Shown: piece after piece, positions 1-64,000 of the stretch
Layout of the letters: the number at the start of each line of letters is the position of its first letter
Position numbering within the stretch: position 1 is the first letter of the stretch
IMG/VR virus record: IMGVR_UViG_3300044712_002679
Coordinates: 180,406 to 244,405 of that record
DNA from: a virus
Length of the DNA stretch: 64,000 bases
Direction: 5' to 3' (one strand)
The notes under the pieces: model-generated
Seen by the model: the letters and a program-made list of their open reading frames with translations, nothing else
Told to the model about the DNA's origin: nothing
Database searches by the model: none
Translations under genes and position numbers: made by a program

Positions 1-156
1 GATAATATATCAACTTTAGATCATGAATATTATGTTTTAAATAAAAAATATTTAAATATAATAACCGATGATAATATTGAAAAATATGCAGAATGGATAG
101 AAGCAAATAAATTAACTGATGAATATTTTTTATTGGAAAACGTGGTTGATGATTAA
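1..156 (+). CDS. 3' end of an upstream ORF (partial). It probably encodes the C-terminal end of a split-intein N-fragment fused to the N-extein of GMP reductase/IMPDH
   Basis: Frame-1 ORF runs from the window edge to TAA at 154-156. Its tail ...[12 protein letters not shown] resembles the end of DnaE-type split N-inteins. It lies immediately upstream of the endonuclease and C-intein genes. Confidence 0.35.
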
Positions 157-204
157 CGAAAAAAAATGAGTTAAACATATTTATATATACAATAAAAAAT
201 AAAT

Positions 205-1230
205 ATGTTAAAAAATAAATTTTTAAAAACAAAAGAATGTGAAATATGTGGAAAAAATTTTAATGGTATTAGTGAAAATTCTGATTATAGGTTATTTTTA
301 AGTCACTTAAAAAATGAACACAATATATCATATGAAGATTATTATACTAAATATTATTTGAATGGTATTAAGCCGAAATGCGAATGTGGGTGTGGTAACG
401 TTACAAAATATTATAAAGGTGAATTTAATAAATATTATGGTGATCATAAAAATAAAACTTTACCAAAAAATAGTTCTATTAATAAAATAAAAGAAAAATT
501 AAAAATTGTAAATAATTTAGAAAATAGATTAATAAAATTAAATTTAACAATTAATGATATCGAAGATGCTTGGGATGATTTTATAAATTTAAATAAATCT
601 ATGTCAATGATTTCAAAAGATTTATCTATTGATTTTAGAACACTTAAAAGTTATTGGTTTGAATTGAAATTAATAGATAATAAAGAAGTTTTTAAGAGAT
701 TTACGTTAAAATCAAAAACAAAATGGTTAAATAAAATAGTTGAACCAAATGATGATAAAAAAGAATATTTAAAAAGTTTAATTCCAAATATTCATAAATA
801 TTTGGAAAATAGAAATAATGTTACAATTGATGAATTAGTTAAGTTTTTTAAATTAGATATTAATAAAAATTATTTTTGTTTATTTTTAGATGATCAATTA
901 AATAATAATGAAATATCAAAAATTAAATTTTTCAAATCATCAAATATTGAAATAGAATTTTTTAATGTTTTGCGGTTTTATTTTGGAAATAGTATAATAC
1001 ATAGTTTTGAATTAGAACATAAAATATTTGACTTTAAATTAGGTAAAAAAATTTTAATAGAATTAGATGGAGAATATTGGCATAATTTTGAACAGTCAAA
1101 GATAAATGATAAATTAAAAAATGAAATCGCTTTAAAAAATGGATATGTATTAATACGTATTAGTGATAAAAATATAAATGATTTAGATAATTTAATAAAA
1201 ATAAAAAAATTATATGACAAATTTAAGTAA
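205..1230 (+). CDS. Free-standing homing-endonuclease-like protein: N-terminal Zn-finger-like Cys/His clusters and a C-terminal Vsr/DUF559-like PD-(D/E)xK nuclease domain
   Basis: 341-aa ORF. C-terminal block ILIELDGEYWHNFEQSKINDKLKNEIALKNGYVLIRISD matches the E-DG-WH..R pattern of Vsr-like endonuclease domains. It sits between the two halves of a split intein. Confidence 0.6.
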   Translation: MLKNKFLKTKECEICGKNFNGISENSDYRLFLSHLKNEHNISYEDYYTKYYLNGIKPKCECGCGNVTKYYKGEFNKYYGDHKNKTLPKNSSINKIKEKLKIVNNLENRLIKLNLTINDIEDAWDDFINLNKSMSMISKDLSIDFRTLKSYWFELKLIDNKEVFKRFTLKSKTKWLNKIVEPNDDKKEYLKSLIPNIHKYLENRNNVTIDELVKFFKLDINKNYFCLFLDDQLNNNEISKIKFFKSSNIEIEFFNVLRFYFGNSIIHSFELEHKIFDFKLGKKILIELDGEYWHNFEQSKINDKLKNEIALKNGYVLIRISDKNINDLDNLIKIKKLYDKFK

Positions 1231-1348
1231 ATATAAACTTGTTGAAATAAAAACGAAAAAAATCGTAAATGATAAAATTCATAAAGTATATGATTTATCA
1301 GTTGAAGATAATCAGAGTTATACAGCAAATAAAATAATTGTTCATAAT
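1214..1348 (+). other. Split-intein C-terminal fragment (IntC, 45 aa) with its own Met start
   Basis: MTNLSKYKLVEIKTKKIVNDKIHKVYDLSVEDNQSYTANKIIVHN, followed by Cys+1. It is closely patterned on DnaE IntC (VYDIGVE.DHNF..NG.IASN), with the terminal HN and a downstream Cys nucleophile. Confidence 0.7.
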
Positions 1349-1924
1349 TGTCTTACATCAAAAAATGTTGGTGTTGGATATCCAATGGCATCATTAATTA
1401 AAGAATGTTATGATATTAGTTGCACATTAGATAAACCAGCAAAGATTGTTGCTGATGGTGGAATGAAAAATTATTCGGATATCATTAAAGCATTGGGTCT
1501 TGGGGCAGATTATTGCATGGTCGGTTCAATTTTTAATCGAGCATTAGAAAGTGCAGGTGAAACATATAAAGCAAATGTTAAACACGTGGGTGTTGAAACT
1601 TGGACTGAACCAGGTGAACCAGTTGATCAATTTTCTGACGATGTGAAAAATGCATTTTTAAATGGTGCTAAATATTTCAAAAAATTTAGGGGTATGAGCA
1701 CAAAAAGTGTTCAAAAATTGCTTGGGAATAAGGTTTTAACGACTTCAGAAGGTGTTACACGTATGAACCAAGTAGAATATACCCTTGAAGGTTGGACTGA
1801 AAATTTTACCCATTATTTGGCTTCTGCAATGTCATATTCAGGTGCTAAAACATTAGATGATTTTATTGGTAAAGCTGATTTTGTTAAAATAACACAGAAC
1901 AGTTTTAATAGATTTAATAAGTAA
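1214..1924 (+). CDS. C-intein plus C-extein of a GMP reductase / IMPDH-family enzyme (C-terminal half of a fractured gene)
   Basis: After VHN|C the extein reads CLTSKNVGVGYP...IVADGG...GADYCMVGS...FRGMSTKS.... This matches the GuaC/IMPDH catalytic-Cys segment (GSxCTTR..GVGYPQ..DGG..GAD.VMLG..YGMSS). Confidence 0.7.
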   Translation: MTNLSKYKLVEIKTKKIVNDKIHKVYDLSVEDNQSYTANKIIVHNCLTSKNVGVGYPMASLIKECYDISCTLDKPAKIVADGGMKNYSDIIKALGLGADYCMVGSIFNRALESAGETYKANVKHVGVETWTEPGEPVDQFSDDVKNAFLNGAKYFKKFRGMSTKSVQKLLGNKVLTTSEGVTRMNQVEYTLEGWTENFTHYLASAMSYSGAKTLDDFIGKADFVKITQNSFNRFNK

Positions 1925-2069
1925 TTGAAATGGATAAATATAATTATATTCCCGATTGGATGATATACACTGATTCAGAAAACGATTCAGAAAAAGAATC
2001 CGACAAAGAATCTGACACAAACCTAAATATGGATGAATATACTATAACTTTTGATTCATATTATTTTTA

Positions 2070-2897
2070 ATGAAAGATTTTTATAATTCATATTTTAGTA
2101 ATGATTGTATATCAGAAATATCTATTGTTAATAATGGTAAAACTATTATATCTAGAGAATTATTTTATGTAGAATTTTCTGATTTTGCTAAAAATACACT
2201 AAATTGTAAAAATGGCTTTTTTGTTGATAATAATAATTATCTAGAAAATATTTATAATAAAACTATTCGATCATCTAATAAAGAAAAAATATTTCTAGAT
2301 AATTCAGATAATAATATTGTGAATATACAATATACTAAAAATTATTATTGTTACATTAAAGTACTTAATGATTATATTAATCCACAATTAAATGGTAAAT
2401 TATTAATTTTTAAATTTGGTTTTTCTATATTACAAAAATTTTTAGAATATTACAATAATATTACGAATATTACAAATATTAATGTAACAGATTTATATTT
2501 TAAACATTCTTTTATTATTAGTAAGTTGCCTACACCACAAAATAGTCTACCTACACCACAAAATAGTCAATATAAAATAATTAAATGTGATTTTACAAAC
2601 AATGAAATTAATTTATATGATGAAAAATTAAATTTAGATAATGTAATATCATTTCCAAAAATTAATATAAATTCTTTAATGCGAAGATATAAATTATCCC
2701 ACCTTAAAGAAATATCAATTGGTAATATAATAATTGAATTAATAAATGATGGTTGGGATATAAATCTAATCAATAAAGATGAAAAAAAAACTTGGATTGC
2801 AAAAAAAGATAATATAAATCTTACTTGTAATGTCGAATTTGATAAACCTGTCGATTGTATACAAAATATGTACGAAACAATTATAAAAAATGAATAA
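2070..2897 (+). CDS. Hypothetical protein with a tandem LPTPQNS duplication
   Basis: 275-aa ORF. In-frame 21-nt tandem repeat at 2523-2564. Confidence 0.5.
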   Translation: MKDFYNSYFSNDCISEISIVNNGKTIISRELFYVEFSDFAKNTLNCKNGFFVDNNNYLENIYNKTIRSSNKEKIFLDNSDNNIVNIQYTKNYYCYIKVLNDYINPQLNGKLLIFKFGFSILQKFLEYYNNITNITNINVTDLYFKHSFIISKLPTPQNSLPTPQNSQYKIIKCDFTNNEINLYDEKLNLDNVISFPKININSLMRRYKLSHLKEISIGNIIIELINDGWDINLINKDEKKTWIAKKDNINLTCNVEFDKPVDCIQNMYETIIKNE

Positions 2898-2949
2898 AAA
2901 ATGAATAAAAAATGAATATATTTGAAATAGGAAATAAAATAACAATAAA

Positions 2950-3366
2950 ATGAGTATACAAGAAACAATAAAAAATGACTTAGTGGTAGCCATGAAGTCT
3001 AAAAATGTAGAAACAACATCTTTATTGAGAGTTGTTTTAGGTGAATTCAGTACTGTAGCTAGTCGAATGCCAAATAATTCTGAAAAAGTATTATCTGATG
3101 ATTTAGCACTTAAAGAAATCCGAAGAATGTATGAAAATGCGAAAATGATGCAAAACCAATTCGAAATTGATACATTAGATAAATATCTTCCTAAAATGCT
3201 TTCCGAAGACCAAATCAAAAATATTATAGTAACTATAATATCTGAAAAAAATATTTCAGGTATACAAAATATGGGTAAAGTTATGGGTGAAATTAAACTT
3301 CTTCCTACTGCTAGTATGATAGATAACAAAATCGCCAGTAATATAGTTAAAGAACTATTAAAATGA
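2950..3366 (+). CDS. GatB/YqeY-domain protein
   Basis: MSIQETIKNDLVVAMKSKNVETTSLLRVVLGEF... resembles the YqeY/GatB C-terminal domain N-terminus (MSLKEQIKEDMKTAMKAKD..L..IR). Confidence 0.5.
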   Translation: MSIQETIKNDLVVAMKSKNVETTSLLRVVLGEFSTVASRMPNNSEKVLSDDLALKEIRRMYENAKMMQNQFEIDTLDKYLPKMLSEDQIKNIIVTIISEKNISGIQNMGKVMGEIKLLPTASMIDNKIASNIVKELLK

Positions 3367-3605
3367 AACCAAACCCTAAATTTAAAAAAGGTGATAGATG
3401 TGTTTTTGTTTATCCTGTGGGTAAAGGTAAAAATAAAAAATGGGAAGTTTTAGATGATAATATGATTATAAATAGTGAACCATTTTGGTATGAAAGGGAT
3501 TGGTATTATAATATAGTCGGAAAAGCAAATCCATGTAATGATGCGTATTTAATTTTATATACAGATTTAAAAAATGACATACTTAACTGCTTGGAGAAAA
3601 GGTGA
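3363..3605 (+). CDS. Hypothetical protein
   Basis: 80-aa ORF. ATGA start/stop overlap with the upstream gene. Confidence 0.4.
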   Translation: MKPNPKFKKGDRCVFVYPVGKGKNKKWEVLDDNMIINSEPFWYERDWYYNIVGKANPCNDAYLILYTDLKNDILNCLEKR

Positions 3606-3825
3606 TTTAGTTAGATTACCAAATGGTGATGAGTTTCGATTAACTTCTGATGGTTATGAAAAACGACCATATCCGTATTGCCAAACCTTTGAGTCGTGGG
3701 AGTTGACCCTCAAATGGGCATTGAACCTGTTCATTACAAAGATGGTAGGTTTTACATTGATGGGCCAACATGGACAGAACAACGTGTGGAATATTAAAAA
3801 CAGGAATAGTGCTAGAGACAAATAA
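3574..3825 (+). CDS. Hypothetical protein
   Basis: 83-aa ORF overlapping the previous gene by 32 nt. Confidence 0.3.
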   Translation: MTYLTAWRKGDLVRLPNGDEFRLTSDGYEKRPYPYCQTFESWELTLKWALNLFITKMVGFTLMGQHGQNNVWNIKNRNSARDK

Positions 3826-3895
3826 ATCATCGTTATGAAATGACACCAGGTAAACAAAAAGAATTTTAGGGTGGATTTTTTATATATAAAAGAAA

Positions 3896-4369
3896 ATGAT
3901 GAAAGATTTGAAAAAGTTTATAGCAACTACTATACGAGAGTATTTGAATGAAAGTATTAATAATATTTTACAAAATTCATTAAAAATTATAGGTGATAAA
4001 TATTCAAAAGAACATAATAAAACACCACAAGAATTAAATAGTGGAGATTGTGAAGATATTGCTTATGATGTTATTGAAAATATTGGTGGTGAAACATCTA
4101 ATACATACATTATAGATGATGGATGGTTTTGGAATATTGACATAAAAAGTAAATATAAAACAGAAAGTGGTGAGTATTGGAATGTGAAAAATTTAAAAAA
4201 ATATGGAGAACCACCATTTGGTTATGACAAGTTAAATAAATTAGATTTAAAAGGTCATGTTTGGATATTTTCAAAAGGAAAACATTATGATGTTGAAACA
4301 TTACAAGGTGTTGATAATTTTTGGTATTTACCAATATACCAAAGACAACTTGCCAACTTGATAATTTAA
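3896..4369 (+). CDS. Hypothetical protein with a CTS-like N-terminus (MKDLKKFIATTIRE)
   Basis: 157-aa ORF. Confidence 0.5.
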   Translation: MMKDLKKFIATTIREYLNESINNILQNSLKIIGDKYSKEHNKTPQELNSGDCEDIAYDVIENIGGETSNTYIIDDGWFWNIDIKSKYKTESGEYWNVKNLKKYGEPPFGYDKLNKLDLKGHVWIFSKGKHYDVETLQGVDNFWYLPIYQRQLANLII

Positions 4370-4380
4370 TATCTTTGTGC
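4362..4380 (+). promoter_or_regulatory. Candidate promoter -7 box TATCTTTG upstream of the 4484 gene
   Basis: aatatctttgtgcg matches TAnnTTTG. Confidence 0.3.
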
Positions 4381-4483
4381 GTTGGGTAAATTCTTTTTGT
4401 TTTTCAATACAAAACACAAATCGAAGAACTGATACTGATAAATACGGTCACCCAATATTAGCAATATTTAAATTTAAATAATA

Positions 4484-4987
4484 ATGAAAAAAACATATCA
4501 AACAATAATAGAAAAAGGTAATGGTAATTGTATGCAAGCCGCATTAGCATCATTATTTAATCTTGAATTAACTGATGTACCACATTTTCTTAGTTATGGT
4601 GAAGATTGTTTTAAAGTGTGGCACGATTTTATAAAAAATCATGGGTATGAACAAACTGGTGTATTATTTAATAAAAACTATAATAGATTATTAGCACCAA
4701 CTGCGTGTTGTTTTAAAAAAGAAGCTTGGTATAGACCTGGACTATTAAGTATAACAAATCTTAAAAAACATGGTGGTGTTGATGGTTTCTTTTATGCAAG
4801 TGTATATTCACCAAAATATTTTAACTATAAAGATGGTTTTATGAATACACACGCTGTTATTGTTGATATTAATTGTAATGTTGTTCATGATCCAAATCCT
4901 GAATATGAAAAAATAATAAAATACCCATTAGCAGACTTACTCAAATTTAATGGTATTCTTGATGTAACATTAATAAAAAAATTGTAA
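4484..4987 (+). CDS. Hypothetical protein, possibly a papain-like Cys peptidase. Its N-terminus MKKTYQTIIEKG is T4-CTS-like
   Basis: 167-aa ORF. GNCMQAALASLF Cys and a downstream NTHAVIVD His give a Cys...His arrangement. Weak evidence. Confidence 0.4.
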   Translation: MKKTYQTIIEKGNGNCMQAALASLFNLELTDVPHFLSYGEDCFKVWHDFIKNHGYEQTGVLFNKNYNRLLAPTACCFKKEAWYRPGLLSITNLKKHGGVDGFFYASVYSPKYFNYKDGFMNTHAVIVDINCNVVHDPNPEYEKIIKYPLADLLKFNGILDVTLIKKL

Positions 4988-5134
4988 ATATGTCTAAATG
5001 TGTAAATGAAAAATGTATCGGAAATGATACGTTTTTTAATAATTGGTTGAAAATATAAAAAATTAAATAATTAAATTTAAACACATTACAAAAAAAAACT
5101 TTATTTTTTTAAAAAACGTGTAAAAAAGTTTTTT

Positions 5135-5166
5135 TAATCAAAATAAAGTTTTTATATTTGCATCAT
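5135..5166 (+). promoter_or_regulatory. Candidate promoter, copy 1 of a repeated upstream element carrying a TAnnTTTG -7 box
   Basis: caaaataaagtttttatatttgcatc is repeated at 5371-5400. TATATTTG matches the Bacteroidetes -7 consensus. It lies about 17 nt before the ATG at 5181. Confidence 0.4.
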
Positions 5167-5180
5167 AATTAATCAGAATA

Positions 5181-5348
5181 ATGGAAAATATAAATAATGT
5201 ATTGACAGAATTGCAAGAAAGACAAAATGATTTTGAAAACCCAAGTTCATATCAAGAATCAGAATGGTATGTGAAATGTAGGGCAAAAGCAGAAGCATTT
5301 GAAGAAGCAATTAACATTGTGAAAAGACATTTTTCAATAAAAGATTAA
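5181..5348 (+). CDS. Small hypothetical protein (56 aa)
   Basis: ATG at 5181 and TAA at 5346-5348. Flanked by repeated promoter-like elements. Confidence 0.25.
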   Translation: MENINNVLTELQERQNDFENPSSYQESEWYVKCRAKAEAFEEAINIVKRHFSIKD

Positions 5349-5370
5349 AAAAAGTGCAAAAAAATTTTTT

Positions 5371-5400
5371 TATTCAAAATAAAGTTTTATATTTGCATCG
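5371..5400 (+). promoter_or_regulatory. Candidate promoter, copy 2 of the repeated element
   Basis: ttcaaaataaagttttatatttgcatcg, about 17 nt before the ATG at 5418. Confidence 0.4.
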
Positions 5401-5417
5401 AAATTAAAACAACAAAA

Positions 5418-5615
5418 ATGAAAACAATAACAATTTGGTTTATGATAATTGCTCTTAAAAAAGCAATCGAAACAAAAGAAAAAGAAACAAATTCTATCTT
5501 AATTAGTGCTTATGAAATATTGATTAAAAATTATAGTGATACAATTATGTTGCTTAAAGCAGAAAGAACAGCTAAAATAGGAAAAATAAAAAATAAACTT
5601 TTTAAAACAAAATAA
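5418..5615 (+). CDS. Small hypothetical protein
   Basis: 65-aa ORF. Confidence 0.3.
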   Translation: MKTITIWFMIIALKKAIETKEKETNSILISAYEILIKNYSDTIMLLKAERTAKIGKIKNKLFKTK

Positions 5616-5760
5616 CTAAAAGAAAATAAATATTTAATTGGTGGTGTAGGGTTAGATTCAAACTCTAAACAATTAAATATTTATTTTAAAAATGGAAAAA
5701 AATGAGTTTTTTATTAAAATATATAATAAAAAATAAACTTTTTAAAACAAAATAACTAGA
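5583..5760. repeat. 33-bp direct repeat (ataaaaaataaactttttaaaacaaaataacta) at 5583-5618 and 5728-5760
   Basis: Identical copies about 145 bp apart. Confidence 0.5.
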
Positions 5761-5942
5761 AATAACAGAAACAAAAATTAATTATTAAAAAAGCAAACAG
5801 AGATGAACCGAAATTATATATATAACGAATGTAACGAAGATATGAATGAAGAAATTTATATCATTGATGATAATTCGATTCAATTTGACTGTGGATGTGG
5901 ATGTATGATATTAGGCTAAATAAAAAAGCAAAATAAAAACAG

Positions 5943-5976
5943 AAAACCCAGTCAACAAAAAAGGCTGGGTTTTTTA
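5943..5976. terminator. Rho-independent terminator-like hairpin
   Basis: aaaacccagtcaacaaaaaaggctgggtttttt. Confidence 0.5.
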
Positions 5977-5979
5977 ATT

Positions 5980-6198
5980 ATGAAAAAAGAAGAAGAAAAA
6001 GAAGTTGTAGAATTAATAGATAAACAAGAAAATTACGAACAACTAAAAAAACAATCAGAATTAACTGAAAAATTTATAAGGTTAGCTGATAATTTGAAAA
6101 TTGATGATAAAGAAATTCCAAAAACTGAAAAAGGTTTGACAACAAAAGCAAAAGAGTTATTGGAAAAAGTTCAAAAAAAGATTGAAAAAGAAATTTAA
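5980..6198 (+). CDS. Small Lys/Glu-rich hypothetical protein
   Basis: 72-aa ORF. Confidence 0.35.
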   Translation: MKKEEEKEVVELIDKQENYEQLKKQSELTEKFIRLADNLKIDDKEIPKTEKGLTTKAKELLEKVQKKIEKEI

Positions 6199-6204
6199 AG
6201 ATAT

Positions 6205-6294
6205 TGCGGTGTGGAGAAGTTGGTCATCTCACCTGTCTCATAAGCACGGAGTCCCTAATAAGGTTTAACACAGGTTCAAATCCTGTCGCCGCTA
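6205..6294 (+). pseudogene. Diverged copy of the initiator tRNA gene (anticodon loop CTCATAA) with a broken anticodon stem and about a 21-nt insertion
   Basis: Shares TGCGG.G...CGCCGCTACA ends and the D-arm GAGAAGTTGGTCATCTC with the adjacent tRNA-fMet. T-arm ACAGGTTCAAATCCTGT. The 3' strand of the anticodon stem does not pair. Confidence 0.3.
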
Positions 6295-6308
6295 CAAATA
6301 TCAAACAT

Positions 6309-6381
<73 letters not shown>

Positions 6382-6514
6382 CAAAAATAAATAAAAGTAA
6401 AACGATGAAAAATTGTATGAACATATGTAATTATTGCAACATTAATATTATTAATGATGATGAACGTATGGATTATAGTTTACATTGGATTGGATAAATT
6501 ATACTTAGATGAGT

Positions 6515-6550
6515 AAAAAAGCCAATCCTTAAACAAGATTGGCTTTTTTT
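6515..6550. terminator. Rho-independent terminator-like hairpin
   Basis: aaaaaagccaatccttaaacaagattggcttttttt. Confidence 0.55.
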
Positions 6551-6597
6551 ATTAAAATTGTTCTTTGACATATTGGGAAATAAAATAAAATGATGTA

Positions 6598-6660
6598 ATT
6601 AATCGTCCGATTATCGGATGATTGTTCAAAAAATCGGATGATTTTCGGGCGATTAATTAA
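6598..6660. repeat. Long inverted repeat (taattaatcgtccga ... tcgggcgattaattaa) enclosing direct repeats of atcggatgatt
   Basis: A 14-15-bp stem with one mismatch. Located between tRNA genes. Confidence 0.4.
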
Positions 6661-6662
6661 AT

Positions 6663-6748
6663 GTTGCGGTATGCAAATGGCCTAAGCGAACAGACTTTCA
6701 TTCTGTACTTCTGAAAAGAAGTTGCGGGTTCGACTCCCGTCCGCAATA
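6663..6748 (+). tRNA. Type-II (long variable arm) tRNA with anticodon UUC (Glu), which is non-canonical. Discriminator A73
   Basis: Acceptor GTTGCGG/CCGCAAT, 3-bp D-stem, anticodon stem ACAGA/TCTGT with loop CTTTCAT, variable hairpin ACTTC-TGAAAA-GAAGT, T-arm GCGGGTTCGACTCCCGT. Confidence 0.5.
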
Positions 6749-6756
6749 CTTTTTTA

Positions 6757-6830
6757 TGCTGCTTTCGTATAATTGGAATAGTACCTCAGACCTCAATCTG
6801 GAAAATACGGGTTCGAGTCCCGCAGGCAGT
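6757..6830 (+). tRNA. tRNA-like sequence with a good T-arm. The acceptor and anticodon could not be resolved
   Basis: T-arm CGGGTTCGAGTCCCG at 6806-6822. Confidence 0.2.
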
Positions 6831-6836
6831 ACATTT

Positions 6837-6908
6837 GGCGCATTCGTCTAACGGTTAGGACGTTTGGTTTTCAACCAAAAAATGGGATTTCGATTATCCC
6901 ATGCGCTA
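6837..6908 (+). tRNA. tRNA-Glu (TTC)
   Basis: Acceptor GGCGCAT/ATGCGCT, D-arm GTCTAACGGTTAGGAC, anticodon stem TTTGG/CCAAA with loop TTTTCAA, T-arm GGGATTTCGATTATCCC. Confidence 0.8.
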
Positions 6909-6984
6909 CTAATGAATAAAGAAAACATTCAGCAAACAAAAATTGACTGCAAATCAAACAAAACCGTTTTCTGTTTCATATTTT

Positions 6985-7068
6985 GGTCTCGGGGGCTGCT
7001 TGGTGTGGCCGCCTGCCTGTCACGCAGGAACCGTAAGGATCAGGAGGGTTCGAATCCCTTCGGGACCG
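6985..7068 (+). tRNA. tRNA-Asp (GTC) with an unusual 15-nt variable region
   Basis: Acceptor GGTCTCG/CGGGACC, anticodon stem CCTGC/GCAGG with loop CTGTCAC, insert AACCGTAAGGATCAG before the T-arm GAGGGTTCGAATCCCTT. Confidence 0.55.
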
Positions 7069-7079
7069 CATTTAAATTG

Positions 7080-7170
7080 GGGTGCGTTGCTTCATGGGGT
7101 CTGTAAAACCCTTCTGCGTTAACAAAATAGAAGCTGGTGGCAGTTTTGAGGTTCAATTCCTTCGTATCCC
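7080..7170 (+). tRNA. D-arm-less tRNA-like gene with a Tyr-type anticodon hairpin (GTA)
   Basis: Acceptor GGGTGCG/CGTATCC, a 9-nt linker, hairpin GGGGT-CTGTAAA-ACCCT, a 35-nt region with a D-loop-like GCTGGTGGC, T-arm GAGGTTCAATTCCTT. Confidence 0.35.
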
Positions 7171-7192
7171 ACAAATTGAACGCAAATTATAT

Positions 7193-7265
7193 GGTGAAGA
7201 AGCTAGTATGGTACAGCTACGGTCTGTTAAACCGAGGATAGTGGGATCGTTACCCACCTTCACCG
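7193..7265 (+). tRNA. tRNA-Asn (GTT)
   Basis: Perfect acceptor GGTGAAG/CTTCACC, D-arm GCTAGTATGGTACAGC, anticodon loop CTGTTAA, T-arm GTGGGATCGTTACCCAC. Confidence 0.75.
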
Positions 7266-7322
7266 CAATATACTGTACTTCGAGAAGAAGGTAATGATAA
7301 GAATCATTCAGTACTATTTTTT

Positions 7323-7398
7323 GGTGCGTTGAGCGTACATGAGTACGAACCTGGCTGTCACCCAGGTAAAACTAGGGGTTCGATACCCCTACGCACCG
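7323..7398 (+). tRNA. tRNA-Asp (GTC)
   Basis: Perfect acceptor GGTGCGT/ACGCACC, anticodon stem CCTGG/CCAGG with loop CTGTCAC, T-arm AGGGGTTCGATACCCCT. Confidence 0.75.
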
Positions 7399-7403
7399 CA
7401 AAC

Positions 7404-7485
7404 TGTGGTGTATTCAGCCGATCCTGATAAGATCGAGAACTTGTAATTGGTATTGTAAATGTGGGTTCAAGTCCCACCACCACAA
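7404..7485 (+). tRNA. D-arm-less tRNA-like gene with an Ile-type anticodon hairpin (GAT)
   Basis: Perfect acceptor TGTGGTG/CACCACA, an 8-nt linker, hairpin CGATC-CTGATAA-GATCG, a 25-nt region containing GTAATTGGTAT, T-arm GTGGGTTCAAGTCCCAC. Confidence 0.45.
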
Positions 7486-7650
7486 CATTTAGACAACAAC
7501 GGGGGACTTTAGTTATCTCAATGGTTATCAGCATGAGGTATCTAAAATAGTTTAGTGATATTTTTTCGTAAATATTAAAACCTATTTGAAATCTTATTCG
7601 TATTAATAAACAACTTAGAAAATAAGAAAAATTAAATAAAGCTGATTTAT

Positions 7651-7735
7651 GGAAGTATTGGGCAACTGGTTGCCTAGCGGGCCGTAACCCCGTGATCTTA
7701 CGATATTGGGGGTTCGAATCCCTCTGCTTCCACCA
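7651..7735 (+). tRNA. tRNA with a 13-nt variable region, anticodon probably GTA, CCA encoded
   Basis: Acceptor GGAAGTA/TGCTTCC then ACCA. D-arm GGGCAACTGGTTGCC, anticodon stem GCGGG/CCCGT with loop CCGTAAC (C33 is unusual), T-arm GGGGGTTCGAATCCCTC. Confidence 0.5.
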
Positions 7736-7788
7736 TCGAAAATAACAAAAAATGACTTTATTTATTTAATATATAGAATAAAAACTAA

Positions 7789-8494
7789 TATGAAAAATAA
7801 ATGGTCAAAAAATAACTTATTTGATGTTATTAATACATCAAATAATAAAATTGAAGTTTTAACAAAACTTAAATTAACAATATTTACGGGAAATTATGAT
7901 ACATTAAATAAATACATTAAAAAATATAATATAGATATATCACACTTTAAACGAAATCATAATATAGATAATTTAAATAATTTTAAAAAAATTGATTTAA
8001 AAAATATATTAGTAGAAAATTCAACCTATAGTCGATCTAAATTAAAAGAAAGATTATATAAAGAAGGTTTAAAAGAAAGAAAATGTGAAAAATGTGGGCA
8101 AGATGAAGAATGGAATGGTGATCATATTAGTTTAATTCTAGATCACATCAATGGTATTAATGATGATAATAGAATAGAAAATTTAAGAATACTTTGTCCA
8201 AATTGTAATGCTACATTAGACACACATTGTGGAAAAAATGTTAAAGATAAAAGCAAAACAAATATAACTATCAAAACAAAAAATGACAAATATTGTTTAT
8301 GTGGTAAGAATATAGACAAAAGATCAAAAAAATGCAAATCTTGTAATAACATAGAATTATCTATATTGCAACGTAAAGTTGAAAGACCAACATATGATAC
8401 ATTATTAAAAAATATTGAAGATTTTGGATATTCTGGTACAGGAAGAATATATAATGTAAGTGATAATACAATACGAAAATGGATAAAAAAATAA
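7789..8494 (+). CDS. HNH homing endonuclease, paralogous to 25232-26077
   Basis: CEKCGQDEEWNGDHISLILDHINGINDDNRIENLRILCPNCNATLDTHCGKN is an HNH/Zn motif. The likely start is MKNKWS at 7789, downstream of the tRNA at 7651-7735. It is embedded in the tRNA cluster, like segB in the T4 tRNA region. Confidence 0.7.
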
Positions 8495-8495
8495 A

Positions 8496-8580
8496 GGGGG
8501 TATCGCATAGCGGCAATTGCAATTGACTGTAAATCAATCGTCTTATGGCTTCGTAGGTTCGAGTCCTACTACCCCCACCA
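8496..8580 (+). tRNA. tRNA-Tyr (GTA), bacterial type II with a long variable region, CCA encoded
   Basis: Acceptor GGGGGTA/TACCCCC then ACCA. Anticodon stem ATTGA/TCAAT with loop CTGTAAA, a 14-nt variable region, T-arm GTAGGTTCGAGTCCTAC. Confidence 0.75.
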
Positions 8581-8584
8581 AATT

Positions 8585-8656
8585 GGAAGTGTAGCTCAGA
8601 GGCAGAGCGTTTGCCCGTTAAGCAAGGGGTCGAGATTTCGAAATTCTCCATTTCCG
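8585..8656 (+). tRNA. tRNA, anticodon probably GTT (C33 in the loop CCGTTAA is unusual)
   Basis: Acceptor GGAAGTG/CATTTCC, D-arm GCTCAGAGGCAGAGC, T-region GAGATTTCGAAATTCTC. Confidence 0.5.
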
Positions 8657-8660
8657 CAAT

Positions 8661-8733
8661 GGTGTTGTAGTTCAGTGTGTAGAATAAGGCGTTGTCTGCG
8701 CCAAGGTCGTGAGTTCGAGTCTCATCAGCACCG
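8661..8733 (+). tRNA. tRNA, anticodon unresolved (loop TTGTCTG)
   Basis: Acceptor GGTGTTG/CAGCACC, T-arm GTGAGTTCGAGTCTCAT. Confidence 0.5.
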
Positions 8734-8738
8734 CATAA

Positions 8739-8812
8739 GGTAGTGTAGCTCAGTTGGTTAGAGCGGCGGACTGTTAATCCGTAGGTCGGGGGATCGTAAC
8801 CCTCCACTACCG
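8739..8812 (+). tRNA. tRNA-Asn (GTT)
   Basis: Perfect acceptor GGTAGTG/CACTACC, D-arm TAGCTCAGTTGGTTAGAGC, anticodon region GGCGGACTGTTAATCCGTA identical to E. coli tRNA-Asn. Confidence 0.8.
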
Positions 8813-8822
8813 CAAAATTATT

Positions 8823-8906
8823 GCACAATTGGTCGAGTGGCTTAGGCAACGGTCTGCAAAATCGTAACGGAGAAATCCTACGGGGGTTCGAATCCCTCAT
8901 TGTGCT
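8823..8906 (+). tRNA. tRNA with anticodon GCA (Cys) and discriminator U73, but a Leu/Ser-type D-arm and a 15-nt variable arm
   Basis: Perfect acceptor GCACAAT/ATTGTGC, D-arm GTCGAGTGGCTTAGGC, anticodon stem ACGGT/ATCGT with loop CTGCAAA, variable hairpin GGAGAAATCC, T-arm GGGGGTTCGAATCCCTC. Confidence 0.55.
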
Positions 8907-8950
8907 CTTTTTAAATAAAAACAAATTCAAATTATTTATATGTTAAAAAT

Positions 8951-9034
8951 ATCGTAGTGCGCAGAGTTGGTCTATTGCAGTGGGCTCATATCCCACCATC
9001 TTTGATATCGTGAGTTCGAATCTCACCTACGATA
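8951..9034 (+). tRNA. tRNA with a CAT anticodon (elongator Met or Ile2 type) and a 13-nt variable region
   Basis: Perfect acceptor ATCGTAG/CTACGAT, anticodon stem GTGGG/CCCAC with loop CTCATAT, T-arm GTGAGTTCGAATCTCAC. Confidence 0.55.
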
Positions 9035-9047
9035 CGGTAAATTTAAT

Positions 9048-9124
9048 GGGAATCTAGCTCAATTGGTCAGAGCATCTCGCTGATACCGAGAAGGTTGCAG
9101 ATTCGAGTTCTGCGTTTCCCACCA
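9048..9124 (+). tRNA. tRNA-Ile (GAT), CCA encoded
   Basis: Acceptor GGGAATC/GTTTCCC then ACCA. D-arm TAGCTCAATTGGTCAGAGCA, anticodon stem CTCG/CGAG with loop CTGATAC, T-arm GCAGATTCGAGTTCTGC. Confidence 0.8.
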
Positions 9125-9127
9125 AAT

Positions 9128-9205
9128 ATCGGTGTATCTCAACTGGCTTATACCCAGGCATAACTGAGTAATTGGTGTATGTGGGTTCGAGTCCCACCTC
9201 CGATA
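9128..9205 (+). tRNA. D-arm-less tRNA-like gene with an anticodon hairpin TAT (Ile-AUA type)
   Basis: Acceptor ATCGGTG/CTCCGAT, an 8-nt linker, hairpin CTGG-CTTATAC-CCAG, a 23-nt region containing GTAATTGGTGT (same motif as 7404-7485), T-arm GTGGGTTCGAGTCCCAC. Confidence 0.4.
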
Positions 9206-9243
9206 CAAATCCATTATAATAAGGCAAGTAAAAAATCTTGTAA

Positions 9244-9310
9244 TCATAGGGTAGCGTGTCCGCAGCTAATTGGGGATAAGTTGGTGATAATCCCAATCAC
9301 GTCCTATGAT
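9244..9310 (+). ncRNA. Structured RNA-like element (function unknown), possibly a T-arm-less tRNA-like fold
   Basis: Outer helix ATCATAGG/CCTATGAT, D-arm-like AGC-GTGTCCGCA-GCT, and a 6-bp hairpin TTGGGG...TCCCAA with a 15-nt loop. Confidence 0.2.
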
Positions 9311-9319
9311 GGGTTTTAT

Positions 9320-9394
9320 AGTGCTGTAGTTCAGATTGGTTAGAATACTAGACTGTCACTCTAGTGGTCACGGGTTCGAATCCCGCCAGCACTG
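9320..9394 (+). tRNA. tRNA-Asp (GTC)
   Basis: Perfect acceptor AGTGCTG/CAGCACT, D-arm TAGTTCAGATTGGTTAGAATA, anticodon stem CTAGA/TCTAG with loop CTGTCAC, T-arm CGGGTTCGAATCCCG. Confidence 0.75.
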
Positions 9395-9403
9395 CAATAA
9401 TTT

Positions 9404-9541
9404 GGGGAAGATGGCAATGGTTTACATTATTATGATAATTCTAATAAAAATGTACAATTTATTAATCATGATATGTAAATTGGCAAGCAAGGAAGGCTCG
9501 TACACCTTCTACCTGAAAAGGTTACTGTTGGTTCGAATCCA
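9404..9541 (+). tRNA. tRNA-like gene interrupted by about a 70-nt structured insertion (intron-like or pseudogene)
   Basis: Acceptor GGGGAAG...TCTCCCC, T-arm GTTGGTTCGAATCCAGC. The insert tttacatt...atgtaaa carries inverted repeats. Confidence 0.4.
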
Positions 9542-9557
9542 GCTCTCCCCACAAAAT

Positions 9558-9719
9558 AATTTTATTTGGAGAAATAGCTCAGTTGGTAGAGCAACGTAAA
9601 AAGAAAAAAACGTAATTTGTATTTGATATTCGAAGTCAAAAAATTAAAAATTATGTACAGCAAACCAAAATCTAAGCATGTAAAGCCGTGTGTCGGGGGT
9701 TCAAGTCCTTCTTTCTCCA
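9558..9719 (+). tRNA. tRNA-like gene with about a 95-nt insertion between the D-arm and T-arm
   Basis: Perfect acceptor GGAGAAA/TTTCTCC, canonical D-arm TAGCTCAGTTGGTAGAGCA, T-arm GGGGGTTCAAGTCCTTC. Internal candidate anticodon hairpin TTGAT-ATTCGAA-GTCAA (TCG). Confidence 0.4.
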
Positions 9720-9738
9720 CGAATATGTTTTTAAAATT

Positions 9739-9814
9739 GGGGTATGGCTTAGTCGGGTCTAAAGCAACTGTGACTGATGTGCAGGAGATCATTGGTTCGA
9801 ATCCAGTTGCCCCT
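9739..9814 (+). tRNA. tRNA, anticodon unresolved
   Basis: Acceptor GGGGTAT/TTGCCCC, D-arm GCTTAGTCGGGTCTAAAGC, T-arm ATTGGTTCGAATCCAGT. Confidence 0.5.
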
Positions 9815-9857
9815 ACAAAATGATAACTTATCAGATTTATATATACAAATAAAAAGT

Positions 9858-10811
9858 ATGTACGACAAAAACAATAAAGAGACAATATGGCAAAGAACGG
9901 AAGAAAATATGTTTACAGATATTCTTTTCGATTTTATACCATTTAAGCATGATGCATGTGAAGAAACGTGGGAAGCATATTATACTTATGGTGATCCTTG
10001 TTTTATTGAAGGTTTAAAAAATTGCATTAAAAAAGTTTATAGAACAGGTTGGAAAGCTAAAATATTTGGTGAATATTATTATCAGCTACAAAGGTGGCCG
10101 ACATCATATGAAAATATGATAGGAATGTCGAGGGATCATTTGATTTATGTATTTTCTGCATTATACAAATATGGGATATCTTCAGATGAATTACACGAAT
10201 ATGTTTCACATTTAAGACCTGTTGTTAGTACGACAATTGGGATGCATATGACATTTGAACTTTGGTTATGGTTAAAATTGATATCAAAACGGAAAATAGG
10301 TATTTTATATTATCCTTGGCGATTGGTTGGTTCGACTTTAAATATGTTGTGGACTAAGTTAATTTACAAATTAGCAAATTGGCCAGAAGAATTATCATTA
10401 GATGAATATTGGCCTCGTAGAGATGAAAGACTTAATAAATCATTTAAGGATAGGATATTTTCATCGTTGGTAGCACCTGTATATTCTAGAAAATTGACTT
10501 CGACAAAAGTAAGTTTATTACCTGATAATTGGTGGACAAAATCAATTAAAAAGATTGAATTAATGACAACGACAAGATATAATTATGTTTTGCGAATGTT
10601 GAATGGTGATAAAACAGTTAAAAGGGAAGATATTGAAGCATATCATTCTATTCTATATTATAGATGGTCTGATTCATTTGAACCATGGCGAACAGTCCGT
10701 TGGATGACAGAGATTCCCAAAGATCGTGGATATGATTTAGTTAATATATATCATATAAATCAAATAGATAGGGATTATGCATTAAAAATATATGATGAAT
10801 TAATAGGATAA
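9858..10811 (+). CDS. Hypothetical protein
   Basis: ORF 9777-10811 trimmed to Met at 9858 (MYDKNNKETIW), downstream of the tRNA ending at 9814. Confidence 0.55.
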   Translation: MYDKNNKETIWQRTEENMFTDILFDFIPFKHDACEETWEAYYTYGDPCFIEGLKNCIKKVYRTGWKAKIFGEYYYQLQRWPTSYENMIGMSRDHLIYVFSALYKYGISSDELHEYVSHLRPVVSTTIGMHMTFELWLWLKLISKRKIGILYYPWRLVGSTLNMLWTKLIYKLANWPEELSLDEYWPRRDERLNKSFKDRIFSSLVAPVYSRKLTSTKVSLLPDNWWTKSIKKIELMTTTRYNYVLRMLNGDKTVKREDIEAYHSILYYRWSDSFEPWRTVRWMTEIPKDRGYDLVNIYHINQIDRDYALKIYDELIG

Positions 10812-10895
10812 AAATATTTGCATCGGAAGGTGTAATTTGCCTTTATGTAAAAGTGTAATAATTACGTAATAAAAGCACATAATGTAATAAGGGTA

Positions 10896-10965
10896 CGTGA
10901 CATAGGTCAGGGGTAGACCGCTGGTGCGAAACCAGAAGTCGGTGGTTCGAGTCCATCTGTCGCAA
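10896..10965 (+). tRNA. tRNA, anticodon unresolved (loop TGCGAAA)
   Basis: T-arm GGTGGTTCGAGTCCATC, acceptor CGTGACA/TGTCGCA, D-arm GGTCAGGGGTAGACC. Confidence 0.45.
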
Positions 10966-10966
10966 C

Positions 10967-11114
10967 GAAGATTCCTGGCAGTGGTGATGTCAGCTACACA
11001 GGTAGGTGTGGTGTCTTAACAGACTAAGTTAATGTAAAAATTTAAAATTAGTTGAATAATATTGCGCATAAAAATTTAATGAAATTAAATTAGGTTCGAA
11101 TCCCTTGATCTTCA
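10967..11114 (+). tRNA. tRNA-like gene with about a 75-nt insertion
   Basis: Acceptor GAAGATT/GATCTTC with a T-loop GGTTCGAATCCCTT. The ends are 148 nt apart. Confidence 0.35.
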
Positions 11115-11119
11115 CGATT

Positions 11120-11190
11120 GGTAATATAGTTTAACGAATAGAATGGCTGCGAGTCAGCAGTTGATGGTGGTTTGATTCCATCTGTTACCG
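11120..11190 (+). tRNA. tRNA, anticodon unresolved
   Basis: Acceptor GGTAATA/TGTTACC, T-arm GGTGGTTTGATTCCATC. Confidence 0.45.
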
Positions 11191-11193
11191 CAA

Positions 11194-11264
11194 AATAATA
11201 TAGCTTAATTGGATAGAGTTGCCGTATTAGCGGTATGGTGTTGGTTCGAATCCTTCTATTATTA
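11194..11264 (+). tRNA. tRNA-like, anticodon unresolved, with an all-A/T acceptor stem
   Basis: Acceptor AATAATA/TATTATT, D-arm TAGCTTAATTGGATAGAGT, T-loop GGTTCGAATCC. Confidence 0.4.
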
Positions 11265-11282
11265 CAAAAAAACACAATTATT

Positions 11283-11504
11283 ATGGAAAAGACAGCATTT
11301 CAATCACGTATTGAAAAGGAAAATGAAGTTTTAAAATTTTTAAATCGTGAAATTTTAAAAAGTGCAAAGAAAGGTGATTATCATTATTATTGGGATATCA
11401 CAGGGTTGAGTGATTATATGATAAAAGGTATAATTGCAACATTAGAAAAGGAAGGTAAATTCATTAAAAGTAAAGGAACAAATTTCAAAATTATACATTG
11501 GTAA
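11283..11504 (+). CDS. Hypothetical protein
   Basis: ORF trimmed to MEKTAFQ at 11283, after the tRNA at 11194-11264. Confidence 0.4.
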   Translation: MEKTAFQSRIEKENEVLKFLNREILKSAKKGDYHYYWDITGLSDYMIKGIIATLEKEGKFIKSKGTNFKIIHW

Positions 11505-11519
11505 TTTAATATATAATGT

Positions 11520-12146
11520 ATGATAAAATTATTTGAAGAATATACAAAAATAGATAAAATTGATACATTTATTAATTTTATGAAACAATATAAATTAACA
11601 GAAATTATAATTGATTCTGAACTTGATAAATATATTATTAATAGTATCAAATTTAATAAGAGATATGATAAATATGTGTTAAATTATCAAGCTATTAATA
11701 GACCATATATTGAAGTTGAATTATCAAGTTTATCATCATCATTTATAGATAATTTGTATGTTTTATGTAAAACTGAAGATTTATTCAATATAGAAAATCA
11801 ATTAAATTCGACTTCGATTGATTTTGATAATTTTGTTAACATCTTAAAAAATTGCAAAGAAAAAATTAATTTTAATAAAGATATGTTTACATCATTATGT
11901 GATTCAGGATGGGTTGAAGATATTAATAAATTTAACTTTCAAGATATATTATTTTCAACACATCCAGAATCATATAAACCATTTTTGGATGAATGTTTTT
12001 TACACTTAGAATACAAAAATGATGATCCAACATTAGAAGAAATGGTTTTACATCCAAAGATTTTAATTAAGTATAATTCATTATTGGGTGATTATTATAA
12101 ACAAAAATTAATGGAACAAAAAGCAAAAAAATACAATATAATTTAA
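11520..12146 (+). CDS. Hypothetical protein of the CTS-like family (N-terminus MIKLFEEY, C-terminus KKYNII)
   Basis: 208-aa ORF. The N- and C-termini are shared with the 34172-37318 array. Confidence 0.55.
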   Translation: MIKLFEEYTKIDKIDTFINFMKQYKLTEIIIDSELDKYIINSIKFNKRYDKYVLNYQAINRPYIEVELSSLSSSFIDNLYVLCKTEDLFNIENQLNSTSIDFDNFVNILKNCKEKINFNKDMFTSLCDSGWVEDINKFNFQDILFSTHPESYKPFLDECFLHLEYKNDDPTLEEMVLHPKILIKYNSLLGDYYKQKLMEQKAKKYNII

Positions 12147-12473
12147 AAATTAAAAAACTTACGAAATGGACACAATGATGATTGACACAGAGTATAAAAC
12201 CGAATTCATTAGAATAATGGATGAAGTTTTCGAAGATTTTGATTTTGATTTTGAATTGGATTTTAGTATATTTAGTATATTTAAATCAAAAAAATCAAAA
12301 GAATAAAAACACTAAAATTGCTGAAAAGAAAAACCAAGAATATTATTTGGGGTATAATTGGAATTGTTTTTTGTGTATTATTTTTACCAATACTGTTTCC
12401 AATATATATTATCTTATTTATATTTATTGCGATATTTGATAATAAAGAATAATTTTATTTCCCAATATAAAAT

Positions 12474-12554
12474 GCCTCAGTATTAGCACTGTCTTCGAAA
12501 CAGTAGTCGTATAGCGGATAATGAAAAACGTGGGTTCGAATCCCTCCTGGGGTA
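12474..12554 (+). tRNA. D-arm-less tRNA-like gene with an Arg-type anticodon hairpin (TCG)
   Basis: Acceptor GCCTCAG/CTGGGGT with two G:U pairs, a 7-nt linker, hairpin ACTGT-CTTCGAA-ACAGT, a 25-nt region with ATAGCGGATA, T-arm GTGGGTTCGAATCCCTC. Confidence 0.4.
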
Positions 12555-12664
12555 CGATGTAAAAGGGTTAAATGATGATTAATAGGGTCTATTTTTAAAT
12601 CTAGATTAATAAATAAGACTATTGATATGTAATTTTTCGTGACAGTTCAAATCTGTCTACATCA
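12555..12664 (+). tRNA. tRNA-like gene with an internal insertion
   Basis: Acceptor CGATGTA/TACATCA (6 of 7 pairs) and T-arm GACAGTTCAAATCTGTC. The ends are about 110 nt apart. Confidence 0.3.
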
Positions 12665-12682
12665 CAAATATATTTAAATGAT

Positions 12683-12756
12683 GTGCTTATGGTGTAAATG
12701 GAAACATACCTGAATACGAATCAGGCGACTTGAAGGTTCGAATCCTTCTAGGCATA
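12683..12756 (+). tRNA. tRNA-Arg (ACG)
   Basis: Acceptor GTGCTTA/TAGGCAT, anticodon stem CCTGA/TCAGG with loop ATACGAA, a 5-nt variable region, T-arm GAAGGTTCGAATCCTTC. Confidence 0.75.
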
Positions 12757-12854
12757 CAAAAGTTCAGAAACAGGAAGATATTTTGTTACTGATATTAAAA
12801 GTGATAGAAAATAAATTCGATAATTTGATGACCCGCTTAATTTTTTAACAAATT

Positions 12855-13709
12855 CTAATAATTAATTAATTTCATTATCAAATTATCATCAATCTTTAAT
12901 TTTTTAATTTTATCAAGAATAATTTCATATTCATCTTCATTAAATATAAAATCATAAAAAATTCTTGACTGACTTTTTATTTCAAGGTATGTTGTTTCAG
13001 ATTCAATATTTTTAATTATGTATTCAAATATAGTTTTTATATATGAATTATATTTATCATTATTAATAAATCTAATTGTGAATATTTGTTCAAATATATT
13101 ATATCCAAATTTTGATTTTTTATTTCTATTATCATTCTTAAAAATAGGTATAATACATATTATTTCTTTTCTAATTTTATTATTTACAATTTTTACGTGT
13201 GTTATTTGTGGACGAATACTTATTTTAGCTTCATAATATTCTATGCCACTTTGAGGTAAAATATCAACAATTTTATTTAAAAAATTATATAAAGCATCAT
13301 TTAATTTTGATATAGTATATGGATTTGGTTTTTCAATTTTTTCTGACTTAACCATTTTTGGTTTTTCAATTTTTTCTGACTTAACCATTTTTGGTTTTTC
13401 AATTTTTTCTGACTTAACCATTTTTGGTTTTTCAATTTTTTCTGACTTAACCATTTTTGGTTTTTCAATTTTTTCTGGTTTTATATTATTTTTATAATAA
13501 TCATCATATGCTTTTTTAGCATCTTCCTTATTAATATGTTGAGATATTGTTGTTATATTACCATGATTAATATTTCTTACTCTAACTTGCCATTTATTAT
13601 TTTTACCTAAAAATATACCATCAATATTTGGTCTATTATTATTCCAAGACATCCTATAAGATGGTTTTTTAAAATTAATATAATCTTCAAAAATATTAAT
13701 ATGTTTCAT
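12855..13709 (-). CDS. AP2-like DNA-binding protein with five tandem 11-aa repeats (EKIEKPKMVKS). Its N-terminus MKHINIFEDY is CTS-like
   Basis: KWQVRVRNINHGNITTISQHINKEDAKKAYDDY resembles the AP2 fold seen in phage HNH-AP2 proteins. Confidence 0.5.
   Translation of the reverse strand: MKHINIFEDYINFKKPSYRMSWNNNRPNIDGIFLGKNNKWQVRVRNINHGNITTISQHINKEDAKKAYDDYYKNNIKPEKIEKPKMVKSEKIEKPKMVKSEKIEKPKMVKSEKIEKPKMVKSEKIEKPNPYTISKLNDALYNFLNKIVDILPQSGIEYYEAKISIRPQITHVKIVNNKIRKEIICIIPIFKNDNRNKKSKFGYNIFEQIFTIRFINNDKYNSYIKTIFEYIIKNIESETTYLEIKSQSRIFYDFIFNEDEYEIILDKIKKLKIDDNLIMKLINY
13325..13478. repeat. 33-bp tandem repeat x about 4.7 (ttggtttttcaattttttctgacttaaccattt), in frame within 12855-13709
   Basis: Direct reading of the sequence. 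Confidence 0.8.
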
Positions 13710-13740
13710 ATGATATATATAAATATTTTATTAGATAAAT

Positions 13741-13769
13741 AAAAAAGATGATCAATGATCATCTTTTTT
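13741..13769. terminator. Rho-independent terminator-like hairpin
   Basis: aaaaaagatgatcaatgatcatctttttt. Confidence 0.55.
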
Positions 13770-13789
13770 ATTTATAATCTTTATTTTAT

Positions 13790-14560
13790 TTATTTGTTAT
13801 AAAATTTATCGAATTCTCGCATCACATCAACATTTGATAGTGCATAATCCCTGAAATCCATATAAGTATCTTTTATATACATTTTGAATTTGGTGATAGC
13901 ATTTCCAAGTTCAGCACCAGTTAAATTTGGATATTTTGTCATTACCATATTACCATTAAATCGACTAGCAATGATTTTATTTTCTTCGATTGTTTTTTTG
14001 TAGTCTGAAATTTGTTTATTAAGTTTAGATAAATCCAACACCGGTTTGACATCCAAACTACAACCGCCAAAATCAGCACTATTAAATTTAAGTAAATAAT
14101 TGAAATATTGATGTTCAACGAATGTGATTTTGTTTGGTAATCTAATTTCGTTTAGATATTTTATCCTCATATGATTTTGTACAACATATAAAACAATATC
14201 CACATCACCACCCATTTGAATAATCCAATTTTTGAATTCAATAACAAAGATTGATGAAACGTCTTCATGTCCAGGCGCAGTCCAAGATTGTTTAGTAATA
14301 TCCCATTTGGTTGTTTCTGCTTTACCTAAATCGTGAAAAAACCCACTTAAATCCAAGTTAATGTCATTATAAGCATTATGTAATCTATTTGTTACAAGCT
14401 TTATATGAATTAAAGTGTTTCCTTCGCTATGCCAAGTTTTATCTTGGTGTGCATATTCGGTAGAATCAACAAGCATTTTTAGTTTGCTTGGTGCTTTATC
14501 GTATAGATATGTGAACATATCGAAATATTCCATTATTTGTTGTTTTAAATGATGGTGCAA
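13790..14560 (-). CDS. HD-domain phosphohydrolase (paralog 1 of 3)
   Basis: HSEGNTLIHIKLVTNRL (H..G...H...V) and FFHDLGK motifs. Confidence 0.6.
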   Translation of the reverse strand: MHHHLKQQIMEYFDMFTYLYDKAPSKLKMLVDSTEYAHQDKTWHSEGNTLIHIKLVTNRLHNAYNDINLDLSGFFHDLGKAETTKWDITKQSWTAPGHEDVSSIFVIEFKNWIIQMGGDVDIVLYVVQNHMRIKYLNEIRLPNKITFVEHQYFNYLLKFNSADFGGCSLDVKPVLDLSKLNKQISDYKKTIEENKIIASRFNGNMVMTKYPNLTGAELGNAITKFKMYIKDTYMDFRDYALSNVDVMREFDKFYNK

Positions 14561-14613
14561 AGATATAAAAAATTTTTCATTAATTAAAATAATATATATT
14601 AAAAATAATATTA

Positions 14614-15267
14614 ATGATGATTAAATTATTTAAAGAGTATGTGAATATTGGGAATGAAAATATGACCCAAGAAATGATAATAAAATTGATGAGAAAAAAT
14701 TCTAGACTTGGCATGTCACCTAGTGAAACATTTAAAGAATTATTTGGTGATGAATCATATGAAAATTTTTTTAAAAGTTTAAGAATAATTGATCGGGGGG
14801 TTTTACAATCATATGAAAATGGTATAAATAAAAAAAGGATTATAGTAAATACAATTATGGATGGTTTAAAAAATGGTATATTATTGAAAGATATAATTAA
14901 ATCGGCCAAAATTACCATTAATGATATATTCGATTTAAGATATATAACGGATGAAGAAAAAAATGAAATTGTAGTAAAAACAATTATAAATGGATTAAAA
15001 AATGAAATATCATTAAAAGATATAATTAAAACAGAATTTAAAGGTATTTATATTGATGATATATTAAATTTTCTAACTGATGATGATAAAAAACTTATAA
15101 ATCAATATAATTTAGAAATTAGTAATTCACCTGAAAATGCTAACCAATATAACAAATTAGGAAAAACAAAAAAATATAAAAATAACGTAGTTGATCCATA
15201 TGAAGATTTCATAGATTCATATCCATATATTCAATATAGCAATAAGATTAGGCAACTAAAACATTAA
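14614..15267 (+). CDS. Hypothetical protein with internal approximately 35-aa repeats (N-terminus MMIKLFKEY)
   Basis: IMDGLKNGILLKDIIKS... repeats again as IINGLKNEISLKDIIKT... Confidence 0.5.
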   Translation: MMIKLFKEYVNIGNENMTQEMIIKLMRKNSRLGMSPSETFKELFGDESYENFFKSLRIIDRGVLQSYENGINKKRIIVNTIMDGLKNGILLKDIIKSAKITINDIFDLRYITDEEKNEIVVKTIINGLKNEISLKDIIKTEFKGIYIDDILNFLTDDDKKLINQYNLEISNSPENANQYNKLGKTKKYKNNVVDPYEDFIDSYPYIQYSNKIRQLKH

Positions 15268-15590
15268 TCTTCAGGTTTAAATGCTTCGGGATATTGTTTT
15301 TTTGCAAGATTGAACCAAGTATTAAATTTTTCGTGTTCGGTTTTATCCATCATTGCAATTTGTACAGTTAGTGACATTTCAAACCAACCTTTTCCAATAA
15401 GAAAACTGCAATAATTATTTTCATCTGATTTATCTATGTAAACTTCTTGCCTATAACCTTTACAACTATCATAGGCATCTTTCAAAACAACATTCGGAAA
15501 TGCGATTTTTACTTCTTCAATAAAATCTTTTTCATATTCGGTTGAATTGTCATCGTACCCGAAATATATTAAATCCATTATTTTATCCAC
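15264..15590 (-). CDS. Hypothetical protein
   Basis: 108-aa ORF, first of three overlapping minus-strand ORFs. Confidence 0.45.
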   Translation of the reverse strand: MDKIMDLIYFGYDDNSTEYEKDFIEEVKIAFPNVVLKDAYDSCKGYRQEVYIDKSDENNYCSFLIGKGWFEMSLTVQIAMMDKTEHEKFNTWFNLAKKQYPEAFKPED

Positions 15591-15867
15591 GATATCTATA
15601 TTTATTAAGTATTGTTGTAATGGTCGTTAAATCTGATTTTGTAGAATTATATGCGTTTTTATATGAATCGAGTTCTTTTTGTAAAGTTTTAATATGTTCT
15701 TCATAAAAACTTTCACTTATAGAAAAAGCGACATCAGCACCAACATTGAAACTTTCTTTATTTTCAGTTTCAGAATAACCTACGGTATCTTTAACTTTTT
15801 GTTTTATATTTTTTGGTATTTCCATTAGTGATTTTTTAAACTGTTCAAAAAATCTTCTTTCGTACAA
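15583..15867 (-). CDS. Hypothetical protein
   Basis: 94-aa ORF. Confidence 0.4.
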   Translation of the reverse strand: MYERRFFEQFKKSLMEIPKNIKQKVKDTVGYSETENKESFNVGADVAFSISESFYEEHIKTLQKELDSYKNAYNSTKSDLTTITTILNKYRYRG

Positions 15868-16115
15868 ATATCGTATTCAACATATTCATCAACATAATGC
15901 CACCAACCTTCAGGTTTATATGTCCAAATTGCAGTTAATGCATTTTTAACATCACATTGTTTAAGACAAGGATATACGTTATTTTGTTTAAGATCGAATC
16001 CACGATTTGATAGAAATGATCTTTGGGTTGTCATTTGGCATAAATCACCCCTTAGAAAGAAAGAATAATCTTTATTACTTTCATTATTTATTGCGGAACT
16101 AAGTAAATTAAACAT
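15825..16115 (-). CDS. Hypothetical protein
   Basis: 96-aa ORF. Confidence 0.4.
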   Translation of the reverse strand: MFNLLSSAINNESNKDYSFFLRGDLCQMTTQRSFLSNRGFDLKQNNVYPCLKQCDVKNALTAIWTYKPEGWWHYVDEYVEYDICTKEDFLNSLKNH

Positions 16116-16210
16116 ATTATTCGGTTTTAATTTGTGAACTTAAAATTCTTATTAATAATTTTATTTTTAAATATTCGACAAATATACTAAAAATTATTTA
16201 TATTTCAAAT

Positions 16211-16678
16211 TTATTTTTTTGCTTTATCATCCAATACCATAAATATTCTTAAATCTTTTTGAAATTCAATAGGAAAGGAATTATATGTATCAATCATATC
16301 ATTAACTGATTGTTTTGTTATTGGATCACCATTAGATGAATTTTTTCCAATTTTCAATTTTTCGGAATCTTTTATAATTCTTCTTCTTAAATAATGATAT
16401 CGTACAATATTTTTAGTATAGTCTGATATAAATGGAATATTTTTGATCATTTGATATGATTTTTCTTCGTGATTAGTAAAAGAATACCCATCTTCATCTT
16501 CATCTTTTGCTGCTACAAAAGGCTTACCAATATCGTGAAGTATTGCAGCTAAATAAAATTTAGGTTTATTAGATAATATTGAATACCATAACACTAATAA
16601 TGTGTGTATTAATACTGAATGTTTATGATATTTATTTTGTTTCCAAAACAATGTAATGAAAAAAATTTTGAAATTCAT
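16211..16678 (-). CDS. HD-domain phosphohydrolase (paralog 2 of 3)
   Basis: HKHSVLIHTLLVLWYS and AILHDIGKPF motifs. Confidence 0.6.
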   Translation of the reverse strand: MNFKIFFITLFWKQNKYHKHSVLIHTLLVLWYSILSNKPKFYLAAILHDIGKPFVAAKDEDEDGYSFTNHEEKSYQMIKNIPFISDYTKNIVRYHYLRRRIIKDSEKLKIGKNSSNGDPITKQSVNDMIDTYNSFPIEFQKDLRIFMVLDDKAKK

Positions 16679-16680
16679 AT

Positions 16681-17043
16681 TTATAATTTTAATTTTTCAA
16701 TGATTGGTAATATTATATTTGAATGTTCGATATAATATTTACTTAATGTATTTCTTGCATTAAGTGGTTTATCTTTTTTTGAAAATCTAGCACATTCCCA
16801 ATCAATAATCATTTGAATATAATTTTTTTCTGATTTGATTTTAGTGTTTACGTGGTGATATGAATTTTTTCTATGTATTTTAGATATTTTTTTTAATGGT
16901 ATTGGGAAAAAAATATACATAAGCAATTTGTCTAAATCGTGTGTTAATCCTAACCAAGATATTTTACCTGTTAATTTTTTTTCAACAACTAAAAAATAAT
17001 ATTTGTGTTTAAGTGTATATATGATATGATTTAATCTTTTCAT
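16681..17043 (-). CDS. Hypothetical protein. It may be an N-terminal module of the adjacent HD protein (it contains LTHDLDK)
   Basis: 120-aa ORF separated from 16211-16678 by a single stop codon. Confidence 0.35.
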   Translation of the reverse strand: MKRLNHIIYTLKHKYYFLVVEKKLTGKISWLGLTHDLDKLLMYIFFPIPLKKISKIHRKNSYHHVNTKIKSEKNYIQMIIDWECARFSKKDKPLNARNTLSKYYIEHSNIILPIIEKLKL

Positions 17044-17094
17044 TTGTCATTTTTATTTTTTGCAAATATAAACAAAAAAATTAATATATAATGT

Positions 17095-17475
17095 ATGAAA
17101 CATTTAAAAATATTTGAAAGGTTCAAAAAAGAACTTATAATAACAGAAGATGAATTTGATGAACAATATAATTTGGTTTTGAATCATTTTTATGATAATC
17201 CAGAAGATTGTGCATTTAGTGGATATATGTTTGAAACATATGGAAAAGAATATGAATATATAATTTCTTTGGTTGAAAATCCTGAAACAGCTAATACAGT
17301 TTGGACAATAATTGAAGATGATGATCTTGATGAAAACATATATGTTAGTGGGTTTTATAATCATCAGATGGTTTTTGGATATTTGGTTACAGAAGAAAAA
17401 GTTCCTGATAATGTAAGAATTACAGTTGGTGATGATTTAGATTTAAGACGTAAAATGAAAAAATACAATATATGA
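17095..17475 (+). CDS. Hypothetical protein, CTS-like family (MKHLKIFERF ... KKYNI)
   Basis: 126 aa. ATGA overlap with the next paralog. Confidence 0.5.
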   Translation: MKHLKIFERFKKELIITEDEFDEQYNLVLNHFYDNPEDCAFSGYMFETYGKEYEYIISLVENPETANTVWTIIEDDDLDENIYVSGFYNHQMVFGYLVTEEKVPDNVRITVGDDLDLRRKMKKYNI

Positions 17476-17927
17476 AACATTTAAAAATTTTTGAAGAATA
17501 TATTTCACCTGAAGATTGTATATTTTCAGATGCATCAAGATTAGATGCGATGCAAGAAGTTTTAGATTCAATTGAAAATGGTGATTATGATAATGTTGAT
17601 GAACCTGAATATGATTGGTTATTGGATCCATATGATGGTTATGAAAAACAAACTTACATTCAATATAATCCTGATGAAGGTATTATTACATATTGGGAAG
17701 GATGGTCAAAATTATGTTGGGATGCATTATTTAATAAAAAAGGTTATAACGGATTAAGTAAAGAAGAAGCTACAAAAAATGTAGTAGAAAATAGGATAAT
17801 ACCATCAATTAAAAATGAATTTAAAAATTTAGAACTTATTGAATATAAAAACTTTTGGCATGAAACCTGGGATGATGATATTGAAGATGGTTGGATAACT
17901 AAAATTGATTTTAAAATTATTGCCTAA
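17472..17927 (+). CDS. Hypothetical protein, CTS-like family (MKHLKIFEEY)
   Basis: 151 aa. Confidence 0.5.
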   Translation: MKHLKIFEEYISPEDCIFSDASRLDAMQEVLDSIENGDYDNVDEPEYDWLLDPYDGYEKQTYIQYNPDEGIITYWEGWSKLCWDALFNKKGYNGLSKEEATKNVVENRIIPSIKNEFKNLELIEYKNFWHETWDDDIEDGWITKIDFKIIA

Positions 17928-17950
17928 TTCTCCCAATCAATTTCAGTATC

Positions 17951-18493
17951 TTAATATTTTAGTTTTTTTAATTCTTTATTTAAAATGTTATCTTTTTGAT
18001 TTAATTCTTTTTTTAATTTTTGTGCTGTTTTTGGGGACAATACCCATTGAATTTTATTTTCTATATATTTTGGCATTTTTTTGATTTCTGCATTAACTTC
18101 GATATTTTTAAAATAATACATATGATCTATTGCAAACCAAATTATATCATCATAATTGAATCCACTAGCCATTCCTAATAATATTTGATATTTTGTATCA
18201 TTTGATAATGATTCAATTCCTTTAAGTGGAAAATAGGAATAATTTAAATTTTTTAGTATATTATCAAATTCATTACAATTTTTATTATCTATACAATCAA
18301 CATGAATTGCCCAAACTTCATCATCTGTTAAACCAAATGGAAATTTATATTTTTGGGATAGGTTTGTACCAAAATATTCATCAAAATCAACAGCAGGTTT
18401 ATAATTGGTTGTTCTAGTTCTAGTATATTCAAAAACAAATTCAGTAAAATTTGTTTTATCATCTTTAATAAATTCAATAAAATTTGTTTTCAT
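17951..18493 (-). CDS. Hypothetical protein
   Basis: 180-aa ORF. Confidence 0.5.
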   Translation of the reverse strand: MKTNFIEFIKDDKTNFTEFVFEYTRTRTTNYKPAVDFDEYFGTNLSQKYKFPFGLTDDEVWAIHVDCIDNKNCNEFDNILKNLNYSYFPLKGIESLSNDTKYQILLGMASGFNYDDIIWFAIDHMYYFKNIEVNAEIKKMPKYIENKIQWVLSPKTAQKLKKELNQKDNILNKELKKLKY

Positions 18494-18507
18494 ACCTTAT
18501 ATATTAA

Positions 18508-18532
18508 AATTTTTTTGTATCTTTGTCCAAAA
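18508..18532 (+). promoter_or_regulatory. Candidate promoter TTTTTGTATCTTTGT about 45 nt upstream of the 18577 gene
   Basis: The same box precedes many minus-strand genes. It contains TAnnTTTG. Confidence 0.4.
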
Positions 18533-18576
18533 TTAAAACAACTTTACATCATAGAAACATTTAAAACTTACAAATC

Positions 18577-18873
18577 ATGACAACTTCACAATTTGACGCA
18601 AAAACAGGCAGCATGTTTACAACTGAAATCACTGATTTTAGCCATTCGAATAGAATAATCGGCGAAGGTTATTTTGTTATAATTAACCCAGATTCAAAAC
18701 ATGTTTCATTCTCAAAAGCTAAACATGATATTTGTCTTGGTGATATCGTAAGCGACATTATTCCTAATTATACAAATCAACAATATGCTAACGATTATGG
18801 TGATAGGCTAACTGGCATGGGTTTGACGGTAAGGGAATTTATGCAAAAAAATTGTAGAATGAACATTTTGTAA
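18577..18873 (+). CDS. Hypothetical protein
   Basis: 98-aa ORF. Confidence 0.45.
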   Translation: MTTSQFDAKTGSMFTTEITDFSHSNRIIGEGYFVIINPDSKHVSFSKAKHDICLGDIVSDIIPNYTNQQYANDYGDRLTGMGLTVREFMQKNCRMNIL

Positions 18874-18894
18874 TTATCGCTTAGAGTCTAAACA

Positions 18895-19167
18895 GTGCAA
18901 CAATTTATTAGTGAAATGAATACGAAATACACAAAGATAGAATTGCCTAATTTTGATTACGAATTTGAAAATTATTGGTATTATCGAAGAGGTGGATATA
19001 AGATAGACAAGAGAACAAGAGAAGGTAAGTCTATTGTTGATTTTGTAACAAGTATCAATCCATCAAGATGTATAGAAATCGGAAATATGTATAATATTCA
19101 TCCTGCAATGATCTACACATCTATTCGTGTAAGAAATGAATTGTTTACTTTTCCGTTTATAAATTAA
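18895..19167 (+). CDS. Hypothetical protein
   Basis: 90-aa ORF. Confidence 0.4.
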   Translation: MQQFISEMNTKYTKIELPNFDYEFENYWYYRRGGYKIDKRTREGKSIVDFVTSINPSRCIEIGNMYNIHPAMIYTSIRVRNELFTFPFIN

Positions 19168-19177
19168 ATAAAACCTA

Positions 19178-19930
19178 ATGAAAAAATTATTAGAAATATT
19201 GCGAACAAGTAAAGAACCTTGGATTGAAATTCAAGGGTTATTTGATAATGGTGAATTAAAAATAATTTGTCCAATATTGTATGATTTATCTAATACAGAA
19301 GATGGTCATAAAAATAATTTTTTGCATACCTTAAAAGTATTAAAAAATACTTGTGACAATAATTTTTCTTTTGAAATGAAAGTTACTGCATTATTTCACG
19401 ATATTGGTAAGCCAATTACAAAACGTAAAATTGGAAATGACTGGGCTTTTCATAATCATGAAATTGTTGGTGCAAATATGTTTCTTAAAATGTGTAAAAC
19501 TGAAAATATTGATGATATAAATATTGATTATATTTACCGAATGATTTTACATCATGGTAGAATTAAGATGCATAGGGATGTAACAGAATCTGCAATAAGA
19601 AGATTAAATAAAGAAGTTGGACCAGATATAATATTTGATGTCATCAATTTTAGTGAATGTGATATTACTACTAGAAATCAAGCTAACAGGGAAAGAATTG
19701 TGTCGGGGCTTAATGTTATCAAAAATAGAATTGTTGAAGTTTGTGAAAAAGATGAATATGATTCTTGGAGATCACCATTAACTGGACACGTTATTATGGA
19801 ATTGTTCGATAATAAAATAGAAGGTAGAAAGATTGGTGAAATAAAACGTGCATATGATGATATTCTCAGAAATGAAAAAATGACATTAAATGAAGTAATT
19901 AATGATATAAAGAATAAATATTTATTATGA
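19178..19930 (+). CDS. HD-domain phosphohydrolase (paralog 3 of 3). It resembles the HD domain of CCA-adding/tRNA-repair enzymes
   Basis: HKNNFLHTLKVLKNT and ALFHDIGKP motifs. Confidence 0.6.
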   Translation: MKKLLEILRTSKEPWIEIQGLFDNGELKIICPILYDLSNTEDGHKNNFLHTLKVLKNTCDNNFSFEMKVTALFHDIGKPITKRKIGNDWAFHNHEIVGANMFLKMCKTENIDDINIDYIYRMILHHGRIKMHRDVTESAIRRLNKEVGPDIIFDVINFSECDITTRNQANRERIVSGLNVIKNRIVEVCEKDEYDSWRSPLTGHVIMELFDNKIEGRKIGEIKRAYDDILRNEKMTLNEVINDIKNKYLL

Positions 19931-20268
19931 AACAATTAAGATTTACAACAACTGAACCACGTGGTATGTTTAGCATGATAGATACGATAGATACTGAATT
20001 ATTAGTAACAATTGATAATATTGGAACACTCAGTGAATATAAACCAAAAGGCTCCGGAGCATATATTCACGGGGACGCAGAAGAATTAGCTGGGTTTGAC
20101 ATTCCAATTTTTTTAGATGGGGATTATGAACAGCTAGATTTGCCAATCGAAGAACAAGATATTTTAATGATTTTACCATCAGGTAATTATCAATGTGTAG
20201 CTGATTTGTCATATAAAACAATGTTTGCAGATGAAGCGGATAAATATCTTTTAACATTAAAGGTATAA
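19927..20268 (+). CDS. Hypothetical protein
   Basis: 113 aa, ATGA overlap with the upstream gene. Confidence 0.45.
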   Translation: MKQLRFTTTEPRGMFSMIDTIDTELLVTIDNIGTLSEYKPKGSGAYIHGDAEELAGFDIPIFLDGDYEQLDLPIEEQDILMILPSGNYQCVADLSYKTMFADEADKYLLTLKV

Positions 20269-20283
20269 GAAAATAAATACCAA

Positions 20284-20345
20284 TAAAGAAGAATTTAATT
20301 TCTTCTTTATTGATATTTAATTTATTGATATTTAATTTATTAAAA
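20284..20345. terminator. Hairpin (aaagaagaatttaatttcttcttt) followed by the direct repeat ttgatatttaatttat x2
   Basis: Direct reading. Confidence 0.4.
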
Positions 20346-20369
20346 ATACCAAATAGCTTTTTATTTATT

Positions 20370-20897
20370 TTAATCTAAATTTCCATTTAAAAATTTTTCT
20401 TCAACAATTTGCCATTTATTTTTAGGACATGATCCACCATCTTTAAATGTATTTAAAGTGAAAATTTTTCCTTTTAATGCACACCCACAAACAGAACATC
20501 TAACATATAATTCTTGATTAAAAAGTTCTGTAACAGCTTTAAATTCACAAGAATTACAAATTTCTATTCTTTTTGCAGCTAATTTAGATTGATTTAAATC
20601 TGGATTGAAACTAATTTTCCAAGCATTAAAAATTTCTTCAATTTTATTGATAATTTTATTTGTAATATTTGTAGTATCTGGTAAATTAAAAATACTACCT
20701 TCATATACGATTATATTCTTATCATCATCATCATTATAATTATAATTAACTGATAATTTTTTAAAATTGTCGGATTGTTCATCATCATTAAATATACTAT
20801 TATTAACTTCAATAGATAATTTATTATCATTGATTAGTGATGTGAGTATATCAGTCACATCTTTTGTTCCATAAAACGCTGAATTTATTTTTAACAT
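20370..20897 (-). CDS. Hypothetical protein with a C-terminal Cys cluster
   Basis: CNSCEF...CSVCGC...GGSCP. Confidence 0.45.
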   Translation of the reverse strand: MLKINSAFYGTKDVTDILTSLINDNKLSIEVNNSIFNDDEQSDNFKKLSVNYNYNDDDDKNIIVYEGSIFNLPDTTNITNKIINKIEEIFNAWKISFNPDLNQSKLAAKRIEICNSCEFKAVTELFNQELYVRCSVCGCALKGKIFTLNTFKDGGSCPKNKWQIVEEKFLNGNLD

Positions 20898-21922
20898 ATT
20901 CTATTATTATTTTTTTTAATATTTCTACTATATCCATTATTTAGATGATTTTTAAATAATTCATCCATAAATTTTTTATTTTTAGCAACGTTAAAATGAT
21001 TAGGATCACATTTTCTAAAATCTTTACGGGTTGCATATTTATTTGCTTCTTCTTGTAATATATCAATTGTCCAATAATTCATTTTTTTCTTGTTTTCGTT
21101 ATATCCATTATTTGGATGATTTTTAAACAATTCATTTAATATCTTTTTGCTAGATGCAATTATATATGCTGACATATTATTTATCATAAAATCATTTCGA
21201 TTTTGATATTTATTTGCTTCTTCTTGTAATCTTTTTTTGCTCCATTTTTTTATAGCACCACCTAAATTTCCAGGTTTCATTCTATTTAGTAATTCCCATT
21301 GATTATTCTTATAATAATTTACCCAATATATTTCTTGTGATCTAGCATTATTAGAATCTAAATTATCCTTTAATATTTTATAATTTGGACAGGATATATT
21401 ATATTCTTTTGTAAATTTAAACAATGGATCTCTATCATCAAATATATGTTCAGTGTCCCGTCTTTTGATATTATTGGTTAATCCAATATAGACTTTATTA
21501 TATTGTGGCAATTCGTATGCATATACGACATAACGATTTTCTATCCATTTATCATCAAGATATCCGAAATTGATATGATTTTTAAATAGTTCATCTAATA
21601 TTTTATATTTACAAGCATATTCATATGCTGCGTAATAATATTTTTTAAATTCAATTCTTGTTTTACATTTATTTGCTTCTTCTTGTAATTTTTCTTTAGT
21701 CCAATATCCAATTGGCTTTTTATTTGAATATCCACAATTATTATGATTTTTAAATAGTTCATCCATTAATTTATTTTTTAAAGCAATATTCGCACAAGAT
21801 GCATTATTTTTCCAAAATTCCCCTCTTGTTTTATATTTATTGGCTTCTTCTTGTAATTTTTCTTTTGTCCAATATCCATTTGGTTTCTTCATAATATAAT
21901 TTCTTTTTTTAAAAGTCCACAA
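20891..21922 (-). CDS. GIY-YIG nuclease flanked by four copies of an approximately 40-aa repeat (WTKEKLQEEANKY.R.EF)
   Basis: VVYAYELPQYNKVYIGLTNNIKRRDTEH is a GIY..YIG..R..E core. Confidence 0.65.
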   Translation of the reverse strand: MWTFKKRNYIMKKPNGYWTKEKLQEEANKYKTRGEFWKNNASCANIALKNKLMDELFKNHNNCGYSNKKPIGYWTKEKLQEEANKCKTRIEFKKYYYAAYEYACKYKILDELFKNHINFGYLDDKWIENRYVVYAYELPQYNKVYIGLTNNIKRRDTEHIFDDRDPLFKFTKEYNISCPNYKILKDNLDSNNARSQEIYWVNYYKNNQWELLNRMKPGNLGGAIKKWSKKRLQEEANKYQNRNDFMINNMSAYIIASSKKILNELFKNHPNNGYNENKKKMNYWTIDILQEEANKYATRKDFRKCDPNHFNVAKNKKFMDELFKNHLNNGYSRNIKKNNNRIC

Positions 21923-22171
21923 TCTTTCATATCTTTATATATTAAATATTCAACATATTTAGATTTATTTTCGAATTTTTCTTCAAGGAAATCATAGACT
22001 TTAGTATCCAATGATATTGATACTTTTCTTTTTGTTATTGGTTTTTTCATTTATTTGGTATTTTTATAGTATATATAAATAAAATAAAGTCATATTTTGC
22101 TATTTTTTAAAAAAATTTTATCTATCTTTGTGCTTTATTTAAATCATTAATAACAATTAAAATTAACAACT

Positions 22172-22843
22172 ATGAAGAAACTTATTATTTTTATGATGTT
22201 ACTGATTTGTGCAGTCAGTCTAAACGCACAACAACAAATTAGTGGATTTGGAAAATTGAAATTGGGAAATCCAATAGGATCATTCGTTGATACTATAAAT
22301 ATTAAAAAAATATTCACAAGAGATGAATATTTTGATAATTTATATCTTCATCCTACTTCTGTTCCAATTGAATTTGTTTCAGATACAATTACTGGTTATG
22401 TAGAAACTGATTGTTATCTTAATAAAAATGTTAAAACTATATATTTGCCAAAATTTCAAATACTTGAAAATTTAATTCTTAATAATGTTTATTTATCATT
22501 TTATAATGATAGCTTATTTGCTATTTCTGCTGAAAGAAATCAAGATTTGGAAGATGCGTTAAAATTAAAATATGGAACACCGAAAGAAGATGTATCTGAA
22601 AAATATGGAAATTATGGTAAAAATCAATTTTTTTTAACAACATACGAAAACGATGATTTTGTATATTGTCGTAGTTCAATTTACAAATATTTTGATAAAA
22701 ATTATGAAGCAAATTTCATTACAAATATTAAATTAAATAATAAAATAATAACAAATATTGTTGAAAATGAAGAAAATATAATTAAAAATAGAATAACAAA
22801 ACGTATCGACGATCAGAAAAAACAACAATTAAAAGATTTATAA
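22172..22843 (+). CDS. Secreted or lipoprotein-like hypothetical protein
   Basis: N-terminal signal peptide MKKLIIFMMLLICAVSLNAQ. Confidence 0.55.
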   Translation: MKKLIIFMMLLICAVSLNAQQQISGFGKLKLGNPIGSFVDTINIKKIFTRDEYFDNLYLHPTSVPIEFVSDTITGYVETDCYLNKNVKTIYLPKFQILENLILNNVYLSFYNDSLFAISAERNQDLEDALKLKYGTPKEDVSEKYGNYGKNQFFLTTYENDDFVYCRSSIYKYFDKNYEANFITNIKLNNKIITNIVENEENIIKNRITKRIDDQKKQQLKDL

Positions 22844-22860
22844 TTTGATTCGAAAATAAT

Positions 22861-22893
22861 AAAAAAAGTCCAAATTTATTTGGACTTTTTTTA
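22861..22893. terminator. Rho-independent terminator-like perfect palindrome
   Basis: aaaaaaagtccaaatttatttggacttttttt. Confidence 0.6.
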
Positions 22894-22939
22894 TTTTAAA
22901 CAATATCTATTTAATATAATATATAAAAAGAAAAACCTG

Positions 22940-23101
22940 ATGGGAAGACCTACAATAACAGATAAAAAGAAAACATTATCACTTTCTATAAATATTGAAT
23001 TGGATGAATTGTTAGATAAAGTTTGTGAAGAAAAAAATATCAATAAATCTAAATATATTGAATATTTGATTAAAAAAGATATTGAAGAACGTGAAAGATA
23101 G
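22940..23101 (+). CDS. Small ribbon-helix-helix (Arc/CopG-like) DNA-binding protein
   Basis: MGRPTITDKKKTLSLSINIELDELLDKVCEE...YIEYLIKKDIE. Confidence 0.4.
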   Translation: MGRPTITDKKKTLSLSINIELDELLDKVCEEKNINKSKYIEYLIKKDIEERER

Positions 23102-23489
23102 ATTATTTTTCAATAGTAAAATCGAATTGCGGAAATCACCAATTCATGGGTGGGGTGTTTTTGCAAAGGATGATATTGAAATAAATGAAATATTAGAAGA
23201 AGTACCATATTTAATTGTACCAATGAAAAAAGGTGAATTATCATCAATTTTTATTGATTATAGGTTCAATTTTCCAAGTGGTGATTGGAAATATCAAGTA
23301 TTGCCAGGTGGATTTGGTTGTTATTATAATCATTCAAATAATCCAAATGCATATTGGATAACTGATGAAGAAAATGATATTTTTTTATTTATTACATCAG
23401 CAAAAATTAATAAAGATGATGAAATATTCGTATATTATGGTGATGTAAATTATTGGCAAGATGGAAGAATAAATACTAATGTCAAATAA
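23082..23489 (+). CDS. SET-domain protein-lysine methyltransferase (vSET-like, minimal)
   Basis: KSPIHGWGVFA, YNHSNNPNA and EIFVYYGDVNYW align with Chlorella-virus vSET (KSPLGGYGVFA, FNHSKDPNA, ITISYGDDYW). Confidence 0.7.
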   Translation: MKNVKDRLFFNSKIELRKSPIHGWGVFAKDDIEINEILEEVPYLIVPMKKGELSSIFIDYRFNFPSGDWKYQVLPGGFGCYYNHSNNPNAYWITDEENDIFLFITSAKINKDDEIFVYYGDVNYWQDGRINTNVK

Positions 23490-23882
23490 TTATTCTATAT
23501 CATTTTCTGAAATTCTAATATTATCATTATAAATAATACACCCACAAATATTAAGACAATCTTTCCAAGTTTGATCTGATTTTTCCCATTTTTCCCAAAT
23601 TTTTTTACCCGATTTACCTAGTACCATTGTTATTGGTTCTTCTAAAGATGGATAATCAATTTCAAATTTGGATTGATCAAATTTGGAAAATGGTTTTTTT
23701 ATTATTATTGGTTCACCACCAATATCTTCTATGACTTCTATCGAATAATATTCAGCCATTTCTTTGATATTTGTCCAATAGCTAGGGGAATTTATACCAT
23801 TTTCAAACATTTTATCTAAATTTTTATCACTTGTGCCATGATATAAATAATATTCGGGAAAAGAATTAAAATCAGTTATCAT
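23490..23882 (-). CDS. Hypothetical protein
   Basis: 130-aa ORF. Confidence 0.45.
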   Translation of the reverse strand: MITDFNSFPEYYLYHGTSDKNLDKMFENGINSPSYWTNIKEMAEYYSIEVIEDIGGEPIIIKKPFSKFDQSKFEIDYPSLEEPITMVLGKSGKKIWEKWEKSDQTWKDCLNICGCIIYNDNIRISENDIE

Positions 23883-23914
23883 TATTTAATATTTTCTTGT
23901 ATATATTAAAAATG

Positions 23915-23930
23915 TTTTATATATTTGTAA
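23915..23930 (+). promoter_or_regulatory. Candidate promoter -7 box TATATTTG
   Basis: About 14 nt upstream of the ATG at 23942. Confidence 0.35.
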
Positions 23931-23941
23931 AAAATAAAAAT

Positions 23942-24220
23942 ATGAATATATTAAACAAAAGTGGGTTTTTAACCGATGAAGACAGAAAAGAACCATTAGA
24001 ACGTGGATGTGAATATTTTACGTTTAAAACTAATTTGGATTTATCTATACCAATTAAAGTAATTCCACATGGAATCAGAAATGAATATAGCATAGATCAA
24101 TATAGCAAAGATTTGGCTTCATTTATTTCATTTTGGACTCATTTTATTGCTAAAGATCTAAATGGATTTTCAGGGTTTAATAATGTTAAATTTGAATTAA
24201 TTGGATTTAAAATAATATAA
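23942..24220 (+). CDS. Hypothetical protein
   Basis: ORF 23897-24220 trimmed to MNILNK. Confidence 0.4.
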   Translation: MNILNKSGFLTDEDRKEPLERGCEYFTFKTNLDLSIPIKVIPHGIRNEYSIDQYSKDLASFISFWTHFIAKDLNGFSGFNNVKFELIGFKII

Positions 24221-24222
24221 TT

Positions 24223-24699
24223 ATGATGGGTCCTTGGAATACACGTAATGTGCCACCATTGAAAACATTGATAATACTTGGTGATGATGATTTCCAAAAA
24301 TTGATTAATGGTGAAGTTGTTGAAAAAGCTGGTGTTAAAATTGCATTGTCAGATATTGGATTTTTACGAATGCAAGAAATTATAGATAAAAATTATAATA
24401 AATCATTAAATGAAACTTATCCTAAACAACAGAAGCAATATGCTGATGTAGATTTTATTGAATATACCGACAATGATGATAATTACGTTGAACCCGAACG
24501 GAATTGTTCTGATTGGGTTGATATGAGGTTATATTGCCTATACAAAGGATGTAAACAATATATTAAAGGCAAGGAAGGTTATAATGGACTTTTTGTGACT
24601 GAAAATGGGAAACAAGCAGATTTAAGAAATCAATGTTGGATTTGTAAAAAACACGATCACGAAAATGAAACATTTGTAGATTTTAATGGAAAAAAATAA
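24223..24699 (+). CDS. Hypothetical Cys-rich protein
   Basis: 158 aa with CSDW...CLYKGC...CWICKKHDH. Confidence 0.45.
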   Translation: MMGPWNTRNVPPLKTLIILGDDDFQKLINGEVVEKAGVKIALSDIGFLRMQEIIDKNYNKSLNETYPKQQKQYADVDFIEYTDNDDNYVEPERNCSDWVDMRLYCLYKGCKQYIKGKEGYNGLFVTENGKQADLRNQCWICKKHDHENETFVDFNGKK

Positions 24700-24734
24700 A
24701 ACTTTTTAAAAATAATTTGCTAAGTATAAAAAGT

Positions 24735-24750
24735 TTTTCTATATTTGTAC
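24735..24750 (+). promoter_or_regulatory. Candidate promoter -7 box (ctatatttgtac) ahead of a short leader ORF and the tRNA-Gln trio
   Basis: TAnnTTTG match. Confidence 0.3.
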
Positions 24751-24848
24751 AGAATTAGAAAAAAGTGGAAAAAAAAGAAATATATATAATACGAAATGAA
24801 AAATTTATCTAATAATATTATGATTCAACAACAACAACAGATTACGGT

Positions 24849-24930
24849 CTGATTGGGAAGAATCATGTCTTTTTTTTACCCAATCAGTGATGGTTGGGTT
24901 TTTTATTGCCCAAATTTATTTGGGTTTTTT
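24849..24930. terminator. Two consecutive hairpin/T-run elements
   Basis: ctgattggg...cccaatcag, then gcccaaatttatttgggtttttt. Confidence 0.4.
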
Positions 24931-24943
24931 ATTGATTTTTTAT

Positions 24944-25015
24944 TGCTTTTTAATGTAATGGTTAGCATATAACACTTTGACTGTTAGAGTCTTGGTTCGA
25001 ATCCAAGGGAGGCAA
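24944..25015 (+). tRNA. tRNA-Gln-like (TTG) with a G:U-rich acceptor
   Basis: Acceptor TGCTTTT/GGAGGCA, D-arm ATGTAATGGTTAGCAT, anticodon stem TAACA/TGTTA with loop CTTTGAC, T-arm CTTGGTTCGAATCCAAG. Confidence 0.5.
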
Positions 25016-25027
25016 CAAAACAAAAAT

Positions 25028-25098
25028 AGCCTTGTAGCATAATGAAGTGCTCCATCCTTTGAAGATGTAAGGTATCGGTTCAAGTCCGATCAAGGCTT
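25028..25098 (+). tRNA. tRNA-Gln (TTG)
   Basis: Perfect acceptor AGCCTTG/CAAGGCT, D-arm GCATAATGAAGTGC, anticodon stem CATC/GATG with loop CTTTGAA, T-arm ATCGGTTCAAGTCCGAT. Confidence 0.75.
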
Positions 25099-25099
25099 C

Positions 25100-25171
25100 A
25101 ATCTTTTGGTGTAATGGTCAGCATATAATTTTCTGAAATTTAAGATATTGGTTCGATTCCAATAAAGATTA
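25100..25171 (+). tRNA. tRNA-Gln (CTG), probable
   Basis: Perfect acceptor AATCTTT/AAAGATT, D-arm GTGTAATGGTCAGCATAT, anticodon loop TTCTGAA, T-arm ATTGGTTCGATTCCAAT. Confidence 0.55.
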
Positions 25172-25231
25172 CAAATGTCCATAGTGGTATTTTTTCGATA
25201 TTTTTTATTTATATATAAATAAAAAAACACT

Positions 25232-26077
25232 ATGGACAAAATTTTAAAACAATTTGGAAAAGATAAACTTATAGAAGCAGTAAACGAATCTAATTCTTTT
25301 GTTGAAGCAACATCTTTTTTAGGATTAGATGCAAAAAATACTAACATTAAAAAGAATGTGGAAAGATCAATTAAAAGATTAGGATTATCCACAGAACACT
25401 TTGAAAGTGTCAAACGAGTAAAAGATGCTAAAACTAGATACACAAAAGAAAAATTAGAATCGCTTGTTATAAAATGTAAAAATTATAAAGAAATTTTAAT
25501 TGAATTGGATGTTTTACCTATTGATAATAATTATAAAAAATTAAAATCTGAATTATATCGTTATAAAATTGATTTTTCACATTTAAAAAATCAAAAAATA
25601 TCAACAATTAAAGTAAATTGGGCAAAAGAAGTTTTGGAACCAATATTTAAAAAATCATTATCCCAAAAAGAAGTTTTAGAAAAATTAGGATTAAGATCTG
25701 CTGGTGGTAATTTTAATACTTTACGAAAATATATAAAATTATATAATTTAGATAGTTCTCATTTTATTAAAAATTATGATTCTATGTGCAATGTTAGTAA
25801 AAATAAAAAAATTCCTTTAGATCAAATTTTAGTTGAAAATTCGACATATGATAGAACACATCTTAAAGATAGATTATATAAAGAAGGATTAAAAGAAAGA
25901 AAATGTGAAATGTGTGAACAAGATGAAAATTGGCATGGTAAACGTATGAGTTTGATTATTGATCACATAAATGGTATTCATAATGACAATAGATTAGAAA
26001 ATTTAAGAATTATTTGTCCTAATTGTAATGCAACATTAGACACACATTGTGGAAAAAATAATAAAAAAGCCAGATAA
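25232..26077 (+). CDS. HNH homing endonuclease, paralog of 7789-8494
   Basis: CEMCEQDENWHGKRMSLIIDHINGIHNDNRLENLRIICPNCNATLDTHCGKN. Shares ILVENSTY..LK.RLYKEGLKERKCE with the paralog. Immediately downstream of the tRNA-Gln genes. Confidence 0.7.
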   Translation: MDKILKQFGKDKLIEAVNESNSFVEATSFLGLDAKNTNIKKNVERSIKRLGLSTEHFESVKRVKDAKTRYTKEKLESLVIKCKNYKEILIELDVLPIDNNYKKLKSELYRYKIDFSHLKNQKISTIKVNWAKEVLEPIFKKSLSQKEVLEKLGLRSAGGNFNTLRKYIKLYNLDSSHFIKNYDSMCNVSKNKKIPLDQILVENSTYDRTHLKDRLYKEGLKERKCEMCEQDENWHGKRMSLIIDHINGIHNDNRLENLRIICPNCNATLDTHCGKNNKKAR

Positions 26078-26089
26078 CCTGGCTTTTTT
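26063..26089. terminator. Rho-independent terminator-like hairpin
   Basis: aaaaaagccagataacctggctttttt. Confidence 0.6.
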
Positions 26090-26158
26090 ATTATTTTTTG
26101 ATAAATTTAGTTATTAAAAATTTATCGTCAGTTCAATTTTATGTTTATAAATTTCCCT

Positions 26159-26449
26159 TTATTTAAAATCTGGTTCATAACCTTTAATTATAGGCTTTTG
26201 TGTTTTTGTGTGAACTTCATGACCGCATAATGTACATTTTTTTGTCCACCTATCAACTTGAACATCACGATAACCAGCATAATCCCACCAAGGATCAGAA
26301 CCACTTCCTACTTGAACACTACCATAACCTTCTTTAACTGTTTCAGGATTAAAATATGGTTCACCATAAGTATGTTTGCAATTTGCAATTTTATACTTTT
26401 CTGCTTCAATTTGATTTTGAAGTTCTTTTATTTTATCGCTTGAATTCAT
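26159..26449 (-). CDS. Hypothetical Zn-ribbon-like protein
   Basis: 96 aa with CKH...CTLCGH. Confidence 0.4.
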   Translation of the reverse strand: MNSSDKIKELQNQIEAEKYKIANCKHTYGEPYFNPETVKEGYGSVQVGSGSDPWWDYAGYRDVQVDRWTKKCTLCGHEVHTKTQKPIIKGYEPDFK

Positions 26450-26453
26450 ATTT

Positions 26454-26672
26454 TTATATTAAAACCATTGTGTGACCATTTGTATTCCATTCTTCATTTG
26501 GGTTTATTTGAATACAATTAATATTACTCTTAAAAAAATCATACCCAAAATATGAATATACTTCACATTCACCATCATTTTTCACATTTTGTATTGTACA
26601 TATGTTACCAACCCAATCTCTATCACCTGAAGTAATTTTTACTTTAATTCCTTCAAAATCTTTTATTTCCAT
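26454..26672 (-). CDS. Hypothetical protein
   Basis: 72 aa. A 41-aa upstream ORF (26655-26777) lies between it and the promoter. Confidence 0.4.
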   Translation of the reverse strand: MEIKDFEGIKVKITSGDRDWVGNICTIQNVKNDGECEVYSYFGYDFFKSNINCIQINPNEEWNTNGHTMVLI

Positions 26673-26784
26673 AAATCTAAATTTGGTTGAAGACTAGTTG
26701 AAAGATTGATACCAAGATTGATACCTGTTAGGGACATTTCATTTAACATTTCATCAGTTAATTCTACAGTATTCATTTTTTATA

Positions 26785-26822
26785 GTTTTAATGATTAACG
26801 ATACAAAGATACAAAAATTTTT
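26785..26822 (-). promoter_or_regulatory. Conserved promoter box (minus strand reads TTTTTGTATCTTTGTATCGTTAATCAT)
   Basis: Member of a promoter family of at least 8 copies containing TATCTTTG (TAnnTTTG). Confidence 0.45.
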
Positions 26823-26834
26823 TGAATTAAAAAA

Positions 26835-27410
26835 CTAAATCGTTTTCATTTTCATATATTGCCTAACATATTCAACACTTTTATTTAAAAATGGTGTCAA
26901 ATCAACAATATGATGTTCTGTATTACTATACATTTCCGATTCTGAAAATTCTGCAACTATATTGTTAGCAGAATAAAATATAATACTAGGTTCAATATCT
27001 TTTAAATTTGGTCTTAATTGTGTGAGTATTTTTGCTTTTGTTACCAGTTCAGAAAATACAGAAGATAATACATCACTATTAATTTGGTCAGAATTAGAAA
27101 AACTGGTAGTTACATTTTCATTTTTAGTTGATCTATTTTTTACATTTTCATGTATATATTCTATAACATACCAAAGTGATTTACCATAACTTGGTGAATT
27201 CATTCTGAACATCTTAGTTGTATTTTTTTCATTGATATCATTGATTGGTAAATCAATCCACAATCTAAAAGATTCTTCGTGTGTATCGTTTTCGATGATA
27301 ACTATATGACCCCTGAATAATACTTCCGAAAATGTTTCACTATCGTTGATAAACCGACTAGCAACATAATCTCTTAGTTCAATCCAATCATTCGAATTAA
27401 TTTCTTTCAT
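26835..27410 (-). CDS. Hypothetical protein
   Basis: 191-aa ORF. Confidence 0.5.
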   Translation of the reverse strand: MKEINSNDWIELRDYVASRFINDSETFSEVLFRGHIVIIENDTHEESFRLWIDLPINDINEKNTTKMFRMNSPSYGKSLWYVIEYIHENVKNRSTKNENVTTSFSNSDQINSDVLSSVFSELVTKAKILTQLRPNLKDIEPSIIFYSANNIVAEFSESEMYSNTEHHIVDLTPFLNKSVEYVRQYMKMKTI

Positions 27411-27411
27411 A

Positions 27412-27452
27412 ATATTTTGTAATGATTAACGACAAAGATACAAAATTTTTTG
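27412..27452 (-). promoter_or_regulatory. Conserved promoter box (minus strand AAATTTTGTATCTTTGTCGTTAATCATTAC) directly upstream of the 27410 start
   Basis: Same family. Confidence 0.45.
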
Positions 27453-27478
27453 GATAAAAAAAATAATATATAAACAAT

Positions 27479-28084
27479 ATGAAAACAAAATTTGCAGAAT
27501 TTATAATTGAATCAAAAACGTATAATTTATATAAAGGGGTCACTAGATTGGACGAAATATTAAAAAGTGGTAAACTTAAATATGATAATAATTGGGAAAC
27601 AACTATAAGACAAAATATGGGTATAATGGGTATTGGAATATCAGCTACTCGTGTTTTTTCAACAGCATTAAAATATGGTGAAGCAATTATAGAATTTGAT
27701 ATCGAAAAATTGAGTGCCAAATATAGAATTATACCATTTTCGGAAAATCCAGATTATTTTATTTGGTATAAAAAACATTTTTCACCACCAGACAGTTATA
27801 ATTATGTAAAAACTGGAATTAGTGATAATCAATATAATGATATTTTTTGGGATTATAAAACAAATAAATATGATCCGGATTTTAATATTGCAGAAGAAAT
27901 TATTTTAACAAAAGAAATACCTATAAAATATTTCAAAAAGGTGTATCTCAACACAGATAATATACTATTACTTAAATTATTAAAATCTAAAAATATTCCA
28001 TATGAAATTGTTGATAATGAACATTTATCTGAAATAAGACATAAAAATAAGAAGAAAAATAAAAAAAATTTATTAGATTTTTGA
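27479..28084 (+). CDS. Hypothetical protein
   Basis: 201-aa ORF. Confidence 0.5.
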   Translation: MKTKFAEFIIESKTYNLYKGVTRLDEILKSGKLKYDNNWETTIRQNMGIMGIGISATRVFSTALKYGEAIIEFDIEKLSAKYRIIPFSENPDYFIWYKKHFSPPDSYNYVKTGISDNQYNDIFWDYKTNKYDPDFNIAEEIILTKEIPIKYFKKVYLNTDNILLLKLLKSKNIPYEIVDNEHLSEIRHKNKKKNKKNLLDF

Positions 28085-28270
28085 TATTTTTTGAATTTTG
28101 TTATCATCAAATCTAATTTCTAAATTTTTTGAAAAAATAGAATCAACTTTATTATCATACATTACAACATAATCATTATCTGATGGTAACCAACCATTCA
28201 ATTCCTTATTTAGTCTACAAACCTTTTTTAGTTTTAGTTGTAATATATCATTTAATTCGCTAAATTTCAT
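28073..28270 (-). CDS. Small hypothetical protein
   Basis: 65-aa ORF. Confidence 0.3.
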   Translation of the reverse strand: MKFSELNDILQLKLKKVCRLNKELNGWLPSDNDYVVMYDNKVDSIFSKNLEIRFDDNKIQKISKI

Positions 28271-28283
28271 TATTTTAAATATT

Positions 28284-28308
28284 AAAAAAGGGGATTAAAT
28301 CCCCTTTG
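28284..28308. terminator. Rho-independent terminator-like hairpin overlapping the stop codon of 28295-28843
   Basis: aaaaaaggggattaaatcccctttg. Confidence 0.5.
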
Positions 28309-28843
28309 CCATTTTATTTTTGATTTCATTTATTTTCAATTGGGCATCTTCTTTATTTTCAAAATAATTTCCTGTTGCTTTACGATAATGATAAGCAAAT
28401 TCATTTATGTGTGTTTCGGTTGTTACCATATGTTGAATGATGCCCTTTGAACTGATAAAGAAGTATATTTTACCATCATAAATATCTTTATCGGTTACTG
28501 TATAACTTACTTTATTGATTTCAATTGTATATTTTGCTCTTGTTTCGGTAACTGATTGTGCAGTTAAAACTGTTGCAGGAACTTTTACTGACAATCCACG
28601 ATGTTTTACTGACAATCCACGATGAGATTTTGCAAATTTTTCAGTAATATAAACCACATCCCCTGGTTTGAAATATGTTTCATATTCAACTTTGAAGAAA
28701 TCTGGTTCTTTTTCAGGATTATAAATACAAACTTGACCACCATCAAATACCCATTGTCCATTAATGAATTTAACACCGGTTCCAATTTTAATTCCACCAG
28801 GAAGAATTTTTGTAGTTACATAATAAGTTGCTTTCATATTCAT
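28295..28843 (-). CDS. Hypothetical protein with an in-frame 21-nt tandem duplication (HRGLSVK x2)
   Basis: 182 aa. DNA repeat at 28591-28632. Confidence 0.5.
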   Translation of the reverse strand: MNMKATYYVTTKILPGGIKIGTGVKFINGQWVFDGGQVCIYNPEKEPDFFKVEYETYFKPGDVVYITEKFAKSHRGLSVKHRGLSVKVPATVLTAQSVTETRAKYTIEINKVSYTVTDKDIYDGKIYFFISSKGIIQHMVTTETHINEFAYHYRKATGNYFENKEDAQLKINEIKNKMAKGI

Positions 28844-28882
28844 TTGTTGTTTTAAATTCGATACAAAGATACGAATTATTTT
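28844..28882 (-). promoter_or_regulatory. Conserved promoter box (minus strand AATTCGTATCTTTGTATCGAATTTAAAACAACAA) upstream of the 28843 start
   Basis: Same family. Confidence 0.45.
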
Positions 28883-28967
28883 TTAAATGAACAAACTTTA
28901 TTTGTGATATTCTTCTTTATATTTCATATTGGTTTCCAATCGGGTCTAAAACATGAAATTAGTTTTT

Positions 28968-29004
28968 AAAAAAAGTGGGTCTAATAATTAGACCCACTTT
29001 TTTT
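28968..29004. terminator. Rho-independent terminator-like hairpin
   Basis: aaaaaaagtgggtctaataattagacccacttttttt. Confidence 0.6.
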
Positions 29005-29211
29005 CACTTTATAATATTGTTTTTTCATATTAATTAATGCATTTAATATTTTTCCAACAACTTCAACCACTTCGTTATCATCAGTGACTTCAACCACTTC
29101 GTTATCATCAGTGACTTTCAAATCACCCAATTCTAACTCTAACGCATTAATCATATCTTCTAAAGATATATATGGTTTATTATTACTACCAGTTATTGTT
29201 TCAATTAACAT
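28981..29211 (-). CDS. Small protein with a TDDNEVVEV tandem repeat
   Basis: 76 aa. The start overlaps the terminator hairpin. Confidence 0.3.
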   Translation of the reverse strand: MLIETITGSNNKPYISLEDMINALELELGDLKVTDDNEVVEVTDDNEVVEVVGKILNALINMKKQYYKVKKSGSNY

Positions 29212-29329
29212 ACTTTTAATTTTTATTGTTTATATTTAAGCAATATACTAATTATTTTTTATTTAAGCAATATACTAATTATTTTTTTATGATTAAATAA
29301 TTAATTTCAAATATGATATAAAATTACAT

Positions 29330-29779
29330 TTAATCATTTTTATTCCTTATTTCTTTTAGTTCATACAATTTTAACATTCGTATTAATTGAAGGGAATTTT
29401 TATATTTTGCGTTACTTTTTGGTATATTTTGATTTATATACAAAGTAGAATCTGAAAAATATTGAATAGAATCACAAACAATTTTTATTTTTTTTCCACA
29501 CAGTTTTGGTTGTTCACCAAATTTGCCAAAAAAATTATCAATTGGTGTAGAAAATTTACAATTCTTGTATAACATAATATTGTTTGATTTGTGTTTCATT
29601 TGCCAAACAATATCTAATCTATATTTATTTTTTTCACAATCTTCGATTTTTTCAAGAATCTGATTAAGAATAATATCATCTGTAATAACTAACTCAAAGC
29701 TTTTATCGGCTCGATTAATCATTTTTACGTTATTTTTATCTTTCTTATAAAATATTAAGAATTTTTTCATATTTTGCAC
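29330..29779 (-). CDS. Hypothetical protein
   Basis: 149-aa ORF. Confidence 0.45.
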   Translation of the reverse strand: MQNMKKFLIFYKKDKNNVKMINRADKSFELVITDDIILNQILEKIEDCEKNKYRLDIVWQMKHKSNNIMLYKNCKFSTPIDNFFGKFGEQPKLCGKKIKIVCDSIQYFSDSTLYINQNIPKSNAKYKNSLQLIRMLKLYELKEIRNKND

Positions 29780-29822
29780 AATAAAATAAAACTATTTTGC
29801 ACAATAAAACTATTTTGCACAT
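29762..29822. promoter_or_regulatory. Three direct repeats (TTTTGCACAATAAAA core, about 19-bp period) in the divergent intergenic region. Operator-like
   Basis: gcacaataaaataaaactattttgcacaataaaactattttgcaca. Confidence 0.45.
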
Positions 29823-29883
29823 TCAACAAAAGTAAAAAATAAATTTCAAACAAAAAAATAATTGTAAAAAATATATATAGATT

Positions 29884-30630
29884 ATGATTACTAATTTTAA
29901 AAATTTTAAGAATAAAAAAGAATATATTTTATTAGTCGGACCACCTGGTAGTGGAAAATCGACATATATATCTAAATTACAAAGGTTTGGAAAAAAATAT
30001 GACATTATAAATCGTGATGATATTGTTATTGATATTGCTGAAAAAAATGGACTTACATATAAAGAAATGTTTAGTAGACCAAATAATATTTTTTTAAAAA
30101 ATGGTAAACATTTTATTCCAAATTCTTCTGATTTTTATGTTGAAAATGGTAAGAAATATTTAAAAAACTTTGAATATTTGGGTGATATAATTGAAGTTAC
30201 TGATGGTGAATATAAAAGTAGAATATCACCTGAAATATTTACAAAATTATCAGAATTAAATAATGTAGTTGAAGATACGCTTAATAAAAATATAGAACAT
30301 GCAATAAGGAAAAAACACAATATTATTATTGATATGACTAATAATAATAGGTATTATAGACAATTTTTCATTAATAAATTAAAAACACATAAACAATATT
30401 ATAAAATTATTGCTGTGATATTTAATGATGGTGGTAAAGGAATGGAAGATGTCTTAATAAATGTTAACAAAAGAAGAGATTTAGAATTAGCAAAAAGTGG
30501 AAGAAATAAAGCAATACCTGAAGATATTATTAGAAAATTTATTAGCAGTTATGAACCACCAACAAAATCAGAAGGAATTGACAAAATTATACATATTGAT
30601 ACTAAGAAAAAATTGGAAAAAATAATCTAA
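29884..30630 (+). CDS. Polynucleotide 5'-kinase (T4 Pnk kinase-domain-like, P-loop)
   Basis: Walker A LVGPPGSGKST, DMTNNNRYYRQ and RNKAIPEDIIRKF parallel T4 Pnk (GCPGSGKST, SDTNLNPERR, GTKAVPIDVLRSM). No HAD phosphatase domain. Confidence 0.6.
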   Translation: MITNFKNFKNKKEYILLVGPPGSGKSTYISKLQRFGKKYDIINRDDIVIDIAEKNGLTYKEMFSRPNNIFLKNGKHFIPNSSDFYVENGKKYLKNFEYLGDIIEVTDGEYKSRISPEIFTKLSELNNVVEDTLNKNIEHAIRKKHNIIIDMTNNNRYYRQFFINKLKTHKQYYKIIAVIFNDGGKGMEDVLINVNKRRDLELAKSGRNKAIPEDIIRKFISSYEPPTKSEGIDKIIHIDTKKKLEKII

Positions 30631-30674
30631 ACAATATTCGATTCTTAATCTATAATAAGAAAAAAATATGATAA

Positions 30675-31862
30675 ATGGTTTCAAAAACTGCTGAAGATTT
30701 TATTTTACAATTTGTAAGTAGAGATTTTCAATATTTAACACAACAATCAAAAATTTCATATAAACGAATCAACTTAAAATGTTCTTATTTGATCAACATT
30801 ATACACGAATTACTGATCAAATATTATTTTAGTAACAATATTGATACTAAATTTAATTTATCTTCAATTATCCTTAAAAAGAAATATGGTGAATTTTATA
30901 ATTATTATATAGAATATCTATGTGATAATGGTTTTATGAGCTTGGTATCGAATTATTATGTTGGTAAAAAAACAAAATCATATAAATTAGACACAAAATA
31001 TGTCTATGATACAATACGATATAAAAATACAGATAAATTCATTTTAAAAAAATCAAAAAATAGATATGAAACTACGATTTCTGAAATGAATCAAAGTTCA
31101 ATTTTGCCTGGTGTTCGAACAAAATTAATTCAATCATTGGATAGCATTAAAATTGATTATGATGGTGCTAATAAATTTCTTAATGAATTGATGGATAATA
31201 ATATTATAGATGATTCAAAATATAAACGAAACCAAATATCAATAGAAAATATAAGGGATGGTAACATATATTTTAACTTTGATGATTATGGTAGATTTCA
31301 TACAAATTTTACAATTTTAAGAAAAGAAATCCGTAATCAATTTTTATCAATAAACAATGAAATGTTAGCAGAAGTTGACATTAAGAATTCTCAACCATTG
31401 TTTTTTGGTGTTTTGCTAAAAAATGCATTACCACATATAAATGGGGACACTGAACGATATTTTGATTTAATAGTATCTGGTTTATTATATGAAGATATTG
31501 TGGAAAAATCAACAATTTCAAGTAGGAAGGATGCAAAAATGCTAATGTATAAAATATTATTTGGTGATAACATTAATGATAATAAGAAATTAAATAAAGT
31601 TTTCAAAAAGTTATATCCTTCTGTACACGAATATATTTTAGAATTTAAGGAAGAAAAAAAGAATTATAAAGAATTAGCATACAAATTACAGAAAATGGAA
31701 AGTAATTTCTTGTTTAATACTGTAATAAAAGAAATTTATCAAACTTATCCTGAAATTGTATTGTTTACTGTTCATGATTCGATAATGTTTCCAAAATCAT
31801 ATCAAGAAAGAGTTGAAGCGATATTTTATAAGCATTTTAAAAAACTAATCAGTGTGTTTTAG
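30675..31862 (+). CDS. Hypothetical protein
   Basis: 395-aa ORF. No ligase KxDG motif found. Confidence 0.5.
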   Translation: MVSKTAEDFILQFVSRDFQYLTQQSKISYKRINLKCSYLINIIHELLIKYYFSNNIDTKFNLSSIILKKKYGEFYNYYIEYLCDNGFMSLVSNYYVGKKTKSYKLDTKYVYDTIRYKNTDKFILKKSKNRYETTISEMNQSSILPGVRTKLIQSLDSIKIDYDGANKFLNELMDNNIIDDSKYKRNQISIENIRDGNIYFNFDDYGRFHTNFTILRKEIRNQFLSINNEMLAEVDIKNSQPLFFGVLLKNALPHINGDTERYFDLIVSGLLYEDIVEKSTISSRKDAKMLMYKILFGDNINDNKKLNKVFKKLYPSVHEYILEFKEEKKNYKELAYKLQKMESNFLFNTVIKEIYQTYPEIVLFTVHDSIMFPKSYQERVEAIFYKHFKKLISVF

Positions 31863-31890
31863 ATTACCATTTATCATTAATTTTCGGAAA

Positions 31891-32241
31891 TTATTTATAT
31901 ATTTTCCAAATCATTATGTAAGGCATATCTTTTTCGGATTCACTTTTTGTTTTTAATGATTCTAAAGCAAGTACAGGACTTTCAGTTCCAGAAGCAAACT
32001 TTCCTTTCCCTTGAAATAGTGGCATCATAGCAGCTTCATAATACTTCAAACAAGAAGGATGTATTTGTGCAATTTTTGATGCTTTCGTATAGGTTAATTT
32101 TTCAATTTCCCCTTTGTAATAAGGTTCACCTTCAATTTGATAGTAAGCCTGTTCTAATTCTCCTTCTGATTCAAAGAAAGCAATTGCATAATGCCAAATT
32201 GTTTTAAACTTTACCACAATTTTAATATTTTGAAAGTTCAT
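31891..32241 (-). CDS. Hypothetical protein (start uncertain)
   Basis: ORF 31891-32331 trimmed to an internal Met to limit overlap with 32222-32464. Confidence 0.35.
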   Translation of the reverse strand: MNFQNIKIVVKFKTIWHYAIAFFESEGELEQAYYQIEGEPYYKGEIEKLTYTKASKIAQIHPSCLKYYEAAMMPLFQGKGKFASGTESPVLALESLKTKSESEKDMPYIMIWKIYK

Positions 32242-32464
32242 CAAAATCAAATATTCTACCATTCCAACTGTGCAAATCATCAATTCGATTGTCAGTTTTA
32301 TCAGCAACAAAATAGATTGTAGGGGTTTCACCTATATCATTTTTTAATTCTTCAATCGTATTGTATTGCCGTGAATGTGAACCCAATATTCTGTCTAACA
32401 GTATAACCATTGGGGTTTCACCAATTCCAAGATAATATGTTACCGAAAATTTAATTGTTTCCAT
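32222..32464 (-). CDS. Hypothetical protein
   Basis: 80-aa ORF. Confidence 0.35.
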   Translation of the reverse strand: METIKFSVTYYLGIGETPMVILLDRILGSHSRQYNTIEELKNDIGETPTIYFVADKTDNRIDDLHSWNGRIFDFDELSKY

Positions 32465-32776
32465 TTATTTATATTTAATGGTGTTAAGTGAAGATTCAGA
32501 CCATGCGATAAAATAATTACTTTTTTCGATGTTTTTGACAACATTCATAAAGTTATCATCATCCGGAATAGTCACAAAATCTTCTTTAATTGAATTATTA
32601 TCAGGTGAATATTTTTTTAATTCTTCTGAATATGTAATTTTTTGAAGATTGTATGTGTCAAGGATATCATCAATTGACATATTTGGATTTTCACTTTGTA
32701 TTTTTTCGTATGATGGTTCAATTGGTTTTGAATTACATCTTGTGAAATAGAGTACTATATCAAAATTTCCGTTCAT
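32465..32776 (-). CDS. Hypothetical protein
   Basis: 103-aa ORF. Confidence 0.45.
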   Translation of the reverse strand: MNGNFDIVLYFTRCNSKPIEPSYEKIQSENPNMSIDDILDTYNLQKITYSEELKKYSPDNNSIKEDFVTIPDDDNFMNVVKNIEKSNYFIAWSESSLNTIKYK

Positions 32777-32777
32777 A

Positions 32778-32818
32778 ATTGTTGTTTAAATGATAGGTCA
32801 AAGATACAAAAAAATAAT
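32778..32818 (-). promoter_or_regulatory. Conserved promoter box (minus strand TTTTTGTATCTTTGACCTATCATTTAAACAACAAT) upstream of the 32776 start
   Basis: Same family. Confidence 0.45.
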
Positions 32819-32994
32819 GATTAATCCAAATTAAATGATAGCTAATTCAACATCAGATTCAGTTAATTTAGTTGAATATTCATCGTGATTTAAATTGATA
32901 TTCATCCCATTTTCGATTTTATCAATCATTCGTTCACCTTTAGAAGTCACATCTAATCTTTTTACAACTTCGTTGGTTTTATCTTTTATGATTT

Positions 32995-33378
32995 CTAAAT
33001 ATTTGTACATATTTTTTCGTTTTTCTTTAATGTCTTATTAATTTTGATATTTGCAATTTGCATTTCTTCAACAATTTTTCTCAACTTATGATATAATTCT
33101 TTAGCATCATAATTTTGATCAAATTCAATTGCCTTTAAAATTAAATTTAAATCGCTGAATGATAAATCCCAATTGTATGCATAGTCAGGTGAATCACTTG
33201 TTTTTTCCCAATCCCGTCTATTTTTCATTCCATACAAAAATGCACCATATCCTGGAATTGTTGTAGATTTAACTTTTGAATCATAGTGGTGTGCAGCATC
33301 ATTGTAGATGATATTGAATTCTTCTTCTGTAAATTCAACATTTAATTTTAATTCGGCACAAAAACAATATTTATTCAT
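32995..33378 (-). CDS. Hypothetical protein
   Basis: 127-aa ORF. Confidence 0.45.
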   Translation of the reverse strand: MNKYCFCAELKLNVEFTEEEFNIIYNDAAHHYDSKVKSTTIPGYGAFLYGMKNRRDWEKTSDSPDYAYNWDLSFSDLNLILKAIEFDQNYDAKELYHKLRKIVEEMQIANIKINKTLKKNEKICTNI

Positions 33379-33406
33379 AGTTTTAATTTTTAATTAAATT
33401 TTTTAA

Positions 33407-33664
33407 TTAATTCATAAACATAGGTTTATACCAAGCCATAGGGATATTTTCTTCAATCCACTTTAACGCTATTGGCTTAATATGCATAAAAAGTAAGGAA
33501 TAAATTACATTAGGATATTCTGATGCTGGTCTATCAAAAGTAAAATTGTAGTCATCTAATATGTTATTTAATTCAGGAATAGCAATATCTATTACTATTT
33601 TTGCTTGTGATTCAAACATTCCGTTATTAACAAGCATAGTTTCTAATTTTTCCCTAGAAGTCAT
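33407..33664 (-). CDS. Hypothetical protein
   Basis: 85-aa ORF. Confidence 0.4.
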   Translation of the reverse strand: MTSREKLETMLVNNGMFESQAKIVIDIAIPELNNILDDYNFTFDRPASEYPNVIYSLLFMHIKPIALKWIEENIPMAWYKPMFMN

Positions 33665-33665
33665 A

Positions 33666-33718
33666 ATTGTGTTGTTTTAATGTTGTTTTAAATTATAGAA
33701 CAAAGATATGAATAATTA
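33666..33718 (-). promoter_or_regulatory. Conserved promoter box (minus strand ATTATTCATATCTTTGTTCTATAATTTAAAACAACA) upstream of the 33664 start
   Basis: Same family. Confidence 0.45.
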
Positions 33719-34111
33719 ACGATTAAACCAAATAATTTGATCAAAATCTTTGCGAACTTTACCACATTTTATGTCACTCGGAAATATATCAATGTCACTC
33801 ATTTTGCCATCTTTAATATAATTTCCGGAACCATCATAATCAATAAATCCACCACATTTGCAATTAGATACAAATTCTTTAAGTGTCATAATATCACCAA
33901 AATCTGGTAATTCTTGATATGTTGGGGTTTTTACCAAGCGATACAATCTTGATATGGTGCAAGATTTTTCTGATGCTTTTCGCATATATTCTTGAAATTC
34001 TTGATATGATAAATTAAGTGGTATATTTTTATACCATTCATCATATTCTTTATCGGCTAATTCAAGTGCGATTTTTAATTCTGCTTCAGTTTTTTTCGTA
34101 ATTTTAGCCAT
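33716..34111 (-). CDS. Hypothetical protein
   Basis: 131-aa ORF. Confidence 0.45.
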   Translation of the reverse strand: MAKITKKTEAELKIALELADKEYDEWYKNIPLNLSYQEFQEYMRKASEKSCTISRLYRLVKTPTYQELPDFGDIMTLKEFVSNCKCGGFIDYDGSGNYIKDGKMSDIDIFPSDIKCGKVRKDFDQIIWFNR

Positions 34112-34150
34112 ATTGTTGTTTTAAATGATGGTACAAAGATACGAATAATT
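34112..34150 (-). promoter_or_regulatory. Conserved promoter box (minus strand AATTATTCGTATCTTTGTACCATCATTTAAAACAACAAT then ATG)
   Basis: Same family. Directly abuts the ATG at 34111. Confidence 0.45.
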
Positions 34151-34171
34151 ATTTAATTTACAAAGATTTAT

Positions 34172-34489
34172 TTATAAAATATTATATTTTTTTGCATTTA
34201 TTTTTATATCAAACGGTTTCCAAAAATCAGATGAAACTATTATTTTTGTAGTTACACAATTACCATATGTTGATTTAATATCAATATCATAATCTTTAAA
34301 AGTTTCTAATATTTTTTTTAAATTTTCTTTATATATAACACGATATTTAAGATTAATACTAAATGAATCCACATATTCATCAACAATAGTAATTATCATA
34401 GCATCATCAAATATTTCATATAAATATGGTAAATATTTATCAGTATCTTTATCTCTTCTTTTAACTTCAAATGTTTTTACGTATTTCAT
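34172..34489 (-). CDS. Cassette-array member 6 (MKYVKTFEV ... INAKKYNIL)
   Basis: 105 aa with the conserved termini. Confidence 0.55.
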   Translation of the reverse strand: MKYVKTFEVKRRDKDTDKYLPYLYEIFDDAMIITIVDEYVDSFSINLKYRVIYKENLKKILETFKDYDIDIKSTYGNCVTTKIIVSSDFWKPFDIKINAKKYNIL

Positions 34490-35694
34490 AATATATTATA
34501 TTTTTTTGCTTTGGTTTTTATTTCATATTGTTTTCTATCTTCAGATGTTATTATTAAATTTCCCATATTAGTCCATTCTGGATTATTTATAATTGAATCG
34601 TGTGCAAATCTCCAATTCCACCCCACCAATGAATTAAATCCAAAATTTGTTATTAATATTTCATCATTTAAATTCATATGATTGTCGATCCCAGATTGTT
34701 TCATTGTCATTCGTCGTTGATTTGGTATATTTAATTTATCCATTGCAACATCAAAATCAGAGTATAATATTTTCCAATATTTTTTTGTGTTAATGTTGGT
34801 TTCGTTACTTTCAAATTTTTTGGTTTCATATTTTTCTTTCAATTTTATAAATAAGTCATACATTCTCTTATCGTAATGTTTTTTAAATCTTGTTGTTTTT
34901 CCATAAAAATCGAAATTTCTTAATGATAACATTGTAAAAAATTCTTTAAATGTATTAAACGAATTTATTTGATTCCATTTAATATCACCATTTTTTAATT
35001 TTATTATTAATTTATCAACTGCTGCCAAAAAAAATGCATTATATTCTGTTGTTAAATTTGCATAAACTTTATCATATTCATCTATAAAATTTGGATCCAA
35101 TTTGGCATTATATTCAGGATCATTAGCCAATCCAGCATCACAAATATCATATAGTTTTGATTTACTACAAGCTTTTATTAATTCTTTAAATAAATCGAAT
35201 TTCATATCATCTGTGGCATGAATTAATTCGTGAAATATTATCTGTTTTTCTTTATTTTCTAATTTATATCTTGCAATATCTTTTTTAATTTTTTGCAATT
35301 CTTGATTGTTGTTACTTGTAAATATTTTTCTGATTAATTCATAAAATTTATCTAAAGGTATAGTTAATATATATTTATTGCCATTTTTTTCATATGATCC
35401 AGCGATTTTATCCGCTTTACCTTTAACATTACTATCATATTTTTTTATTTTGATAATAAATTTGAAATTTTTAAGGGGAATTTCAAGTGTTTTTGGATAA
35501 AATTCAAAATTTTCATATGTTGTTGAAAAAATATAATCAATATAATGATTTTTGTTGGTTAATATATTATCAGCAATTGTTACAAAATGATTTCGAATAA
35601 GAATCATAATATCGTTCATCATATCACGAATTTCTTCTCTTTTTTCTAAATCTTTACGTTCTATTATAAATTTATATTTCTTTAAATATTTCAT
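34486..35694 (-). CDS. Cassette-array member 5: HExxH zincin-like metallopeptidase candidate (MKYLKKYKFIIER ... KAKKYNIL)
   Basis: 402 aa with IFHELIHATDD. ATGA overlap with both neighbours. Confidence 0.55.
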   Translation of the reverse strand: MKYLKKYKFIIERKDLEKREEIRDMMNDIMILIRNHFVTIADNILTNKNHYIDYIFSTTYENFEFYPKTLEIPLKNFKFIIKIKKYDSNVKGKADKIAGSYEKNGNKYILTIPLDKFYELIRKIFTSNNNQELQKIKKDIARYKLENKEKQIIFHELIHATDDMKFDLFKELIKACSKSKLYDICDAGLANDPEYNAKLDPNFIDEYDKVYANLTTEYNAFFLAAVDKLIIKLKNGDIKWNQINSFNTFKEFFTMLSLRNFDFYGKTTRFKKHYDKRMYDLFIKLKEKYETKKFESNETNINTKKYWKILYSDFDVAMDKLNIPNQRRMTMKQSGIDNHMNLNDEILITNFGFNSLVGWNWRFAHDSIINNPEWTNMGNLIITSEDRKQYEIKTKAKKYNIL

Positions 35695-35996
35695 AGAATA
35701 TTATATTTTTTTCCTTTTTTGATTATTGCTTTATTTTTTATATAATCAAAATATTCATCAGGTGACATCCATTTTGGTGCATAATTTTTTTCACTACAAT
35801 CATCGCATACCCATTCAGGTGGTTGCATACCACCTCTTGCTGTTGGTGTTAATTTATAACTATCACAGTTAGAACAAATATAAAATCTATCACCAAACCC
35901 ATTATCATATAAATAATCATTAAAATTATTTTTAGGTTGATCTTGTTTGGTTAAATAATTACCTTTATGTTTTTCAAAATTTTTTAAATATTTCAT
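35691..35996 (-). CDS. Cassette-array member 4: Zn-ribbon protein (MKYLKNFEKH ... KKGKKYNIL)
   Basis: 101 aa with CSNCDS...CDDCSEK. Confidence 0.5.
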   Translation of the reverse strand: MKYLKNFEKHKGNYLTKQDQPKNNFNDYLYDNGFGDRFYICSNCDSYKLTPTARGGMQPPEWVCDDCSEKNYAPKWMSPDEYFDYIKNKAIIKKGKKYNIL

Positions 35997-36576
35997 AGAA
36001 TATTATATTTTTTTCCTTTTTTCCAAATGTTATATTTTTCAATATCTTTTGGTGTGATTTCAATTTCACCCATATATGTATATTTTTGTGATGATAAAAA
36101 ATCTTCATCAGTAGTATATCCCCAAGGATTATATTATCGAAATCCGTATTTTCTTTTCTAATCTTTCTAATATTTGAAAATTCGTGTGACCAATTACCAG
36201 ATAATAATTCATAAGATTTACATCCTCTAGTATAAATCATCTTTGTTATTTCATCTAATGTTGCTTTAATTCTATCATTTCTTTGCCATTTAGTATTTCC
36301 GAAATCATCATCTAATATTTGTATATATGTTTCAATATAATAATCATTATTATATGAAAAAACAATAAATATTCTATTCTTACCAACCGAAATTATTAAT
36401 GTGTTTTTATTTTTCTTTATTGTTAAAATAAAGTCTTTTTTATATTTTATTTGTTGCCATTGTGCATTACCTGAAATTGAATAATCTCGTTGGACTTGTT
36501 TCATAACAACGAATGGTACACTTAAATTGATAAGTGATGTTTTTTCAAATAATTTATATGTTTTCAAAAATTTCAT
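35974..36576 (-). CDS. Cassette-array member 3 (MKFLKTYKLFEK...). The C-terminus is frame-shifted relative to family members at a poly-A tract
   Basis: 200 aa. Ends ...FGKKEKNIIFYEIFKKF instead of ...KKYNIL, and reads 23 nt into the next gene. Confidence 0.5.
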   Translation of the reverse strand: MKFLKTYKLFEKTSLINLSVPFVVMKQVQRDYSISGNAQWQQIKYKKDFILTIKKNKNTLIISVGKNRIFIVFSYNNDYYIETYIQILDDDFGNTKWQRNDRIKATLDEITKMIYTRGCKSYELLSGNWSHEFSNIRKIRKENTDFDNIILGDILLMKIFYHHKNIHIWVKLKSHQKILKNITFGKKEKNIIFYEIFKKF

Positions 36577-36974
36577 AATATGTTATATTTAGTTGCTTTT
36601 TTGTTGATTAAAAATTTTTCATATTCATCTTCTGATAAATGTTTTTTTAGATAATTATCTAATTCTATTTCATTTGGTTTTTCTAACTTTCTTTTTGGAA
36701 GTATTGCTTCATATTTTTCGACACCCCTTAATATATGATTTGGAAATAGTCTTGGTACATTTTCAAAAAATTGAACCGTAAATTTATAATCATCATAATT
36801 TTTATTATTTATATCAATTATTTTTCCAAATACACCCTTTTTGCAAAATTCAATAGTTGGTGGATCCAAAAGTTCATTATAATTAATTTTAATATAATCA
36901 CCAATGTTAAAATCGTCTTCATCTTTATCGTTATCGTATTTTTCAAATAATTTATATGTTTTCAAAAATTTCAT
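36573..36974 (-). CDS. Cassette-array member 2 (MKFLKTYKLFEKYDND ... KKATKYNIL)
   Basis: 133 aa. Confidence 0.5.
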   Translation of the reverse strand: MKFLKTYKLFEKYDNDKDEDDFNIGDYIKINYNELLDPPTIEFCKKGVFGKIIDINNKNYDDYKFTVQFFENVPRLFPNHILRGVEKYEAILPKRKLEKPNEIELDNYLKKHLSEDEYEKFLINKKATKYNIL

Positions 36975-37318
36975 AATATATTATATTTAGCTGCTTTTTT
37001 GTTGATTAAAAATTTTTTATATTCTTCTTTAGATAAATGTTTTTTTAAATAATAATCTAATTCTATTTCATTTGGGGGTTCTAATTCATCTAAATTTACA
37101 CTAAAAATATATGAACCATTACCTAATGGGACTTTTTTAAAAAATTTAATATCATATGGATATTCTGTTCCAACTTTTATATCTTCTATTTTACCTATTT
37201 CAGATTTAAAAAAAATAAGATGGGATTGATCAAAATAATCTCCAACAATTTTAACATAGTCACCCACATTAAATTCTTGATTATTTTCAAATAATTTATA
37301 TGTTTTCAAAAATTTCAT
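36971..37318 (-). CDS. Cassette-array member 1 (MKFLKTYKLFENNQEF ... KKAAKYNIL)
   Basis: 115 aa. Its C-terminal 40 aa are nearly identical to member 2. Confidence 0.5.
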   Translation of the reverse strand: MKFLKTYKLFENNQEFNVGDYVKIVGDYFDQSHLIFFKSEIGKIEDIKVGTEYPYDIKFFKKVPLGNGSYIFSVNLDELEPPNEIELDYYLKKHLSKEEYKKFLINKKAAKYNIL

Positions 37319-37442
37319 ATTTTATAATTTATATATATAAAAAAAGAAATTTTTTTTTAAGAAAAAACAGTTTTAAATATTAATATATAAAAAAGTAAAA
37401 TTTTATTTTAATATATAAACATAAAAAATAAATAAATTAATC

Positions 37443-37700
37443 ATGAGAAGAAAACAAAACATACAAGATGCTTTCCATAGTGTTATTCCAGTTGGTACTG
37501 CTGGTCCATGGAGTGTAGGATATTCAGGACATACTGATGATTCAGCAGATTTTGCTGCACCTGATTTTATAATTACAGGCATTAGGAATATTACCGATCA
37601 ACATGTACCAGGAACATCAGATCATATTATGAATGATGTTTATATTGATTATTCTGGTTCAACAATATCTGGAACAACTAGTATATATTCATATATTTAA
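37443..37700 (+). CDS. Small hypothetical protein
   Basis: 85 aa. Confidence 0.3.
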   Translation: MRRKQNIQDAFHSVIPVGTAGPWSVGYSGHTDDSADFAAPDFIITGIRNITDQHVPGTSDHIMNDVYIDYSGSTISGTTSIYSYI

Positions 37701-37762
37701 TATTCTATATTTATTTGTTGATAATTGGTAGTATTTTCTATTGATTATTATATTATGTTAGA

Positions 37763-37793
37763 AAAAAAAGATCATTTATTGATCTTTTTTTGT
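37763..37793. terminator. Rho-independent terminator-like hairpin
   Basis: aaaaaaaagatcatttattgatctttttttg. Confidence 0.55.
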
Positions 37794-37850
37794 TTTTAAT
37801 AGTCTTTTGACTTTACTTTCACTATATATAAATAAAAAATATTTTTCCAA

Positions 37851-40800
37851 ATGTTATGGACAATATTACTGATTAAAAAAAATAATAATGGTTGGTATAT
37901 TAACTACATTGAAAACAAGTTAATTAATCAAATAAACAAATTGAAATTAGAAAAGTTTGTTGAAGTTCTTGTATTTGAACCCAATTTACAAATTTTTGCT
38001 AATTATATAAGTGTTGTAGATAAAGTTGAAATATCTGATAATTTTGTGGAAATAATTTACAATAAATTAAAAAATTGTAAAAAAGATTGCATTAGATTAA
38101 CCGCCATAAGTTATATGGATAATGTTCCAATAGAAATAGTCTTACCAATATCAAAATTAAATCCAATAAAAATAGATAATATATTCGAATTACAAGACAT
38201 TAATTATTATATTAATAGTGAAAATCTTTCAAGTATAGTTAAAACGATAGACACAATAAACATTCCAGTTATTTATTATGAAGATTTGAATAAAATACCA
38301 TTCAGTATCATTATATCAGCATATAAATCACAAAAATATATTGAAGAATGTTTAGATTCAATTGAAAATCAAACATACTTTAAAGATAATGATAATTATG
38401 AAATATTAGTTGGTGTTGATGGTTGCCAGGACACCTTAGATAAATTACAAGAAATCAAGGATAAATACAGAAATCTTCATATTTATATGATGACTGAAAA
38501 TAAAGGCACATATATCTGTTGTAATACATTGATTGATTTAGTGAAAAATGAAAATGTTATTAGGTTTGATTCTGATGATGTTATGACACCTAATTTTATT
38601 AGAGAAGTTGTTAGAAATATTAATGATAACGATATTATGATATTGGGTTCATTGGATTTGACAAATGGTATTGTTGGCACAAAATTTTTATTAACGGAAG
38701 GAATCATTTATTTTAGAAAAAGTGTAATGGATAATATTGCTGGGGGATATCAACCTTGGATATGTTCGGCTGACACAGAATTAATCAAAAGATTAATGAA
38801 TAAAGTAAAAATTATGCAATTAAAAAAAGCATTATTTCACAGAAGATTGCATAGTGAAAGTTTAACACAGAAAGATGGTACACGATATAGATCAGAACTC
38901 AGGGAAGGTTATAAAAAATTGATTAAACCATATTATAAAGATAATGAAATTAAAATTGAACGGGTTGTTAATATAATATTAGAAGAAGAAAAATTAGAAG
39001 AAAAATTAGAAGAAAAATTAGAAGAAAAATTAGAAGAAAAATTAGATATAATTTTAGAAAATAACATTCCAAAGATTCCAAAAAAGATGTTTTTTTATTG
39101 GAGTGGTGGCAAATTATCATGGATGAGATATATGACAATATATTCATTTAGAAAATTTAATCCTGATTGGGAAATAACATTATGTTTATCTAATAACAAA
39201 AGTACTTATAATAATTGGAAACATAATAAACAAGATTTTATTGAATATAATGGTGATGATTATTTTAAAAAATTAAAAAAATTAAATATCAATATTAAAG
39301 ATGTCAAATTTTCAGATGAATTATCAAATAATTCATGTTTTAAAAAATTATCACCTATTCACGAAAGTGATTTATATAGATATTATGAACTGTATAAATC
39401 TGGTGGATTTTATTGTGATAGTGATGTTATATTTTTTAGGTCTATTGATAAATTTTACAATGAAATTATTTCTGGTCAATATGATACTGTTGTTCACGAA
39501 TATTATAATTCTGAATCAGACAAATATCAAACAATAGGGTTTTTGGGTTCTTCTATAAATAACCAATATTATAAAGATTTATTTAATTATGCGGTCCATC
39601 ATATTTTAAAAAACAACATATCCAATGATGATTATCAATCATTGGGTGTCAATTTAATTTATAATTATTTTAATAAATTACCAAAATTATTACCAAATAT
39701 TAAAGAAAAATATAAAGATTTAAAATTTATGAATATACCAAACAATTTAATATACAAATATGATTGGAAGTGTATAGAAAATTGTTTTGAAATTGGTAAA
39801 ACAATAAACGATTTTGATATATATTCTATTGGTTATCATTGGTATGGTGGACATAAAATATCACAAAAATATAATAATATTTTAAATGAAAAAAATTATA
39901 AAAAATATAATACGACAATAAGTAATATTGCTAAATTCATTTATGATAAAAAAGAAAAAATATTACCAACAATTTCTATTATTATGACTTATTATAATAG
40001 AAAAACATTATTATACAATACGTTAAAAAGTATAAATACATCATCTGTAAAAAATATAGAAGTTATTGTTGTTGATGATGGTAGTTCGGAAGATCAAAGA
40101 ATAGAAGAATATAAAAATGAATTTTCATTTTTAAAAATAATTAGATTAAATCCTGAAAATAAATGGTATCTTAATCCATGTATACCATTTAATATTGGAA
40201 TAAGATATGCAAGTTCGGATAAAATAATATTACAGAATTCGGAATGTGTATATGTTGATGATATATTAAAATATGTTAATGATAATTTAGATGATTTTAA
40301 ATATATATCATTTTCAACATATTCTATTGATGAAGAATCCAATAATTTAATATCTAAAAATTTAAAAAATGACACATTAAAAGAATTTCTTAAAAAATTT
40401 CCACAACAAACAATAATGGGCAATAGACCAATTGGGTGGTATAATCATTCACAATATAGATCGACATATTATCATTTTTGTGCTGCAATAACTAAGAAAA
40501 ATTTAGATTTAATTGGTGGTTTTGATGAAAGATATGCTAATGGCATTGGATTTGATGATGATGATTTTATAGAAAAAATAAAAAATTTGAATTTAAATAT
40601 GTTGATAGTGGATAATTATTCTGTTATCCATCAGTGGCATGATAGTTATTATTATAATATTCCAAATTTTATGAATTATCATAATAAAAATAAAAATATA
40701 TTTAATTCAATATATAAAAATAAGAAAATATCAGTAGCAATATGCTATTATAATCGTAAGCAACATTTAATTAATACATTAATGAGTATGACTAAAAGTT

Positions 40801-43109
40801 TATATAAAAATTTTGAAGTTATCGTTGTTGATGATTGTAGTGATGATGAACATAGAATCGAATATTTAGAAGAAAAATTTAATTTTTTGAAAGTTGTTCG
40901 TATAAATAAACAAGAAAAAAAACATATTAATCCTTGTTATCCACTTAATTTAGCAATAAGTAAAACTGTTGGTGATATAATCATATTACAAAATCCAGAA
41001 TGTTATCATTATGATGATATATTTTCACAAGTTATAAATAAAATCGAAAAAAATAAATATTTAGCTTTCTCAACAGTAAATATTGATATTGTTGATAACC
41101 TATCTAAAATAAATTATAATAATTATGAATCTGAAATAAAAAATGTAATAAATATTGATATAAATGAACCTAATGATTCTAAAAAGTTTTGGTACTGTCA
41201 TGAAAAATTTAGACCAGAAGCATATAATTTTTGTACAGCAATAACAAAAAATGATTTAATTCAATTAAATGGATTTGATGAAAGATATGCAGATGGTATA
41301 GAAAGAGATGATGTTGAATTTTTAACAAGAATAAAAAGGATGTTAATGACTATATCATTTGAACCATCTATTGTAATACACCAAAGTCATACACAATTTT
41401 ATTATAATGATAAAAAAACAAAAGAATTAAAACAAAAAAATCATGAATTATTTGCAAAAACGACAGCTATTGAAAAAAACATAAAAGTAAATACAAATAA
41501 AAATATTATAAATATGACAAGCAAAAAAATTGGAATTTTAGTAGTAAATTTAAATAATTTAGATTTTACAAAAAAATGTATAAATGATTTAAAAAAACAA
41601 ACAAATCAAAATTTTATAATTTATTTAGTTGATCAAAATTCTGATGAAATAGGTACAATTGAATATCTAAATGAATGTAAAAATGATTATAACATAAAGA
41701 TAATTCAAAATAATGATAATATACCACTCAATTATATTTGGAATAATTTTAAAAATATTTGTAATTGTGAATATTTATGTTTTTTAAATAATGATGTTGA
41801 ATTATCTAATATGTATGTCGATGATACAATTAAAGTATTAGATAAAGAATCATCAGTAGGTATTGTTTTACATATTACTAACAATCCAGAATATATTAAA
41901 TCTAGTATACATTTAAAATATGATATTTTTGATGAACCATTACGTCAAGGTTGGGATTTCACTATTAGACGACATATAATGCCAAATATACCATTAGGTT
42001 TAAAACTTTTTTATGGTGATGATTATATATTTTCAAAAGTTAATTCATTAGGTTATAAATATGCTGTTGTATATAGTTCACCAATAATTCACTATTTGAG
42101 TCAAACTTGTAAAAAATTAAAAAATCTCGATAATTATGCGGATGAAGATGAGATAGTATTTCAAAAAATAATGAATGATGAAAAACTAAAACCGATTTTA
42201 TATTCATCTTGTGGAAAAATTGAAAATAGACAAATTATAGGATCAGGATTATGTAAACTAAAACCAAATAAAAATATGATGGTAATTGATGAAATTAAAA
42301 AAATATTAGTAGTAATTGTAAATTATAATTCAGATCAACTTAATCACTTAAATGCAGTAATTGATGAATTTAATAAATTTGATAAAAATAAATATAAAAT
42401 TGATATTTTTGTACATAGTAATATATCAATTAATAGAAATGATGTAACTACAATAATACATAATATGCCAGAAAAAGGTTGGAATTGGCTTCCTTGGGAA
42501 TGTCGAAAAACAATTTATAAAAATAAAGATTATTATGATTTATATTTATATACAGAAAATGACCATCTATATAAAGAATCACATATAGATTCATTTTTTA
42601 AAATAACAAATATTTTACCAGAAAATTTAATTGCTGGATTTATTCAATATGAAGATTTTCCAGATAAGAATAAAGATAAATTTTATCCAGCTTATCATGC
42701 AAATTATGATTGGGATTTTGATTCTATACAAATAATTGATAATTATATTGTAGCAAAATTTAAAAATCAACATCATGCTGGTTTTTTATTAACTAATAAT
42801 CAATTAAATAAAGTTATAAATGTAATGAAAGATGATTTCTTAATTGATATGGATCGTGGAAAATATATTGATGAATTACCTGGATATGATTCACCAAAAG
42901 TTAGATGTTGTACTGATGTTTATACACATTGTGGTATGAATAAAGTTATACCAATATCACATTTTAATGATTTCTTAATCCACCATTTACCTAATAAATA
43001 TATAAATTTAAATTGTATTAATGGTCATTGGATTTCAATAGAAAATAAAGAAAATCCAAATTATGATAAAATGTCAGATGCAATTAAAAAAATGTTAAAA
43101 ATTAAATGA
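37851..43109 (+). CDS. Giant multi-domain glycosyltransferase (1752 aa): GT2, GT32-like (Och1/DXD), then GT2 x3, plus a C-terminal domain
   Basis: FSIIISAYKSQKYIEECLDSIENQ...VGVDGC. IPKKMFFYWSGGKLSW...YCDSDVIFF. ISIIMTYYNRKT...VIVVDDGS. ISVAICYYNRKQ...VIVVDDCSDD. IGILVVNLNNLDF...IIYLVDQNSDE. Also an (EEKL)x5 linker. Confidence 0.75.
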   Translation: MLWTILLIKKNNNGWYINYIENKLINQINKLKLEKFVEVLVFEPNLQIFANYISVVDKVEISDNFVEIIYNKLKNCKKDCIRLTAISYMDNVPIEIVLPISKLNPIKIDNIFELQDINYYINSENLSSIVKTIDTINIPVIYYEDLNKIPFSIIISAYKSQKYIEECLDSIENQTYFKDNDNYEILVGVDGCQDTLDKLQEIKDKYRNLHIYMMTENKGTYICCNTLIDLVKNENVIRFDSDDVMTPNFIREVVRNINDNDIMILGSLDLTNGIVGTKFLLTEGIIYFRKSVMDNIAGGYQPWICSADTELIKRLMNKVKIMQLKKALFHRRLHSESLTQKDGTRYRSELREGYKKLIKPYYKDNEIKIERVVNIILEEEKLEEKLEEKLEEKLEEKLDIILENNIPKIPKKMFFYWSGGKLSWMRYMTIYSFRKFNPDWEITLCLSNNKSTYNNWKHNKQDFIEYNGDDYFKKLKKLNINIKDVKFSDELSNNSCFKKLSPIHESDLYRYYELYKSGGFYCDSDVIFFRSIDKFYNEIISGQYDTVVHEYYNSESDKYQTIGFLGSSINNQYYKDLFNYAVHHILKNNISNDDYQSLGVNLIYNYFNKLPKLLPNIKEKYKDLKFMNIPNNLIYKYDWKCIENCFEIGKTINDFDIYSIGYHWYGGHKISQKYNNILNEKNYKKYNTTISNIAKFIYDKKEKILPTISIIMTYYNRKTLLYNTLKSINTSSVKNIEVIVVDDGSSEDQRIEEYKNEFSFLKIIRLNPENKWYLNPCIPFNIGIRYASSDKIILQNSECVYVDDILKYVNDNLDDFKYISFSTYSIDEESNNLISKNLKNDTLKEFLKKFPQQTIMGNRPIGWYNHSQYRSTYYHFCAAITKKNLDLIGGFDERYANGIGFDDDDFIEKIKNLNLNMLIVDNYSVIHQWHDSYYYNIPNFMNYHNKNKNIFNSIYKNKKISVAICYYNRKQHLINTLMSMTKSLYKNFEVIVVDDCSDDEHRIEYLEEKFNFLKVVRINKQEKKHINPCYPLNLAISKTVGDIIILQNPECYHYDDIFSQVINKIEKNKYLAFSTVNIDIVDNLSKINYNNYESEIKNVINIDINEPNDSKKFWYCHEKFRPEAYNFCTAITKNDLIQLNGFDERYADGIERDDVEFLTRIKRMLMTISFEPSIVIHQSHTQFYYNDKKTKELKQKNHELFAKTTAIEKNIKVNTNKNIINMTSKKIGILVVNLNNLDFTKKCINDLKKQTNQNFIIYLVDQNSDEIGTIEYLNECKNDYNIKIIQNNDNIPLNYIWNNFKNICNCEYLCFLNNDVELSNMYVDDTIKVLDKESSVGIVLHITNNPEYIKSSIHLKYDIFDEPLRQGWDFTIRRHIMPNIPLGLKLFYGDDYIFSKVNSLGYKYAVVYSSPIIHYLSQTCKKLKNLDNYADEDEIVFQKIMNDEKLKPILYSSCGKIENRQIIGSGLCKLKPNKNMMVIDEIKKILVVIVNYNSDQLNHLNAVIDEFNKFDKNKYKIDIFVHSNISINRNDVTTIIHNMPEKGWNWLPWECRKTIYKNKDYYDLYLYTENDHLYKESHIDSFFKITNILPENLIAGFIQYEDFPDKNKDKFYPAYHANYDWDFDSIQIIDNYIVAKFKNQHHAGFLLTNNQLNKVINVMKDDFLIDMDRGKYIDELPGYDSPKVRCCTDVYTHCGMNKVIPISHFNDFLIHHLPNKYINLNCINGHWISIENKENPNYDKMSDAIKKMLKIK
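38984..39049. repeat. 12-nt tandem repeat x5 (gaagaaaaatta), encoding (EEKL)5
   Basis: Direct reading. Confidence 0.8.
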
Positions 43110-44167
43110 AAATATTAACAATAGTTGGAACTAGACCCGAATTAATTAGATTGAGTGTTATAATTGAAAAATTAGATCAATTAGTTGAACACATTTTGGT
43201 ATATACAAATCAAAATTATGATTATAATTTGAGTGGTAGATTTTTTGATGATTTAAAAATAAGAAAGCCTAATTATTATTTTTCAAAAGAAGCTAAAACA
43301 TTTCCAGATTTTTTAAGTAATGCTATATTAGAATTTGAAAAAATTTTAAATGATGAAAAACCAAATAAAATACTTATTCTTGGTGATACAAATTCAGGTT
43401 TATTATCAATAATTGCTGAACGATATAAAATTCCAATATATCATATGGAAGCAGGAAATCGGTGTTATGACAGTAGGTTACCAGAAGAAGCAAATAGAAA
43501 AATTATTGATAGTGTTTCTACATACAATTTACCATATACAGAAAATAGTAAACAAAATTTATTATCAGAGGGTTATCATAAAAATTATGTATTTAAAACT
43601 GGAAATCCAATTTATGAAGTATTAAATAAATTTATTATTGAAATACATAATAGTAAAATACTATCAGAATTAAATCTTGAAAAATATGTTTTAGTCACTG
43701 TACATAGAACCGAAAATGTTGATAATGAGGATTCGTTACGAAGCATAATTTATGCTATAAATACTATTTCCGAACAGTTCACAGTTGTACTTTCTCTACA
43801 TCCACGAACAAAAAATAAAATTGAAGAATTTGGCATTAATTTTAATAATAATGTAATTGTTTCTAATCCTTTTGGATTTTTTGATTTTATAAAATTAGAA
43901 AAAAATGCCAAATGTGTCATAAGTGATTCTGGAACAGTTCAGGAAGAGGTATGTATATTTGGTGTACCATCTTTAACAATTAGAGAAAGTACTGAAAGAC
44001 AAGAAACAATTGAATGTGGATCAAATATTCTATGTGGTACAAAAACACAAAATATAATAAATGCTTTTAATATTGCAATTAAGAGAAATAATAAATGGAA
44101 TGTTCCAGAAGAATATTTGAATAAAAATGTTTCAGATACAATAATTAATATATTATTAGGAAAATAA
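43106..44167 (+). CDS. UDP-N-acetylglucosamine (or UDP-L-RhaNAc) 2-epimerase, WecB/WbvD family
   Basis: MKILTIVGTRPELIRLSVII... matches the WecB N-terminus MKVLTVFGTRPEAIK. 353 aa. Confidence 0.75.
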   Translation: MKILTIVGTRPELIRLSVIIEKLDQLVEHILVYTNQNYDYNLSGRFFDDLKIRKPNYYFSKEAKTFPDFLSNAILEFEKILNDEKPNKILILGDTNSGLLSIIAERYKIPIYHMEAGNRCYDSRLPEEANRKIIDSVSTYNLPYTENSKQNLLSEGYHKNYVFKTGNPIYEVLNKFIIEIHNSKILSELNLEKYVLVTVHRTENVDNEDSLRSIIYAINTISEQFTVVLSLHPRTKNKIEEFGINFNNNVIVSNPFGFFDFIKLEKNAKCVISDSGTVQEEVCIFGVPSLTIRESTERQETIECGSNILCGTKTQNIINAFNIAIKRNNKWNVPEEYLNKNVSDTIINILLGK

Positions 44168-44176
44168 AAATAAAAT

Positions 44177-44821
44177 ATGAAAGAATTAAAAGAACAAATG
44201 ACAAATTTTTGGGAAGAACAGCATAAAAATGAATATAAGCCATGTTTAAGTGGAAGTGAATATGAACAAACAATTAATTGGTTAAAAATCAATGATATTA
44301 TAAAGCCAAATTTAAATATATTGGAAGTTGGTGTTGGATTGGGTTATGTTACAAAAAAACTTTTTGAAAATAAATTAAATGTGAGTTCAGTTGATATATC
44401 AGAAATTGGATTAGAACGAGTAAAACCATATTGTGAAAAAACATATAATATAAATAATATTTCTGAATTACCATCAAATTATTTTGATATTATAATATGC
44501 AATCTTGTTGTTCAGCATATTTCAACAGAAATTCTTATACAAGAATTAAAAGAATTTATGAGATCATTAAAAAAAGATGGAGTTTTTTCAATACAGTTTG
44601 TTTCATCTGATAATTTTGATGATAATGGAATTAACGCATCATTTGATGATTCACAAGCAGGAAGATTATGTCGAACACCAGAAGTCATGAAAACCATATT
44701 TAAAAAATTTGGTGGAAAATGCGAAATTGTAAATGAATCACCACTCACATCTGCTTGGTTAACACGAAGTTATGTTTTCCATGTAACAAAAATACAAAAT
44801 ACAATATATGCAAAATACTAA
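44177..44821 (+). CDS. Class I SAM-dependent methyltransferase
   Basis: Motif I ILEVGVGLGYVTKKL. Confidence 0.6.
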   Translation: MKELKEQMTNFWEEQHKNEYKPCLSGSEYEQTINWLKINDIIKPNLNILEVGVGLGYVTKKLFENKLNVSSVDISEIGLERVKPYCEKTYNINNISELPSNYFDIIICNLVVQHISTEILIQELKEFMRSLKKDGVFSIQFVSSDNFDDNGINASFDDSQAGRLCRTPEVMKTIFKKFGGKCEIVNESPLTSAWLTRSYVFHVTKIQNTIYAKY

Positions 44822-45362
44822 TTTTAATGATATTAGCCAATTAATATCAAAATATGTAAATTTGGATATAGATAAACTTTTAGTTTTAGGTTGTGGTGAA
44901 TTAAGATATGAATTAAATTTAAATGCAAATCACATATTGGGTATAGATTGGTCTGATGAACAATTAGATAAAGCAAAAAATAAATCTAATGTAATTGTAA
45001 TAAAATATGATATTACTGAAATTAAAAACATCCTTCGTGATAAAAGTTTTGATAGTGTTGTATTAATTGATGTTTTAGAACATCTCGAAAAAAAAGATGC
45101 ATTAAATATATTAATAGATTTAGAAAAAATTGTTAAAGATCAAATAATATTATTTGTACCAATTCAAGAAAAAATAGAAAATTTAGAAAAATTTATAAAA
45201 TATCAAAAAGATCGTAAATTAAATAATCTTTCTATGGGTTATCATTTATCAAATTGGACACCTCAAGAATTAGAATTATTGGGTTTTATTGGTGAGTATT
45301 CAGAAAAATATCACATAGAAAAAAATATGGGTGCAATATTCTGTGTAAAAACAATATTATAA
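44808..45362 (+). CDS. SAM-dependent methyltransferase-like protein
   Basis: LVLGCGELRYELN and VVLIDVLEHL motifs. Confidence 0.5.
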   Translation: MQNTNFNDISQLISKYVNLDIDKLLVLGCGELRYELNLNANHILGIDWSDEQLDKAKNKSNVIVIKYDITEIKNILRDKSFDSVVLIDVLEHLEKKDALNILIDLEKIVKDQIILFVPIQEKIENLEKFIKYQKDRKLNNLSMGYHLSNWTPQELELLGFIGEYSEKYHIEKNMGAIFCVKTIL

Positions 45363-45364
45363 GT

Positions 45365-45928
45365 ATGGATTATCTAAAAATATATGAAGGAATTTTTAAT
45401 GAATATGAAAATTATGATAACCATATTGGTTATATTGATAGATATAATTATATAATAAAAGAAATATCTAAATATTCATATAAAAAAATAATAGATATTT
45501 CATCTGGTCGTGGTGTTTTAATTAAATTATTGCAAAATAAATTTTCAGATATTAAAATATGCACTACTGATATTAAAAAATTCAATGATATAGATGTTGA
45601 TTTTATAAAATTAGATTTAACAAATAAAATCGAATATAATAATATAATAGATAAATATGATTTATTGTTGTGTTTAGATGTATTAGAGCACATTGAAGAA
45701 GAATATATAGATGATGTATTAAATTTCTTATCATCAATATCAGAAAATTTTTGTTTTTCAATTGCAAATCATTCTGATATAAAAAATAATTATGAATTAC
45801 ATTTAATTCAGAAAAACAAAAAATGGTGGAATACAAAATTAAAAAAATATTATAAAATAATAAAAACATTTAATAAATATGATAACAAATTATATTGTTA
45901 TATTTTAACAAAAAAAAATAAATTATGA
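45365..45928 (+). CDS. SAM-dependent methyltransferase-like protein
   Basis: IIDISSGRGVLIKLL and LLLCLDVLEHI motifs. Confidence 0.5.
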   Translation: MDYLKIYEGIFNEYENYDNHIGYIDRYNYIIKEISKYSYKKIIDISSGRGVLIKLLQNKFSDIKICTTDIKKFNDIDVDFIKLDLTNKIEYNNIIDKYDLLLCLDVLEHIEEEYIDDVLNFLSSISENFCFSIANHSDIKNNYELHLIQKNKKWWNTKLKKYYKIIKTFNKYDNKLYCYILTKKNKL

Positions 45929-46644
45929 AAATACTTATATTAGGACATAATGGATTATTGGGAAATACTGTTTTAAAATATTTTAAATCAAAAAAATATG
46001 AAATAATAATAACAGATTTAAGGTGGCCTGATAATGATTTTAAATCATTTATATCAGAACAAAAAGTTGATTATATTATCAATTGTATTGGTGTTATACC
46101 ACAAAAGAAGCCAAATGATGAACTTTATGATTTAGTTAATTATCAACTACCTGTTTGGTTAGATAGTTTAAATATTAAAGTTATACACCCAGATACTGAT
46201 GAACCTGATGATAATCCATATGGTTTAGCAAAAAGAAAAGCACGGGAAGATATAAATAAAAATACTAAAATACTAAAAGCATCTATTATTGGATTTGAAA
46301 AAAATACACAATTTTCATTTTTAGAATGGTTTTTACATTCTGAAAAATCTGTTAGTGGATATACAAATCAATATTGGAATGGTATTACAACATTAGAATG
46401 GGCAGAATGTGCAGAAGAATTAATGAATAATTGGGATAAATTTAATAATGTTACAATATTATCTAATCCAGATTGTTTATCTAAGTATGAAATATTATTG
46501 ATGTTCAAAAAAGTATTTAATAAAAATATTGAAATTATACCAACTGAAGCAACATTAAGTAAAAATAATTGTATGAAAGCTGATTATGTATTAGAAAAAT
46601 TGGAAGCACAATTATATGAAATGAAAAAATTTTATGAAAGATAA
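45925..46644 (+). CDS. RmlD/WbvR-like NAD(P)-dependent sugar 4-reductase (short)
   Basis: MKILILGHNGLLGNTVLKYF Rossmann N-terminus, typical of dTDP-4-dehydrorhamnose-reductase-like enzymes. Confidence 0.55.
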   Translation: MKILILGHNGLLGNTVLKYFKSKKYEIIITDLRWPDNDFKSFISEQKVDYIINCIGVIPQKKPNDELYDLVNYQLPVWLDSLNIKVIHPDTDEPDDNPYGLAKRKAREDINKNTKILKASIIGFEKNTQFSFLEWFLHSEKSVSGYTNQYWNGITTLEWAECAEELMNNWDKFNNVTILSNPDCLSKYEILLMFKKVFNKNIEIIPTEATLSKNNCMKADYVLEKLEAQLYEMKKFYER

Positions 46645-47575
46645 ACGAATATTTATAACTGGTGGTGCCGGGTATTTAGGTACTAATATAATTAAACGAT
46701 ATTATAATGATAATGAAATATCAGTTTATTCAAGAGATGAAGTTAAACATTATTATCTTAAAAAACAATACCCAAAAGTCAATTGTATAATTGGTGATGT
46801 TCGTAATTTTGATTTATTAAGCAGATCATCAAAAAATCATAATATTGGAATATTTGCAGCATCCCTTAAACAAATTGGTGCTGTTGATCAAAATCCAGAG
46901 GAAAGCGTTCGTGTAATAATTGATGGTGCAATAAATTCAAGAAGATGTGCAGAAGAAAACAAATTTGAATCTGCGTGTTTTATATCATCAGACAAATCTA
47001 GAGCAGCAACCACTTTATATGGTGCAATGAAATTTGTTGCTGGTGAATTGTTTATAGTTAATGCGGATAGAAGTTCAACTATGCTATCATCTGCAATATA
47101 TGGTAATGTTACTAATTCTACTGGTAGTATAATTCCTTTAATTTGGGATAGTATTAATAAAAAATATGAATTAATATTATATTCAGATCAAATGACAAGA
47201 TTTATGTTAGATGTTGAAGATGCAATTGATGTTATTGAAAATGCACTACAAGTTAATGGATATAATGTTATACCAAATGTTAAAAGTATTAAAATAAAAG
47301 ACTTATTTGATGTATATCAAGAAAAATTTGGATTAAAATATAAATTGGGTGAACCTAGAATATCAGAAAAAATTCATGAAATTATGATCGCCAAAGAAGA
47401 ATTACCAAGAACATACTATTCAAAAGATAAAAATATGTATTTTATGCATTATCAAAATATTCAAAAAGATAGTATGATTGGAAATTTTATAAATAATGAG
47501 TATAATTCGGGTGATTATACCTATTCAAAAGAAGAATTAATACGATTATTAGAAAAAAATAATTATTATAAATGA
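46634..47575 (+). CDS. UDP-GlcNAc 4,6-dehydratase (5-epimerase), PseB/CapD/WbvB family
   Basis: RIFITGGAGYLG...ISVYSRDEVKHYYL...IIGDVRNFDLL and YGAMKFVAGELF parallel H. pylori PseB (ILITGGTGSFG...IIVYSRDELKQ...FIGDVRD, YGATK). Confidence 0.75.
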   Translation: MKDKRIFITGGAGYLGTNIIKRYYNDNEISVYSRDEVKHYYLKKQYPKVNCIIGDVRNFDLLSRSSKNHNIGIFAASLKQIGAVDQNPEESVRVIIDGAINSRRCAEENKFESACFISSDKSRAATTLYGAMKFVAGELFIVNADRSSTMLSSAIYGNVTNSTGSIIPLIWDSINKKYELILYSDQMTRFMLDVEDAIDVIENALQVNGYNVIPNVKSIKIKDLFDVYQEKFGLKYKLGEPRISEKIHEIMIAKEELPRTYYSKDKNMYFMHYQNIQKDSMIGNFINNEYNSGDYTYSKEELIRLLEKNNYYK

Positions 47576-48150
47576 AATTATTAATAAAAATATACATTCG
47601 AGAAATGAATCCTTATGATTTATTACAAATTTTAGGTGCATTAGAATCTGTTGTCTGTGAAAAAGATAATACCAAAATTGTTATTATGACAAATGATTCA
47701 ACATTTGATTTTGACCATTATGAATATTATTATTCATCCGATACAAATATCCAAAAAATGATAAATTATAAACTAGATGAATTGGAATGGGATATCATTC
47801 TACCAATATTTAGGCCATTTATCGCAACCCGTAATTTTGATTCAATTATAAAAAAATTATATGAAGAATATTTTAAAAATTTAGATGGTGTATTATGGGT
47901 AAACGATAATGTACAACATGAAGTTGCAACATTTCCAATCATTGGTAGAAAATATTATGAAAAATTTGGATATGTTTTCAATTCAATTTATAATAAAAAG
48001 AATTTCGAAGAAGAATTTACGGAAATTTTAAAACTTAATAAAAAATATCATTATTATGATAAAACTACAATGTTCAAAATATTACCATTAAAGTTGGATG
48101 ATGATAATATTTTTGATTTTAGAAAAAAAATAAATTTTTGTTATTTATAA
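47572..48150 (+). CDS. Hypothetical protein
   Basis: 192-aa ORF. Confidence 0.4.
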   Translation: MKLLIKIYIREMNPYDLLQILGALESVVCEKDNTKIVIMTNDSTFDFDHYEYYYSSDTNIQKMINYKLDELEWDIILPIFRPFIATRNFDSIIKKLYEEYFKNLDGVLWVNDNVQHEVATFPIIGRKYYEKFGYVFNSIYNKKNFEEEFTEILKLNKKYHYYDKTTMFKILPLKLDDDNIFDFRKKINFCYL

Positions 48151-48209
48151 TATTCAAAAAATTATAATTAGTTTTACCAATATTTAGAATTACAGAAAAT
48201 ATAGAAATA

Positions 48210-49508
48210 TCAAAATTGATAAATATCACACATTCTAACTTTTTTCCTAAAAACATTATAATGATTTACATCATTTAATGAAACCCGATAATTCATTTTC
48301 GAATTTTTTATTAAATCAAATAATTCTTTCCAATTATCAGGTATATCATTAACCGTTTCCTTCCATTGGTGTATTAATGATTGTTTTAACCAAACTGTTG
48401 GATAAAATTTATTTGATTTTTTAATTATTATTTCATAACCCCTACGGGCAATTTCCATACTTGAATTGACAGGATCAACTTTATCATACATACAATTACC
48501 AATAAAAGAACTATATGCTGGATTGATCTTATATAATTTTTGACCATTGATATTACATCGTTTTTGTAAATTATCTATGAATTTATTTCTTTTCCATAAA
48601 TTCTTGGTCAACCTATTAAATGCTTTACCTTTACTATTATTTGGTTTAAAATCCAAATCTTCAATGAATATAAATTTACATTTATAATGCTTTGATATTT
48701 CTGATATCCGTTTACTTACATTTAAGATTTCATAATCAAGTTTGTTGTTTAAATATTTAACTTCCTTTGAATCACTTGATTTATTTGTTTTCTTAATCTT
48801 GTTTATGATTTCACTGAATTCAAAATCATAACTGTCAATCAATTCCATATCTTTATTGCAAACCGATATACCAATATTGGTTGGGTTTAAATCAATACCA
48901 ATAAACCTATTTTCTTTTAAATCAGCTACTTCATTTTTAATTTCATCGAAACTGATATTAATTTCAGATTCATTTAATATCACAGTAAATTTATGTTTCT
49001 TTTGTTGGCATAAATCCTGGATTTCAAGCAATTGTTTTAATTGATTTTTTGATGGATTAACATTTAAATCATAATGATGATCTTTATCGTATTTGAATGT
49101 GATAACGTTATTTAAAATATCTAAATTAAAATTCCTGTTACCATTTCTTGCTGTTTCACCTTGAAGACATAACGGAATTAAACGTTTTGCTGTAAATTGT
49201 TCTTTTGTTATTTTTTCCTTACATCTTTGATTGAAGTTATATTTTCCACCAAAAATTGATCTATGGTTGTTAACTTTGTCCTTTTCATATAACCTGTTTG
49301 TAAAGTCAATACAATCATTGATTAATCGACCTTTAATCAAGTTTACACCATTTAAATTTGGTATTAATGAATAGATTTCTTTTTTTGTTAACCCATCATA
49401 TAAACGATTATAACCGTATCTATAAACACACGAATATTGCTTCCTCATTTTTAATAAAAAATAATGATATTCTTTGGTGGAATTATATTTTAATTTAATC
49501 GTTATCAT
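48210..49508 (-). mobile_element. tnpB: IS200/IS605-family TnpB (OrfB) RNA-guided nuclease-like gene. Solo, with no adjacent tnpA
   Basis: 432 aa. RuvC-I IGIDLNPTNIG and a C-terminal RuvC-III/Zn-finger region CNINGQKLYKINPAYSSFIGNCMYDK. Confidence 0.75.
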
Positions 49509-49658
49509 TGAAGTATATATAAAAAAATCAAAGTCTTTTTTATAAACTTTATTGATATATTTTTATATGTTATGATAACATATTTGATTTTAGGAAAAAT
49601 AAATTTTTGTTTGAATGAAATAGATTATTACGATTTAAGAAAAATAAAACTTTGATAT

Positions 49659-50504
49659 ATGAATAAAATAAAAATTGGCATAATTGGTGTTGGGTTTGTG
49701 GGAAATGCAGTATATTCTTTTTATAAAAAAAATAAAATAAATGTTATTAGATTAGATTTAGATAAAAATAAAGCAGATTTCGACAATTTAGATTTATTTT
49801 TAAATGAAAATCCTGATTATATTTTTATTTGTGTTCCAACACCACAAAAATTAAATGATTGTGATTTTAATATTGTTAAAAATACATGTTTAGATATTGA
49901 AGAAATATCTAAAATAAATAATGTTTCTTATAATATTATTATCAAATCAACAGTATCACCAATATTTTTATCAGAATTAAAAAAATCAATAAATAATTGT
50001 GTTTTAATTACATCACCAGAATTTTTAACACAAAGAACAGCAAATGAAAATTTTGAAAATAGTCAATTATTTATATGGGGGTGTGAAAATAATGATATCT
50101 TAGATAAAATAATCAATGATTTATGTTGGTCTGTAAATTTTCCACAGTTAAAAAAAGTATATAGATTTAATGATATTGAAATGCCAATGAAATTTAAATA
50201 TGCACACAATGTAATGGGTGCATTAAATGTTCTTATATCTAATGTAATGTTTGATTATATTAATGATAATGATATATATAAAAATAATTTTAAAGAATTT
50301 TTAGTACTAACAGAACATTTTACCGATACATATTTAACTGTTCCTGGATATGATGATAAACGTGGTTTTGGTGGAGCTTGTTTCCCAAAAGATTTGAATA
50401 GTTTTATTTATCAAATCAATAATAATTTAAATATAACAAAAGAAGAAATAAAATTTATCAAATCAGCACAAAAACTAAATAATAAATTAAGGAACAAAAA
50501 ATGA
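49659..50504 (+). CDS. Nucleotide-sugar dehydrogenase (UDP-glucose/UDP-ManNAc dehydrogenase family), short form
   Basis: IGIIGVGFVGNAV NAD motif, IFICVPTP, and catalytic GFGGACFPKD. Only 281 aa. Confidence 0.6.
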   Translation: MNKIKIGIIGVGFVGNAVYSFYKKNKINVIRLDLDKNKADFDNLDLFLNENPDYIFICVPTPQKLNDCDFNIVKNTCLDIEEISKINNVSYNIIIKSTVSPIFLSELKKSINNCVLITSPEFLTQRTANENFENSQLFIWGCENNDILDKIINDLCWSVNFPQLKKVYRFNDIEMPMKFKYAHNVMGALNVLISNVMFDYINDNDIYKNNFKEFLVLTEHFTDTYLTVPGYDDKRGFGGACFPKDLNSFIYQINNNLNITKEEIKFIKSAQKLNNKLRNKK

Positions 50505-51448
50505 TTTTAAGCATTATAATACCATATCACGAAGAAGGATTAGATTTTATTACAACAACAATAAATCAGATAAAAGACACAATTGATGTTGAACCATATG
50601 AAATAATTATTGTTGATGACAAATCAGAAATACCATTAGATAATATTGATGGTGTTACTATTGTTAGACATACAGAAAATTTAGGTGTTGGTGCAGCATT
50701 TGATACAGGTGTAAAGTATGCACAATCTGAAAATATTTTTTTGATGGGGTCAGATATCCGGTTTATCAAAAATAAATGGGCTAGTCAAATAGTAAAAGAA
50801 ATCGAAAATCATCCAAAATCATTTACCTGCACTTCATGTGTCGCTTTAAGCCAAAAAGAATTAGATATAGAAAAAAGAAGATTGATAAATGTTGTAAATG
50901 GTGCAACCATATTAATGTTTCATGATAAGTTGTCAAATCCAAAACAATCTGACACGTTTAGAGGCATAATAGAAGCCCAATGGTTGAATCGGGTTAAAAG
51001 TCGAGATATTGATAGCTTTGAAATACCTTGTATCCTTGGTGCTGCTTATGGGGTCAAAAAACAATGGTATGAATATGTTGATGGTTGGGTTGGACACAAA
51101 AAATGGGGTACTTTAGAACCAATGATTTCACTTAAAAGTTGGTTATTTGGTGGTAGTTGTCGGGTTGCACCAAGAATAGAAACAGGTCATATATTTAAAG
51201 TACAGGGAACACATGGGATTACCCAGGAAAAACTAATATACAACAAGTTTTTAGTTGCAACATTATTATTTGATGATTATCAAAGATTAATTAATTTTTT
51301 AGGAACTAATGATACAGTTGAACGTGCTAGATTATTATATAATGAAAATTTAGATTTCATTTTGATAAAGAAAGAAGAATACAAAAATAAAACAGTTTAT
51401 AATTATTTAGATTTTTTTAAAAAATTTAATATTGATTACAGATTATAA
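50501..51448 (+). CDS. Family 2 glycosyltransferase
   Basis: LSIIIPYHEEGLDFITTTINQI...YEIIIVDDKSE. Confidence 0.6.
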   Translation: MILSIIIPYHEEGLDFITTTINQIKDTIDVEPYEIIIVDDKSEIPLDNIDGVTIVRHTENLGVGAAFDTGVKYAQSENIFLMGSDIRFIKNKWASQIVKEIENHPKSFTCTSCVALSQKELDIEKRRLINVVNGATILMFHDKLSNPKQSDTFRGIIEAQWLNRVKSRDIDSFEIPCILGAAYGVKKQWYEYVDGWVGHKKWGTLEPMISLKSWLFGGSCRVAPRIETGHIFKVQGTHGITQEKLIYNKFLVATLLFDDYQRLINFLGTNDTVERARLLYNENLDFILIKKEEYKNKTVYNYLDFFKKFNIDYRL

Positions 51449-51880
51449 AATATTATATTTTTTTGCAGTTCTGTTTATTTCTATATTTTTATAATTTTCT
51501 GGATATTTTTTTATTAATCCATTAAATACGTCAGCAATTTCAATATAATTATTATTACCACCACTTATAAAATTCCATAAACTGTCAAAATGATCTTTTG
51601 AATTTTCTTTCCACCAAATATAGGTTTCAGCACCATTTTTATGTAAATGATCAATTGTATTGCTACCAATACTTATTTTATGTTCAATTTTATAATATGT
51701 TTTATTATAACCTGGTATATTAATAATTATTTTTTTCTTATTTATGTTATCTAATAATTGTACAATAAGTTGGACCAATTCTTTAGCATCTTTATTTAGG
51801 CTATTTTGTGTTACCTCTATAAATTTTTTAGCTTTTTCTAATTCATCAATTTTATCTTTAAATGATTTTAAAAAATTCAT
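51443..51880 (-). CDS. CTS-like family member (MNFLKSFKDKIDELE ... RTAKKYNIL) embedded in the glycan locus
   Basis: 145 aa. Confidence 0.5.
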   Translation of the reverse strand: MNFLKSFKDKIDELEKAKKFIEVTQNSLNKDAKELVQLIVQLLDNINKKKIIINIPGYNKTYYKIEHKISIGSNTIDHLHKNGAETYIWWKENSKDHFDSLWNFISGGNNNYIEIADVFNGLIKKYPENYKNIEINRTAKKYNIL

Positions 51881-51942
51881 ATGTTTATTTTTATTTTAAC
51901 ATATATATTAAAACATAAAGTTAAAAATGTAATATATAAATT

Positions 51943-52773
51943 ATGAACATTCTTGTATATGATAAATATAACAATCCTCGTGATCTTGCTCAAATGGATA
52001 TGTATTACGCATTAGAAGAAAAACACAATCTTATTTATGCAAATTCAACTAACTTAATTTCCCTTATAACTGAAGGAAATTATGATATTTTATATTTGGG
52101 AATTCTTCATCCATGGCATGGTAATATTAATTGGGAACAAGCTTTAAATATAAATAGAAAACCAATACTTATAGATCAAGCAGATAATGAAGGTTTTATG
52201 GCACGTAGTAATTCTAAATATATTTATAATGAAAGTAACTGTATATTATTGAGTCGTTATTTGCCTAATAGATTGACTAATGTGTGGAAAGGTAAACTAT
52301 GTTTGTTACCATGGTACATTAATCCAGATCGGTTTATACCCCAAGAAAAAATAATAGATGTCTCTTTTGTTTGTATGATAAATATTAAACGATTGGGTTC
52401 TGATAGAAAACAAATGAGTCAAGATATTTTAAAATATTGTGAAGAAAATGAATTAAATTATATCATAGGTGAATATTTTGGTGATACTTATAGAAAGATT
52501 ATAACATCATCTAAAGCTATGGTAGTCGATGGTAGTAGATTGTGCTTAACACAAAAATATATAGAAGCATCATTGAGTAATTGTATAATTATTGGGGAAC
52601 ATCCTACAAGTCCAGAAAATGAAATTAAAACAATAGAATTGAATATGATCAATTTTAAAAACATAAATGATTTTAATGAAAATGTCCAATATAATAGAAA
52701 TTATATATTGGACACTTTCGCAAACAAAGATAAGTTCTTAAAAACTTTCGATGATATTATATCAAATTTTTAA
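51943..52773 (+). CDS. Hypothetical protein (possible glycosyltransferase)
   Basis: 276-aa ORF. Context only. Confidence 0.4.
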   Translation: MNILVYDKYNNPRDLAQMDMYYALEEKHNLIYANSTNLISLITEGNYDILYLGILHPWHGNINWEQALNINRKPILIDQADNEGFMARSNSKYIYNESNCILLSRYLPNRLTNVWKGKLCLLPWYINPDRFIPQEKIIDVSFVCMINIKRLGSDRKQMSQDILKYCEENELNYIIGEYFGDTYRKIITSSKAMVVDGSRLCLTQKYIEASLSNCIIIGEHPTSPENEIKTIELNMINFKNINDFNENVQYNRNYILDTFANKDKFLKTFDDIISNF

Positions 52774-52799
52774 TTTGAAAACACTATCACTAAACAATA

Positions 52800-53162
52800 T
52801 TAATACAGATTCTCCGATATTAATATTGATCCACTTTCATTTTCTGTGGCAGCCAATCCGAACAGGATTTGATTGTTTGCTTTTGCGATAATCCAACCTT
52901 CTTTTCTATCAACATATCTATCGAAAGATGTCATAAATCCTTGATAATTTCTATAACTATCTTCTGATATATCCAAACTCTTAAAATATGTGTTTACATC
53001 CCCCTTTAGGTCTTTAATCGTCTGATAACAATTGTGATGCCTTCTGCCACAAACAACGAATCCAATTTCAATATTTTCAGGCTGTTGTTCGTGTTTTTTA
53101 CCATCATTAATCCAAATAGCGGCACATAAAATAAATTCTTTATTCATGTAGTATCTTTGCAA
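52800..53162 (-). CDS. Hypothetical protein
   Basis: 120-aa ORF. Confidence 0.4.
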   Translation of the reverse strand: MQRYYMNKEFILCAAIWINDGKKHEQQPENIEIGFVVCGRRHHNCYQTIKDLKGDVNTYFKSLDISEDSYRNYQGFMTSFDRYVDRKEGWIIAKANNQILFGLAATENESGSILISENLY

Positions 53163-53164
53163 AT

Positions 53165-53758
53165 TTAAATTGTGTTATATTCAAAATCTAAATCTGTACA
53201 TTTTACTAATAATTTTTCATTATTTGAAGTTTTTATTTCCACCGAATGAAAATAATTTGGTGAATGAATTCCTTCTGATTCAAAATTGGTTTTAATTATA
53301 TCAACATATTCACCATTATATAATGCTTTTTTGTGCAAAATTTGTGTGTTATATTCAATCTTGTAAGTATTTGGAATATCTTCATCCAAACAAGATATAA
53401 TATCGACATGGATCGCATATTCTTCAGGGTCTAATAAAGACACTAAATAATTTTTTACTTTTTCAGCAATTTCAGTTGAAACAAATTCAAATTCTTCTGG
53501 CCATTTTCTACCATTTTGATTAGAAACTGCAACAAATTCACCATCTAAAAAATACGCTTTAATACCAACAAAACTATCAGTACAATGATGAACTTTAATA
53601 AAATAAGATTTTAATCTAGTATCATCAGACCAATCTAAATTAATATTAAATTCAGATGATAAATTTGTCCAATCAGGACAATCTTCCAATTTTTTATTCG
53701 TAAAATCTATTTCTGAAATTAATTTTCTTAATGTTGTCATAATTATAATTTTTGACAA
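53165..53758 (-). CDS. Hypothetical protein
   Basis: 197-aa ORF. Confidence 0.45.
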   Translation of the reverse strand: MSKIIIMTTLRKLISEIDFTNKKLEDCPDWTNLSSEFNINLDWSDDTRLKSYFIKVHHCTDSFVGIKAYFLDGEFVAVSNQNGRKWPEEFEFVSTEIAEKVKNYLVSLLDPEEYAIHVDIISCLDEDIPNTYKIEYNTQILHKKALYNGEYVDIIKTNFESEGIHSPNYFHSVEIKTSNNEKLLVKCTDLDFEYNTI

Positions 53759-53772
53759 AGATAATAAAAAAA
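53740..53772 (-). promoter_or_regulatory. Promoter box of the same family (minus strand TTATTATCTTTGTCAAAAATTATAATT then ATG)
   Basis: TATCTTTG. Confidence 0.4.
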
Positions 53773-54309
53773 TTAATCTCTTGTTGTTTTGTATGCTGGA
53801 ATTAATAAAAAAATTCTTTTATCAACATTATTATCAACAATTTCTAATTTCCAATTAGCTGATAATAAACTAACTTTAGGCTTATTAAAAGTGCAAATAA
53901 GATTTCCTGATAGATCATTAATATGAAACAACGATGTTTGTCCCAATTGTATCTTGTCTGATATTGCAAATAATTTATAGTTTTTGTCATAAATTTTATA
54001 TAAAGCGTATGGTGAAAAAACATTTGATATTACGGTTTCTTCGAGAAATCCTATTTTATTATTATTTTCATCGAAGAATGTCACTTTTGTTATGCCAATA
54101 TATACTTCTTTCTTCAAATATGCTTGTAATATATTTTTATTATCAAACATTTTAAAATTTATAATTTTACCAATTTTACCTTTTTCTGTTACAATTTCAA
54201 ATGAATCAGTTTTTTGTTCTAAAATAAATGTATTTATTTGCATATCAGATTTAATTGCATTTGAACAAAAAAACATTATAAGTATTAAGGCCAATAAAAA
54301 TTTTTTCAT
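53773..54309 (-). CDS. Secreted hypothetical protein
   Basis: Signal peptide MKKFLLALILIMFFCSNAIKS. Confidence 0.5.
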   Translation of the reverse strand: MKKFLLALILIMFFCSNAIKSDMQINTFILEQKTDSFEIVTEKGKIGKIINFKMFDNKNILQAYLKKEVYIGITKVTFFDENNNKIGFLEETVISNVFSPYALYKIYDKNYKLFAISDKIQLGQTSLFHINDLSGNLICTFNKPKVSLLSANWKLEIVDNNVDKRIFLLIPAYKTTRD

Positions 54310-54333
54310 ATGTTTTTTAATATATATATTATT

Positions 54334-55152
54334 ATGATTACAAAATTAAATGAATTTGTTGAAAAATTATACGAATATTATAATTCAGATGATTATTTTG
54401 AAATTGAAGATAGGATTAGACATAAAATGTTTAATGATTTTCTTTATAATAACAATGAAAAATTTACAAAAAATATTTATTGGACGGTAATACCATTTCC
54501 AAGATTAAAGAAAATTTGGGAAGATTATATAAATGTGGGTATTGTTAGAGACACTAAAGGTCTAGATATGATTAAATCTATAATGATTGGCAATACGATT
54601 AAAGTTAATATATTTACCGAATTAGCTGGTCACACTGAAGTAAATACTGATGAATATTACGAAGACACAATAGGATATTTTGTTGATGACCAACTTAACT
54701 GTTATTTACCAATAAATAAAAATGAATGTACTGTTAAAAAACACCCATTTATAGAAGAATTATTAATAAATAAATTTGATGAAAATTACGAAGAAGATTA
54801 TAATAAAGGTAGATTAGATCGTAATATTGTTAAATCATTTTTATTTGATGAAATGTTAGATTTATTTATTTGGAATTATATGAATGATTCTAAAAATGAA
54901 TTGGGTGGATTTGTATCAGATTATGGATTACGACCATTAATGAAATTACTGTATAAGTTATTAAATTCAGATGAACCTGAAGAAACATTAACAATTATTG
55001 ATAAAATGTTGAATGTTATACATCAAAGATCGGACATCGCTGCGTGGTTTGTTCAAGGTGGTTCAAATTCATTAGATAAATTAAGTGGTTATTATGATGA
55101 AACAGGAGACAGTAAAATTTCTGGAAAATACAGAATGGCAGATTATAGATAA
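54334..55152 (+). CDS. Hypothetical protein (MITKLNEF family)
   Basis: Start trimmed to MITKLNEF. Its first 30 nt are identical to those of the next gene. Confidence 0.45.
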   Translation: MITKLNEFVEKLYEYYNSDDYFEIEDRIRHKMFNDFLYNNNEKFTKNIYWTVIPFPRLKKIWEDYINVGIVRDTKGLDMIKSIMIGNTIKVNIFTELAGHTEVNTDEYYEDTIGYFVDDQLNCYLPINKNECTVKKHPFIEELLINKFDENYEEDYNKGRLDRNIVKSFLFDEMLDLFIWNYMNDSKNELGGFVSDYGLRPLMKLLYKLLNSDEPEETLTIIDKMLNVIHQRSDIAAWFVQGGSNSLDKLSGYYDETGDSKISGKYRMADYR

Positions 55153-55162
55153 AAATATTATT

Positions 55163-55732
55163 ATGATTACAAAATTAAATGAATTTATCAGTGAAAAAAC
55201 AACAAACATTTTTAATAAATATTTGTATTATATAGAAGCACCAGGTATTAGGGGTGTTAATATAAATAAAGTATTAAATTTGGTTAATGATTCAGAAACT
55301 AGGTATTTGTTTTTCAAAGACCCAACAATTGAAGATGTAGATTTTTTACAAAAATATCTTAAATCAAATAAATTCAATTTGATTGAATTATATCATGGAA
55401 CATCATCTGATCATAATATTTTGGATGATGGTTTATTAACAACAAAATTATCTACAAAAAAATCAATGCAATCTGAAATTGGGTATGTTTATTTGTCAGT
55501 ATTTGATAGTATGGCAAAAACATTTGGTTCATTTGCATATCCAAAAAATGACATTTCGGTATATAAAATAACTGTGCCAGTTTATTTTCTTGAACCTGAT
55601 TTAGATCAATTACGAAATCAAAGATATTATGCAGGAAATAATGTTAATAATACATTAGCTGAATCAGCATTATTTGGACATGGATTTAGAATAAAGGGTA
55701 ATATTCCACCGTATATGATAAAAATGTTATAA
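55163..55732 (+). CDS. Hypothetical protein (MITKLNEF family paralog)
   Basis: Start trimmed to MITKLNEF at 55163. Confidence 0.45.
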   Translation: MITKLNEFISEKTTNIFNKYLYYIEAPGIRGVNINKVLNLVNDSETRYLFFKDPTIEDVDFLQKYLKSNKFNLIELYHGTSSDHNILDDGLLTTKLSTKKSMQSEIGYVYLSVFDSMAKTFGSFAYPKNDISVYKITVPVYFLEPDLDQLRNQRYYAGNNVNNTLAESALFGHGFRIKGNIPPYMIKML

Positions 55733-55788
55733 TAACACCACAAGGAAAAATTCTTATATTGTAGATTATGGTATTGTAGATATTTAAG

Positions 55789-56058
55789 TTATAATCTTAT
55801 TTTGTTATCCCTTGCAAATTCTTCAATATATTTTTTTAAACTAAAAAGTACTTCTTTTTTTGTTAATTCACTACTATTTAATTCTATTTTTACAGATGAA
55901 TAAATTTCACGAAGAAATTCAATCAATTCTGTTTGTTTATTATATTTAAGATCAAATGTTAAATCAATTATTTTTGATTTAAGTTCTTCATTTTCATCTT
56001 CTAATTTTTTTATTTTTTCTAATATTTCTTCTTCTTCGGTCATCGTTCTTTCAAGCAA
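55789..56058 (-). CDS. Small coiled-coil protein
   Basis: 89 aa, Glu/Lys-rich heptads. Confidence 0.35.
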   Translation of the reverse strand: MLERTMTEEEEILEKIKKLEDENEELKSKIIDLTFDLKYNKQTELIEFLREIYSSVKIELNSSELTKKEVLFSLKKYIEEFARDNKIRL

Positions 56059-56237
56059 GTTATTAAAAATTCTAATTCATTAATGTCTTTTTCCATATTT
56101 TTGCGATGTTGTGGTTCTTTAGAATTATCACCACCTAAAACATTTATTAAGTCTTCATATTGATAACTTACATTTATAGTATATTTGCTTTCTGCAAGTC
56201 TTTTTTTGAGCATTCTTAATACTGTTATTCTTTTCAT
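56040..56237 (-). CDS. Small hypothetical protein
   Basis: 65 aa. Confidence 0.3.
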   Translation of the reverse strand: MKRITVLRMLKKRLAESKYTINVSYQYEDLINVLGGDNSKEPQHRKNMEKDINELEFLITCLKER

Positions 56238-56324
56238 ATATTATTTATAACAAATGTATTTTTTTTATTGGATAATACAAAAAAATTACTTTAAAATTTT
56301 AATATATACAGAAAAAATAAAATT

Positions 56325-56534
56325 ATGATAGAAAAACTTAAAGCAATTTGGGAAAAACTTAAAGTCTGGTTTAAGAAAAATTGGATGATAGTTGTAAATT
56401 ATTTAGTAATATTCTTGGCATATTCAATATGTTATGGAAAAGATGGTGTAGTTGGTGCTGATACTTTATTAGGACTTTGGTTATTTGCATCTGCTGCTTA
56501 TGGTGCATATAAATGGTTTATTAAGAAAAAATAA
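56325..56534 (+). CDS. Small two-TM membrane protein (holin-like architecture)
   Basis: 69 aa with hydrophobic segments MIVVNYLVIFLAYSI and LLGLWLFASAAYGAY and a basic C-terminus. Confidence 0.35.
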   Translation: MIEKLKAIWEKLKVWFKKNWMIVVNYLVIFLAYSICYGKDGVVGADTLLGLWLFASAAYGAYKWFIKKK

Positions 56535-56565
56535 AAAAAGCCACTTTTTCAAGTGGCTTTTTTGT
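56534..56565. terminator. Rho-independent terminator hairpin GCCACTTTTTCAAGTGGC, copy 1
   Basis: aaaaaaagccactttttcaagtggcttttttg. Confidence 0.6.
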
Positions 56566-58474
56566 TTATCATTTCAAATTTATATTGTCCACAATCATAT
56601 ATTCTTGGTATATTTAATTTTGACATAATATTTTTTTCGGTATCATTGCATTTTAATTTCTTTTTAGTGAAATGTTGTTTATTTATTCTTTTATTATTTA
56701 CAATATATTTGTAATTTATTTTACTTTCATAAAGTAAATTGAATCCTAGCATATAATATAATTTACCATCACTCCAGGCTTTGTCTGAATATGAAATAAT
56801 TCGATTGGATTCATAGTTTTTTATAAAATAAGACAACAATTTGGAAGCAGCACCAATAACATTAGTATCTAATTTATTACAAAATCTACTTAAATTCCAT
56901 TCATTTTGTTGTAATTTTTTCCTACCTTCCATTTTATCAAATGTCATTATTGAAACTAATTCGTTATTATAAAATAATCCTATTTTTTTAACTGAATGTA
57001 TAAATCCTTGGATATGATTATTATTAAGAAATTGTCTAATAATATTTATATCATCAATTTCTTTAATTTGACATTTTCTCGCAAATATTTTATTTTCTGT
57101 TAAATTAAGCCAATTTTTTATTTGACTTTTCAATATATCTGACCTAAAATCCCAATCATCTTCCCAAATATAAATAATTCGAATTCCTTTTTCTTTAAAA
57201 TAATTTAGTTTTTTTAAATGCTTATCTTTTTCAATATATTTATCACTATGCCAATATAACCCATTAAATTCAAACCCAATTTTGATGTCAGGTAAAAATA
57301 CATCTATTTCATAATGATCTCTATAATTTTCAATAATTGTTCCATCATATATATTTTGAATAAAATTTTTCAATTCTTTTTCTTTTATTGACACATTAGC
57401 ATCAATTGGATAACATACAGTACAAATTTTGCAATTTCTATATTTTCTTTGAAAATAATTATTTGTAGCAATTTCATAAATATGATCCTTTCCACAGTCA
57501 CATTTAAATTGTGACATTAAACCACCAACATATTGAATATAATTAGAATCTTTTGCTATTATGTAATTATATTTTCTAAAATCTTCTAGAAACATAATAT
57601 TATCAACATCATATCTTTCTTTAAATGTGTTTTTTATTTTATTTTTTATTTCATTATTTTGTGTTGGTCTTTCGAATCCATATTTTATTAAATTAGTATC
57701 TTTAATTTTTGTTTGTATTCCAAATAATGATGCAATGTTAGTTGTACCATATTTTTCTAATAATGTAATATTGACTTTATCTGAAAGTTCTTTTGAACTA
57801 TAAGTAAATCCACTATATTTCATATCAAAAGTTTGTTTCTTTTTTTCTTTCACATCAATATCTTGGGATATATTTTTTAGATTGTATATTTTTAGTGTTG
57901 TATTTTCACGAATATTATTTATTTTTTGTATTTCTTCTGTTGTTTTATTATTCCAAGTGTTTTTAATTTTTAATGATATTTCTTCTTTATTTAAATCATA
58001 TTTAATTTTTTTCGAATCTTTAACATTTTGTATTTGCGAAACATGTTCTACACCATATTTTATTAAATTGGTTTTTTTTATTTTTTCTTTAACATCAGAT
58101 AATTCAAATGTTGATTCTACACCATATTTTAAAAAATTGTTTTCTTTTAACTTTAATGCACCACATTTATATGAACAAGAGTATTTATTAGTTTTTTTAA
58201 TGTTTTCATTATATGTTTTCATTGATACAATTTTTTCGTTACCACAATAATCACATATTACAGGTATTTCTATATGTGAACCCTTTGGTATGTCTGAAAT
58301 TTTCACTATTATACTATCATTATCAGTATTATATCCTAATTTTTCATAGTATTTTTTATTAGAATGATTTATATTTACAATTACATTTTCACAATTTATC
58401 ATAGTTTTATTTTTATTTTTATTGGCAAACAATGTAATATGTTTGATTAAGTATATATAAATACAAAATATCAA
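56549..58474 (-). CDS. Large nuclease-like protein: KYGx repeat modules, a Vsr/DUF559-like PD-(D/E)xK domain, and a C-terminal domain
   Basis: IGFEFNGLYWHSDKYIEKDKHLKKLNYFKEKGIRIIYIWEDDW is homologous to the C-terminus of ORF 205-1230. There are about 5 repeats of LIKYGVE...K.KIKKT. Confidence 0.6.
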   Translation of the reverse strand: MIFCIYIYLIKHITLFANKNKNKTMINCENVIVNINHSNKKYYEKLGYNTDNDSIIVKISDIPKGSHIEIPVICDYCGNEKIVSMKTYNENIKKTNKYSCSYKCGALKLKENNFLKYGVESTFELSDVKEKIKKTNLIKYGVEHVSQIQNVKDSKKIKYDLNKEEISLKIKNTWNNKTTEEIQKINNIRENTTLKIYNLKNISQDIDVKEKKKQTFDMKYSGFTYSSKELSDKVNITLLEKYGTTNIASLFGIQTKIKDTNLIKYGFERPTQNNEIKNKIKNTFKERYDVDNIMFLEDFRKYNYIIAKDSNYIQYVGGLMSQFKCDCGKDHIYEIATNNYFQRKYRNCKICTVCYPIDANVSIKEKELKNFIQNIYDGTIIENYRDHYEIDVFLPDIKIGFEFNGLYWHSDKYIEKDKHLKKLNYFKEKGIRIIYIWEDDWDFRSDILKSQIKNWLNLTENKIFARKCQIKEIDDINIIRQFLNNNHIQGFIHSVKKIGLFYNNELVSIMTFDKMEGRKKLQQNEWNLSRFCNKLDTNVIGAASKLLSYFIKNYESNRIISYSDKAWSDGKLYYMLGFNLLYESKINYKYIVNNKRINKQHFTKKKLKCNDTEKNIMSKLNIPRIYDCGQYKFEMINKKAT

Positions 58475-58521
58475 AAAAAAGCCACTTTTTCAAGTGGCTT
58501 TTTCAAGTGGCTTTTCTTTTT
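58473..58521. terminator. Terminator hairpin GCCACTTTTTCAAGTGGC, copy 2, plus a partial third copy
   Basis: aaaaaaaagccactttttcaagtggctttttcaagtggcttttc. Confidence 0.6.
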
Positions 58522-58534
58522 AAACAAGATAATT

Positions 58535-59467
58535 TTAATTACCATCAATTTCGAAGAAATTACCAGCATCATCATCTTCACCAAAAACTGCACTACTATC
58601 TTCTTTAGTTGATATATTATCAAAGCTTGAACCTGATGCCTGTTTTTCTGTAAGATTAATTTCATTTCCACTAAGAATTTCGAGTATCTGAGAAGCTTTA
58701 TATGCTTCTTCGGCTGTCCATTGTTTAGCTTGATGATCTTCCAAATCAACTGTACGATCAAGTAAGAATTGTCTAACTTTTTCTTTAACTTTAGGATTAG
58801 TAATTTTGTTTTTACCTTTTTCATCTACTGTAACCGGAGCTTTTTGTCCTTGGATTGAAATAGGTGATACAGCTAAAAATGTTGATGAATCATAATTAGG
58901 AAATTCACCTAATTGTTTGATTACAAGACGGAAATCTTTTCCGTTAGCTAAGTCGAATACGTTACAAGGTTCACCTGCTGTACCTTCTTTTTGGTCTTTG
59001 ATTTTTTCCTTGATTTTATAACCATAAGGATAAATCATAATTTTACCTTCAAGATCACGGTTTTGCTCATCTTCGATCACTAAGATGTAAGAATAATACT
59101 TTGTATTTCTACTAATCAATTCTGCTTTTTCAACATCTGAAGCATTTTTTGAATTTTTTAATTTCCAATACATTGTACAGAAATCACACTTGTCAGTGAA
59201 ATTCTTCAAACAATCATAATAACCTGAAAGTTCTGGGTGATTTTTAAAATCAACGTAGTGTTGATGTTTTTCAATAGCTGCTTGCAAAACTTTACCATCT
59301 TTCGATAGGTTAGGGAGAAATCTAATTGTTGCAGTATAACCTTTTTTCTTATCGGTTATTTTTGGGCGATAGATACCATCTAACGCACCAGCTTTTTTGT
59401 CTAGAAAATCTAGCGTTTCATTACCTTCGTCAACATCAAAAATGTCAACATTTTCAAATTCTTTCAT
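58535..59467 (-). CDS. T4 gp32-like single-stranded DNA-binding protein
   Basis: YTATIRFLP matches gp32 VIRFLP. H...C-x9-C-x2-C (HYVDFKNHPELSGYYDCLKNFTDKCDFC) matches the gp32 Zn site. Acidic C-tail EDDDAGNFFEIDGN. Confidence 0.7.
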   Translation of the reverse strand: MKEFENVDIFDVDEGNETLDFLDKKAGALDGIYRPKITDKKKGYTATIRFLPNLSKDGKVLQAAIEKHQHYVDFKNHPELSGYYDCLKNFTDKCDFCTMYWKLKNSKNASDVEKAELISRNTKYYSYILVIEDEQNRDLEGKIMIYPYGYKIKEKIKDQKEGTAGEPCNVFDLANGKDFRLVIKQLGEFPNYDSSTFLAVSPISIQGQKAPVTVDEKGKNKITNPKVKEKVRQFLLDRTVDLEDHQAKQWTAEEAYKASQILEILSGNEINLTEKQASGSSFDNISTKEDSSAVFGEDDDAGNFFEIDGN

Positions 59468-59578
59468 TGCCTTTAAATTATTTTTATGAAGCCTTTTAAG
59501 CCTTAAAATATTGCAAAACCTATAAAGCCTTGTAACATTTTATGATATTTATATTATGATATATAAAAAAAGTTTAAA

Positions 59579-60004
59579 TTATTTATCATAATTGTTTTTA
59601 AATATTAATTTTATCCAAGCATAAGGTTTTCTTGATTTTAAATAATTATTATTTAAATCATTATTATATGCTTCTCTTTCAAATGATATATTTCTATATG
59701 CATCTTTAAAAAAAAACAATTTAATTAACCATTCAATAAAATACCAAATATAAAATGGTAGTATAAACAATTCTAATTGTTGTTGCCAATGAATTTTTTC
59801 ATGATTTATAACCGATATAGATTTGATGTTTTTGACATAAATACCAAATGGGCATAGTGTTATACCTGTAACATATTTACCACAAACAAATTTTAAAAAA
59901 TTAGTAAAGATTTTAATTTTTGGTTCAAACATCCTTTTTTTTCTTTTTTGGTTTAAACGATGAAGATTTTTTATAAAATAAATCACGATCAACACCAACT
60001 TCAT
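59579..60004 (-). CDS. Small hydrophobic protein with an HExxH motif (possible Zn-metallopeptidase)
   Basis: INHEKIHWQQQLE. Confidence 0.35.
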   Translation of the reverse strand: MKLVLIVIYFIKNLHRLNQKRKKRMFEPKIKIFTNFLKFVCGKYVTGITLCPFGIYVKNIKSISVINHEKIHWQQQLELFILPFYIWYFIEWLIKLFFFKDAYRNISFEREAYNNDLNNNYLKSRKPYAWIKLIFKNNYDK

Positions 60005-60293
60005 CCAATTTTTTATTGATCATATTCTGCAAATTATATAAATTAAATTTCCAGAAGTTGTCATAAAATTGTCCAAATTCATCAACATCAAAAATATCTA
60101 CATCTTCAATAGTATTAAGGGTTTGATTTAAAAAATCAATACAAAATTCATCATATGTATATTTGAAATCAATTTTGACTTTTTTTAAATCTTTGTTCAA
60201 TAACGATATCGTATATTTATAATCTTTGTAGTCATTAACAAACGATGTTGTTAATGCTTCTTTCATTACATTTTTTCTTTCTTCTAAATCCAT
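59925..60293 (-). CDS. Hypothetical protein
   Basis: 122 aa, basic C-tail. Confidence 0.4.
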   Translation of the reverse strand: MDLEERKNVMKEALTTSFVNDYKDYKYTISLLNKDLKKVKIDFKYTYDEFCIDFLNQTLNTIEDVDIFDVDEFGQFYDNFWKFNLYNLQNMINKKLDEVGVDRDLFYKKSSSFKPKKKKKDV

Positions 60294-60310
60294 TATATTT
60301 CTTTCTATTT

Positions 60311-61159
60311 TTATAAAATGTTATTTTCTAAATAATTATAAATATATAAAAACGGTTCATAATATTTTTTTGCGATTTCAAAATTATCTTTTATAGCATC
60401 TAACATAGTATTATATTTTTCTATTGTTAAATTATTTAGTATGTCATTTAAATCATCAATATTATCAAATGTTATTATACCATTAATATTAAAAAAATTC
60501 CCAATTGATGGACAACCCCAATATATCGGAACTGTTCCAGTAACAAAACAATCCACAATTTTTTCTGTCCAATAATAATCTTCTTTTGTGTTTTCAGTTA
60601 CAATAGAAAAACAATAATTTTTTAAACCAGTCAATTTGTCAGCTATTGGATTATATCCATTTGTTGATATATCATCGCATCTAGCATTATCACCAAAATT
60701 TCCACCATAAATATCTAATAAATAAGAATATTTATTTATAATAGAATGCCTTAATTTATGACCCACAAGAAAATTTCTAGTAGATGCAATAATTGATATT
60801 AATTTATTTTTTTTATGAATATCTCTATTATAAGTACCAATACGGCTTCCTGAATTTGGACAATATATATAATTTTCACCTTTATCCAATAATTTTTTTA
60901 AATGTGTAAAAACATATAAAAAATTATTATTATTTTTTTCAATCCAATTATAATCGTTAATATTTATCATTGGTGATTCTAAAATCCAAGCTATTGATTG
61001 GTTATTTATATTTGTATTTTGCAAATTATTATCAATATAAATAACAATATCATTTGGATTAATATCAGATTCAAGAATTAATTCAGAAAAATTTTGTAAA
61101 ATGTGCCAATCACTTTTTAATATCAAATTATTTTTACCAATATTAATTCTAAAATACAT
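60311..61159 (-). CDS. Alpha-1,3-fucosyltransferase-like glycosyltransferase (GT10)
   Basis: YCFSIVTENTKEDYYWTEKIVDCFVTGTVPIYWG matches the FucT motif F.FENS...Y.TEK....G.VP. Confidence 0.6.
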   Translation of the reverse strand: MYFRINIGKNNLILKSDWHILQNFSELILESDINPNDIVIYIDNNLQNTNINNQSIAWILESPMININDYNWIEKNNNNFLYVFTHLKKLLDKGENYIYCPNSGSRIGTYNRDIHKKNKLISIIASTRNFLVGHKLRHSIINKYSYLLDIYGGNFGDNARCDDISTNGYNPIADKLTGLKNYCFSIVTENTKEDYYWTEKIVDCFVTGTVPIYWGCPSIGNFFNINGIITFDNIDDLNDILNNLTIEKYNTMLDAIKDNFEIAKKYYEPFLYIYNYLENNIL

Positions 61160-61226
61160 ATTTTTAATTTTATTTTTAATTTGACCTATTGTTAATATAT
61201 ATATATAATTAAAACACGATCATTTT

Positions 61227-62096
61227 ATGAAAATAATACAATCTTTTGCACAATTTGATGATGGTAATTTTTATGTTAATGGTAAATTGAATTATACTGA
61301 AATATATTTAAATTTTTATGTATTTTTATTGTCATTTTTAACATTAAAAAAATATTATAATAATGTTACAATGTATTGTAATAAAAAAGCATATGAAACA
61401 TTTGTAAAATATATTCCATACGACAGAATAATATTGAAAGAAAATAAATATTCACAAAAATATTGGAGTGCATATAAATTAGATGTAATAGAAAATATAA
61501 ATGAACCATTTATACATGTTGATAATGATGTATTTATATTTAATGATTTGTTTAGACCATTTATTGATAATGTAAATAAATATGATTTAATGATTCAATT
61601 TGTAATGGATTGTGATGTTCCAGTAATAGAAAATGTTTGTCCAAAAGAAAAATTTGATTATAAATCTTTTACATGTGGTGTATTAGGAATTAATAATGTA
61701 AAAATTAAAAACAATTATATAAATGACACGAAAAAAATATTTAATCTAATTGAAAATAATATTATTGTAGGTGATTCAGCAAAAATAGGATTTATATTAG
61801 AAGAATTTACATTATATTTAAATACGTGTAAAAATGATTTAAAATACTATGAAGTTATACCATATAATGAAATTAAAAAATATGGAATATATGAATGTTG
61901 TGATAAATATAAATATACACATATGTGGTTTCAAAGTAAATTTACAGAAAATAATATAAAATTAATTAAAAATAAAATAAAAAAGGATTTTCCAGGATAT
62001 TATAATATAGTCGAAAAATATGATTTATTAATATCAGAATCAAATATTGATATTAAATATTATCCAGAATCAAATGTTATTAAAAAAAATGTATAA
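61227..62096 (+). CDS. Hypothetical protein (paralog of the partial ORF at 63825)
   Basis: 289 aa. Shares MYCNKKAYETFVKYIPYD with the 63825 ORF. Confidence 0.45.
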   Translation: MKIIQSFAQFDDGNFYVNGKLNYTEIYLNFYVFLLSFLTLKKYYNNVTMYCNKKAYETFVKYIPYDRIILKENKYSQKYWSAYKLDVIENINEPFIHVDNDVFIFNDLFRPFIDNVNKYDLMIQFVMDCDVPVIENVCPKEKFDYKSFTCGVLGINNVKIKNNYINDTKKIFNLIENNIIVGDSAKIGFILEEFTLYLNTCKNDLKYYEVIPYNEIKKYGIYECCDKYKYTHMWFQSKFTENNIKLIKNKIKKDFPGYYNIVEKYDLLISESNIDIKYYPESNVIKKNV

Positions 62097-62964
62097 ATTA
62101 TCCTTTTGTATAACTTGTATGAATAGATTAAGTTTTTTAGAAAAAACTTTATTATATAATTTAAAATTAATTTATCAATTAAAAGAAAAATATAATATCG
62201 AATTAATTTTAATTAATTATGATAGTAAAGATGAAATGGATATTTTTTTAAATAAAAATGTGTTTAATATGTTTATTGATAAAAAATATTTGATATACAA
62301 AAGAATTTATGATAAAGAGTTTTTTCATCGTTCAAACGCAAAGAACATTGCACATTTAACTGCTACTGGTGATATATTATGTAATTTAGATGTGGATTGT
62401 TATTTATCCGAAGAACTAATAAAAGAAACATATGATACATTTATTGAATATGGTTTAAATATTATTATTCATGGTGTAATTAATTATAATTTTGGATATA
62501 TTTGTTTAAGTAAATATAATTTTAATTTAATTGAAGGTTATGATGAAAATTTATATTATTATGGTTTAGAAGATTATGATATATTAATTAGATTATGTAT
62601 AAAGACAAATTGTAAAATAAAACATTTAAAACAGAATTATTTAAATTTATTGATAGATCATAACGACTCATTAAGAATGACAAATCATTATAATAAATAT
62701 TTTACATCATTTATAAATGCAATTATTGTCAATTATAATTTAAATAATAATATAACAAATCCAAATAATGGTATTTTTGGTATCGAAAATAACAATTTTA
62801 AATTTAAAGAATTATTCGATTATCATTTTTTTACAAAATATATTTTAAATGATGATTATATTTTAAATATATGTAAAGAAAATTATAATAACAAAAAAAT
62901 ATGGTTAGATGAAAAAATATTATCAAATTTTGATATATTTTTAAAAAAATATACAATAAAATGA
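62089..62964 (+). CDS. GT2-like glycosyltransferase
   Basis: Start trimmed to MYKLSFCITCMNRLSF. DxD-like LDVDC. Confidence 0.45.
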   Translation: MYKLSFCITCMNRLSFLEKTLLYNLKLIYQLKEKYNIELILINYDSKDEMDIFLNKNVFNMFIDKKYLIYKRIYDKEFFHRSNAKNIAHLTATGDILCNLDVDCYLSEELIKETYDTFIEYGLNIIIHGVINYNFGYICLSKYNFNLIEGYDENLYYYGLEDYDILIRLCIKTNCKIKHLKQNYLNLLIDHNDSLRMTNHYNKYFTSFINAIIVNYNLNNNITNPNNGIFGIENNNFKFKELFDYHFFTKYILNDDYILNICKENYNNKKIWLDEKILSNFDIFLKKYTIK

Positions 62965-63800
62965 AAAAATTGATATATTACAGTGTTAATTATAAATATA
63001 ATAATTTATTGAAATTATCATTATTTACATTAAGATTACATTATAATGGTGATATTTTAATTATTACTGATTATGATAATTCATTAATATTAAAGAAAGA
63101 TTTAAATGTGTTAAATTTAACTTTTTTGATTGTTGATAATACCAATGAAAAGTTTACATTAGCTTTAAATAGATATAAAATTTTTGAATATGATAAAATT
63201 TTTGAATATGATTCGATACTATATTTAGATTGCGATACATTGATTATTAATGATTTAGATGATATTTTTAAATATACTATTGAACAAAATGGTATTGGTG
63301 TTGTTTGTGAAAATGATGAAAATGGTTATCCCAAATTAATGAATTCTGATAATTTTTTTGGTGTACATTTATTTAATGATATTGAATTAAAATTATATAA
63401 TAATATGATTGGTTTAAATAGTGGAGTATTTTGTTTTTCTCCAACAAAAACATCAAACAAAATTTTCAAAAAAATATATGATTATGCAATAAAAGATTTT
63501 AATAATTTGAATATGCGGGATATATGTAATGCTTGGGGGGATCAACCATATTTCGATTATATATTAATTATTAATAATTGTTATTATTCAATAAATAATT
63601 TTTGTCATATAATTGATTTAAGATTTGATATATTCGAAGCAATAATAACGAATAAAAAAGATTATAATAATTCTAATTTTAAAAAACAAATAAAAGATTA
63701 TAGTATTATACATTTAATTGGTCCAGCTTGGGGAAGTTTTGATAAAAAAATTGAAAAAATATTAAAAGCATTTCCAAAAAAAATAATTAAAGATTTATGA
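62961..63800 (+). CDS. Family 8 glycosyltransferase (LgtC/glycogenin-like)
   Basis: LDCDTLIINDLDDIF (DxD) and NSGVFCF motifs. Confidence 0.6.
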   Translation: MKKLIYYSVNYKYNNLLKLSLFTLRLHYNGDILIITDYDNSLILKKDLNVLNLTFLIVDNTNEKFTLALNRYKIFEYDKIFEYDSILYLDCDTLIINDLDDIFKYTIEQNGIGVVCENDENGYPKLMNSDNFFGVHLFNDIELKLYNNMIGLNSGVFCFSPTKTSNKIFKKIYDYAIKDFNNLNMRDICNAWGDQPYFDYILIINNCYYSINNFCHIIDLRFDIFEAIITNKKDYNNSNFKKQIKDYSIIHLIGPAWGSFDKKIEKILKAFPKKIIKDL

Positions 63801-63824
63801 AAATTGTCCAATCTTATATTCAAT

Positions 63825-64000
63825 CAAAAAATTTTAAAAATAAAAAATTTTATACTTTTTTATTAAATTATTTAGTGTTAAAAAAGAATTATGGTTATGT
63901 TGTTATGTATTGTAATAAAATTGCATATGATAGTTTTATAAAATATATACCTTATGATGAAATAATATTACTAGAAAATAAAAGTTCAATATTATCATAT
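63825..64000 (+). CDS. 5' part of a paralog of 61227-62096 (partial at the window edge)
   Basis: MKIVQSYIQS...VVMYCNKIAYDSFIKYIPYD. Confidence 0.35.

What the first reader, a model, noticed from the sequence alone, without database searches (positions are those of the whole stretch)
7080..12554. A family of D-arm-less tRNA-like genes with canonical anticodon hairpins and a displaced D-loop-like motif
Four genes share one unusual architecture: 7080-7170, 7404-7485, 9128-9205 and 12474-12554. Each has a good 7-bp acceptor stem and a canonical T-arm (GGTTCGAGTCC type). A 7-9-nt linker replaces the D-arm. The anticodon hairpin is perfect, with a 5-bp stem and a textbook 7-nt loop: CTGTAAA (Tyr), CTGATAA (Ile), CTTATAC (UAU) and CTTCGAA (Arg). 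Between the anticodon arm and the T-arm lies a 23-35-nt region carrying a D-loop-like motif (GTAATTGGTAT, GTAATTGGTGT, ATAGCGGATA, GCTGGTGGC). This regularity is unlikely to be chance. Armless tRNAs are known from metazoan mitochondria but not from phages. They could be functional minimal tRNAs, decoys for host anticodon nucleases, or precursors rearranged by processing.
Basis: seen in the sequence. Interest (0 to 1): 0.8.

Follow-up and report, generated by a model that had tools for sequence, protein, structure and literature searches.

The report
Phage tRNAs with a rewired D-arm
Four unannotated genes in this phage-like tRNA cluster are not armless tRNAs: half of the D-arm has moved to the other side of the anticodon arm but still pairs, and this layout recurs in well over a hundred phage sequences, including cultured crAss-like and Streptomyces phages.

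Summary
The four loci are real and share one architecture, but "D-arm-less" is the wrong description.

**Structure.** The 3-5 nt after U8-A9 pair with the 3-5 nt just 5' of the displaced D-loop motif. I call this helix P. It encloses the anticodon arm. The D-loop then runs into the T-stem.

In standard numbering the order is 1-9 | 22-47 | 10-21 | 48-76. The 5' strand and loop of the D-arm have moved into the variable region.

**Evidence.**
- 47 distinct Ile-type relatives: helix P is 95% paired, against 57% when shuffled, and all three pairs covary.
- 26 Arg-type relatives show the same for two P pairs.
- The tertiary and identity positions I could check are kept: U8, A14, G18G19, a covarying R15-Y48 pair, U20/A73 in Ile types and A20 in Arg types.

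**Distribution.** ARAGORN and Rfam miss or mis-align these genes. They are unannotated in GenBank phages, including Kehishuvirus 'tikkala' and 78 Streptomyces phages. They are almost absent from 185,579 bacterial and archaeal genomes.

**Assignments.**
- c3: tRNA-Ile(UAU), firm.
- c2: tRNA-Ile(GAU), firm.
- c4: tRNA-Arg(UCG), good.
- c1: tRNA-Tyr(GUA), a divergent pseudoknotted class-II version, weaker.

Expression and charging are untested. I found no prior description.

The parts
9128..9205 (+). c3: D-segment-transposed tRNA-Ile(UAU). Acceptor 9128-9134 / 9198-9204 (U-U at 6-67). U8 A9 U at 9135-9137. Anticodon arm 9143-9157, anticodon TAT 9149-9151. T arm 9181-9197. Discriminator A9205.
   Evidence: R1 model 77.4 bits, E 1.7e-17. 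RF00005 only 29.8 bits, with the D-arm deleted. Missed by ARAGORN. It is the only UAU anticodon in the array, while AUA makes up 47 per 1000 codons.
9138..9141 (+). c3 helix P, 5' strand (CUCA). It takes the place of nt 23-25 (+26) of a standard tRNA.
   Evidence: Pairs with UGAG at 9165-9168. The homologous columns 12-14 / 45-47 of alignment A1 are 95% paired with compensatory changes.
9165..9168 (+). c3 helix P, 3' strand (UGAG). It takes the place of nt 10-12.
9169..9180 (+). c3 transposed D-loop and connector, UAAUUGGUGUAU (U13 A14 A15 U16 U17 G18 G19 U20 ... U48), running straight into the T stem.
   Evidence: UAAUUGGU is invariant in A1. The loop core matches that of the canonical tRNA-Ile at 9048-9121 (AAUUGGUCA). 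The A15/U48 pairing pattern is shown.
7404..7485 (+). c2: D-segment-transposed tRNA-Ile(GAU). Acceptor 7404-7410 / 7478-7484 (7 Watson-Crick pairs). UAUU at 7411-7414. Anticodon arm 7419-7435, anticodon GAT 7426-7428. T arm 7461-7477. Discriminator A7485.
   Evidence: R1 model 75.1 bits. No RF00005 hit, only a weak tmRNA-like acceptor/T match. Missed by ARAGORN.
7415..7417 (+). c2 helix P, 5' strand (CAG).
   Evidence: Pairs with (C)UUG at 7440-7443, either as C-G, A-U, G-U or with one bulged U. Closest relatives show CAG/CUG (L077, L186) and CGA/UCG (L069, L237).
7440..7443 (+). c2 helix P, 3' strand (CUUG).
7444..7460 (+). c2 transposed D-loop and connector, UAAUUGGUAUUGUAAAU.
   Evidence: It ends in U (position 48) opposite A15.
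12474..12554 (+). c4: D-segment-transposed tRNA-Arg(UCG). Acceptor 12474-12480 / 12547-12553. UAU at 12481-12483. Anticodon arm 12488-12504, anticodon TCG 12495-12497. T arm 12530-12546 (U-U at 50-64). Discriminator A12554.
   Evidence: R1 model 36.7 bits. RF00005 31.6 bits, with the D-arm deleted and a 22-nt insertion. 25 Arg-type relatives in alignment A3. The closest is L237 4872-4949.
12484..12486 (+). c4 helix P, 5' strand (UAG). U-A and A-U pair; the third position is G opposite G.
   Evidence: In A3 the two outer P pairs covary (UA14 CG9 GC1; GC14 CG7 AU5). The third pair is unpaired in 18 of 25.
12509..12511 (+). c4 helix P, 3' strand (GUA).
12512..12529 (+). c4 transposed D-loop and connector, UAGCGGAUAAUGAAAAAC (A14 G15 ... 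G18 G19 A20 ... C48).
   Evidence: GGA (A20, the bacterial ArgRS determinant) is invariant in all 26 Arg-type sequences (PMC9976931). G15 is matched by C just before the T stem. A competing local hairpin UCGU...AUGA (12507-12510 / 12521-12524) is possible in c4 but is not conserved.
7079..7171 (+). c1: divergent class-II-type member, tRNA-Tyr(GUA)-like. Acceptor 7079-7086 / 7163-7170 (8 bp). Anticodon arm 7096-7112, anticodon GTA 7103-7105. T arm 7148-7162 (4-bp stem). Discriminator A7171.
   Evidence: Clearly homologous to six Tyr-type sequences (L167 x2, L207, L216, L223, L226) over the anticodon arm and the CUGCGUUAACAAA(A)UAG segment. Not detected by ARAGORN, RF00005 or R1. No BLAST hit in GenBank phages.
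7089..7093 (+). c1 helix P, 5' strand (GCUUC).
   Evidence: Perfect 5-bp complement of GAAGC at 7130-7134, at the position where relatives have CGGC paired with GUCG, GCCG or G(U)UCG.
7130..7139 (+). c1 helix P 3' strand (GAAGC, 7130-7134) followed by a shortened D-loop, UGGUG (7135-7139).
   Evidence: Relatives have UAGCGGACUU or UAUUGGCCUU here. c1 keeps only the GG and lacks A14.
7114..7143 (+). c1 helix V: CUGC 7114-7117 with GCAG 7140-7143. This is a variable-arm-like stem whose loop holds the transposed D segment. It crosses helix P, making a pseudoknot.
   Evidence: Relatives have CUGCG/CGCAG, CCGCG/CGCGG and CCGCG/UGCGG, giving one compensatory position. Support is thin: seven sequences.

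Best explanation
These are genes for elongator tRNAs with a changed backbone order but, most likely, the usual three-dimensional fold.

**The rearrangement.** The segment corresponding to nt 10-21 (the 5' strand of the D-stem plus the D-loop) lies in the variable region instead of between nt 9 and nt 22. The chain therefore runs:
- acceptor 5' strand, U8, A9;
- a U, then 3 nt standing in for nt 22-25;
- one nt (26), then the anticodon arm (27-43);
- a short connector;
- 3 nt standing in for nt 10-12, then U13;
- the D-loop (A14, R15, Y, Y, G18, G19, N20 ...);
- a few nt ending in Y48;
- the T arm, the acceptor 3' strand and the discriminator.

**What is shown.**
- The two D-stem strands still pair. 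This is helix P, which encloses the anticodon arm.
- The 5' segment from A9 to the anticodon loop keeps the standard length.

**What is inferred.**
- Helix P stacks on the anticodon stem, as the D-stem does in an ordinary tRNA.
- The three new junctions (9 to 22, about 45 to 10, and 21 to 48) each join nucleotides that are already neighbours in the core of a standard tRNA. An L-shape with an intact elbow is therefore sterically plausible.
- The RNAs are processed like their neighbours in the array, charged by host IleRS, ArgRS and TyrRS, and used on the ribosome.

**Assignments.** c3 reads AUA, c2 reads AUY, c4 reads CGN and c1 reads UAY.

**Origin (inferred).** An internal duplication of the D-to-variable region, followed by deletions.

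**Why phages keep this form is unknown.** The most attractive guess is escape from tRNA-directed nucleases that need the normal backbone.
For: **Helix P is real.**
- In a plain MAFFT alignment of 47 distinct Ile-type sequences, the full structure is 94.3% paired against 61.8% in shuffles. The covariation score is 0.817 against 0.19, and slid controls give 38-48%.
- P alone is 95.0% paired against 56.9%, with 45 doubly changed cells against 10.5 and slides of 18-39%.
- RNAalifold predicts P on its own.
- The search patterns fixed only the D-loop and T-arm sequences. Covariation in P, the acceptor and the anticodon stem is therefore not an artefact of how the sequences were collected.
- The Arg-type alignment (26 sequences) is 92.5% paired, covariation 0.807 against 0.228, with two covarying P pairs.

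**Core and elbow are kept.**
- U8, A9, U13-A14, G18G19 and the T-loop are invariant.
- Position 15 against the base just 5' of the T stem reads A:U 77, G:C 8, A:C 2. On A3 it reads AU 20, GC 4, GU 1, other 1. This fits the R15-Y48 Levitt pair.
- The stretch from A9 to the anticodon loop is 10 nt in 45 of 47 Ile types and 19 of 26 Arg types, matching nt 22-31 of a standard tRNA.

**Identity elements track the anticodon.**
- All 61 Ile types have GGU (U20) and A73.
- All 26 Arg types have GGA (A20).
- These match the bacterial identity sets in PMC9976931.

**Context.**
- The genes always sit in tRNA arrays, a few nt from neighbouring tRNAs.
- In Kehishuvirus 'tikkala' the gene fills a 90-nt gap in a 23-tRNA array and is the only GAU-Ile there.
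- In this window c3 is the only UAU anticodon, while AUA is 47 per 1000 codons.

**Breadth.**
- There were 97 covariance-model hits in 74 sources.
- 81 GenBank phage records matched.
- Anticodons seen: UAU, GAU, CAU, ACG, CCG, UCG, UCU, GUA.
Against: - There are no expression, processing or aminoacylation data. The tRNA function rests on conservation alone.
- P is short: 3 bp in Ile types and 2 bp plus a mismatch in most Arg types, c4 included.
- Single-sequence thermodynamic folding does not favour P. For c3 it gives -14.7 against an MFE of -23.9. For c2 it gives -17.6 against -21.9. For c4 it gives -11.7 against -15.1 for a local D hairpin.
- The outermost anticodon-stem pair is non-canonical in most Ile types.
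- c1 fails every model. It lacks A14, has only a 5-nt D-loop, needs an 8/4 acceptor/T arrangement, and its pseudoknot rests on seven sequences. It may be decaying, since two canonical tRNA-Tyr genes lie nearby.
- The shuffle controls ignore relatedness, so the statistics overstate independence.
- The three-dimensional argument is reasoning from the known tRNA core, not a model.
- No selective advantage has been shown.
Confidence: 0.7

Rival explanations
1. Translation-independent tRNA mimics. These would be structured, conserved RNAs that keep a tRNA shape to act as decoys or sponges for host tRNA-directed nucleases or tRNA-binding defence proteins, or to serve some other phage function, without delivering amino acids.
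For: - They are almost confined to viruses. Only 3 of 30 motif hits in 185,579 species genomes are of this type, all on metagenome-assembled contigs, and one is identical to a viral contig.
- Canonical tRNAs with the same anticodon often sit beside them. In this window these are Ile-GAU at 9048 and Tyr-GUA at 7651 and 8496.
- Conservation of shape would also be expected of a decoy.
Against: - Determinants read by the synthetases, not only by nucleases, track the anticodon: A20 in every Arg type, and U20 plus A73 in every Ile type.
- In some genomes the rewired gene is the only source of an anticodon in heavy demand: c3 here, and GAU in 'tikkala'.
- The anticodon loops are fully canonical.
Confidence: 0.15
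2. One reading: truly D-arm-less minimal tRNAs, in which an unpaired 7-9-nt connector replaces the D-arm and the downstream motif is only a long variable loop.
For: RF00005 aligns c3 and c4 in exactly this way, with the D-arm deleted and a long variable insertion.
Against: - The connector covaries with the bases 5' of the D-loop motif, at 95% paired with compensatory changes at all three pairs.
- RNAalifold finds the helix on its own.
- G18G19, A14 and the 15-48 pair are conserved. Armless mitochondrial tRNAs have lost these.
Confidence: 0.04
3. Precursors that are cut and rejoined into standard tRNAs, as happens for the permuted or split tRNA genes of some algae and archaea.
For: The order of the segments is a simple swap of two neighbouring blocks, so a standard tRNA could in principle be rebuilt from the pieces.
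Against: - Both acceptor strands are already at the gene ends. Restoring the standard order would need at least two cuts and two ligations at internal sites.
- By eye, in alignments A1 and A3, I saw no conserved helix or bulged motif at the three junctions that could serve as a splicing signal.
- The connectors vary in length and sequence.
- The junction-spanning 15-48 covariation indicates selection on the RNA as encoded.
Confidence: 0.03
4. Decaying or scrambled tRNA pseudogenes produced by recombination in a repetitive tRNA array. This is relevant mainly to c1.
For: - c1 has a truncated D-loop, no A14, UU instead of UA after the acceptor, a 4-bp T stem and no significant model score.
- Two canonical tRNA-Tyr genes are present.
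- The array also holds other odd tRNA-like genes with large insertions.
Against: - For c2-c4 this is excluded by the conservation and covariation across many unrelated contigs.
- In c1 both P strands differ from those of its relatives yet still pair perfectly over 5 bp. Its acceptor, anticodon arm and T-loop are intact.
Confidence: 0.08

Closest known systems
Canonical bacterial and phage tRNA (Rfam RF00005 cloverleaf), e.g. the tRNA-Ile(GAU) at window 9048-9121
   Same: - A 7-bp acceptor, discriminator, 7-nt anticodon loop and T arm.
- The same D-loop sequence (AAUUGGU..).
- U8, A14, G18G19 and the R15-Y48 pair.
- Amino-acid identity elements.
- Location in tRNA arrays.
   Different: Nt 10-21 lie 3' of the anticodon arm. 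The D-stem is a long-range helix around the anticodon arm, not a local hairpin. The variable region is split in two. Standard detectors fail.
Circularly permuted tRNA genes of Cyanidioschyzon merolae and split tRNA genes of Nanoarchaeum (from my own knowledge)
   Same: The gene order of tRNA segments departs from the standard order.
   Different: In those cases the whole gene is permuted or split, a splicing motif marks the junctions, and processing restores a standard mature tRNA. Here the acceptor ends are already at the gene termini and only two internal blocks are swapped. I saw no splicing motif at the junctions in alignments A1 and A3, and selection acts on the encoded order.
D-arm-less and other truncated mitochondrial tRNAs of nematodes, mites and other metazoa (review PMC7609411)
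   Same: No D hairpin at the usual place, and poor detection by standard tools.
   Different: The mitochondrial forms have lost the D-stem, the D-loop and often the elbow contacts, and are shorter (about 50-65 nt). The phage forms keep all of these in a new order and are slightly longer than normal (mode 77 nt without CCA).
Engineered circularly permuted tRNAs (Pan, Gutell and Uhlenbeck 1991, from my own knowledge)
   Same: They show that the tRNA fold tolerates breaks and new joins in the backbone.
   Different: Those are laboratory constructs with the natural ends joined. This is a natural internal block swap with the natural ends kept.
tRNA-like structures at the 3' ends of plant virus RNAs, e.g. 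TYMV (from my own knowledge)
   Same: A viral RNA that builds a tRNA-shaped fold with non-standard strand connectivity.
   Different: Those are part of a genomic RNA, form the acceptor arm through a pseudoknot and do not decode. The phage RNAs are stand-alone genes with canonical anticodon loops in tRNA arrays.

Membership tests
Canonical tRNA (RF00005 cloverleaf) | Acceptor helix of about 7 bp with a discriminator base | tested here: met
   97% paired with compensatory changes at all 7 pairs. c1 is better read as 8 bp.
Canonical tRNA (RF00005 cloverleaf) | T arm with a UUCRANY loop and a 5-bp stem | tested here: met
   GGGUUC.A.UCCC is invariant in A1. c1 has a 4-bp stem and c4 has one U-U mismatch.
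Canonical tRNA (RF00005 cloverleaf) | Anticodon arm with a 7-nt loop, U33 and a purine at 37 | tested here: met
   C32, U33, A35, U36 and A37 are invariant in A1. All four window genes comply.
Canonical tRNA (RF00005 cloverleaf) | D hairpin (stem 10-13/22-25 closed by the D-loop) between nt 9 and nt 26 | tested here: not met
   RF00005 alignments delete the 15 D-arm positions in c3 and c4. There is no hit for c1 or c2.
Canonical tRNA (RF00005 cloverleaf) | Score at or above the Rfam gathering threshold (29 bits) | tested here: inconclusive
   c4 scores 31.6. c3 scores 29.8, only with permissive filters. c1 and c2 give no hit.
Canonical tRNA (RF00005 cloverleaf) | Aminoacylation and use in translation | not testable with these tools
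   Only indirect evidence: the identity elements A20 (Arg) and U20 plus A73 (Ile) follow the anticodon.
D-arm-less (mitochondrial-type) tRNA | The D-arm is replaced by an unpaired connector, with no D-stem | tested here: not met
   The connector forms the covarying helix P.
D-arm-less (mitochondrial-type) tRNA | Loss of the G18G19 / T-loop elbow and of the conserved core nucleotides | tested here: not met
   UAAUUGGU and the T-loop are invariant. Positions 15 and 48 covary.
Circularly permuted tRNA gene (C. merolae type) | The 3' half lies upstream of the 5' half, so the mature ends lie inside the gene | tested here: not met
   The 5' and 3' acceptor strands are at the two ends of each gene.
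D-segment-transposed tRNA (family defined here by model R1 and alignments A1 and A3) | Order: acceptor, UA(U), P 5' strand, anticodon arm, connector, P 3' strand, D-loop with GG, T arm, acceptor; with P covarying | tested here: met
   c3 77.4, c2 75.1 and c4 36.7 bits. P covariation is shown. c1 scores 9.2 bits with R1 but has the same order, plus an extra crossing helix shared with six Tyr-type relatives.

The most novel reading that the evidence does not exclude
Phages have evolved, and spread across very different lineages (crAss-like, Streptomyces, jumbo and huge phages), a second fully functional tRNA topology. It keeps the L-shape and synthetase recognition. Because its backbone is broken and rejoined around the D-arm and core, it escapes tRNA-directed nucleases, either host defence enzymes or the phage's own host-tRNA-depleting enzymes. 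If so, these would be nuclease-proof replacement tRNAs, and natural proof that the cloverleaf connectivity is not required for decoding.
Probability: 0.25. Interest if true: 0.95.

Novelty: new variant of a known kind. Interest (0 to 1): 0.85.

Why it matters
The order of arms in the cloverleaf is treated as universal. The known exceptions either lose arms (mitochondria) or are repaired by processing (permuted and split genes). A conserved, widespread tRNA class whose encoded chain threads the D-arm differently matters for four reasons.

- **RNA folding.** It would show that the L-shape and synthetase recognition do not depend on the standard connectivity.
- **Annotation.** It exposes a blind spot. 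ARAGORN, Rfam and GenBank records miss these genes, even in curated SEA-PHAGES and crAss-like genomes. Phage tRNA repertoires and codon-supply analyses are therefore incomplete. Here that affects AUA, at 47 per 1000 codons.
- **Engineering.** It gives a natural scaffold for orthogonal tRNA design.
- **Biology.** It raises a testable question about the phage-host arms race over tRNAs. The family occurs in cultured phages with tractable hosts (Bacteroides cellulosilyticus, Streptomyces griseus and S. lividans), so the question can be tested directly.

Tried and rejected
**Structural alternatives**
- *Complete D hairpin moved 3' of the anticodon arm* (my first idea, prompted by c4's UCGU-AUAGCGGAUA-AUGA). 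Rejected as the family structure. The hairpin has no fixed register in the 25 Arg-type relatives, whereas P covaries. It remains possible for c4 alone (-15.1 against -11.7 kcal/mol).
- *Local hairpin GUAA/UUAC within the D-loop segment of Ile types.* It shows no compensatory change and is no better than shuffles.
- *Single-sequence MFE folding.* It does not recover the tRNA-like fold for c3 and prefers other pairings for c1, c2 and c4. I treated this as uninformative for short tertiary-stabilised helices.
- *Alternative mapping (P 5' strand = nt 10-13, P 3' strand = nt 22-25).* Rejected. It needs more rearrangements and would put the anticodon arm on the wrong end of the D-stem.

**Searches that gave little or nothing**
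- The Tyr-type pattern in IMG/VR found only L167. The same pattern in metagenomes gave four more relatives among many chance hits.
- BLAST of c1 against GenBank phages found no match.
- An exact-protein look-up of a window ORF, to identify the source contig, found nothing on record.
- Pfam scans of 17 ORFs, ten flanking the array and seven long ORFs elsewhere in the window, found no aminoacyl-tRNA synthetase, RNA ligase or CCA-adding enzyme. They found an HNH endonuclease, an IMPDH-like fragment, glycosyltransferases and an epimerase.

**Literature**
- Seven full-text searches and the 2020 review of non-canonical tRNAs turned up no description of a transposed or permuted D-arm. The library is incomplete, so this is absence of evidence only.

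Full report
**Setting**

The window has 24% G+C. It carries a co-oriented array of more than 22 tRNA genes at about 6.2-12.8 kb, with three more near 25 kb. An HNH endonuclease ORF lies inside the array.

The best DNA matches of the array region are short pieces of 735-kb and 636-kb uncultured phage genomes, LR756501 and LR756504. The source is therefore most likely a very large phage. An exact-protein look-up did not find the contig itself.

**Checking the observation**

The four loci are as described.

ARAGORN does not call c1 (7080-7170), c2 (7404-7485) or c3 (9128-9205). It calls c4 with odd bounds.

Rfam's tRNA model reaches c4 at 31.6 bits. With permissive filters it reaches c3 at 29.8 bits. 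In both cases it deletes all 15 D-arm positions and inserts 19-22 nt in the variable region. It finds nothing for c1 or c2. No covariance model places a normal D-arm.

Small corrections:
- c3 has a U-U mismatch in the acceptor and only 4 bp plus an A-G in the anticodon stem.
- c4 has a U-U mismatch in the T stem.
- c1 is best read with an 8-bp acceptor starting at 7079 and a 4-bp T stem.

**Finding relatives**

Searching IMG/VR for the displaced motif placed close to a T arm gave two results:
- GTAATTGGT N3-14 GTGGGTTCRAGTCCCAC gave 21 loci.

After removing ordinary class-II tRNAs and a second family (described under origin below), 47 distinct sequences of 76-83 nt remained, c2 and c3 among them. 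All have anticodon UAU or GAU.

Reading them side by side showed the key point. The three bases after the conserved U8-A9-U change together with the three bases just 5' of UAAUUGG. Examples are CGG/CCG, CAG/CUG, CGU/ACG, CUC/GAG, ACC/GGU and UCC/GGA.

**The structure**

I tested the structure on a plain MAFFT alignment, A1.

| Measure | Full structure (acceptor, P, anticodon stem, T stem) | Helix P alone |
|---|---|---|
| Cells paired | 94.3% | 95.0% |
| Paired in shuffles | 61.8% | 56.9% |
| Covariation score | 0.817 | 0.872 |
| Covariation in shuffles | 0.19 | 0.159 |
| Paired when partners are slid 1-3 columns | 38-48% | 18-39% |
| Source | | |

All three P pairs show double changes. The middle pair reads CG 22, GC 12, UA 9, AU 4. 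RNAalifold predicts P without being told.

The search patterns fixed only the D-loop and T-arm sequences. The covariation in P, the acceptor and the anticodon stem therefore cannot come from the way the sequences were collected.

A rival local hairpin in the D-loop segment shows no compensatory change. The outermost anticodon-stem pair is non-canonical in 30 of 38 Ile types.

**Mapping to the standard tRNA**

The encoded order corresponds to 1-7, U8, A9 | U22, 23-25 | 26 | 27-43 | connector | 10-12, U13 | A14, A15, U16, U17, G18, G19, U20 ... | ... Y48 | 49-65 | 66-72 | 73.

The block 10-21 and the block 22-47 have changed places. Four observations support this mapping over the alternatives.
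- **Only one block swap is needed.**
- **The loop is the same.** The D-loop core matches that of the canonical tRNA-Ile in the same array (AAUUGGUCA).
- **The spacing is the same.** The 5' segment from A9 to the anticodon loop is exactly 10 nt in 45 of 47 Ile types and 19 of 26 Arg types. That equals positions 22-31 of a standard tRNA.
- **Positions 15 and 48 covary.** The base at position 15 covaries with the base just 5' of the T stem: A with U 77 times, G with C 8 times, A with C twice. On A3 the counts are AU 20, GC 4, GU 1, other 1, with slid controls at 0-46%. This is the behaviour of the R15-Y48 Levitt pair, and it spans one of the new junctions.

From established tRNA structure (my own knowledge):
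- A9 docks on the 12-23 pair.
- Nucleotide 45 docks on the 10-25 pair.
- A21 stacks next to the 15-48 pair.

Each of the three new joins (9 to 22, about 45 to 10, and 21 to 48) therefore links nucleotides that are already neighbours. An unchanged L-shape is an inference. I could not model it.

**A superfamily with several specificities**

A covariance model built from A1 (R1) scores c3 at 77.4, c2 at 75.1 and c4 at 36.7 bits in the window.

In the fetched loci it finds the same layout with anticodons CAU, ACG, CCG, UCG and UCU, and a longer GUA type.

A dedicated search gave 21 more Arg-type sequences. The 26-sequence MAFFT alignment A3 gives these results:
- It is 92.5% paired, with covariation 0.807 against 0.228.
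- Two P pairs covary (UA 14, CG 9, GC 1; and GC 14, CG 7, AU 5).
- The third P pair is usually a mismatch (18 of 25), as in c4 (UAG/GUA).

The base after G18G19 is A in all 26 Arg types and U in all 61 Ile types. All Ile types have A73. A20 is the main bacterial ArgRS determinant, and U20 and A73 belong to the bacterial Ile set (PMC9976931, Table 1). Synthetase determinants located in the transposed segment thus follow the anticodon. This argues that the RNAs are charged, not merely tRNA-shaped.

**c4**

Its nearest relative, L237 4872-4949, has the same UAGC/GUA arrangement.

c4 alone can also form a local D hairpin, UCGU-AUAGCGGAUA-AUGA. This is thermodynamically better than P (-15.1 against -11.7 kcal/mol). 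The hairpin has no conserved register in the relatives, so I regard it as incidental. I cannot exclude it for this one gene.

**c1**

The Ile-based model does not detect c1. It is nevertheless clearly homologous to six Tyr-type sequences: two in L167, plus L207, L216, L223 and L226.

These carry P (CGGC with GUCG, GCCG or G(U)UCG) and a second helix, V. V flanks the transposed segment and corresponds to the long variable arm of bacterial tRNA-Tyr. Its versions are CUGCG/CGCAG, CCGCG/CGCGG and CCGCG/UGCGG.

P and V cross, so this type is pseudoknotted.

In c1 both P strands differ from those of the relatives yet pair perfectly (GCUUC/GAAGC), and V is CUGC/GCAG. However, c1's D-loop is cut down to UGGUG, A14 is missing, and UU replaces UA after the acceptor. 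With seven sequences the support is thin. c1 may be a relaxed or decaying copy, since two canonical tRNA-Tyr genes lie nearby.

**Distribution**

- The family occurs on IMG/VR contigs from 5 kb to 435 kb.
- The Ile-type motif was found in only 30 places among one genome each of 185,579 bacterial and archaeal species. 27 of the 30 are not of this type; most are class-II tRNA variable arms.
- The three true members lie on metagenome-assembled contigs. One of them is identical to a viral contig.
- In GenBank phages a GAU-type query matched 81 records. These include Kehishuvirus 'tikkala' (a crAss-like phage of Bacteroides cellulosilyticus, 98.7% identical) and 78 Streptomyces phages. None has a feature annotated at the match.
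- A UAU-type query matched crAss-like cr130_1 and bajarodcaudo virus 1.
- In 'tikkala' the gene fills a 90-nt unannotated gap between tRNA-Trp and tRNA-Met in a 23-tRNA array. It is the only GAU-Ile there.
- In phage CeilingFan it lies just after a nucleotidyl-transferase gene.
- ARAGORN misses every copy I checked.

**Function and mechanism**

Shown:
- a conserved RNA with the rewired secondary structure;
- intact anticodon loop, elbow and core nucleotides;
- anticodon-matched identity elements;
- tRNA-array context, a few nt from neighbouring tRNAs.

Inferred: processing by RNase P and 3' maturation, charging, and decoding.

In this window AUA accounts for 47 per 1000 codons and c3 is the only UAU anticodon. 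c3 is therefore probably important for the phage's own translation.

The reason for the rewiring is unknown. All specificities seen so far (Ile, Arg, Tyr and CAU) are substrates of class I synthetases. That may reflect common descent and not a constraint.

Virus restriction and coexistence with canonical copies suggest resistance to tRNA-directed nucleases. A decoy role is also possible.

**Origin (inference)**

The second family caught by the motif search is an 89-91-nt tRNA that ARAGORN calls tRNA-Ile(UAU). It has a normal D-arm plus a second UAAUUGGU...CAU segment in its variable region. That is the order A-B-C-B'-D expected of a duplication intermediate. Losing the first B would give the rewired order A-C-B-D. 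I did not test this further.

**Novelty**

Seven full-text searches and the 2020 review of natural non-canonical tRNAs gave no description of such tRNAs. The library is incomplete, so prior description cannot be ruled out.

I rate this a new structural variant of a known kind of molecule.

Noticed in passing
window 6205-6295 (Met), 6663-6749 (Glu), 6985-7069 (Asp), 8823-8907 (Cys), 8951-9035 (Met): tRNAs for amino acids that normally have short variable loops carry long, hairpin-forming variable arms here, giving lengths of 84-91 nt. Examples are CUUCUGAAAAGAAG in Glu and ACCGUAAGGAUCAGG in Asp.
   Followed up: no
window 9403-9555, 9570-9720, 10969-11110: Three tRNA-like genes have good acceptor and T arms but are interrupted by AT-rich insertions of about 60-85 nt, in the D-loop or anticodon region. 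The first insertion has 7-nt inverted ends, TTTACAT...ATGTAAA. They are too short for group I introns. ARAGORN and Rfam do not call them.
   Followed up: no
window 12623-12665: A 43-nt element consisting only of an acceptor helix and a T arm (a minihelix). RF00005 scores it at 15 bits with the D and anticodon arms deleted.
   Followed up: no
window 6758-6832 and 11194-11265: ARAGORN reports two tRNAs of undetermined type with two-base 'anticodons' (tc, tt), meaning anticodon loops of unusual size. Rfam scores them at 36-42 bits.
   Followed up: no
window 7706-8494: An HNH (homing-type) endonuclease ORF sits in the middle of the tRNA array (Pfam PF01844). It matches homing endonucleases of Yersinia jumbo phages at the DNA level.
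   Followed up: partly
window 1214-1924: This ORF has an IMP dehydrogenase / GMP reductase domain preceded by a weak match to the end of an intein splicing domain. It may be a remnant or half of an intein-interrupted gene.
   Followed up: no
IMG/VR loci such as L029, L033, L053, L062 (about 32-45 distinct sequences): This is an abundant 89-91-nt tRNA-Ile(UAU) with a normal D-arm (GUUU AAUGGUA AAAC) plus a second D-loop motif, UAAUUGGUUCAU, in a 22-nt variable region. CCA is encoded. It may be the duplication intermediate on the way to the rewired tRNAs.
   Followed up: partly
L237 4368-4457, L232 10358-10448 and 13235-13323, L027 11715-11803, L077 5764-5853: Some rewired Ile and Arg tRNAs carry an extra hairpin (for example UUGA GAUAACA UCAA) between the transposed D-loop and the T stem, giving lengths of 89-91 nt.
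   Followed up: no
L061 1874-1943 and a second copy about 600 nt away: These tRNA-like RNAs have an acceptor, T arm and UAAUUGGU motif. A long perfect hairpin (UGACAGA...UCUGUCA) takes the place of helix P plus the anticodon arm, and there is no anticodon-like loop.
   Followed up: no
L022 9734-9806 and L010: A rewired Ile(GAU)-like sequence whose 3' end (AGGAGUC) does not pair with its 5' acceptor strand (UGGUAGG). A CCUAC complement lies upstream instead. It may be a truncated or further rearranged copy.
   Followed up: no
L247 2464-2985 (Streptomyces phage CeilingFan): The unannotated rewired tRNA-Ile(GAU) starts 10 nt after a gene annotated 'nucleotidyl transferase'. I did not check whether this is a CCA-adding enzyme.
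   Followed up: no

What the first reader, a model, noticed from the sequence alone, without database searches (positions are those of the whole stretch)
9404..12664. Four tRNA-like genes interrupted by 60-100-nt insertions
The genes at 9404-9541, 9558-9719, 10967-11114 and 12555-12664 have well-paired acceptor stems and canonical T-arms. The gene at 9558 also has a textbook D-arm TAGCTCAGTTGGTAGAGCA. Their halves are separated by AT-rich inserts of about 70-100 nt containing inverted repeats. The inserts are too short for group I introns. They could be small introns at non-canonical positions, miniature insertion elements, or decay to pseudogenes. The initiator-tRNA duplicate at 6205-6294, with a 21-nt insert, fits the same theme.
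Basis: seen in the sequence. Interest (0 to 1): 0.55.

Follow-up and report, generated by a model that had tools for sequence, protein, structure and literature searches.

The report
Interrupted tRNA-like genes in huge phage
Of four apparently split tRNA genes in a huge phage's tRNA array, one belongs to a conserved family of tRNA-shaped RNAs carrying a 45-97-base insert in the anticodon stem, whose role (spliced intron or working part of a non-coding RNA) is unknown, while the other three are one-off disrupted or fragmentary tRNA genes.

Summary
The window has 24% GC and comes from a ~501-kb phage related to the 735-kb LR756501. It holds a tRNA array at 6205-12757 with many odd members.

- **c2 (9568-9719)** is real. 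It has a 7/7 acceptor stem, a textbook D arm, a T arm and 3 bp of anticodon stem. A 79-nt insert sits between positions 29 and 30.
- **The c2 family.** The same insert, at the same site, occurs in three related contigs and twice in LR756501. There the tRNA frame has been rewritten by 9 compensatory base-pair changes, while the insert core is conserved (A-rich strand, CGUAAUUUG hairpin, yACAGCAAnnCAAAA).
- **Evidence for excision.** Removing the insert in silico gives perfect cloverleaves with anticodons GUA, CAU and UCU.
- **Evidence against decoding.** Close relatives have broken anticodon loops and one has lost the 3' part, yet their inserts are intact. The insert is better conserved than the exons.
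- **Classes ruled out.** There is no BHB motif, no group I core and no repeated MITE copies.

I favour a tRNA-framed non-coding RNA, analogous to T4 RNAC/RNAD (0.45). A new small intron comes second (0.2).

c1 and c3 are single-copy tRNA-like genes with lineage-specific inserts. c4 is most likely a 3' tRNA fragment. The 6205 "insert" is a conserved extra arm.

The parts
9568..9719 (+). c2: a member of a conserved family of tRNA-shaped genes with an insert in the anticodon stem
   Evidence: Covariance model R1 scores 167 bits here. It scores 143 and 98 bits on two LR756501 copies, and 145-158 bits on L002, L016 and L021. There are 9 compensatory pairs.
9568..9596 (+). c2 5' tRNA part: acceptor strand GGAGAAA, U8 A9, D arm GCTC-AGTTGGTA-GAGC, A26, and ACG (positions 27-29)
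   Evidence: Read directly from the sequence. Supported by the Infernal tRNA alignment of the ortholog.
9597..9675 (+). c2 insert, 79 nt. It is 45-68 nt in other family members.
   Evidence: Alignments A5 and A10. ARAGORN intron-mode output for the LR756501 copies.
9611..9655 (+). Hairpin inside the insert. The stem is CGUAAUUU (9611-9618) paired with AAAUUAUG (9648-9655). The tip varies in length.
   Evidence: All 8 pairs are kept in 4 sequences. One pair changes G-U to A-U or G-C. There is an 18-nt tip indel between the window and L002.
9656..9670 (+). Motif UACAGCAAACCAAAA, shared with the spacers of the tRNA arrays
   Evidence: Of the 7 copies in LR756501, 6 lie on the array strand within 322 nt of a tRNA.
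9676..9719 (+). c2 3' tRNA part: GC-AUGUAAA-GC mini-hairpin, CGU (positions 41-43), variable loop GUGUC, T arm, acceptor strand UUUCUCC, A73
9404..9551 (+). c1: a single-copy tRNA-like gene with an 8-nt anticodon-type loop (9497-9504), a variable hairpin and a canonical T arm (9527-9543)
   Evidence: Fold z = -4.1. Acceptor 6/7. R1 scores 19 bits. No homolog found anywhere.
9421..9479 (+). c1 insert: a 59-nt AT-rich palindrome, TTTACAT...ATGTAAA, in the D-loop position after GG
10967..11114 (+). c3: a single-copy tRNA-like gene whose T stem is split by an insert
   Evidence: Relatives align up to 10969 and then stop.
11029..11092 (+). c3 insert: 64 nt, AT-rich, lying between AAG and GG of the 5' T-stem strand
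12555..12665 (+). c4: AT-rich stretch ending in a tRNA T arm (12641-12657) and 3' acceptor strand (12658-12664). Probably a 3' tRNA fragment.
   Evidence: Absent at the syntenic site in L021 and L022.
6205..6294 (+). Met(CAU)-type tRNA with a 21-nt extra arm. This is not an intron.
6915..6980 (+). Spacer element carrying the same CAGCAAACAAAAA motif, closed by the stem AGAAAAC/GUUUUCU
   Evidence: One compensatory pair is seen across three phages.
7790..8494 (+). HNH endonuclease gene inside the tRNA array
   Evidence: Pfam HNH. A second HNH gene at 25232-26077 lies next to the tRNA-Gln cluster.

Best explanation
The four loci have different natures.

**c2** is a functional gene for a tRNA-framed non-coding RNA.
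- A full tRNA scaffold (acceptor, D arm, T arm, top of the anticodon stem) carries a conserved 45-97-nt module. The module consists of an A-rich strand, the CGUAAUUUG/CAAAUUAyG hairpin, and yACAGCAAnnCAAAA.
- The module is inserted between positions 29 and 30.
- Inferred steps: the RNA is transcribed with the array. RNase P and RNase Z cut it out because of its tRNA frame. It then acts through the module, not as a decoder. The module shares its motif with the array spacers, so it is probably a binding or cleavage site for a factor that also acts on the array transcript.

**c1 and c3** are lineage-specific tRNA-like genes that each took up one piece of AT-rich DNA, and they are probably disabled.

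**c4** is a leftover 3' tRNA fragment.

All of this arises in an array that is constantly rearranged, probably with help from the resident HNH endonucleases.
For: **Shown: the frame is under selection.** There are 9 pairs with changes on both sides and 98% of cells are paired, against 1-2 compensatory pairs in the slid controls.

**Shown: the insert is conserved at least as well as the exons.**
- Window versus L002: 0 changes in the 29-nt 5' part and 0 in the first 24 nt of insert. There is 1 indel in the last 30 nt.
- By contrast there are 3 changes in the 7-nt loop, the flanks cannot be aligned, and the shared HNH gene is only 76% identical.
- Window versus LR756501: exons are 62-75% identical, while the insert core is retained.

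**Shown: decoding is not maintained in the window's clade.**
- The loops are AUGUAAA, AAUGAAA and the 6-nt AUGUAA. L019 has lost the 3' part. Inserts are intact in all of them.

**Shown: the interrupted genes resemble each other more than uninterrupted isoacceptors.**
- The window c2 exons match the interrupted LR756501 Arg-type exons at 55/73 but the uninterrupted LR756501 Arg(UCU) at only 40/73. The interrupted and uninterrupted LR756501 Arg genes match at 39/74.
- LR756501 also has uninterrupted Arg(UCU) and Met(CAU) genes.

**Inference from established identity rules.** The GUA member has a class I body, whereas bacterial tRNA-Tyr is class II. The UCU member has U20, not the A20 used by ArgRS.

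**Precedent.** T4 RNAC (139 nt) and RNAD (119 nt) lie in the T4 tRNA cluster next to a homing endonuclease, and RNAC has a canonical T arm. Their roles are unknown (PMC3014915, PMC9697503).

**For c1, c3 and c4.**
- No homologs were found.
- Synteny breaks exactly at their starts.
- The relatives contain comparable debris: a 3' tRNA fragment in L022, and a tRNA-Ser in L002 with a ~150-nt insert and a T-loop deletion.
Against: - Three family members have perfectly formed 7-nt anticodon loops with U33 and A37 (GUA, CAU, UCU). Removing the insert gives ARAGORN-perfect tRNAs. A pure scaffold would not need this.
- No function for the module is known, and no target sites were found in the window.
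- Only five full-length family members are available, from two clades.
- Expression and processing are untested.
- For c1 and c3, lack of homologs may reflect sparse sampling rather than lack of function. c1 folds very stably.
Confidence: 0.45

Rival explanations
1. The c2-type insert is a new kind of small tRNA intron, 45-97 nt, sitting in the anticodon stem at 29/30. Phage or host proteins (an endonuclease plus a ligase) would remove it to give working tRNAs: Tyr-like GUA in the window, and CAU and UCU in LR756501. The excised piece may itself be useful. c1 and c3 might be further examples at other positions.
For: - The insert occupies the same site, with the same flanking stem ACG|GC...GCCGU, in genes with three different, well-formed anticodon loops.
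- ARAGORN in intron mode calls both LR756501 copies.
- Insert length varies only at the hairpin tip, as peripheral intron elements do.
- AGA is the main Arg codon in LR756501, at 24.7 per thousand.
- The window encodes a polynucleotide-kinase-like AAA_33/KTI12 protein and two HD-domain proteins that could serve RNA end-healing.
Against: - No BHB motif is present at the junctions. Scores are 6-7 of 10, matched by 6-14% of random position pairs.
- The insert is far too short for group I or II introns, and Rfam finds no ribozyme.
- No RNA ligase or splicing endonuclease appears among about 40 window proteins.
- Anticodon loops are broken in L002 and L021 while the inserts stay intact.
- The insert is better conserved than the exons.
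- The tRNA bodies do not match bacterial Tyr or Arg identity rules (inference).
- In-silico 'spliced' c1 and c3 have 8-nt loops and pass ARAGORN only at relaxed thresholds.
Confidence: 0.2
2. All four loci, c2 included, are dead tRNA genes. They were disrupted by insertion of spacer-like DNA during endonuclease-driven rearrangement of the array, and are tolerated because isoacceptors are redundant.
For: - The c2 insert shares its motif with the array spacers.
- L019 lost the 3' part by recombination between two copies of that motif.
- The arrays contain other debris.
- HNH genes sit in both tRNA clusters.
- c1, c3 and c4 are singletons.
Against: - A dead gene would not keep every stem through 9 compensatory substitutions.
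- A dead gene would not keep 53 nt unchanged while neighbouring coding DNA is 76% identical.
- The reading is plausible for c4, c1 and c3, but not for c2.
Confidence: 0.15
3. c2 is a circularly permuted relative of YrlA-type Y RNAs: a tRNA-like module joined to a module bound by a Ro-like protein. In c2 the acceptor is open and the Ro-binding end is closed by the hairpin.
For: - L015 carries a YrlA-like RNA (36 bits, E = 5e-5) next to a DUF2828 'Ro-like RNA-binding' gene. That RNA shares GGTAGAGCAACGTAAAAAGAAAA with c2.
- The hairpin tip in L002, L021 and L019 reads GUCGAAAG, which matches the YrlA motif GNCGAAN0-1G (PMC4201824).
- LR756501 encodes a Ro-like protein at 340786-342189 (39% identity, E = 1e-100). 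Rfam detects no YrlA in the 9-kb stretch searched around it, which reaches only 1.8 kb upstream of the gene.
Against: - The motif is absent from the window copy and from both LR756501 copies. The minimal copy has the tip GGCAC.
- No Ro-like gene is found in the window or near any c2 locus. In LR756501 the Ro-like gene is 133-167 kb away.
- The Rfam YrlA score on the window is 21 bits against a threshold of 69, and that hit spans two adjacent genes.
- The 19-mer shared with L015 was the search key itself, so the match may be chance.
Confidence: 0.08
4. The inserts are miniature mobile elements (MITE-like) that target tRNA genes.
For: - The c1 insert is a palindrome flanked by a possible TGGCAA direct repeat.
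- ATGTAA(A) lies at or near the junctions in all four loci. A shared 6-mer containing G or C has null p of about 0.02.
Against: - No second copy of any insert exists in the 64-kb window, in relatives, in IMG/VR or in the 735-kb LR756501.
- The four inserts are unrelated to each other.
Confidence: 0.04

Closest known systems
Phage T4 RNAC (species 1, 139 nt) and RNAD (species 2, 119 nt), stable RNAs of the T4 tRNA cluster
   Same: - They are encoded inside a phage tRNA cluster that also holds a homing endonuclease (segB in T4, HNH here).
- They are about 1.5-2 times tRNA length.
- RNAC ends in a canonical T arm (CCGGG-TTCGAAT-CCCGG) plus an acceptor-type strand.
- Their function is unknown (PMC3014915, PMC9697503).
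   Different: - There is no sequence similarity. Model R1 hits only the T4 tRNAs in L033.
- c2 keeps a complete D arm and a 7/7 acceptor.
- c2's extra RNA is one discrete module at position 29/30.
YrlA-type bacterial and phage Y RNAs (Rfam RF02553)
   Same: - A tRNA-like D/T/acceptor module is fused to a non-tRNA module.
- They are found in phages.
- A 7-bp acceptor lets RNase P cut and CCA be added (PMC4201824).
- Some c2 copies carry GUCGAAAG.
   Different: - YrlA is circularly permuted (closed acceptor, open stem) and lies within 4 kb of a Ro60 gene.
- c2 has tRNA order, no Ro-like neighbour, and a sub-threshold score.
Archaeal non-canonical tRNA introns (BHB or relaxed hBH; positions such as 29/30, D loop, T stem)
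   Same: - These are short inserts (tens of nt) at varied positions in tRNA genes.
- In-silico excision restores a cloverleaf.
   Different: - No bulge-helix-bulge is present at any junction.
- The context is a bacterial-type phage: gp32-like SSB, HNH endonuclease, terminator-like hairpins, standard genetic code.
- No EndA was seen in the window.
Bacterial and phage group I introns in tRNA anticodon loops
   Same: They interrupt the anticodon region of tRNA genes in bacteria.
   Different: - Those introns are about 200 nt or more, with a P1-P9 core, and lie in the loop.
- Here the inserts are 45-97 nt, lie in the stem, and give no Rfam Intron_gpI hit.

Membership tests
Canonical tRNA (Rfam RF00005 / ARAGORN) | Cloverleaf frame: 7-bp acceptor, D arm with GG, T arm with TTCRANY | tested here: met
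   - c2: seen by direct reading. Its ortholog scores 45.5 bits against a threshold of 29. Covariation supports the stems.
- c3: frame met, except that the T stem is split.
- c1: no D stem.
- c4: T arm only.
Canonical tRNA (Rfam RF00005 / ARAGORN) | Contiguous 5-bp anticodon stem with a 7-nt loop | tested here: not met
   - c2 is interrupted after position 29.
- c1 and c3 have 8-nt loops.
- Rfam gives no tRNA hit for c1 to c4 at E <= 1, nor for c1 and c2 at E <= 10.
Group I intron in tRNA | Conserved catalytic core (P3-P9), about 200 nt or more | tested here: not met
   The inserts are 45-97 nt. No Intron_gpI or any other ribozyme hit was found.
Archaeal/eukaryal protein-spliced tRNA intron | Bulge-helix-bulge (3-4-3) at the exon-intron junctions | tested here: not met
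   The best junction-anchored score is 6-7 of 10. Between 6% and 14% of random position pairs score as well.
Archaeal/eukaryal protein-spliced tRNA intron | Splicing endonuclease and RNA ligase available | tested here: inconclusive
   None was found among about 40 window proteins. The other ~440 kb of the genome, and the host, could not be examined.
MITE / miniature insertion element | Multiple dispersed copies of the same element | tested here: not met
MITE / miniature insertion element | Terminal inverted repeats with a target-site duplication | tested here: inconclusive
   c1 is wholly palindromic, with a possible TGGCAA repeat. c2 and c3 have neither feature.
YrlA / Y RNA | Rfam RF02553 at gathering score; permuted order with a closed acceptor | tested here: not met
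   The score is 21 bits against 69, and the hit spans the c1 3' end and the c2 5' end. c2 has normal tRNA order.
YrlA / Y RNA | Ro60-type gene within about 4 kb on the same strand | tested here: not met
   tblastn found no hit in the window or in any c2 locus. In LR756501 the Ro-like gene is more than 130 kb from both c2 copies.
YrlA / Y RNA | GNCGAAN0-1G motif | tested here: inconclusive
   Present as GUCGAAAG in L002, L021 and L019. Absent from the window copy and from both LR756501 copies.
T4 RNAC/RNAD-type stable RNAs | Encoded in a phage tRNA cluster, with tRNA-like 3' domain, 110-150 nt | tested here: met
T4 RNAC/RNAD-type stable RNAs | Stable, RNase P-processed transcript | not testable with these tools
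   No expression data are available.
tmRNA | tRNA-Ala-like ends, tag reading frame, pseudoknots | tested here: not met
   Rfam tmRNA scores 9.4 bits. Position 3-70 is A-U. The indel between the window and L002 breaks any reading frame.

The most novel reading that the evidence does not exclude
Huge phages of the LR756501 clade carry a previously undescribed class of very small tRNA introns. The core is 45 nt: an A-rich strand, a 9-bp hairpin and a CACAGCAA box. It sits in the anticodon stem at 29/30 of several tRNA genes (UCU, CAU, GUA). A protein-dependent pathway unrelated to BHB recognition would remove it, and the same box would mark cleavage sites in the spacers of the array transcript.
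Probability: 0.2. Interest if true: 0.9.

Novelty: new variant of a known kind. Interest (0 to 1): 0.62.

Why it matters
tRNA arrays of huge phages are usually counted with tRNA finders and taken at face value. This array shows that a sizeable share of its members are not standard tRNAs.

One of them defines a conserved RNA family that standard tools miss. ARAGORN finds it only in intron mode, and Rfam misses the window copy.

- **If the insert is spliced**, this would be a new intron type and the first protein-dependent tRNA splicing tied to bacterial viruses.
- **If the insert is retained**, this is a natural example of a tRNA scaffold displaying a functional RNA module. It would also give a lead on T4 RNAC and RNAD, whose role has been open for decades.

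Either way, the shared CAGCAA box offers a concrete handle on how these long tRNA arrays are expressed or processed.

Tried and rejected
**Tested and rejected**
- ARAGORN's intron parse of window c2 as an amber suppressor (CTA, 71-nt intron). Its anticodon stem is not kept in L002, and the window shows no TAG or TGA recoding.
- The inserts as copies of one another or of other window DNA.
- BHB introns.
- Ribozymes, riboswitches and tmRNA by Rfam.
- A small reading frame in the c2 insert. The indel between the window and L002 shifts the frame.
- Antisense targets of UACAGCAA in the window: none enriched.

**Searches that found nothing useful**
- Homologs of c1, c3 and c4 were sought in IMG/VR (the three hits are coding-sequence coincidences). 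They were also sought in GenBank phages, in 14 related Logan contigs and in the whole of LR756501. Nothing was found.
- The GTDB genome scan for the c2 core returned nothing.
- IMG/VR scans with c2 core patterns returned only L002 plus coincidental coding hits.
- Contigs carrying the more distant P1 homologs (L034, L035) hold no tRNA arrays.
- The sigma-70 promoter scan was uninformative in 24% GC DNA.

**A correction to my own guess**
- I guessed that the L015 neighbour was a TROVE protein. Pfam does not confirm this by name: it hits DUF2828 and DUF7788. Its phage homologs are, however, annotated as Ro-like RNA-binding proteins.

Full report
**Context.** The window has 24% GC.
- It carries a gp32-like SSB, glycosyltransferases, an intein-bearing IMPDH fragment and two HNH endonucleases. 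It uses the standard genetic code.
- A protein inside the tRNA array occurs on a 501-kb JGI contig and on an identical Logan contig.
- The nearest GenBank records are the 735-kb uncultured phages LR756501 and LR756503.
- ARAGORN finds 22 tRNAs at 6205-12757 on the + strand and three tRNA-Gln at 24944-25172. Rfam agrees for most of them.

**Checking the four loci.** I scanned for T arms followed by a 3' acceptor strand and then for complementary 5' strands upstream. I estimated chance from shuffles.
- c2 (9568-9719) pairs 7/7 (P = 0.02). It has a perfect D arm and T arm.
- c3 (10967-11114) pairs 7/7 with one G-U (P = 0.066) and has a good D arm. Its T stem exists only if AAG at 11026-11028 and GG at 11093-11094 are joined across 64 nt.
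- c1 (9404-9551) pairs 6/7 (P = 0.14). It folds into an extended cloverleaf with z = -4.1, in which a 59-nt palindrome occupies the D-loop position. Its anticodon-type loop has 8 nt.
- c4 (12555-12665) has a perfect T arm. Its 5' strand is a 6/7 match expected by chance 36% of the time. It has no D arm or anticodon arm, and its fold is no better than shuffles.

**Are the inserts repeats, ribozymes or BHB introns?**
- None of the inserts recurs in the window, in related contigs or in LR756501.
- Rfam finds no ribozyme or intron family at permissive thresholds.
- A junction-anchored search for bulge-helix-bulge geometry scores 6-7 of 10. Between 6% and 14% of random position pairs do as well.

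**Relatives of c2.**
- An exact-pattern scan of IMG/VR found L002, and a metagenome scan found its twin L016.
- Homologs of the neighbouring protein led to Logan contigs L019-L032. Of these, L021 holds a full c2 and L019 a truncated one.
- blastn against GenBank phages found a distant copy in LR756501.
- A covariance model built from four copies found a second LR756501 copy after I fetched the whole genome.
- ARAGORN in intron mode calls both LR756501 copies.
- Further scans of IMG/VR, GTDB genomes and GenBank phages added nothing.

**What the c2 family shows.**
1. The tRNA frame is under selection. Between the window clade and the LR756501 CAU copy (A10), the acceptor, D and T stems are rewritten with 9 double changes. 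Overall 98% of cells are paired, against 1-2 double changes in slid controls.
2. The insert always follows ACG (positions 27-29) and always precedes GC-loop-GCCGU.
3. The insert core is conserved in sequence. Only the hairpin tip changes in length, giving inserts of 45, 61-62, 68 and 79 nt.
4. Removing the insert gives perfect cloverleaves with loops AUGUAAA (window, GUA), AUCAUAA (CAU) and CUUCUAA (UCU).
5. Within the window's own clade the loop is the least conserved part: AAUGAAA in L002 and the 6-nt AUGUAA in L021.
   - L019 has lost everything 3' of the insert through recombination between the insert's CAGCAA box and the same box in the next spacer.
   - Meanwhile 53 nt spanning the 5' part and the start of the insert are identical between the window and L002. 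Their flanks cannot be aligned, and their shared HNH gene is 76% identical.
6. The window c2 exons match the interrupted LR756501 Arg-type exons at 55/73 but the uninterrupted LR756501 Arg(UCU) at only 40/73. LR756501's interrupted and uninterrupted Arg genes match at 39/74. LR756501 also has uninterrupted genes for the same anticodons.
7. By established identity rules (my knowledge, not tested here), a class I body with GUA is not a bacterial tRNA-Tyr. The UCU copy has U20, not A20.

**The shared box.** The 3' part of the insert (aaAUUAyG-UACAGCAAnnCAAAA) resembles a box found in array spacers.
- It occurs in the window at 6930 and in L001, L002 and L021.
- In LR756501, six of seven matches lie on the array strand within 322 nt of a tRNA. 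A reversed-sequence control gives two matches.
- In the three spacers compared (window, L001 and L002) the box sits inside a hairpin whose closing stem shows one compensatory change.
- I read this as a signal tied to expression or processing of the array. Whether it is a cleavage site, a protein-binding site or a promoter cannot be decided here.

**Interpretation of c2.**
- Points 1, 3, 5, 6 and 7 favour an RNA whose working part is the insert held in a tRNA frame. Such an RNA would be released by RNase P and RNase Z. This resembles T4 RNAC and RNAD, which lie in the T4 tRNA cluster beside segB and whose roles are unknown (PMC3014915; PMC9697503).
- Points 2 and 4 keep alive the alternative of a new small intron. 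No mechanism is visible for it.
- A Y-RNA connection was explored.
  - In favour: L015 has a YrlA-like RNA beside a Ro-like DUF2828 gene and shares 23 nt with c2. Some c2 tips read GUCGAAAG. LR756501 encodes a Ro-like protein (PMC4201824).
  - Against: the motif is not conserved, no Ro-like gene is near any c2 copy, and the order of elements differs.

**c1, c3 and c4.**
- Alignments of three related contigs run at 92-93% identity through the tRNA just upstream of c3 and stop at 10969. Alignments of two contigs (L021, L022) run through the tRNA-Arg upstream of c4 at 76-90% identity and stop at 12555. In those relatives the following sequence is different.
- No homolog of any part was found elsewhere.
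- The relatives contain similar wreckage: a 3' tRNA fragment in L022, and a tRNA-Ser in L002 with a ~150-nt insert and a T-loop deletion.
- LR756501 has further ARAGORN 'intron' calls with unrelated inserts.
- I therefore treat c1 and c3 as recent, probably disabling insertions, and c4 as a fragment. The stable fold of c1, and a weak shared ATGTAA(A) at the junctions, leave some doubt.

**The 6205 gene.** Both ARAGORN and Rfam call it. Its 21 extra nt form a small arm, and that arm is unchanged in relative L020 while the T stem and acceptor differ. It belongs with a wider habit of this phage of adding variable arms to class I tRNAs, not with the interrupted genes.

**Verdict.** The finding is real for c2 and leads to a conserved RNA family that I did not find described in the papers searched (Al-Shayeb 2020, PMC7162821, mentions neither introns nor tRNA-like RNAs; a review of non-canonical tRNAs, PMC7609411, never mentions phages). 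For the other three loci it is mostly an account of a decaying, fast-changing array.

Noticed in passing
window 7079-7171, 7404-7485, 9128-9205: Three more tRNA-like units are missed by ARAGORN and Rfam. Each has a good acceptor and T arm and an anticodon-type hairpin (GUA, GAU, UAU). None has a normal D arm. Instead, a short helix (GCUUC/GAAGC, UUC/GAA, CUCA/UGAG) encloses the anticodon arm, and a GG-containing loop (AAUUGGU or UGGUGG) lies 3' of it. The unit at 7404-7485 is 100% identical in L020 over its full 82 nt and in L022 over the 60 nt that contig retains, although the neighbouring protein is only 76% identical.
   Followed up: partly
window 8823-8907, 6985-7069, 6663-6749, 8951-9035; L002 3417-3505: Class I isotypes (Cys, Asp, Glu, Met, His) carry long variable arms. 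The Cys gene has a 12-nt hairpin (GGA-GAAA-UCC) that is absent from its LR756501 ortholog, whose acceptor differs by compensatory changes.
   Followed up: partly
window 10896-10966 and orthologs L019 4016-4085, L021 2585-2655: A class I tRNA called Ser(CGA) has a hypervariable anticodon loop among close relatives (UGCGAAA, GGAGCAA, UGGGAAG), while the rest of the gene is about 92% identical. ARAGORN also-nt anticodon loops at 6758 and 11194, and at 11120 at a relaxed threshold.
   Followed up: partly
window 6915-6980; L001 7282-7352; L002 2696-2776; LR756501 186443, 194980, 363168, 363861: A conserved spacer element in the tRNA arrays has the box AAwGAAUrCU-yACAGCAAnCAAAA. In three phages it is closed by a 7-bp stem with one compensatory pair.
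   Followed up: partly
window 9230-9318: A GC-richer structured hairpin lies between two tRNA-like units (CAUAGG...CCUAUG, CGUG...CACG, AUUGGG...CCCAAU). Its fold z-score is -3.0 and it has no Rfam match.
   Followed up: no
window 7790-8494 and 25232-26077: HNH endonuclease genes sit inside or beside both tRNA clusters. This parallels segB in the T4 tRNA cluster.
   Followed up: partly
window 29884-30630: This protein has AAA_33 and KTI12/PSTK-like kinase domains and may be a polynucleotide or tRNA kinase. HD-domain proteins lie at 16211-16678 and 19178-19930.
   Followed up: no
window 1214-1924: An IMPDH/GMP-reductase-like protein carries an intein splicing-domain fragment at its N-terminus.
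   Followed up: no
window 13353-13452: A 30-nt segment recurs with a 33-nt period inside the reverse-strand ORF 12855-13709. It was seen when aligning the end of contig L014.
   Followed up: no
LR756501 204049-204160, 204243-204333, 363383-363482 (reverse strand): ARAGORN in intron mode calls further interrupted tRNA-like genes with unrelated inserts of 37, 16 and 26 nt. One has the ochre anticodon UUA and an encoded CCA end.
   Followed up: no
L015 843-946 and 1139-2572: A YrlA-like tRNA-mimic RNA (Rfam 36 bits) lies directly upstream of a DUF2828/DUF7788 protein. tblastn with that protein hits 711 phage records, and the mycobacteriophage genes among the hits listed are annotated as Ro-like RNA-binding proteins.
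   Followed up: partly

Follow-up and report, generated by a model that had tools for sequence, protein, structure and literature searches.

Candidate HD-Pnk-type end-healing enzymes encoded as separate genes on a contig most likely from a huge phage

We analysed a stretch of 64,000 nucleotides (the window) from IMG/VR record IMGVR_UViG_3300044712_002679, which is part of a metagenomic contig of approximately 501 kb with 24% GC, most likely from a huge phage. An initial annotation had proposed a polynucleotide kinase and three HD-domain proteins in this window, and all four open reading frames were found where it had placed them; they are real, conserved genes. These healing-type genes are spread over 17 kb on both strands with approximately 25 unrelated open reading frames interspersed and form no operon, and the kinase gene is separate from the HD genes, at 10-16 kb from them. 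As context, the plus strand carries an array of 23 tRNA genes (6205 to 12757; ARAGORN, Rfam, sequences and folds) and three tRNA-Gln genes (24944 to 25172; ARAGORN, Rfam). ARAGORN and Rfam each found 25 genes, one differing between the two, which gives a window total of 26 rather than the approximately 30 first reported. Sequences and folds of the array revealed that most window tRNA genes lack an encoded CCA and that several have long variable arms. The view of the genes as one coordinated toolkit beside the tRNA array was not supported: they are scattered over both strands and neither the neighbours of their homologues nor closeness to tRNA genes is conserved. We found no conserved gene neighbourhood around homologues, and no tRNA genes within 10 kb of homologues of the larger HD families in three other huge contigs.

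The gene at 29884 to 30630 (plus strand) encodes a protein of 248 residues that motifs and homology mark as a stand-alone Pnk-clade 5'-OH polynucleotide kinase. Its motifs are the P-loop GPPGSGKST (residues 19-27), INRDD with the catalytic D45, IIIDMTN with DxTN at 150-153 (D150, N153), R159 and RNKAIP (206-211), with K209 as the lid residue, and they follow one another in what we take to be the block order of T4 Pnk. Residues K25, S26, D45, D150, N153, R159 and K209 are invariant across 20 homologues. The protein matched Pfam AAA_33 at 1.8e-11, a Pfam search detected no HAD domain, and all top sequence and fold relatives are polynucleotide or tRNA kinases, in agreement with the original description of a Pnk-type 5'-kinase without a phosphatase domain. 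It belongs, judging by its sequence, to the polynucleotide-kinase clade and would be expected to transfer a phosphate from NTP to a 5'-OH end of RNA (or DNA). Compared with T4 polynucleotide kinase-phosphatase (PseT), the window kinase lacks the HAD 3'-phosphatase domain, so that 3'-end healing would fall to the HD proteins, and the position of T4 Pnk Arg38 is occupied by Val48, which counts against an end-healing role. A family-specific insert of approximately 70 residues lies at roughly 60-130. The relatives that rank highest among solved structures are Mucorales tRNA-splicing RNA kinases, mammalian PNKP, Pnkp1, T4 Pnk and CthPnkp. Closest in sequence are the Mucorales enzymes RazKIN (9D8A, 1.9e-11) and LcoKIN (9DRZ, 9.5e-11), for which tRNA-splicing RNA 5'-OH kinase activity has been shown by experiment and which are likewise stand-alone and monofunctional with the same minimal fold (PMC11571804), but they are eukaryotic, GTP-specific through a G-loop serine and without the insert, and identity is only approximately 26%.

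The HD gene at 19178 to 19930 (plus strand) encodes 250 residues that, on the basis of TIGR02692 and 3wfo, represent a full-length 'headless' C-terminal half of a CCA-adding enzyme, consisting of an HD(IG) phosphohydrolase domain and a C-terminal tail. The protein matched the TIGR02692 CCA tRNA nucleotidyltransferase model at 1.1e-27 (profile positions 214-449 of 466) and Pfam HD at 1.2e-7, above threshold, and aligned at 5e-8 with the HD part of a genuine Cca from Colwellia; its family profile matched 3wfo at 3.1e-25 over chain residues 225-504. Candidate metal ligands are H50, H74-D75, H94-E95, H126 and D162. The 114 homologues are mostly approximately 250 residues long and stand-alone, on contigs of up to 711 kb, and they are graded, from HD only through neck plus HD (P0141-P0144) to full length (P0145, P0149, P0151). 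A PARG-like macrodomain gene adjoins one homologue of this family.

A second headless CCA-type HD protein of 247 residues is encoded at 13790 to 14533 (minus strand), as judged from its homologues and family profile. The frame itself had been correctly reported, but its start had been set at a TTG at 14560, and an ATG at 14533 is most likely, as this is where JGI calls the gene start and where its homologues begin to align. Although the longer frame scored only 0.051 against Pfam HD, below threshold, most homologues carry PF01966 and the family profile matched that of the 19178 family (hhalign E 1.2e-16), and we therefore regard it as an HD protein. Its candidate ligands are H43, H67-D68, H89-E90, H121 and D154, it has a WHxEG motif like E. 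coli-type Cca, and the profile match marks it as an ancient paralogue of the 19178 protein with the same HD-plus-tail layout. Both larger families are widespread in huge phages, align to the HD region of real Cca and hold the H..HD..HE..H..D ligand set complete and invariant. Since the two window proteins keep the whole C-terminal half of CCA/A-adding enzymes, they probably still dock on tRNA as those enzymes do; as they have no nucleotidyltransferase head and at most a small part of the neck, they cannot add CCA alone.

The third HD protein, encoded at 16211 to 16678 (minus strand; Pfam HD, HDIG, TIGR02692), is a minimal HD core of 155 residues without the C-terminal tail of the other two. 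It matched Pfam HD above threshold at 1.6e-8, TIGR00277 HDIG at 3.6e-6, TIGR02692 at 5.2e-6 and phrog_6931 at 2.3e-5, and hhalign aligned it with the 19178 family over 80 columns (97.5%, E 5e-12). Its ligands are H25, H48-D49, H70-E71 and H95, and D150/D151 may supply the closing Asp. Remote matches in an exhaustive phmmer search include full CCA enzymes and HD+AAA_33 fusions.

All three HD proteins have the H..HD..HE..H motif of CCA-adding-enzyme HD domains plus a candidate closing Asp. The HD(I/L)GK motif was confirmed in each, whereas H..G...H...V, which had also been assigned to all three, is not literal in the 16211 protein, and they are paralogous in a deep sense only (pairwise BLASTP 1e-5 to 0.008). 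Profile and alignment matches grouped them with the CCA-enzyme HD domain, including the models TIGR02692, NF008137 and phrog_2244 and the A-adding enzyme 3wfo, which HD family profiles matched at 3e-25 and 1.5e-4. We looked for a grouping with dNTP triphosphohydrolases or signalling phosphodiesterases, which the initial annotation had named as evidence against its proposal, and found none; HD-GYP, SpoT/RelA, dGTPase and PDEase models gave no significant match in Pfam or NCBIfam. The three proteins are thus, by sequence criteria, HD metal-dependent phosphohydrolases of the CCA-adding-enzyme type, each stand-alone and derived from the repair half of such enzymes. With class II CCA-adding enzymes (E. 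coli Cca, M. tuberculosis Rv3907c, Aquifex A-adding 3WFO) they share the HD(IG) motifs and homology across the whole C-terminal half, but the window proteins have no nucleotidyltransferase head and little or no neck. In those enzymes the HD domain acts as a phosphohydrolase; it is implicated in repairing tRNA 3' ends and is described as clearing 2',3'-cyclic phosphates there (PMC10673834). In M. tuberculosis Cca, the HD domain, which is of the TIGR02692 type, shows phosphohydrolase activity, and mutating one of its histidines (H298A) abolishes it (PMC10673834); the same paper refers to Yakunin 2004 for E. coli Cca as a 2',3'-cyclic phosphodiesterase and phosphatase. By analogy, we infer that the window HD proteins remove 2',3'-cyclic, 3'- or 2'-phosphates from RNA 3' ends.

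As first reported, no ligase was recognised in the 64-kb window; a PolyA_pol nucleotidyltransferase head, HAD-PNKP and 2H phosphoesterase were also not found there, and none of these gene types occurred in the approximately 10 kb that flank it at each end in near-identical contigs. Elsewhere, the HD type and the kinase clade are physically joined. P0283 and Campylobacter phage CP21 gp070 each unite HD and AAA_33 in one protein; against the kinase family of the window their kinase halves scored 8e-20 and 1.7e-20, and against its HD families their HD halves scored 1e-8 to 1e-10. PHROG 6931 was matched in different parts of its profile by two window HD proteins and by the kinase. Runella HD-Pnk, which has the same architecture, is quoted in PMC6097658 as a characterised 2',3'-phosphoesterase and 5'-OH kinase. 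In Ruegeria phage RpAliso, a roseophage, a stand-alone short kinase of the same clade (hhalign 6e-29 to the window kinase family) has a 4-nt overlap with an Rnl1-type RNA ligase and is translationally coupled to it, with a separate HAD_PNKP phosphatase 2.5 kb away; in the window, by contrast, there is no ligase and the candidate 3'-phosphatases are of HD type. For jumbo phages, RNA-repair sets that comprise a kinase, a phosphoesterase, a ligase and a CCA enzyme are on record (PMC7824862). The natural fusions and the ligase-kinase operon of a cultured phage back a functional link between the kinase clade and the HD type. The two are not strictly co-inherited, since a tblastn search of INPHARED (E 1e-3) found no long-form kinase like that of the window, although the LR7565xx huge phages have 19178-type HD proteins; LR756502 has a short-form kinase only.

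We lean towards the view that the contig encodes an HD-Pnk-type nucleic-acid end-healing system with its two enzymatic halves as separate genes. Like HD-Pnk enzymes (Runella slithyformis; CP21 gp070/PHROG 6931), it would combine a CCA-enzyme-like HD phosphoesterase with a minimal Pnk-clade P-loop kinase. Each half of CP21 gp070 and of P0283 has homologues among the separate window proteins; the Runella enzyme is likened to them by its architecture. The window differs in that each module has its own gene, there are three copies of the HD module, two of them with the extra CCA-enzyme tail, the kinase has its insert of approximately 70 residues, and the ligase, adjacent in Runella (PMC6097658), is not in the window. 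The kinase would phosphorylate 5'-OH ends of RNA (or DNA) from NTP, the HD proteins would strip 2',3'-cyclic, 3'- or 2'-phosphates off RNA 3' ends, and a ligase encoded elsewhere could then seal the ends. For acceptor-end damage, a CCA-adding enzyme could rebuild the 3' terminus and a ligase would be unnecessary.

The natural fusions are an argument for frequent cooperation of the two activities, and they speak against the possibility, unlikely in our judgement, that the kinase has no functional relation to the HD proteins. In that case the 250-residue HD proteins would dock on tRNA in the manner of a CCA enzyme and remove 2',3'-cyclic or 3'-phosphates in a ligase-independent maintenance of tRNA 3' ends, so that the host CCA-adding enzyme could finish or rebuild the CCA-less phage tRNAs, and the kinase would act elsewhere, for example in DNA or RNA 5'-end phosphorylation in replication, repair or RNA turnover. 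Such a division would suit the full-length homology of two HD families to the CCA/A-adding C-terminal half, tail included, the scarcity of encoded CCA in the window tRNAs and the described action of the Cca HD domain on 2',3'-cyclic phosphates at tRNA 3' ends (PMC10673834). The HD families are also common in huge phages without a linked kinase, and the INPHARED huge phages with the 19178-type HD have no long-form kinase, but HD homologues in other contigs are not near tRNA genes. It is improbable that the HD proteins instead serve counter-defence without healing RNA ends, by degrading second messengers or 2',3'-cyclic nucleotides (cyclic oligoadenylates, cNMPs or (p)ppGpp-like alarmones) or as HD nucleases. 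Cyclic-nucleotide phosphodiesterases, alarmone hydrolases and Cas3/Cas10 nucleases are indeed well represented among HD domains, PADLOC gave weak Cas3/Cas10 HD matches (2e-7 at best), and there is the PARG-like macrodomain gene beside one 19178-family homologue; however, profiles place all three proteins with CCA-enzyme HD domains (1e-27 versus 1e-7 or worse), the HD-GYP, SpoT/RelA, dGTPase and PDEase models of Pfam and NCBIfam found nothing significant, and counter-defence gives no role to the C-terminal tail that the window has in common with CCA enzymes.

We are more doubtful still that each 250-residue protein is one half of a split enzyme for CCA (or A-/CC-) addition, functional only in complex with a separate phage or host nucleotidyltransferase head and maturing the CCA-less phage tRNAs. 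Their homology covers exactly the part of a class II enzyme after head and neck, the homologues are graded from HD only to full length, and phage tRNAs need CCA addition, but no PolyA_pol head frame was found in the window or, in four other contigs, next to the homologues, each of the two paralogous headless families is conserved in stand-alone form across many phages, and the invariance of the metal ligands points to selection that acts on the HD catalytic site itself. We give very little credence to the idea that at least one HD protein is a mixed-valent diiron oxygenase (PhnZ/TmpB/MIOX type) with a small-molecule substrate and no phosphohydrolase activity. The six-ligand set is identical and there are weak PhnZ/Phn-HD matches, at 0.007 with the 19178-family profile and at 1.5e-4 with the minimal HD protein, yet similarity to CCA/A-adding enzymes is far stronger and reaches beyond the HD core, the 3wfo alignment is longer (151 versus 129 residues), the nearest viral structures include HD-kinase fusions, and no phosphonate or inositol pathway genes were found near the HD genes.

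Returning to the end-healing reading, the choice of target among anticodon-nuclease cuts, tRNA 3' ends and other damage is conjectural. The genes may plausibly constitute a kit for mending cut tRNA ends, with the joining enzyme not found in the window, and the split arrangement is probably a new form of an already known phage RNA end-healing.

On sequence grounds, the product of the ORF at 29884-30630 (+) is assigned with high confidence to the polynucleotide 5′-OH kinase clade that includes T4 Pnk, CthPnkp, PNKP, Trl1-KIN and the Mucorales KIN enzymes. It matched Pfam AAA_33 (1.8e-11), KTI12 over its C-terminal half (5.5e-8), the PHROG 'polynucleotide kinase' (4e-12) and the NCBIfam model PSTK (1e-7). 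When a profile of 20 homologues was compared with all PDB sequences, the Mucorales stand-alone tRNA-splicing RNA 5′-OH kinases ranked first (1.9e-11 and 9.5e-11), followed in order by mammalian PNKP (3e-10), Capnocytophaga Pnkp1 (8e-9) and T4 Pnk (5e-7), with PSTK (2e-6) and then CthPnkp (4.5e-6) below T4 Pnk; the fold is also nearest to solved polynucleotide kinases. Invariant among the 20 homologues are G19, P21, G24, K25 and S26 of the P-loop (GPPGSGKST, residues 19-27), the element that in this clade contacts the NTP phosphates and Mg, the catalytic Asp45 in 'INRDD', which aligns with 'NQDD' of 9drz and 9d8a, D150 and N153 of the DxTN block, R159 and the lid residue K209. These residues agree with the catalytic elements described for the clade, in which the Asp after strand 2 (T4 Asp35, MciKIN Asp36) activates the 5′-OH (PMC11571804). 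The lid arginines (KRRD, R206) are present but vary among the 20 homologues, and Val48 occupies the position of T4 Arg38, so that this single contact is not conserved. A segment of ~70 residues (roughly 60-130), modelled with lower confidence, is missing from 165-residue relatives. No HAD or HAD_PNKP domain was found in the polypeptide, which stops after the kinase fold at residue 248, using a tool that readily finds HAD_PNKP in Ruegeria phage RpAliso. The clade matches, the catalytic residues and the missing HAD domain bear out the initial annotation, which had called this protein a Pnk-type 5′-kinase without the phosphatase; by analogy with characterised relatives, it is predicted to phosphorylate 5′-OH ends.

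The three HD proteins are, again with high confidence, predicted to carry HD domains of the CCA-adding-enzyme type, as had been proposed from motifs. The protein encoded at 19178-19930 (+) matched TIGR02692, the model for actinobacterial CCA tRNA nucleotidyltransferases, at 1.1e-27, with the match restricted to profile positions 214-449 of 466, and its family profile matched residues 225-504 of 3wfo, an A-adding enzyme, at 3.1e-25. Because both matches are confined to the C-terminal part, the protein corresponds to a CCA/A-adding enzyme without its nucleotidyltransferase head. Nearly all of its 114 homologues, on contigs of up to 711 kb, are about 250 residues long and contain only the HD domain; a few remote homologues retain the neck or the full head. 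A second headless protein is encoded at 13790-14560 (-), with the likely true start at 14533. Alone it gave a sub-threshold Pfam HD match (0.051), and it was recognized through its family profile; PF01966 is found in most of its 90 homologues. This profile aligned with the 19178 family at an E value of 1.2e-16 over 218 columns, including a common C-terminal tail, 'NG/TG..IM...G..(L/I)G', and with residues 307-468 of 3wfo at 1.5e-4. The 13790 protein also has a 'WHxEG' motif, as in the E. coli-type Cca from Colwellia, an ordinary Cca, used as the Cca reference, that was the sole return of a contig profile search with an HD-kinase alignment, for which the patterns were poorly chosen. The third protein, a 155-residue HD core at 16211-16678 (-) (Pfam HD 1.6e-8; hereafter mini-HD), aligned with the 19178 family in hhalign at 5e-12 over 80 columns, covering the HD core only and no CCA-enzyme tail half. 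Neither PF01743, the Pol-beta nucleotidyltransferase head (GG..DxD), nor PF12627 was found in the three HD proteins or the other window ORFs scanned; the head is picked up in the remote homologues P0278, P0272 and P0145.

The putative metal-ligand sets, H50, H74-D75, H94-E95, H126 and D162 in the 19178 protein and H43, H67-D68, H89-E90, H121 and D154 in the 13790 protein, are each invariant in 30 sequences, and the retention of H..HD..HE..H..D without exception in the two larger families argues for live active sites. In mini-HD the candidate ligands are H25, H48-D49, H70-E71 and H95, with the last Asp inferred. Membership of other HD families, as dNTP triphosphohydrolases or signalling phosphodiesterases, would have pointed away from RNA end-healing, but dGTPase/SAMHD1, HD-GYP, PDEase and RelA/SpoT proteins were not the best sequence or fold matches of the HD proteins. 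HD-domain diiron oxygenases (PhnZ, TmpB, MIOX), in which a diiron cofactor serves O2-dependent C-P/C-C cleavage, were considered as another possible affiliation. The three proteins had also been described as paralogues; they are homologous, but belong to anciently diverged families with pairwise BLASTP values of only 1e-5 to 0.008. An ORF adjoining mini-HD (16681-17043, 'THDLDK') was considered as a fourth HD gene and rejected, with no family match and an hhalign probability of 0.2%.

Several findings connect the kinase with the HD proteins. In PHROG 6931 (343 positions), two window HD ORFs match the first half and the kinase matches the last third. An exhaustive phmmer search with mini-HD led to P0283 and P0323, proteins in which HD and AAA_33 are fused; in P0283, the kinase half matched the window kinase family at 8.4e-20 and the HD half scored about 1e-9 against each of the larger HD families. 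When the 13790 model was compared with viral structures using Foldseek, the first matches likewise included HD-AAA fusions and 'polyA polymerase' proteins. A tblastn search with the 165-residue short form of the kinase (P0027) gave matches in 129 records of cultured or deposited phages, including gp070 of Campylobacter phage CP21, annotated 'putative poly A polymerase', which consists of an HD domain (36-125) and AAA_33 (185-326) and matched the window kinase family at 1.7e-20 and the 19178 HD family at 1.7e-8. Runella HD-Pnk, which has been characterised as a 2′,3′-phosphoesterase and 5′-OH kinase (as quoted in PMC6097658), has this layout. In phage RpAliso, the short kinase gene (6.2e-29 against the window kinase family) shares 4 nt with the end of a gene for an Rnl1-type RNA ligase (PF09511, 9e-26), and a gene for a HAD_PNKP phosphatase is found 2.5 kb upstream.

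The window differs from these arrangements in several respects. The HD and kinase modules are each homologous to the corresponding halves of P0283 and CP21 gp070, but are encoded by separate genes rather than as one polypeptide, and unlike T4-type bifunctional Pnk, the kinase has no C-terminal HAD (DxDxT) phosphatase domain. The ATP-dependent ligase gene adjacent to HD-Pnk (PMC6097658) has no counterpart in the window or the ~10-kb flanks scanned. Jumbo-phage RNA-repair sets surveyed previously comprise a kinase, a phosphoesterase, Rnl1/Rnl2/RtcB ligases, a CCA enzyme and KptA, and their phosphoesterase is usually HAD or 2H and rarely calcineurin-like or HD (PMC7824862). We scanned about 85 concatenated ORFs from roughly the first 37 kb and selected ORFs beyond, covering the glycosyltransferase-rich second half in part; the GS linkers gave spurious 'Serglycin' matches. 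No ligase, PolyA_pol head, HAD, 2H, RtcB or Tpt1 was found among the ORFs scanned, in line with the initial annotation, in which no ligase was recognized, and no repair genes were found in about 10 kb of flanking sequence on short near-identical contigs from other samples, examined by exact-protein look-ups. An ORF at 23490-23882 containing 'YHGTS' was rejected as a Tpt1/KptA-like 2′-phosphotransferase: its matches were not significant (phrog_5470 0.0026, NCBIfam 0.03-0.05, PDB phmmer E 1.1), and its likeness to 55094-55732 is limited to the pentapeptide.

The gene neighbourhoods bear on the suggestion of the initial annotation that the kinase and the HD proteins could form a tRNA-repair toolkit beside the tRNA array. 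All four ORFs are present, on both strands and interspersed with about 25 unrelated ORFs. Around homologues of the kinase and of both larger HD families, the neighbouring genes vary and are unrelated; those upstream of 19178-family genes in the contigs L001 and L002 do not belong to the 13790 family, and in three other huge contigs, members of the larger HD families have no tRNA gene within 10 kb. Proximity to the tRNA array is therefore not conserved. The insert-bearing kinase is absent from deposited huge phages with a 19178-type HD gene; in LR756502 the short form alone is present, 185 kb from the HD gene. The toolkit is upheld in part: HD-kinase fusions argue for a functional link between the two protein types, but the genes are scattered over both strands, no ligase was found in the ORFs and flanks scanned, and neither neighbours nor proximity to tRNA genes is conserved. 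At 9195-9998 of L002, from another huge-phage lineage, the 19178-family gene directly follows a PARG-like macrodomain gene (PF10021), an arrangement that may point to a connection with ADP-ribose or NAD-derived phosphate metabolism.

The GC content of the window is 24%, and its stop-codon usage is standard. Because its kinase and HD proteins have 100% identical copies on a 501,337-bp JGI metagenome contig, it appears to be a piece of a huge phage-like genome; in INPHARED, megablast gave no close relative and a tblastn search with the kinase gave no match. ARAGORN and Rfam together gave 26 tRNA genes, somewhat fewer than the initial estimate of about 30: 23 at 6205-12757 (+) and three tRNA-Gln genes at 24944-25172 (+). 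The tRNA at 11120-11190 was called by Rfam but not ARAGORN, tRNA-Asp at 7323-7399 by ARAGORN but not Rfam, and two ARAGORN calls had an undetermined anticodon. Among 16 of the 26 gene sequences read, only two tRNA-Tyr genes encode the 3′ CCA. The others end without it and so would need a CCA-adding enzyme, on which the phage would depend in any case. Several tRNAs, at 6205-6295, 6663-6749, 6985-7069, 8823-8907, 8951-9035 and 12459-12555 (+), have a long variable arm that forms a hairpin and brings the tRNA to 85-97 nt, with the extra bases at the V-arm rather than the intron position. They carry Met, Glu, Asp, Cys and Arg anticodons, each with a normal-length isoacceptor nearby; long variable arms are normally limited to Ser, Leu and, in bacteria, Tyr tRNAs. 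Two HNH-type homing-endonuclease genes with near-identical C-terminal halves lie inside the tRNA array (7790-8494 (+)) and beside the tRNA-Gln trio (25232-26077 (+)); a third, at 56549-58402 (-), matched homing-endonuclease and HNH PHROGs (3e-100 and 9e-72) and Pfam DUF7487.

Several other genes were noted in the window. An IMPDH/GMP-reductase-like gene at 205-1924 (+) is apparently interrupted, with a 341-residue ORF (205-1230) between IMPDH-matching segments and a weak intein-splicing match; a near-identical contig has an IMPDH N-terminal gene just upstream of this region, and a related contig encodes a 752-residue IMPDH with an intein. A YqeY-like protein is encoded at 2950-3366 (+) (PF09424, 1.4e-13), and in L015 and L016, from another huge-phage lineage, a YqeY gene lies 3 kb upstream of the 13790-family gene. 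The ORF at 12855-13709 (-), just upstream of the first HD gene, contains five copies of a perfect tandem peptide repeat (KPKMVKSEKIE), and in that at 23082-23489 (+) a SET domain (PF00856, 7e-12) marks a phage-encoded putative lysine methyltransferase. From translations read and the few ORFs scanned, 37851-52773 and 60311-63800 appear to form a large sugar-modifying block, with a 1752-residue multi-domain glycosyltransferase-like protein, a UDP-GlcNAc-2-epimerase-like protein, methyltransferases, epimerases and a fucosyltransferase-like match (PF00852) at 60311-61159; the near-identical contig L006 had Glycos_transf_2 and DUF6734 matches. Such a block would point to a phage that synthesizes glycans extensively.

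The C-terminal part of class II CCA-adding enzymes holds the tRNA body. Since the two 250-residue HD proteins keep this part, it is reasonable to infer that tRNA is their substrate. Judging from characterised relatives, the kinase would place a phosphate on 5′-OH ends and the HD proteins would strip 2′,3′-cyclic, 3′- or 2′-phosphates; according to PMC10673834, citing Yakunin 2004, the HD domain of Cca from E. coli and from M. tuberculosis removes such phosphates or hydrolyses phosphoesters. Healed ends would then be sealed by a ligase encoded elsewhere, and at a damaged acceptor end a CCA-adding enzyme would rebuild the 3′ terminus. We consider RNA or tRNA end-healing slightly favoured as the function of these genes. 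Its proposed use, countering host anticodon nucleases, seems unlikely and carries low confidence. More speculative still is the idea that the two 'decapitated' CCA-enzyme families, with a tRNA-docking body and tail and a live HD site, act as tRNA 3′-end cleaners that, with the insert-bearing kinase, provide ligase-optional maintenance tailored to phage tRNAs with long variable arms and no encoded CCA; if true, this repair logic would be distinct from the T4 Pnk/Rnl paradigm.

As predicted from its domains, the locus represents the HD-Pnk solution in a split and duplicated form. The unusual element is that two of the putative HD modules are whole 'decapitated' CCA-enzyme C-terminal halves, conserved as families across huge phages. 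The outlines of HD-Pnk and Cca HD-domain enzymology are already known; in practical terms, the gain is modest. Phage counter-measures to tRNA-cutting host defences are mainly known from the T4 Pnk/Rnl1 system, and our analysis suggests that huge phages may use another parts list, a minimal kinase and HD phosphoesterases derived from the repair half of CCA enzymes, in separate, duplicated genes. If confirmed, this would give a function to two widespread huge-phage families annotated 'HD domain' or 'poly(A) polymerase', provide an example of a stand-alone repair factor formed by domain fission from a bacterial enzyme of tRNA maturation, and offer candidates, open to testing, for the means by which megaphages safeguard the large sets of tRNAs in which they invest.
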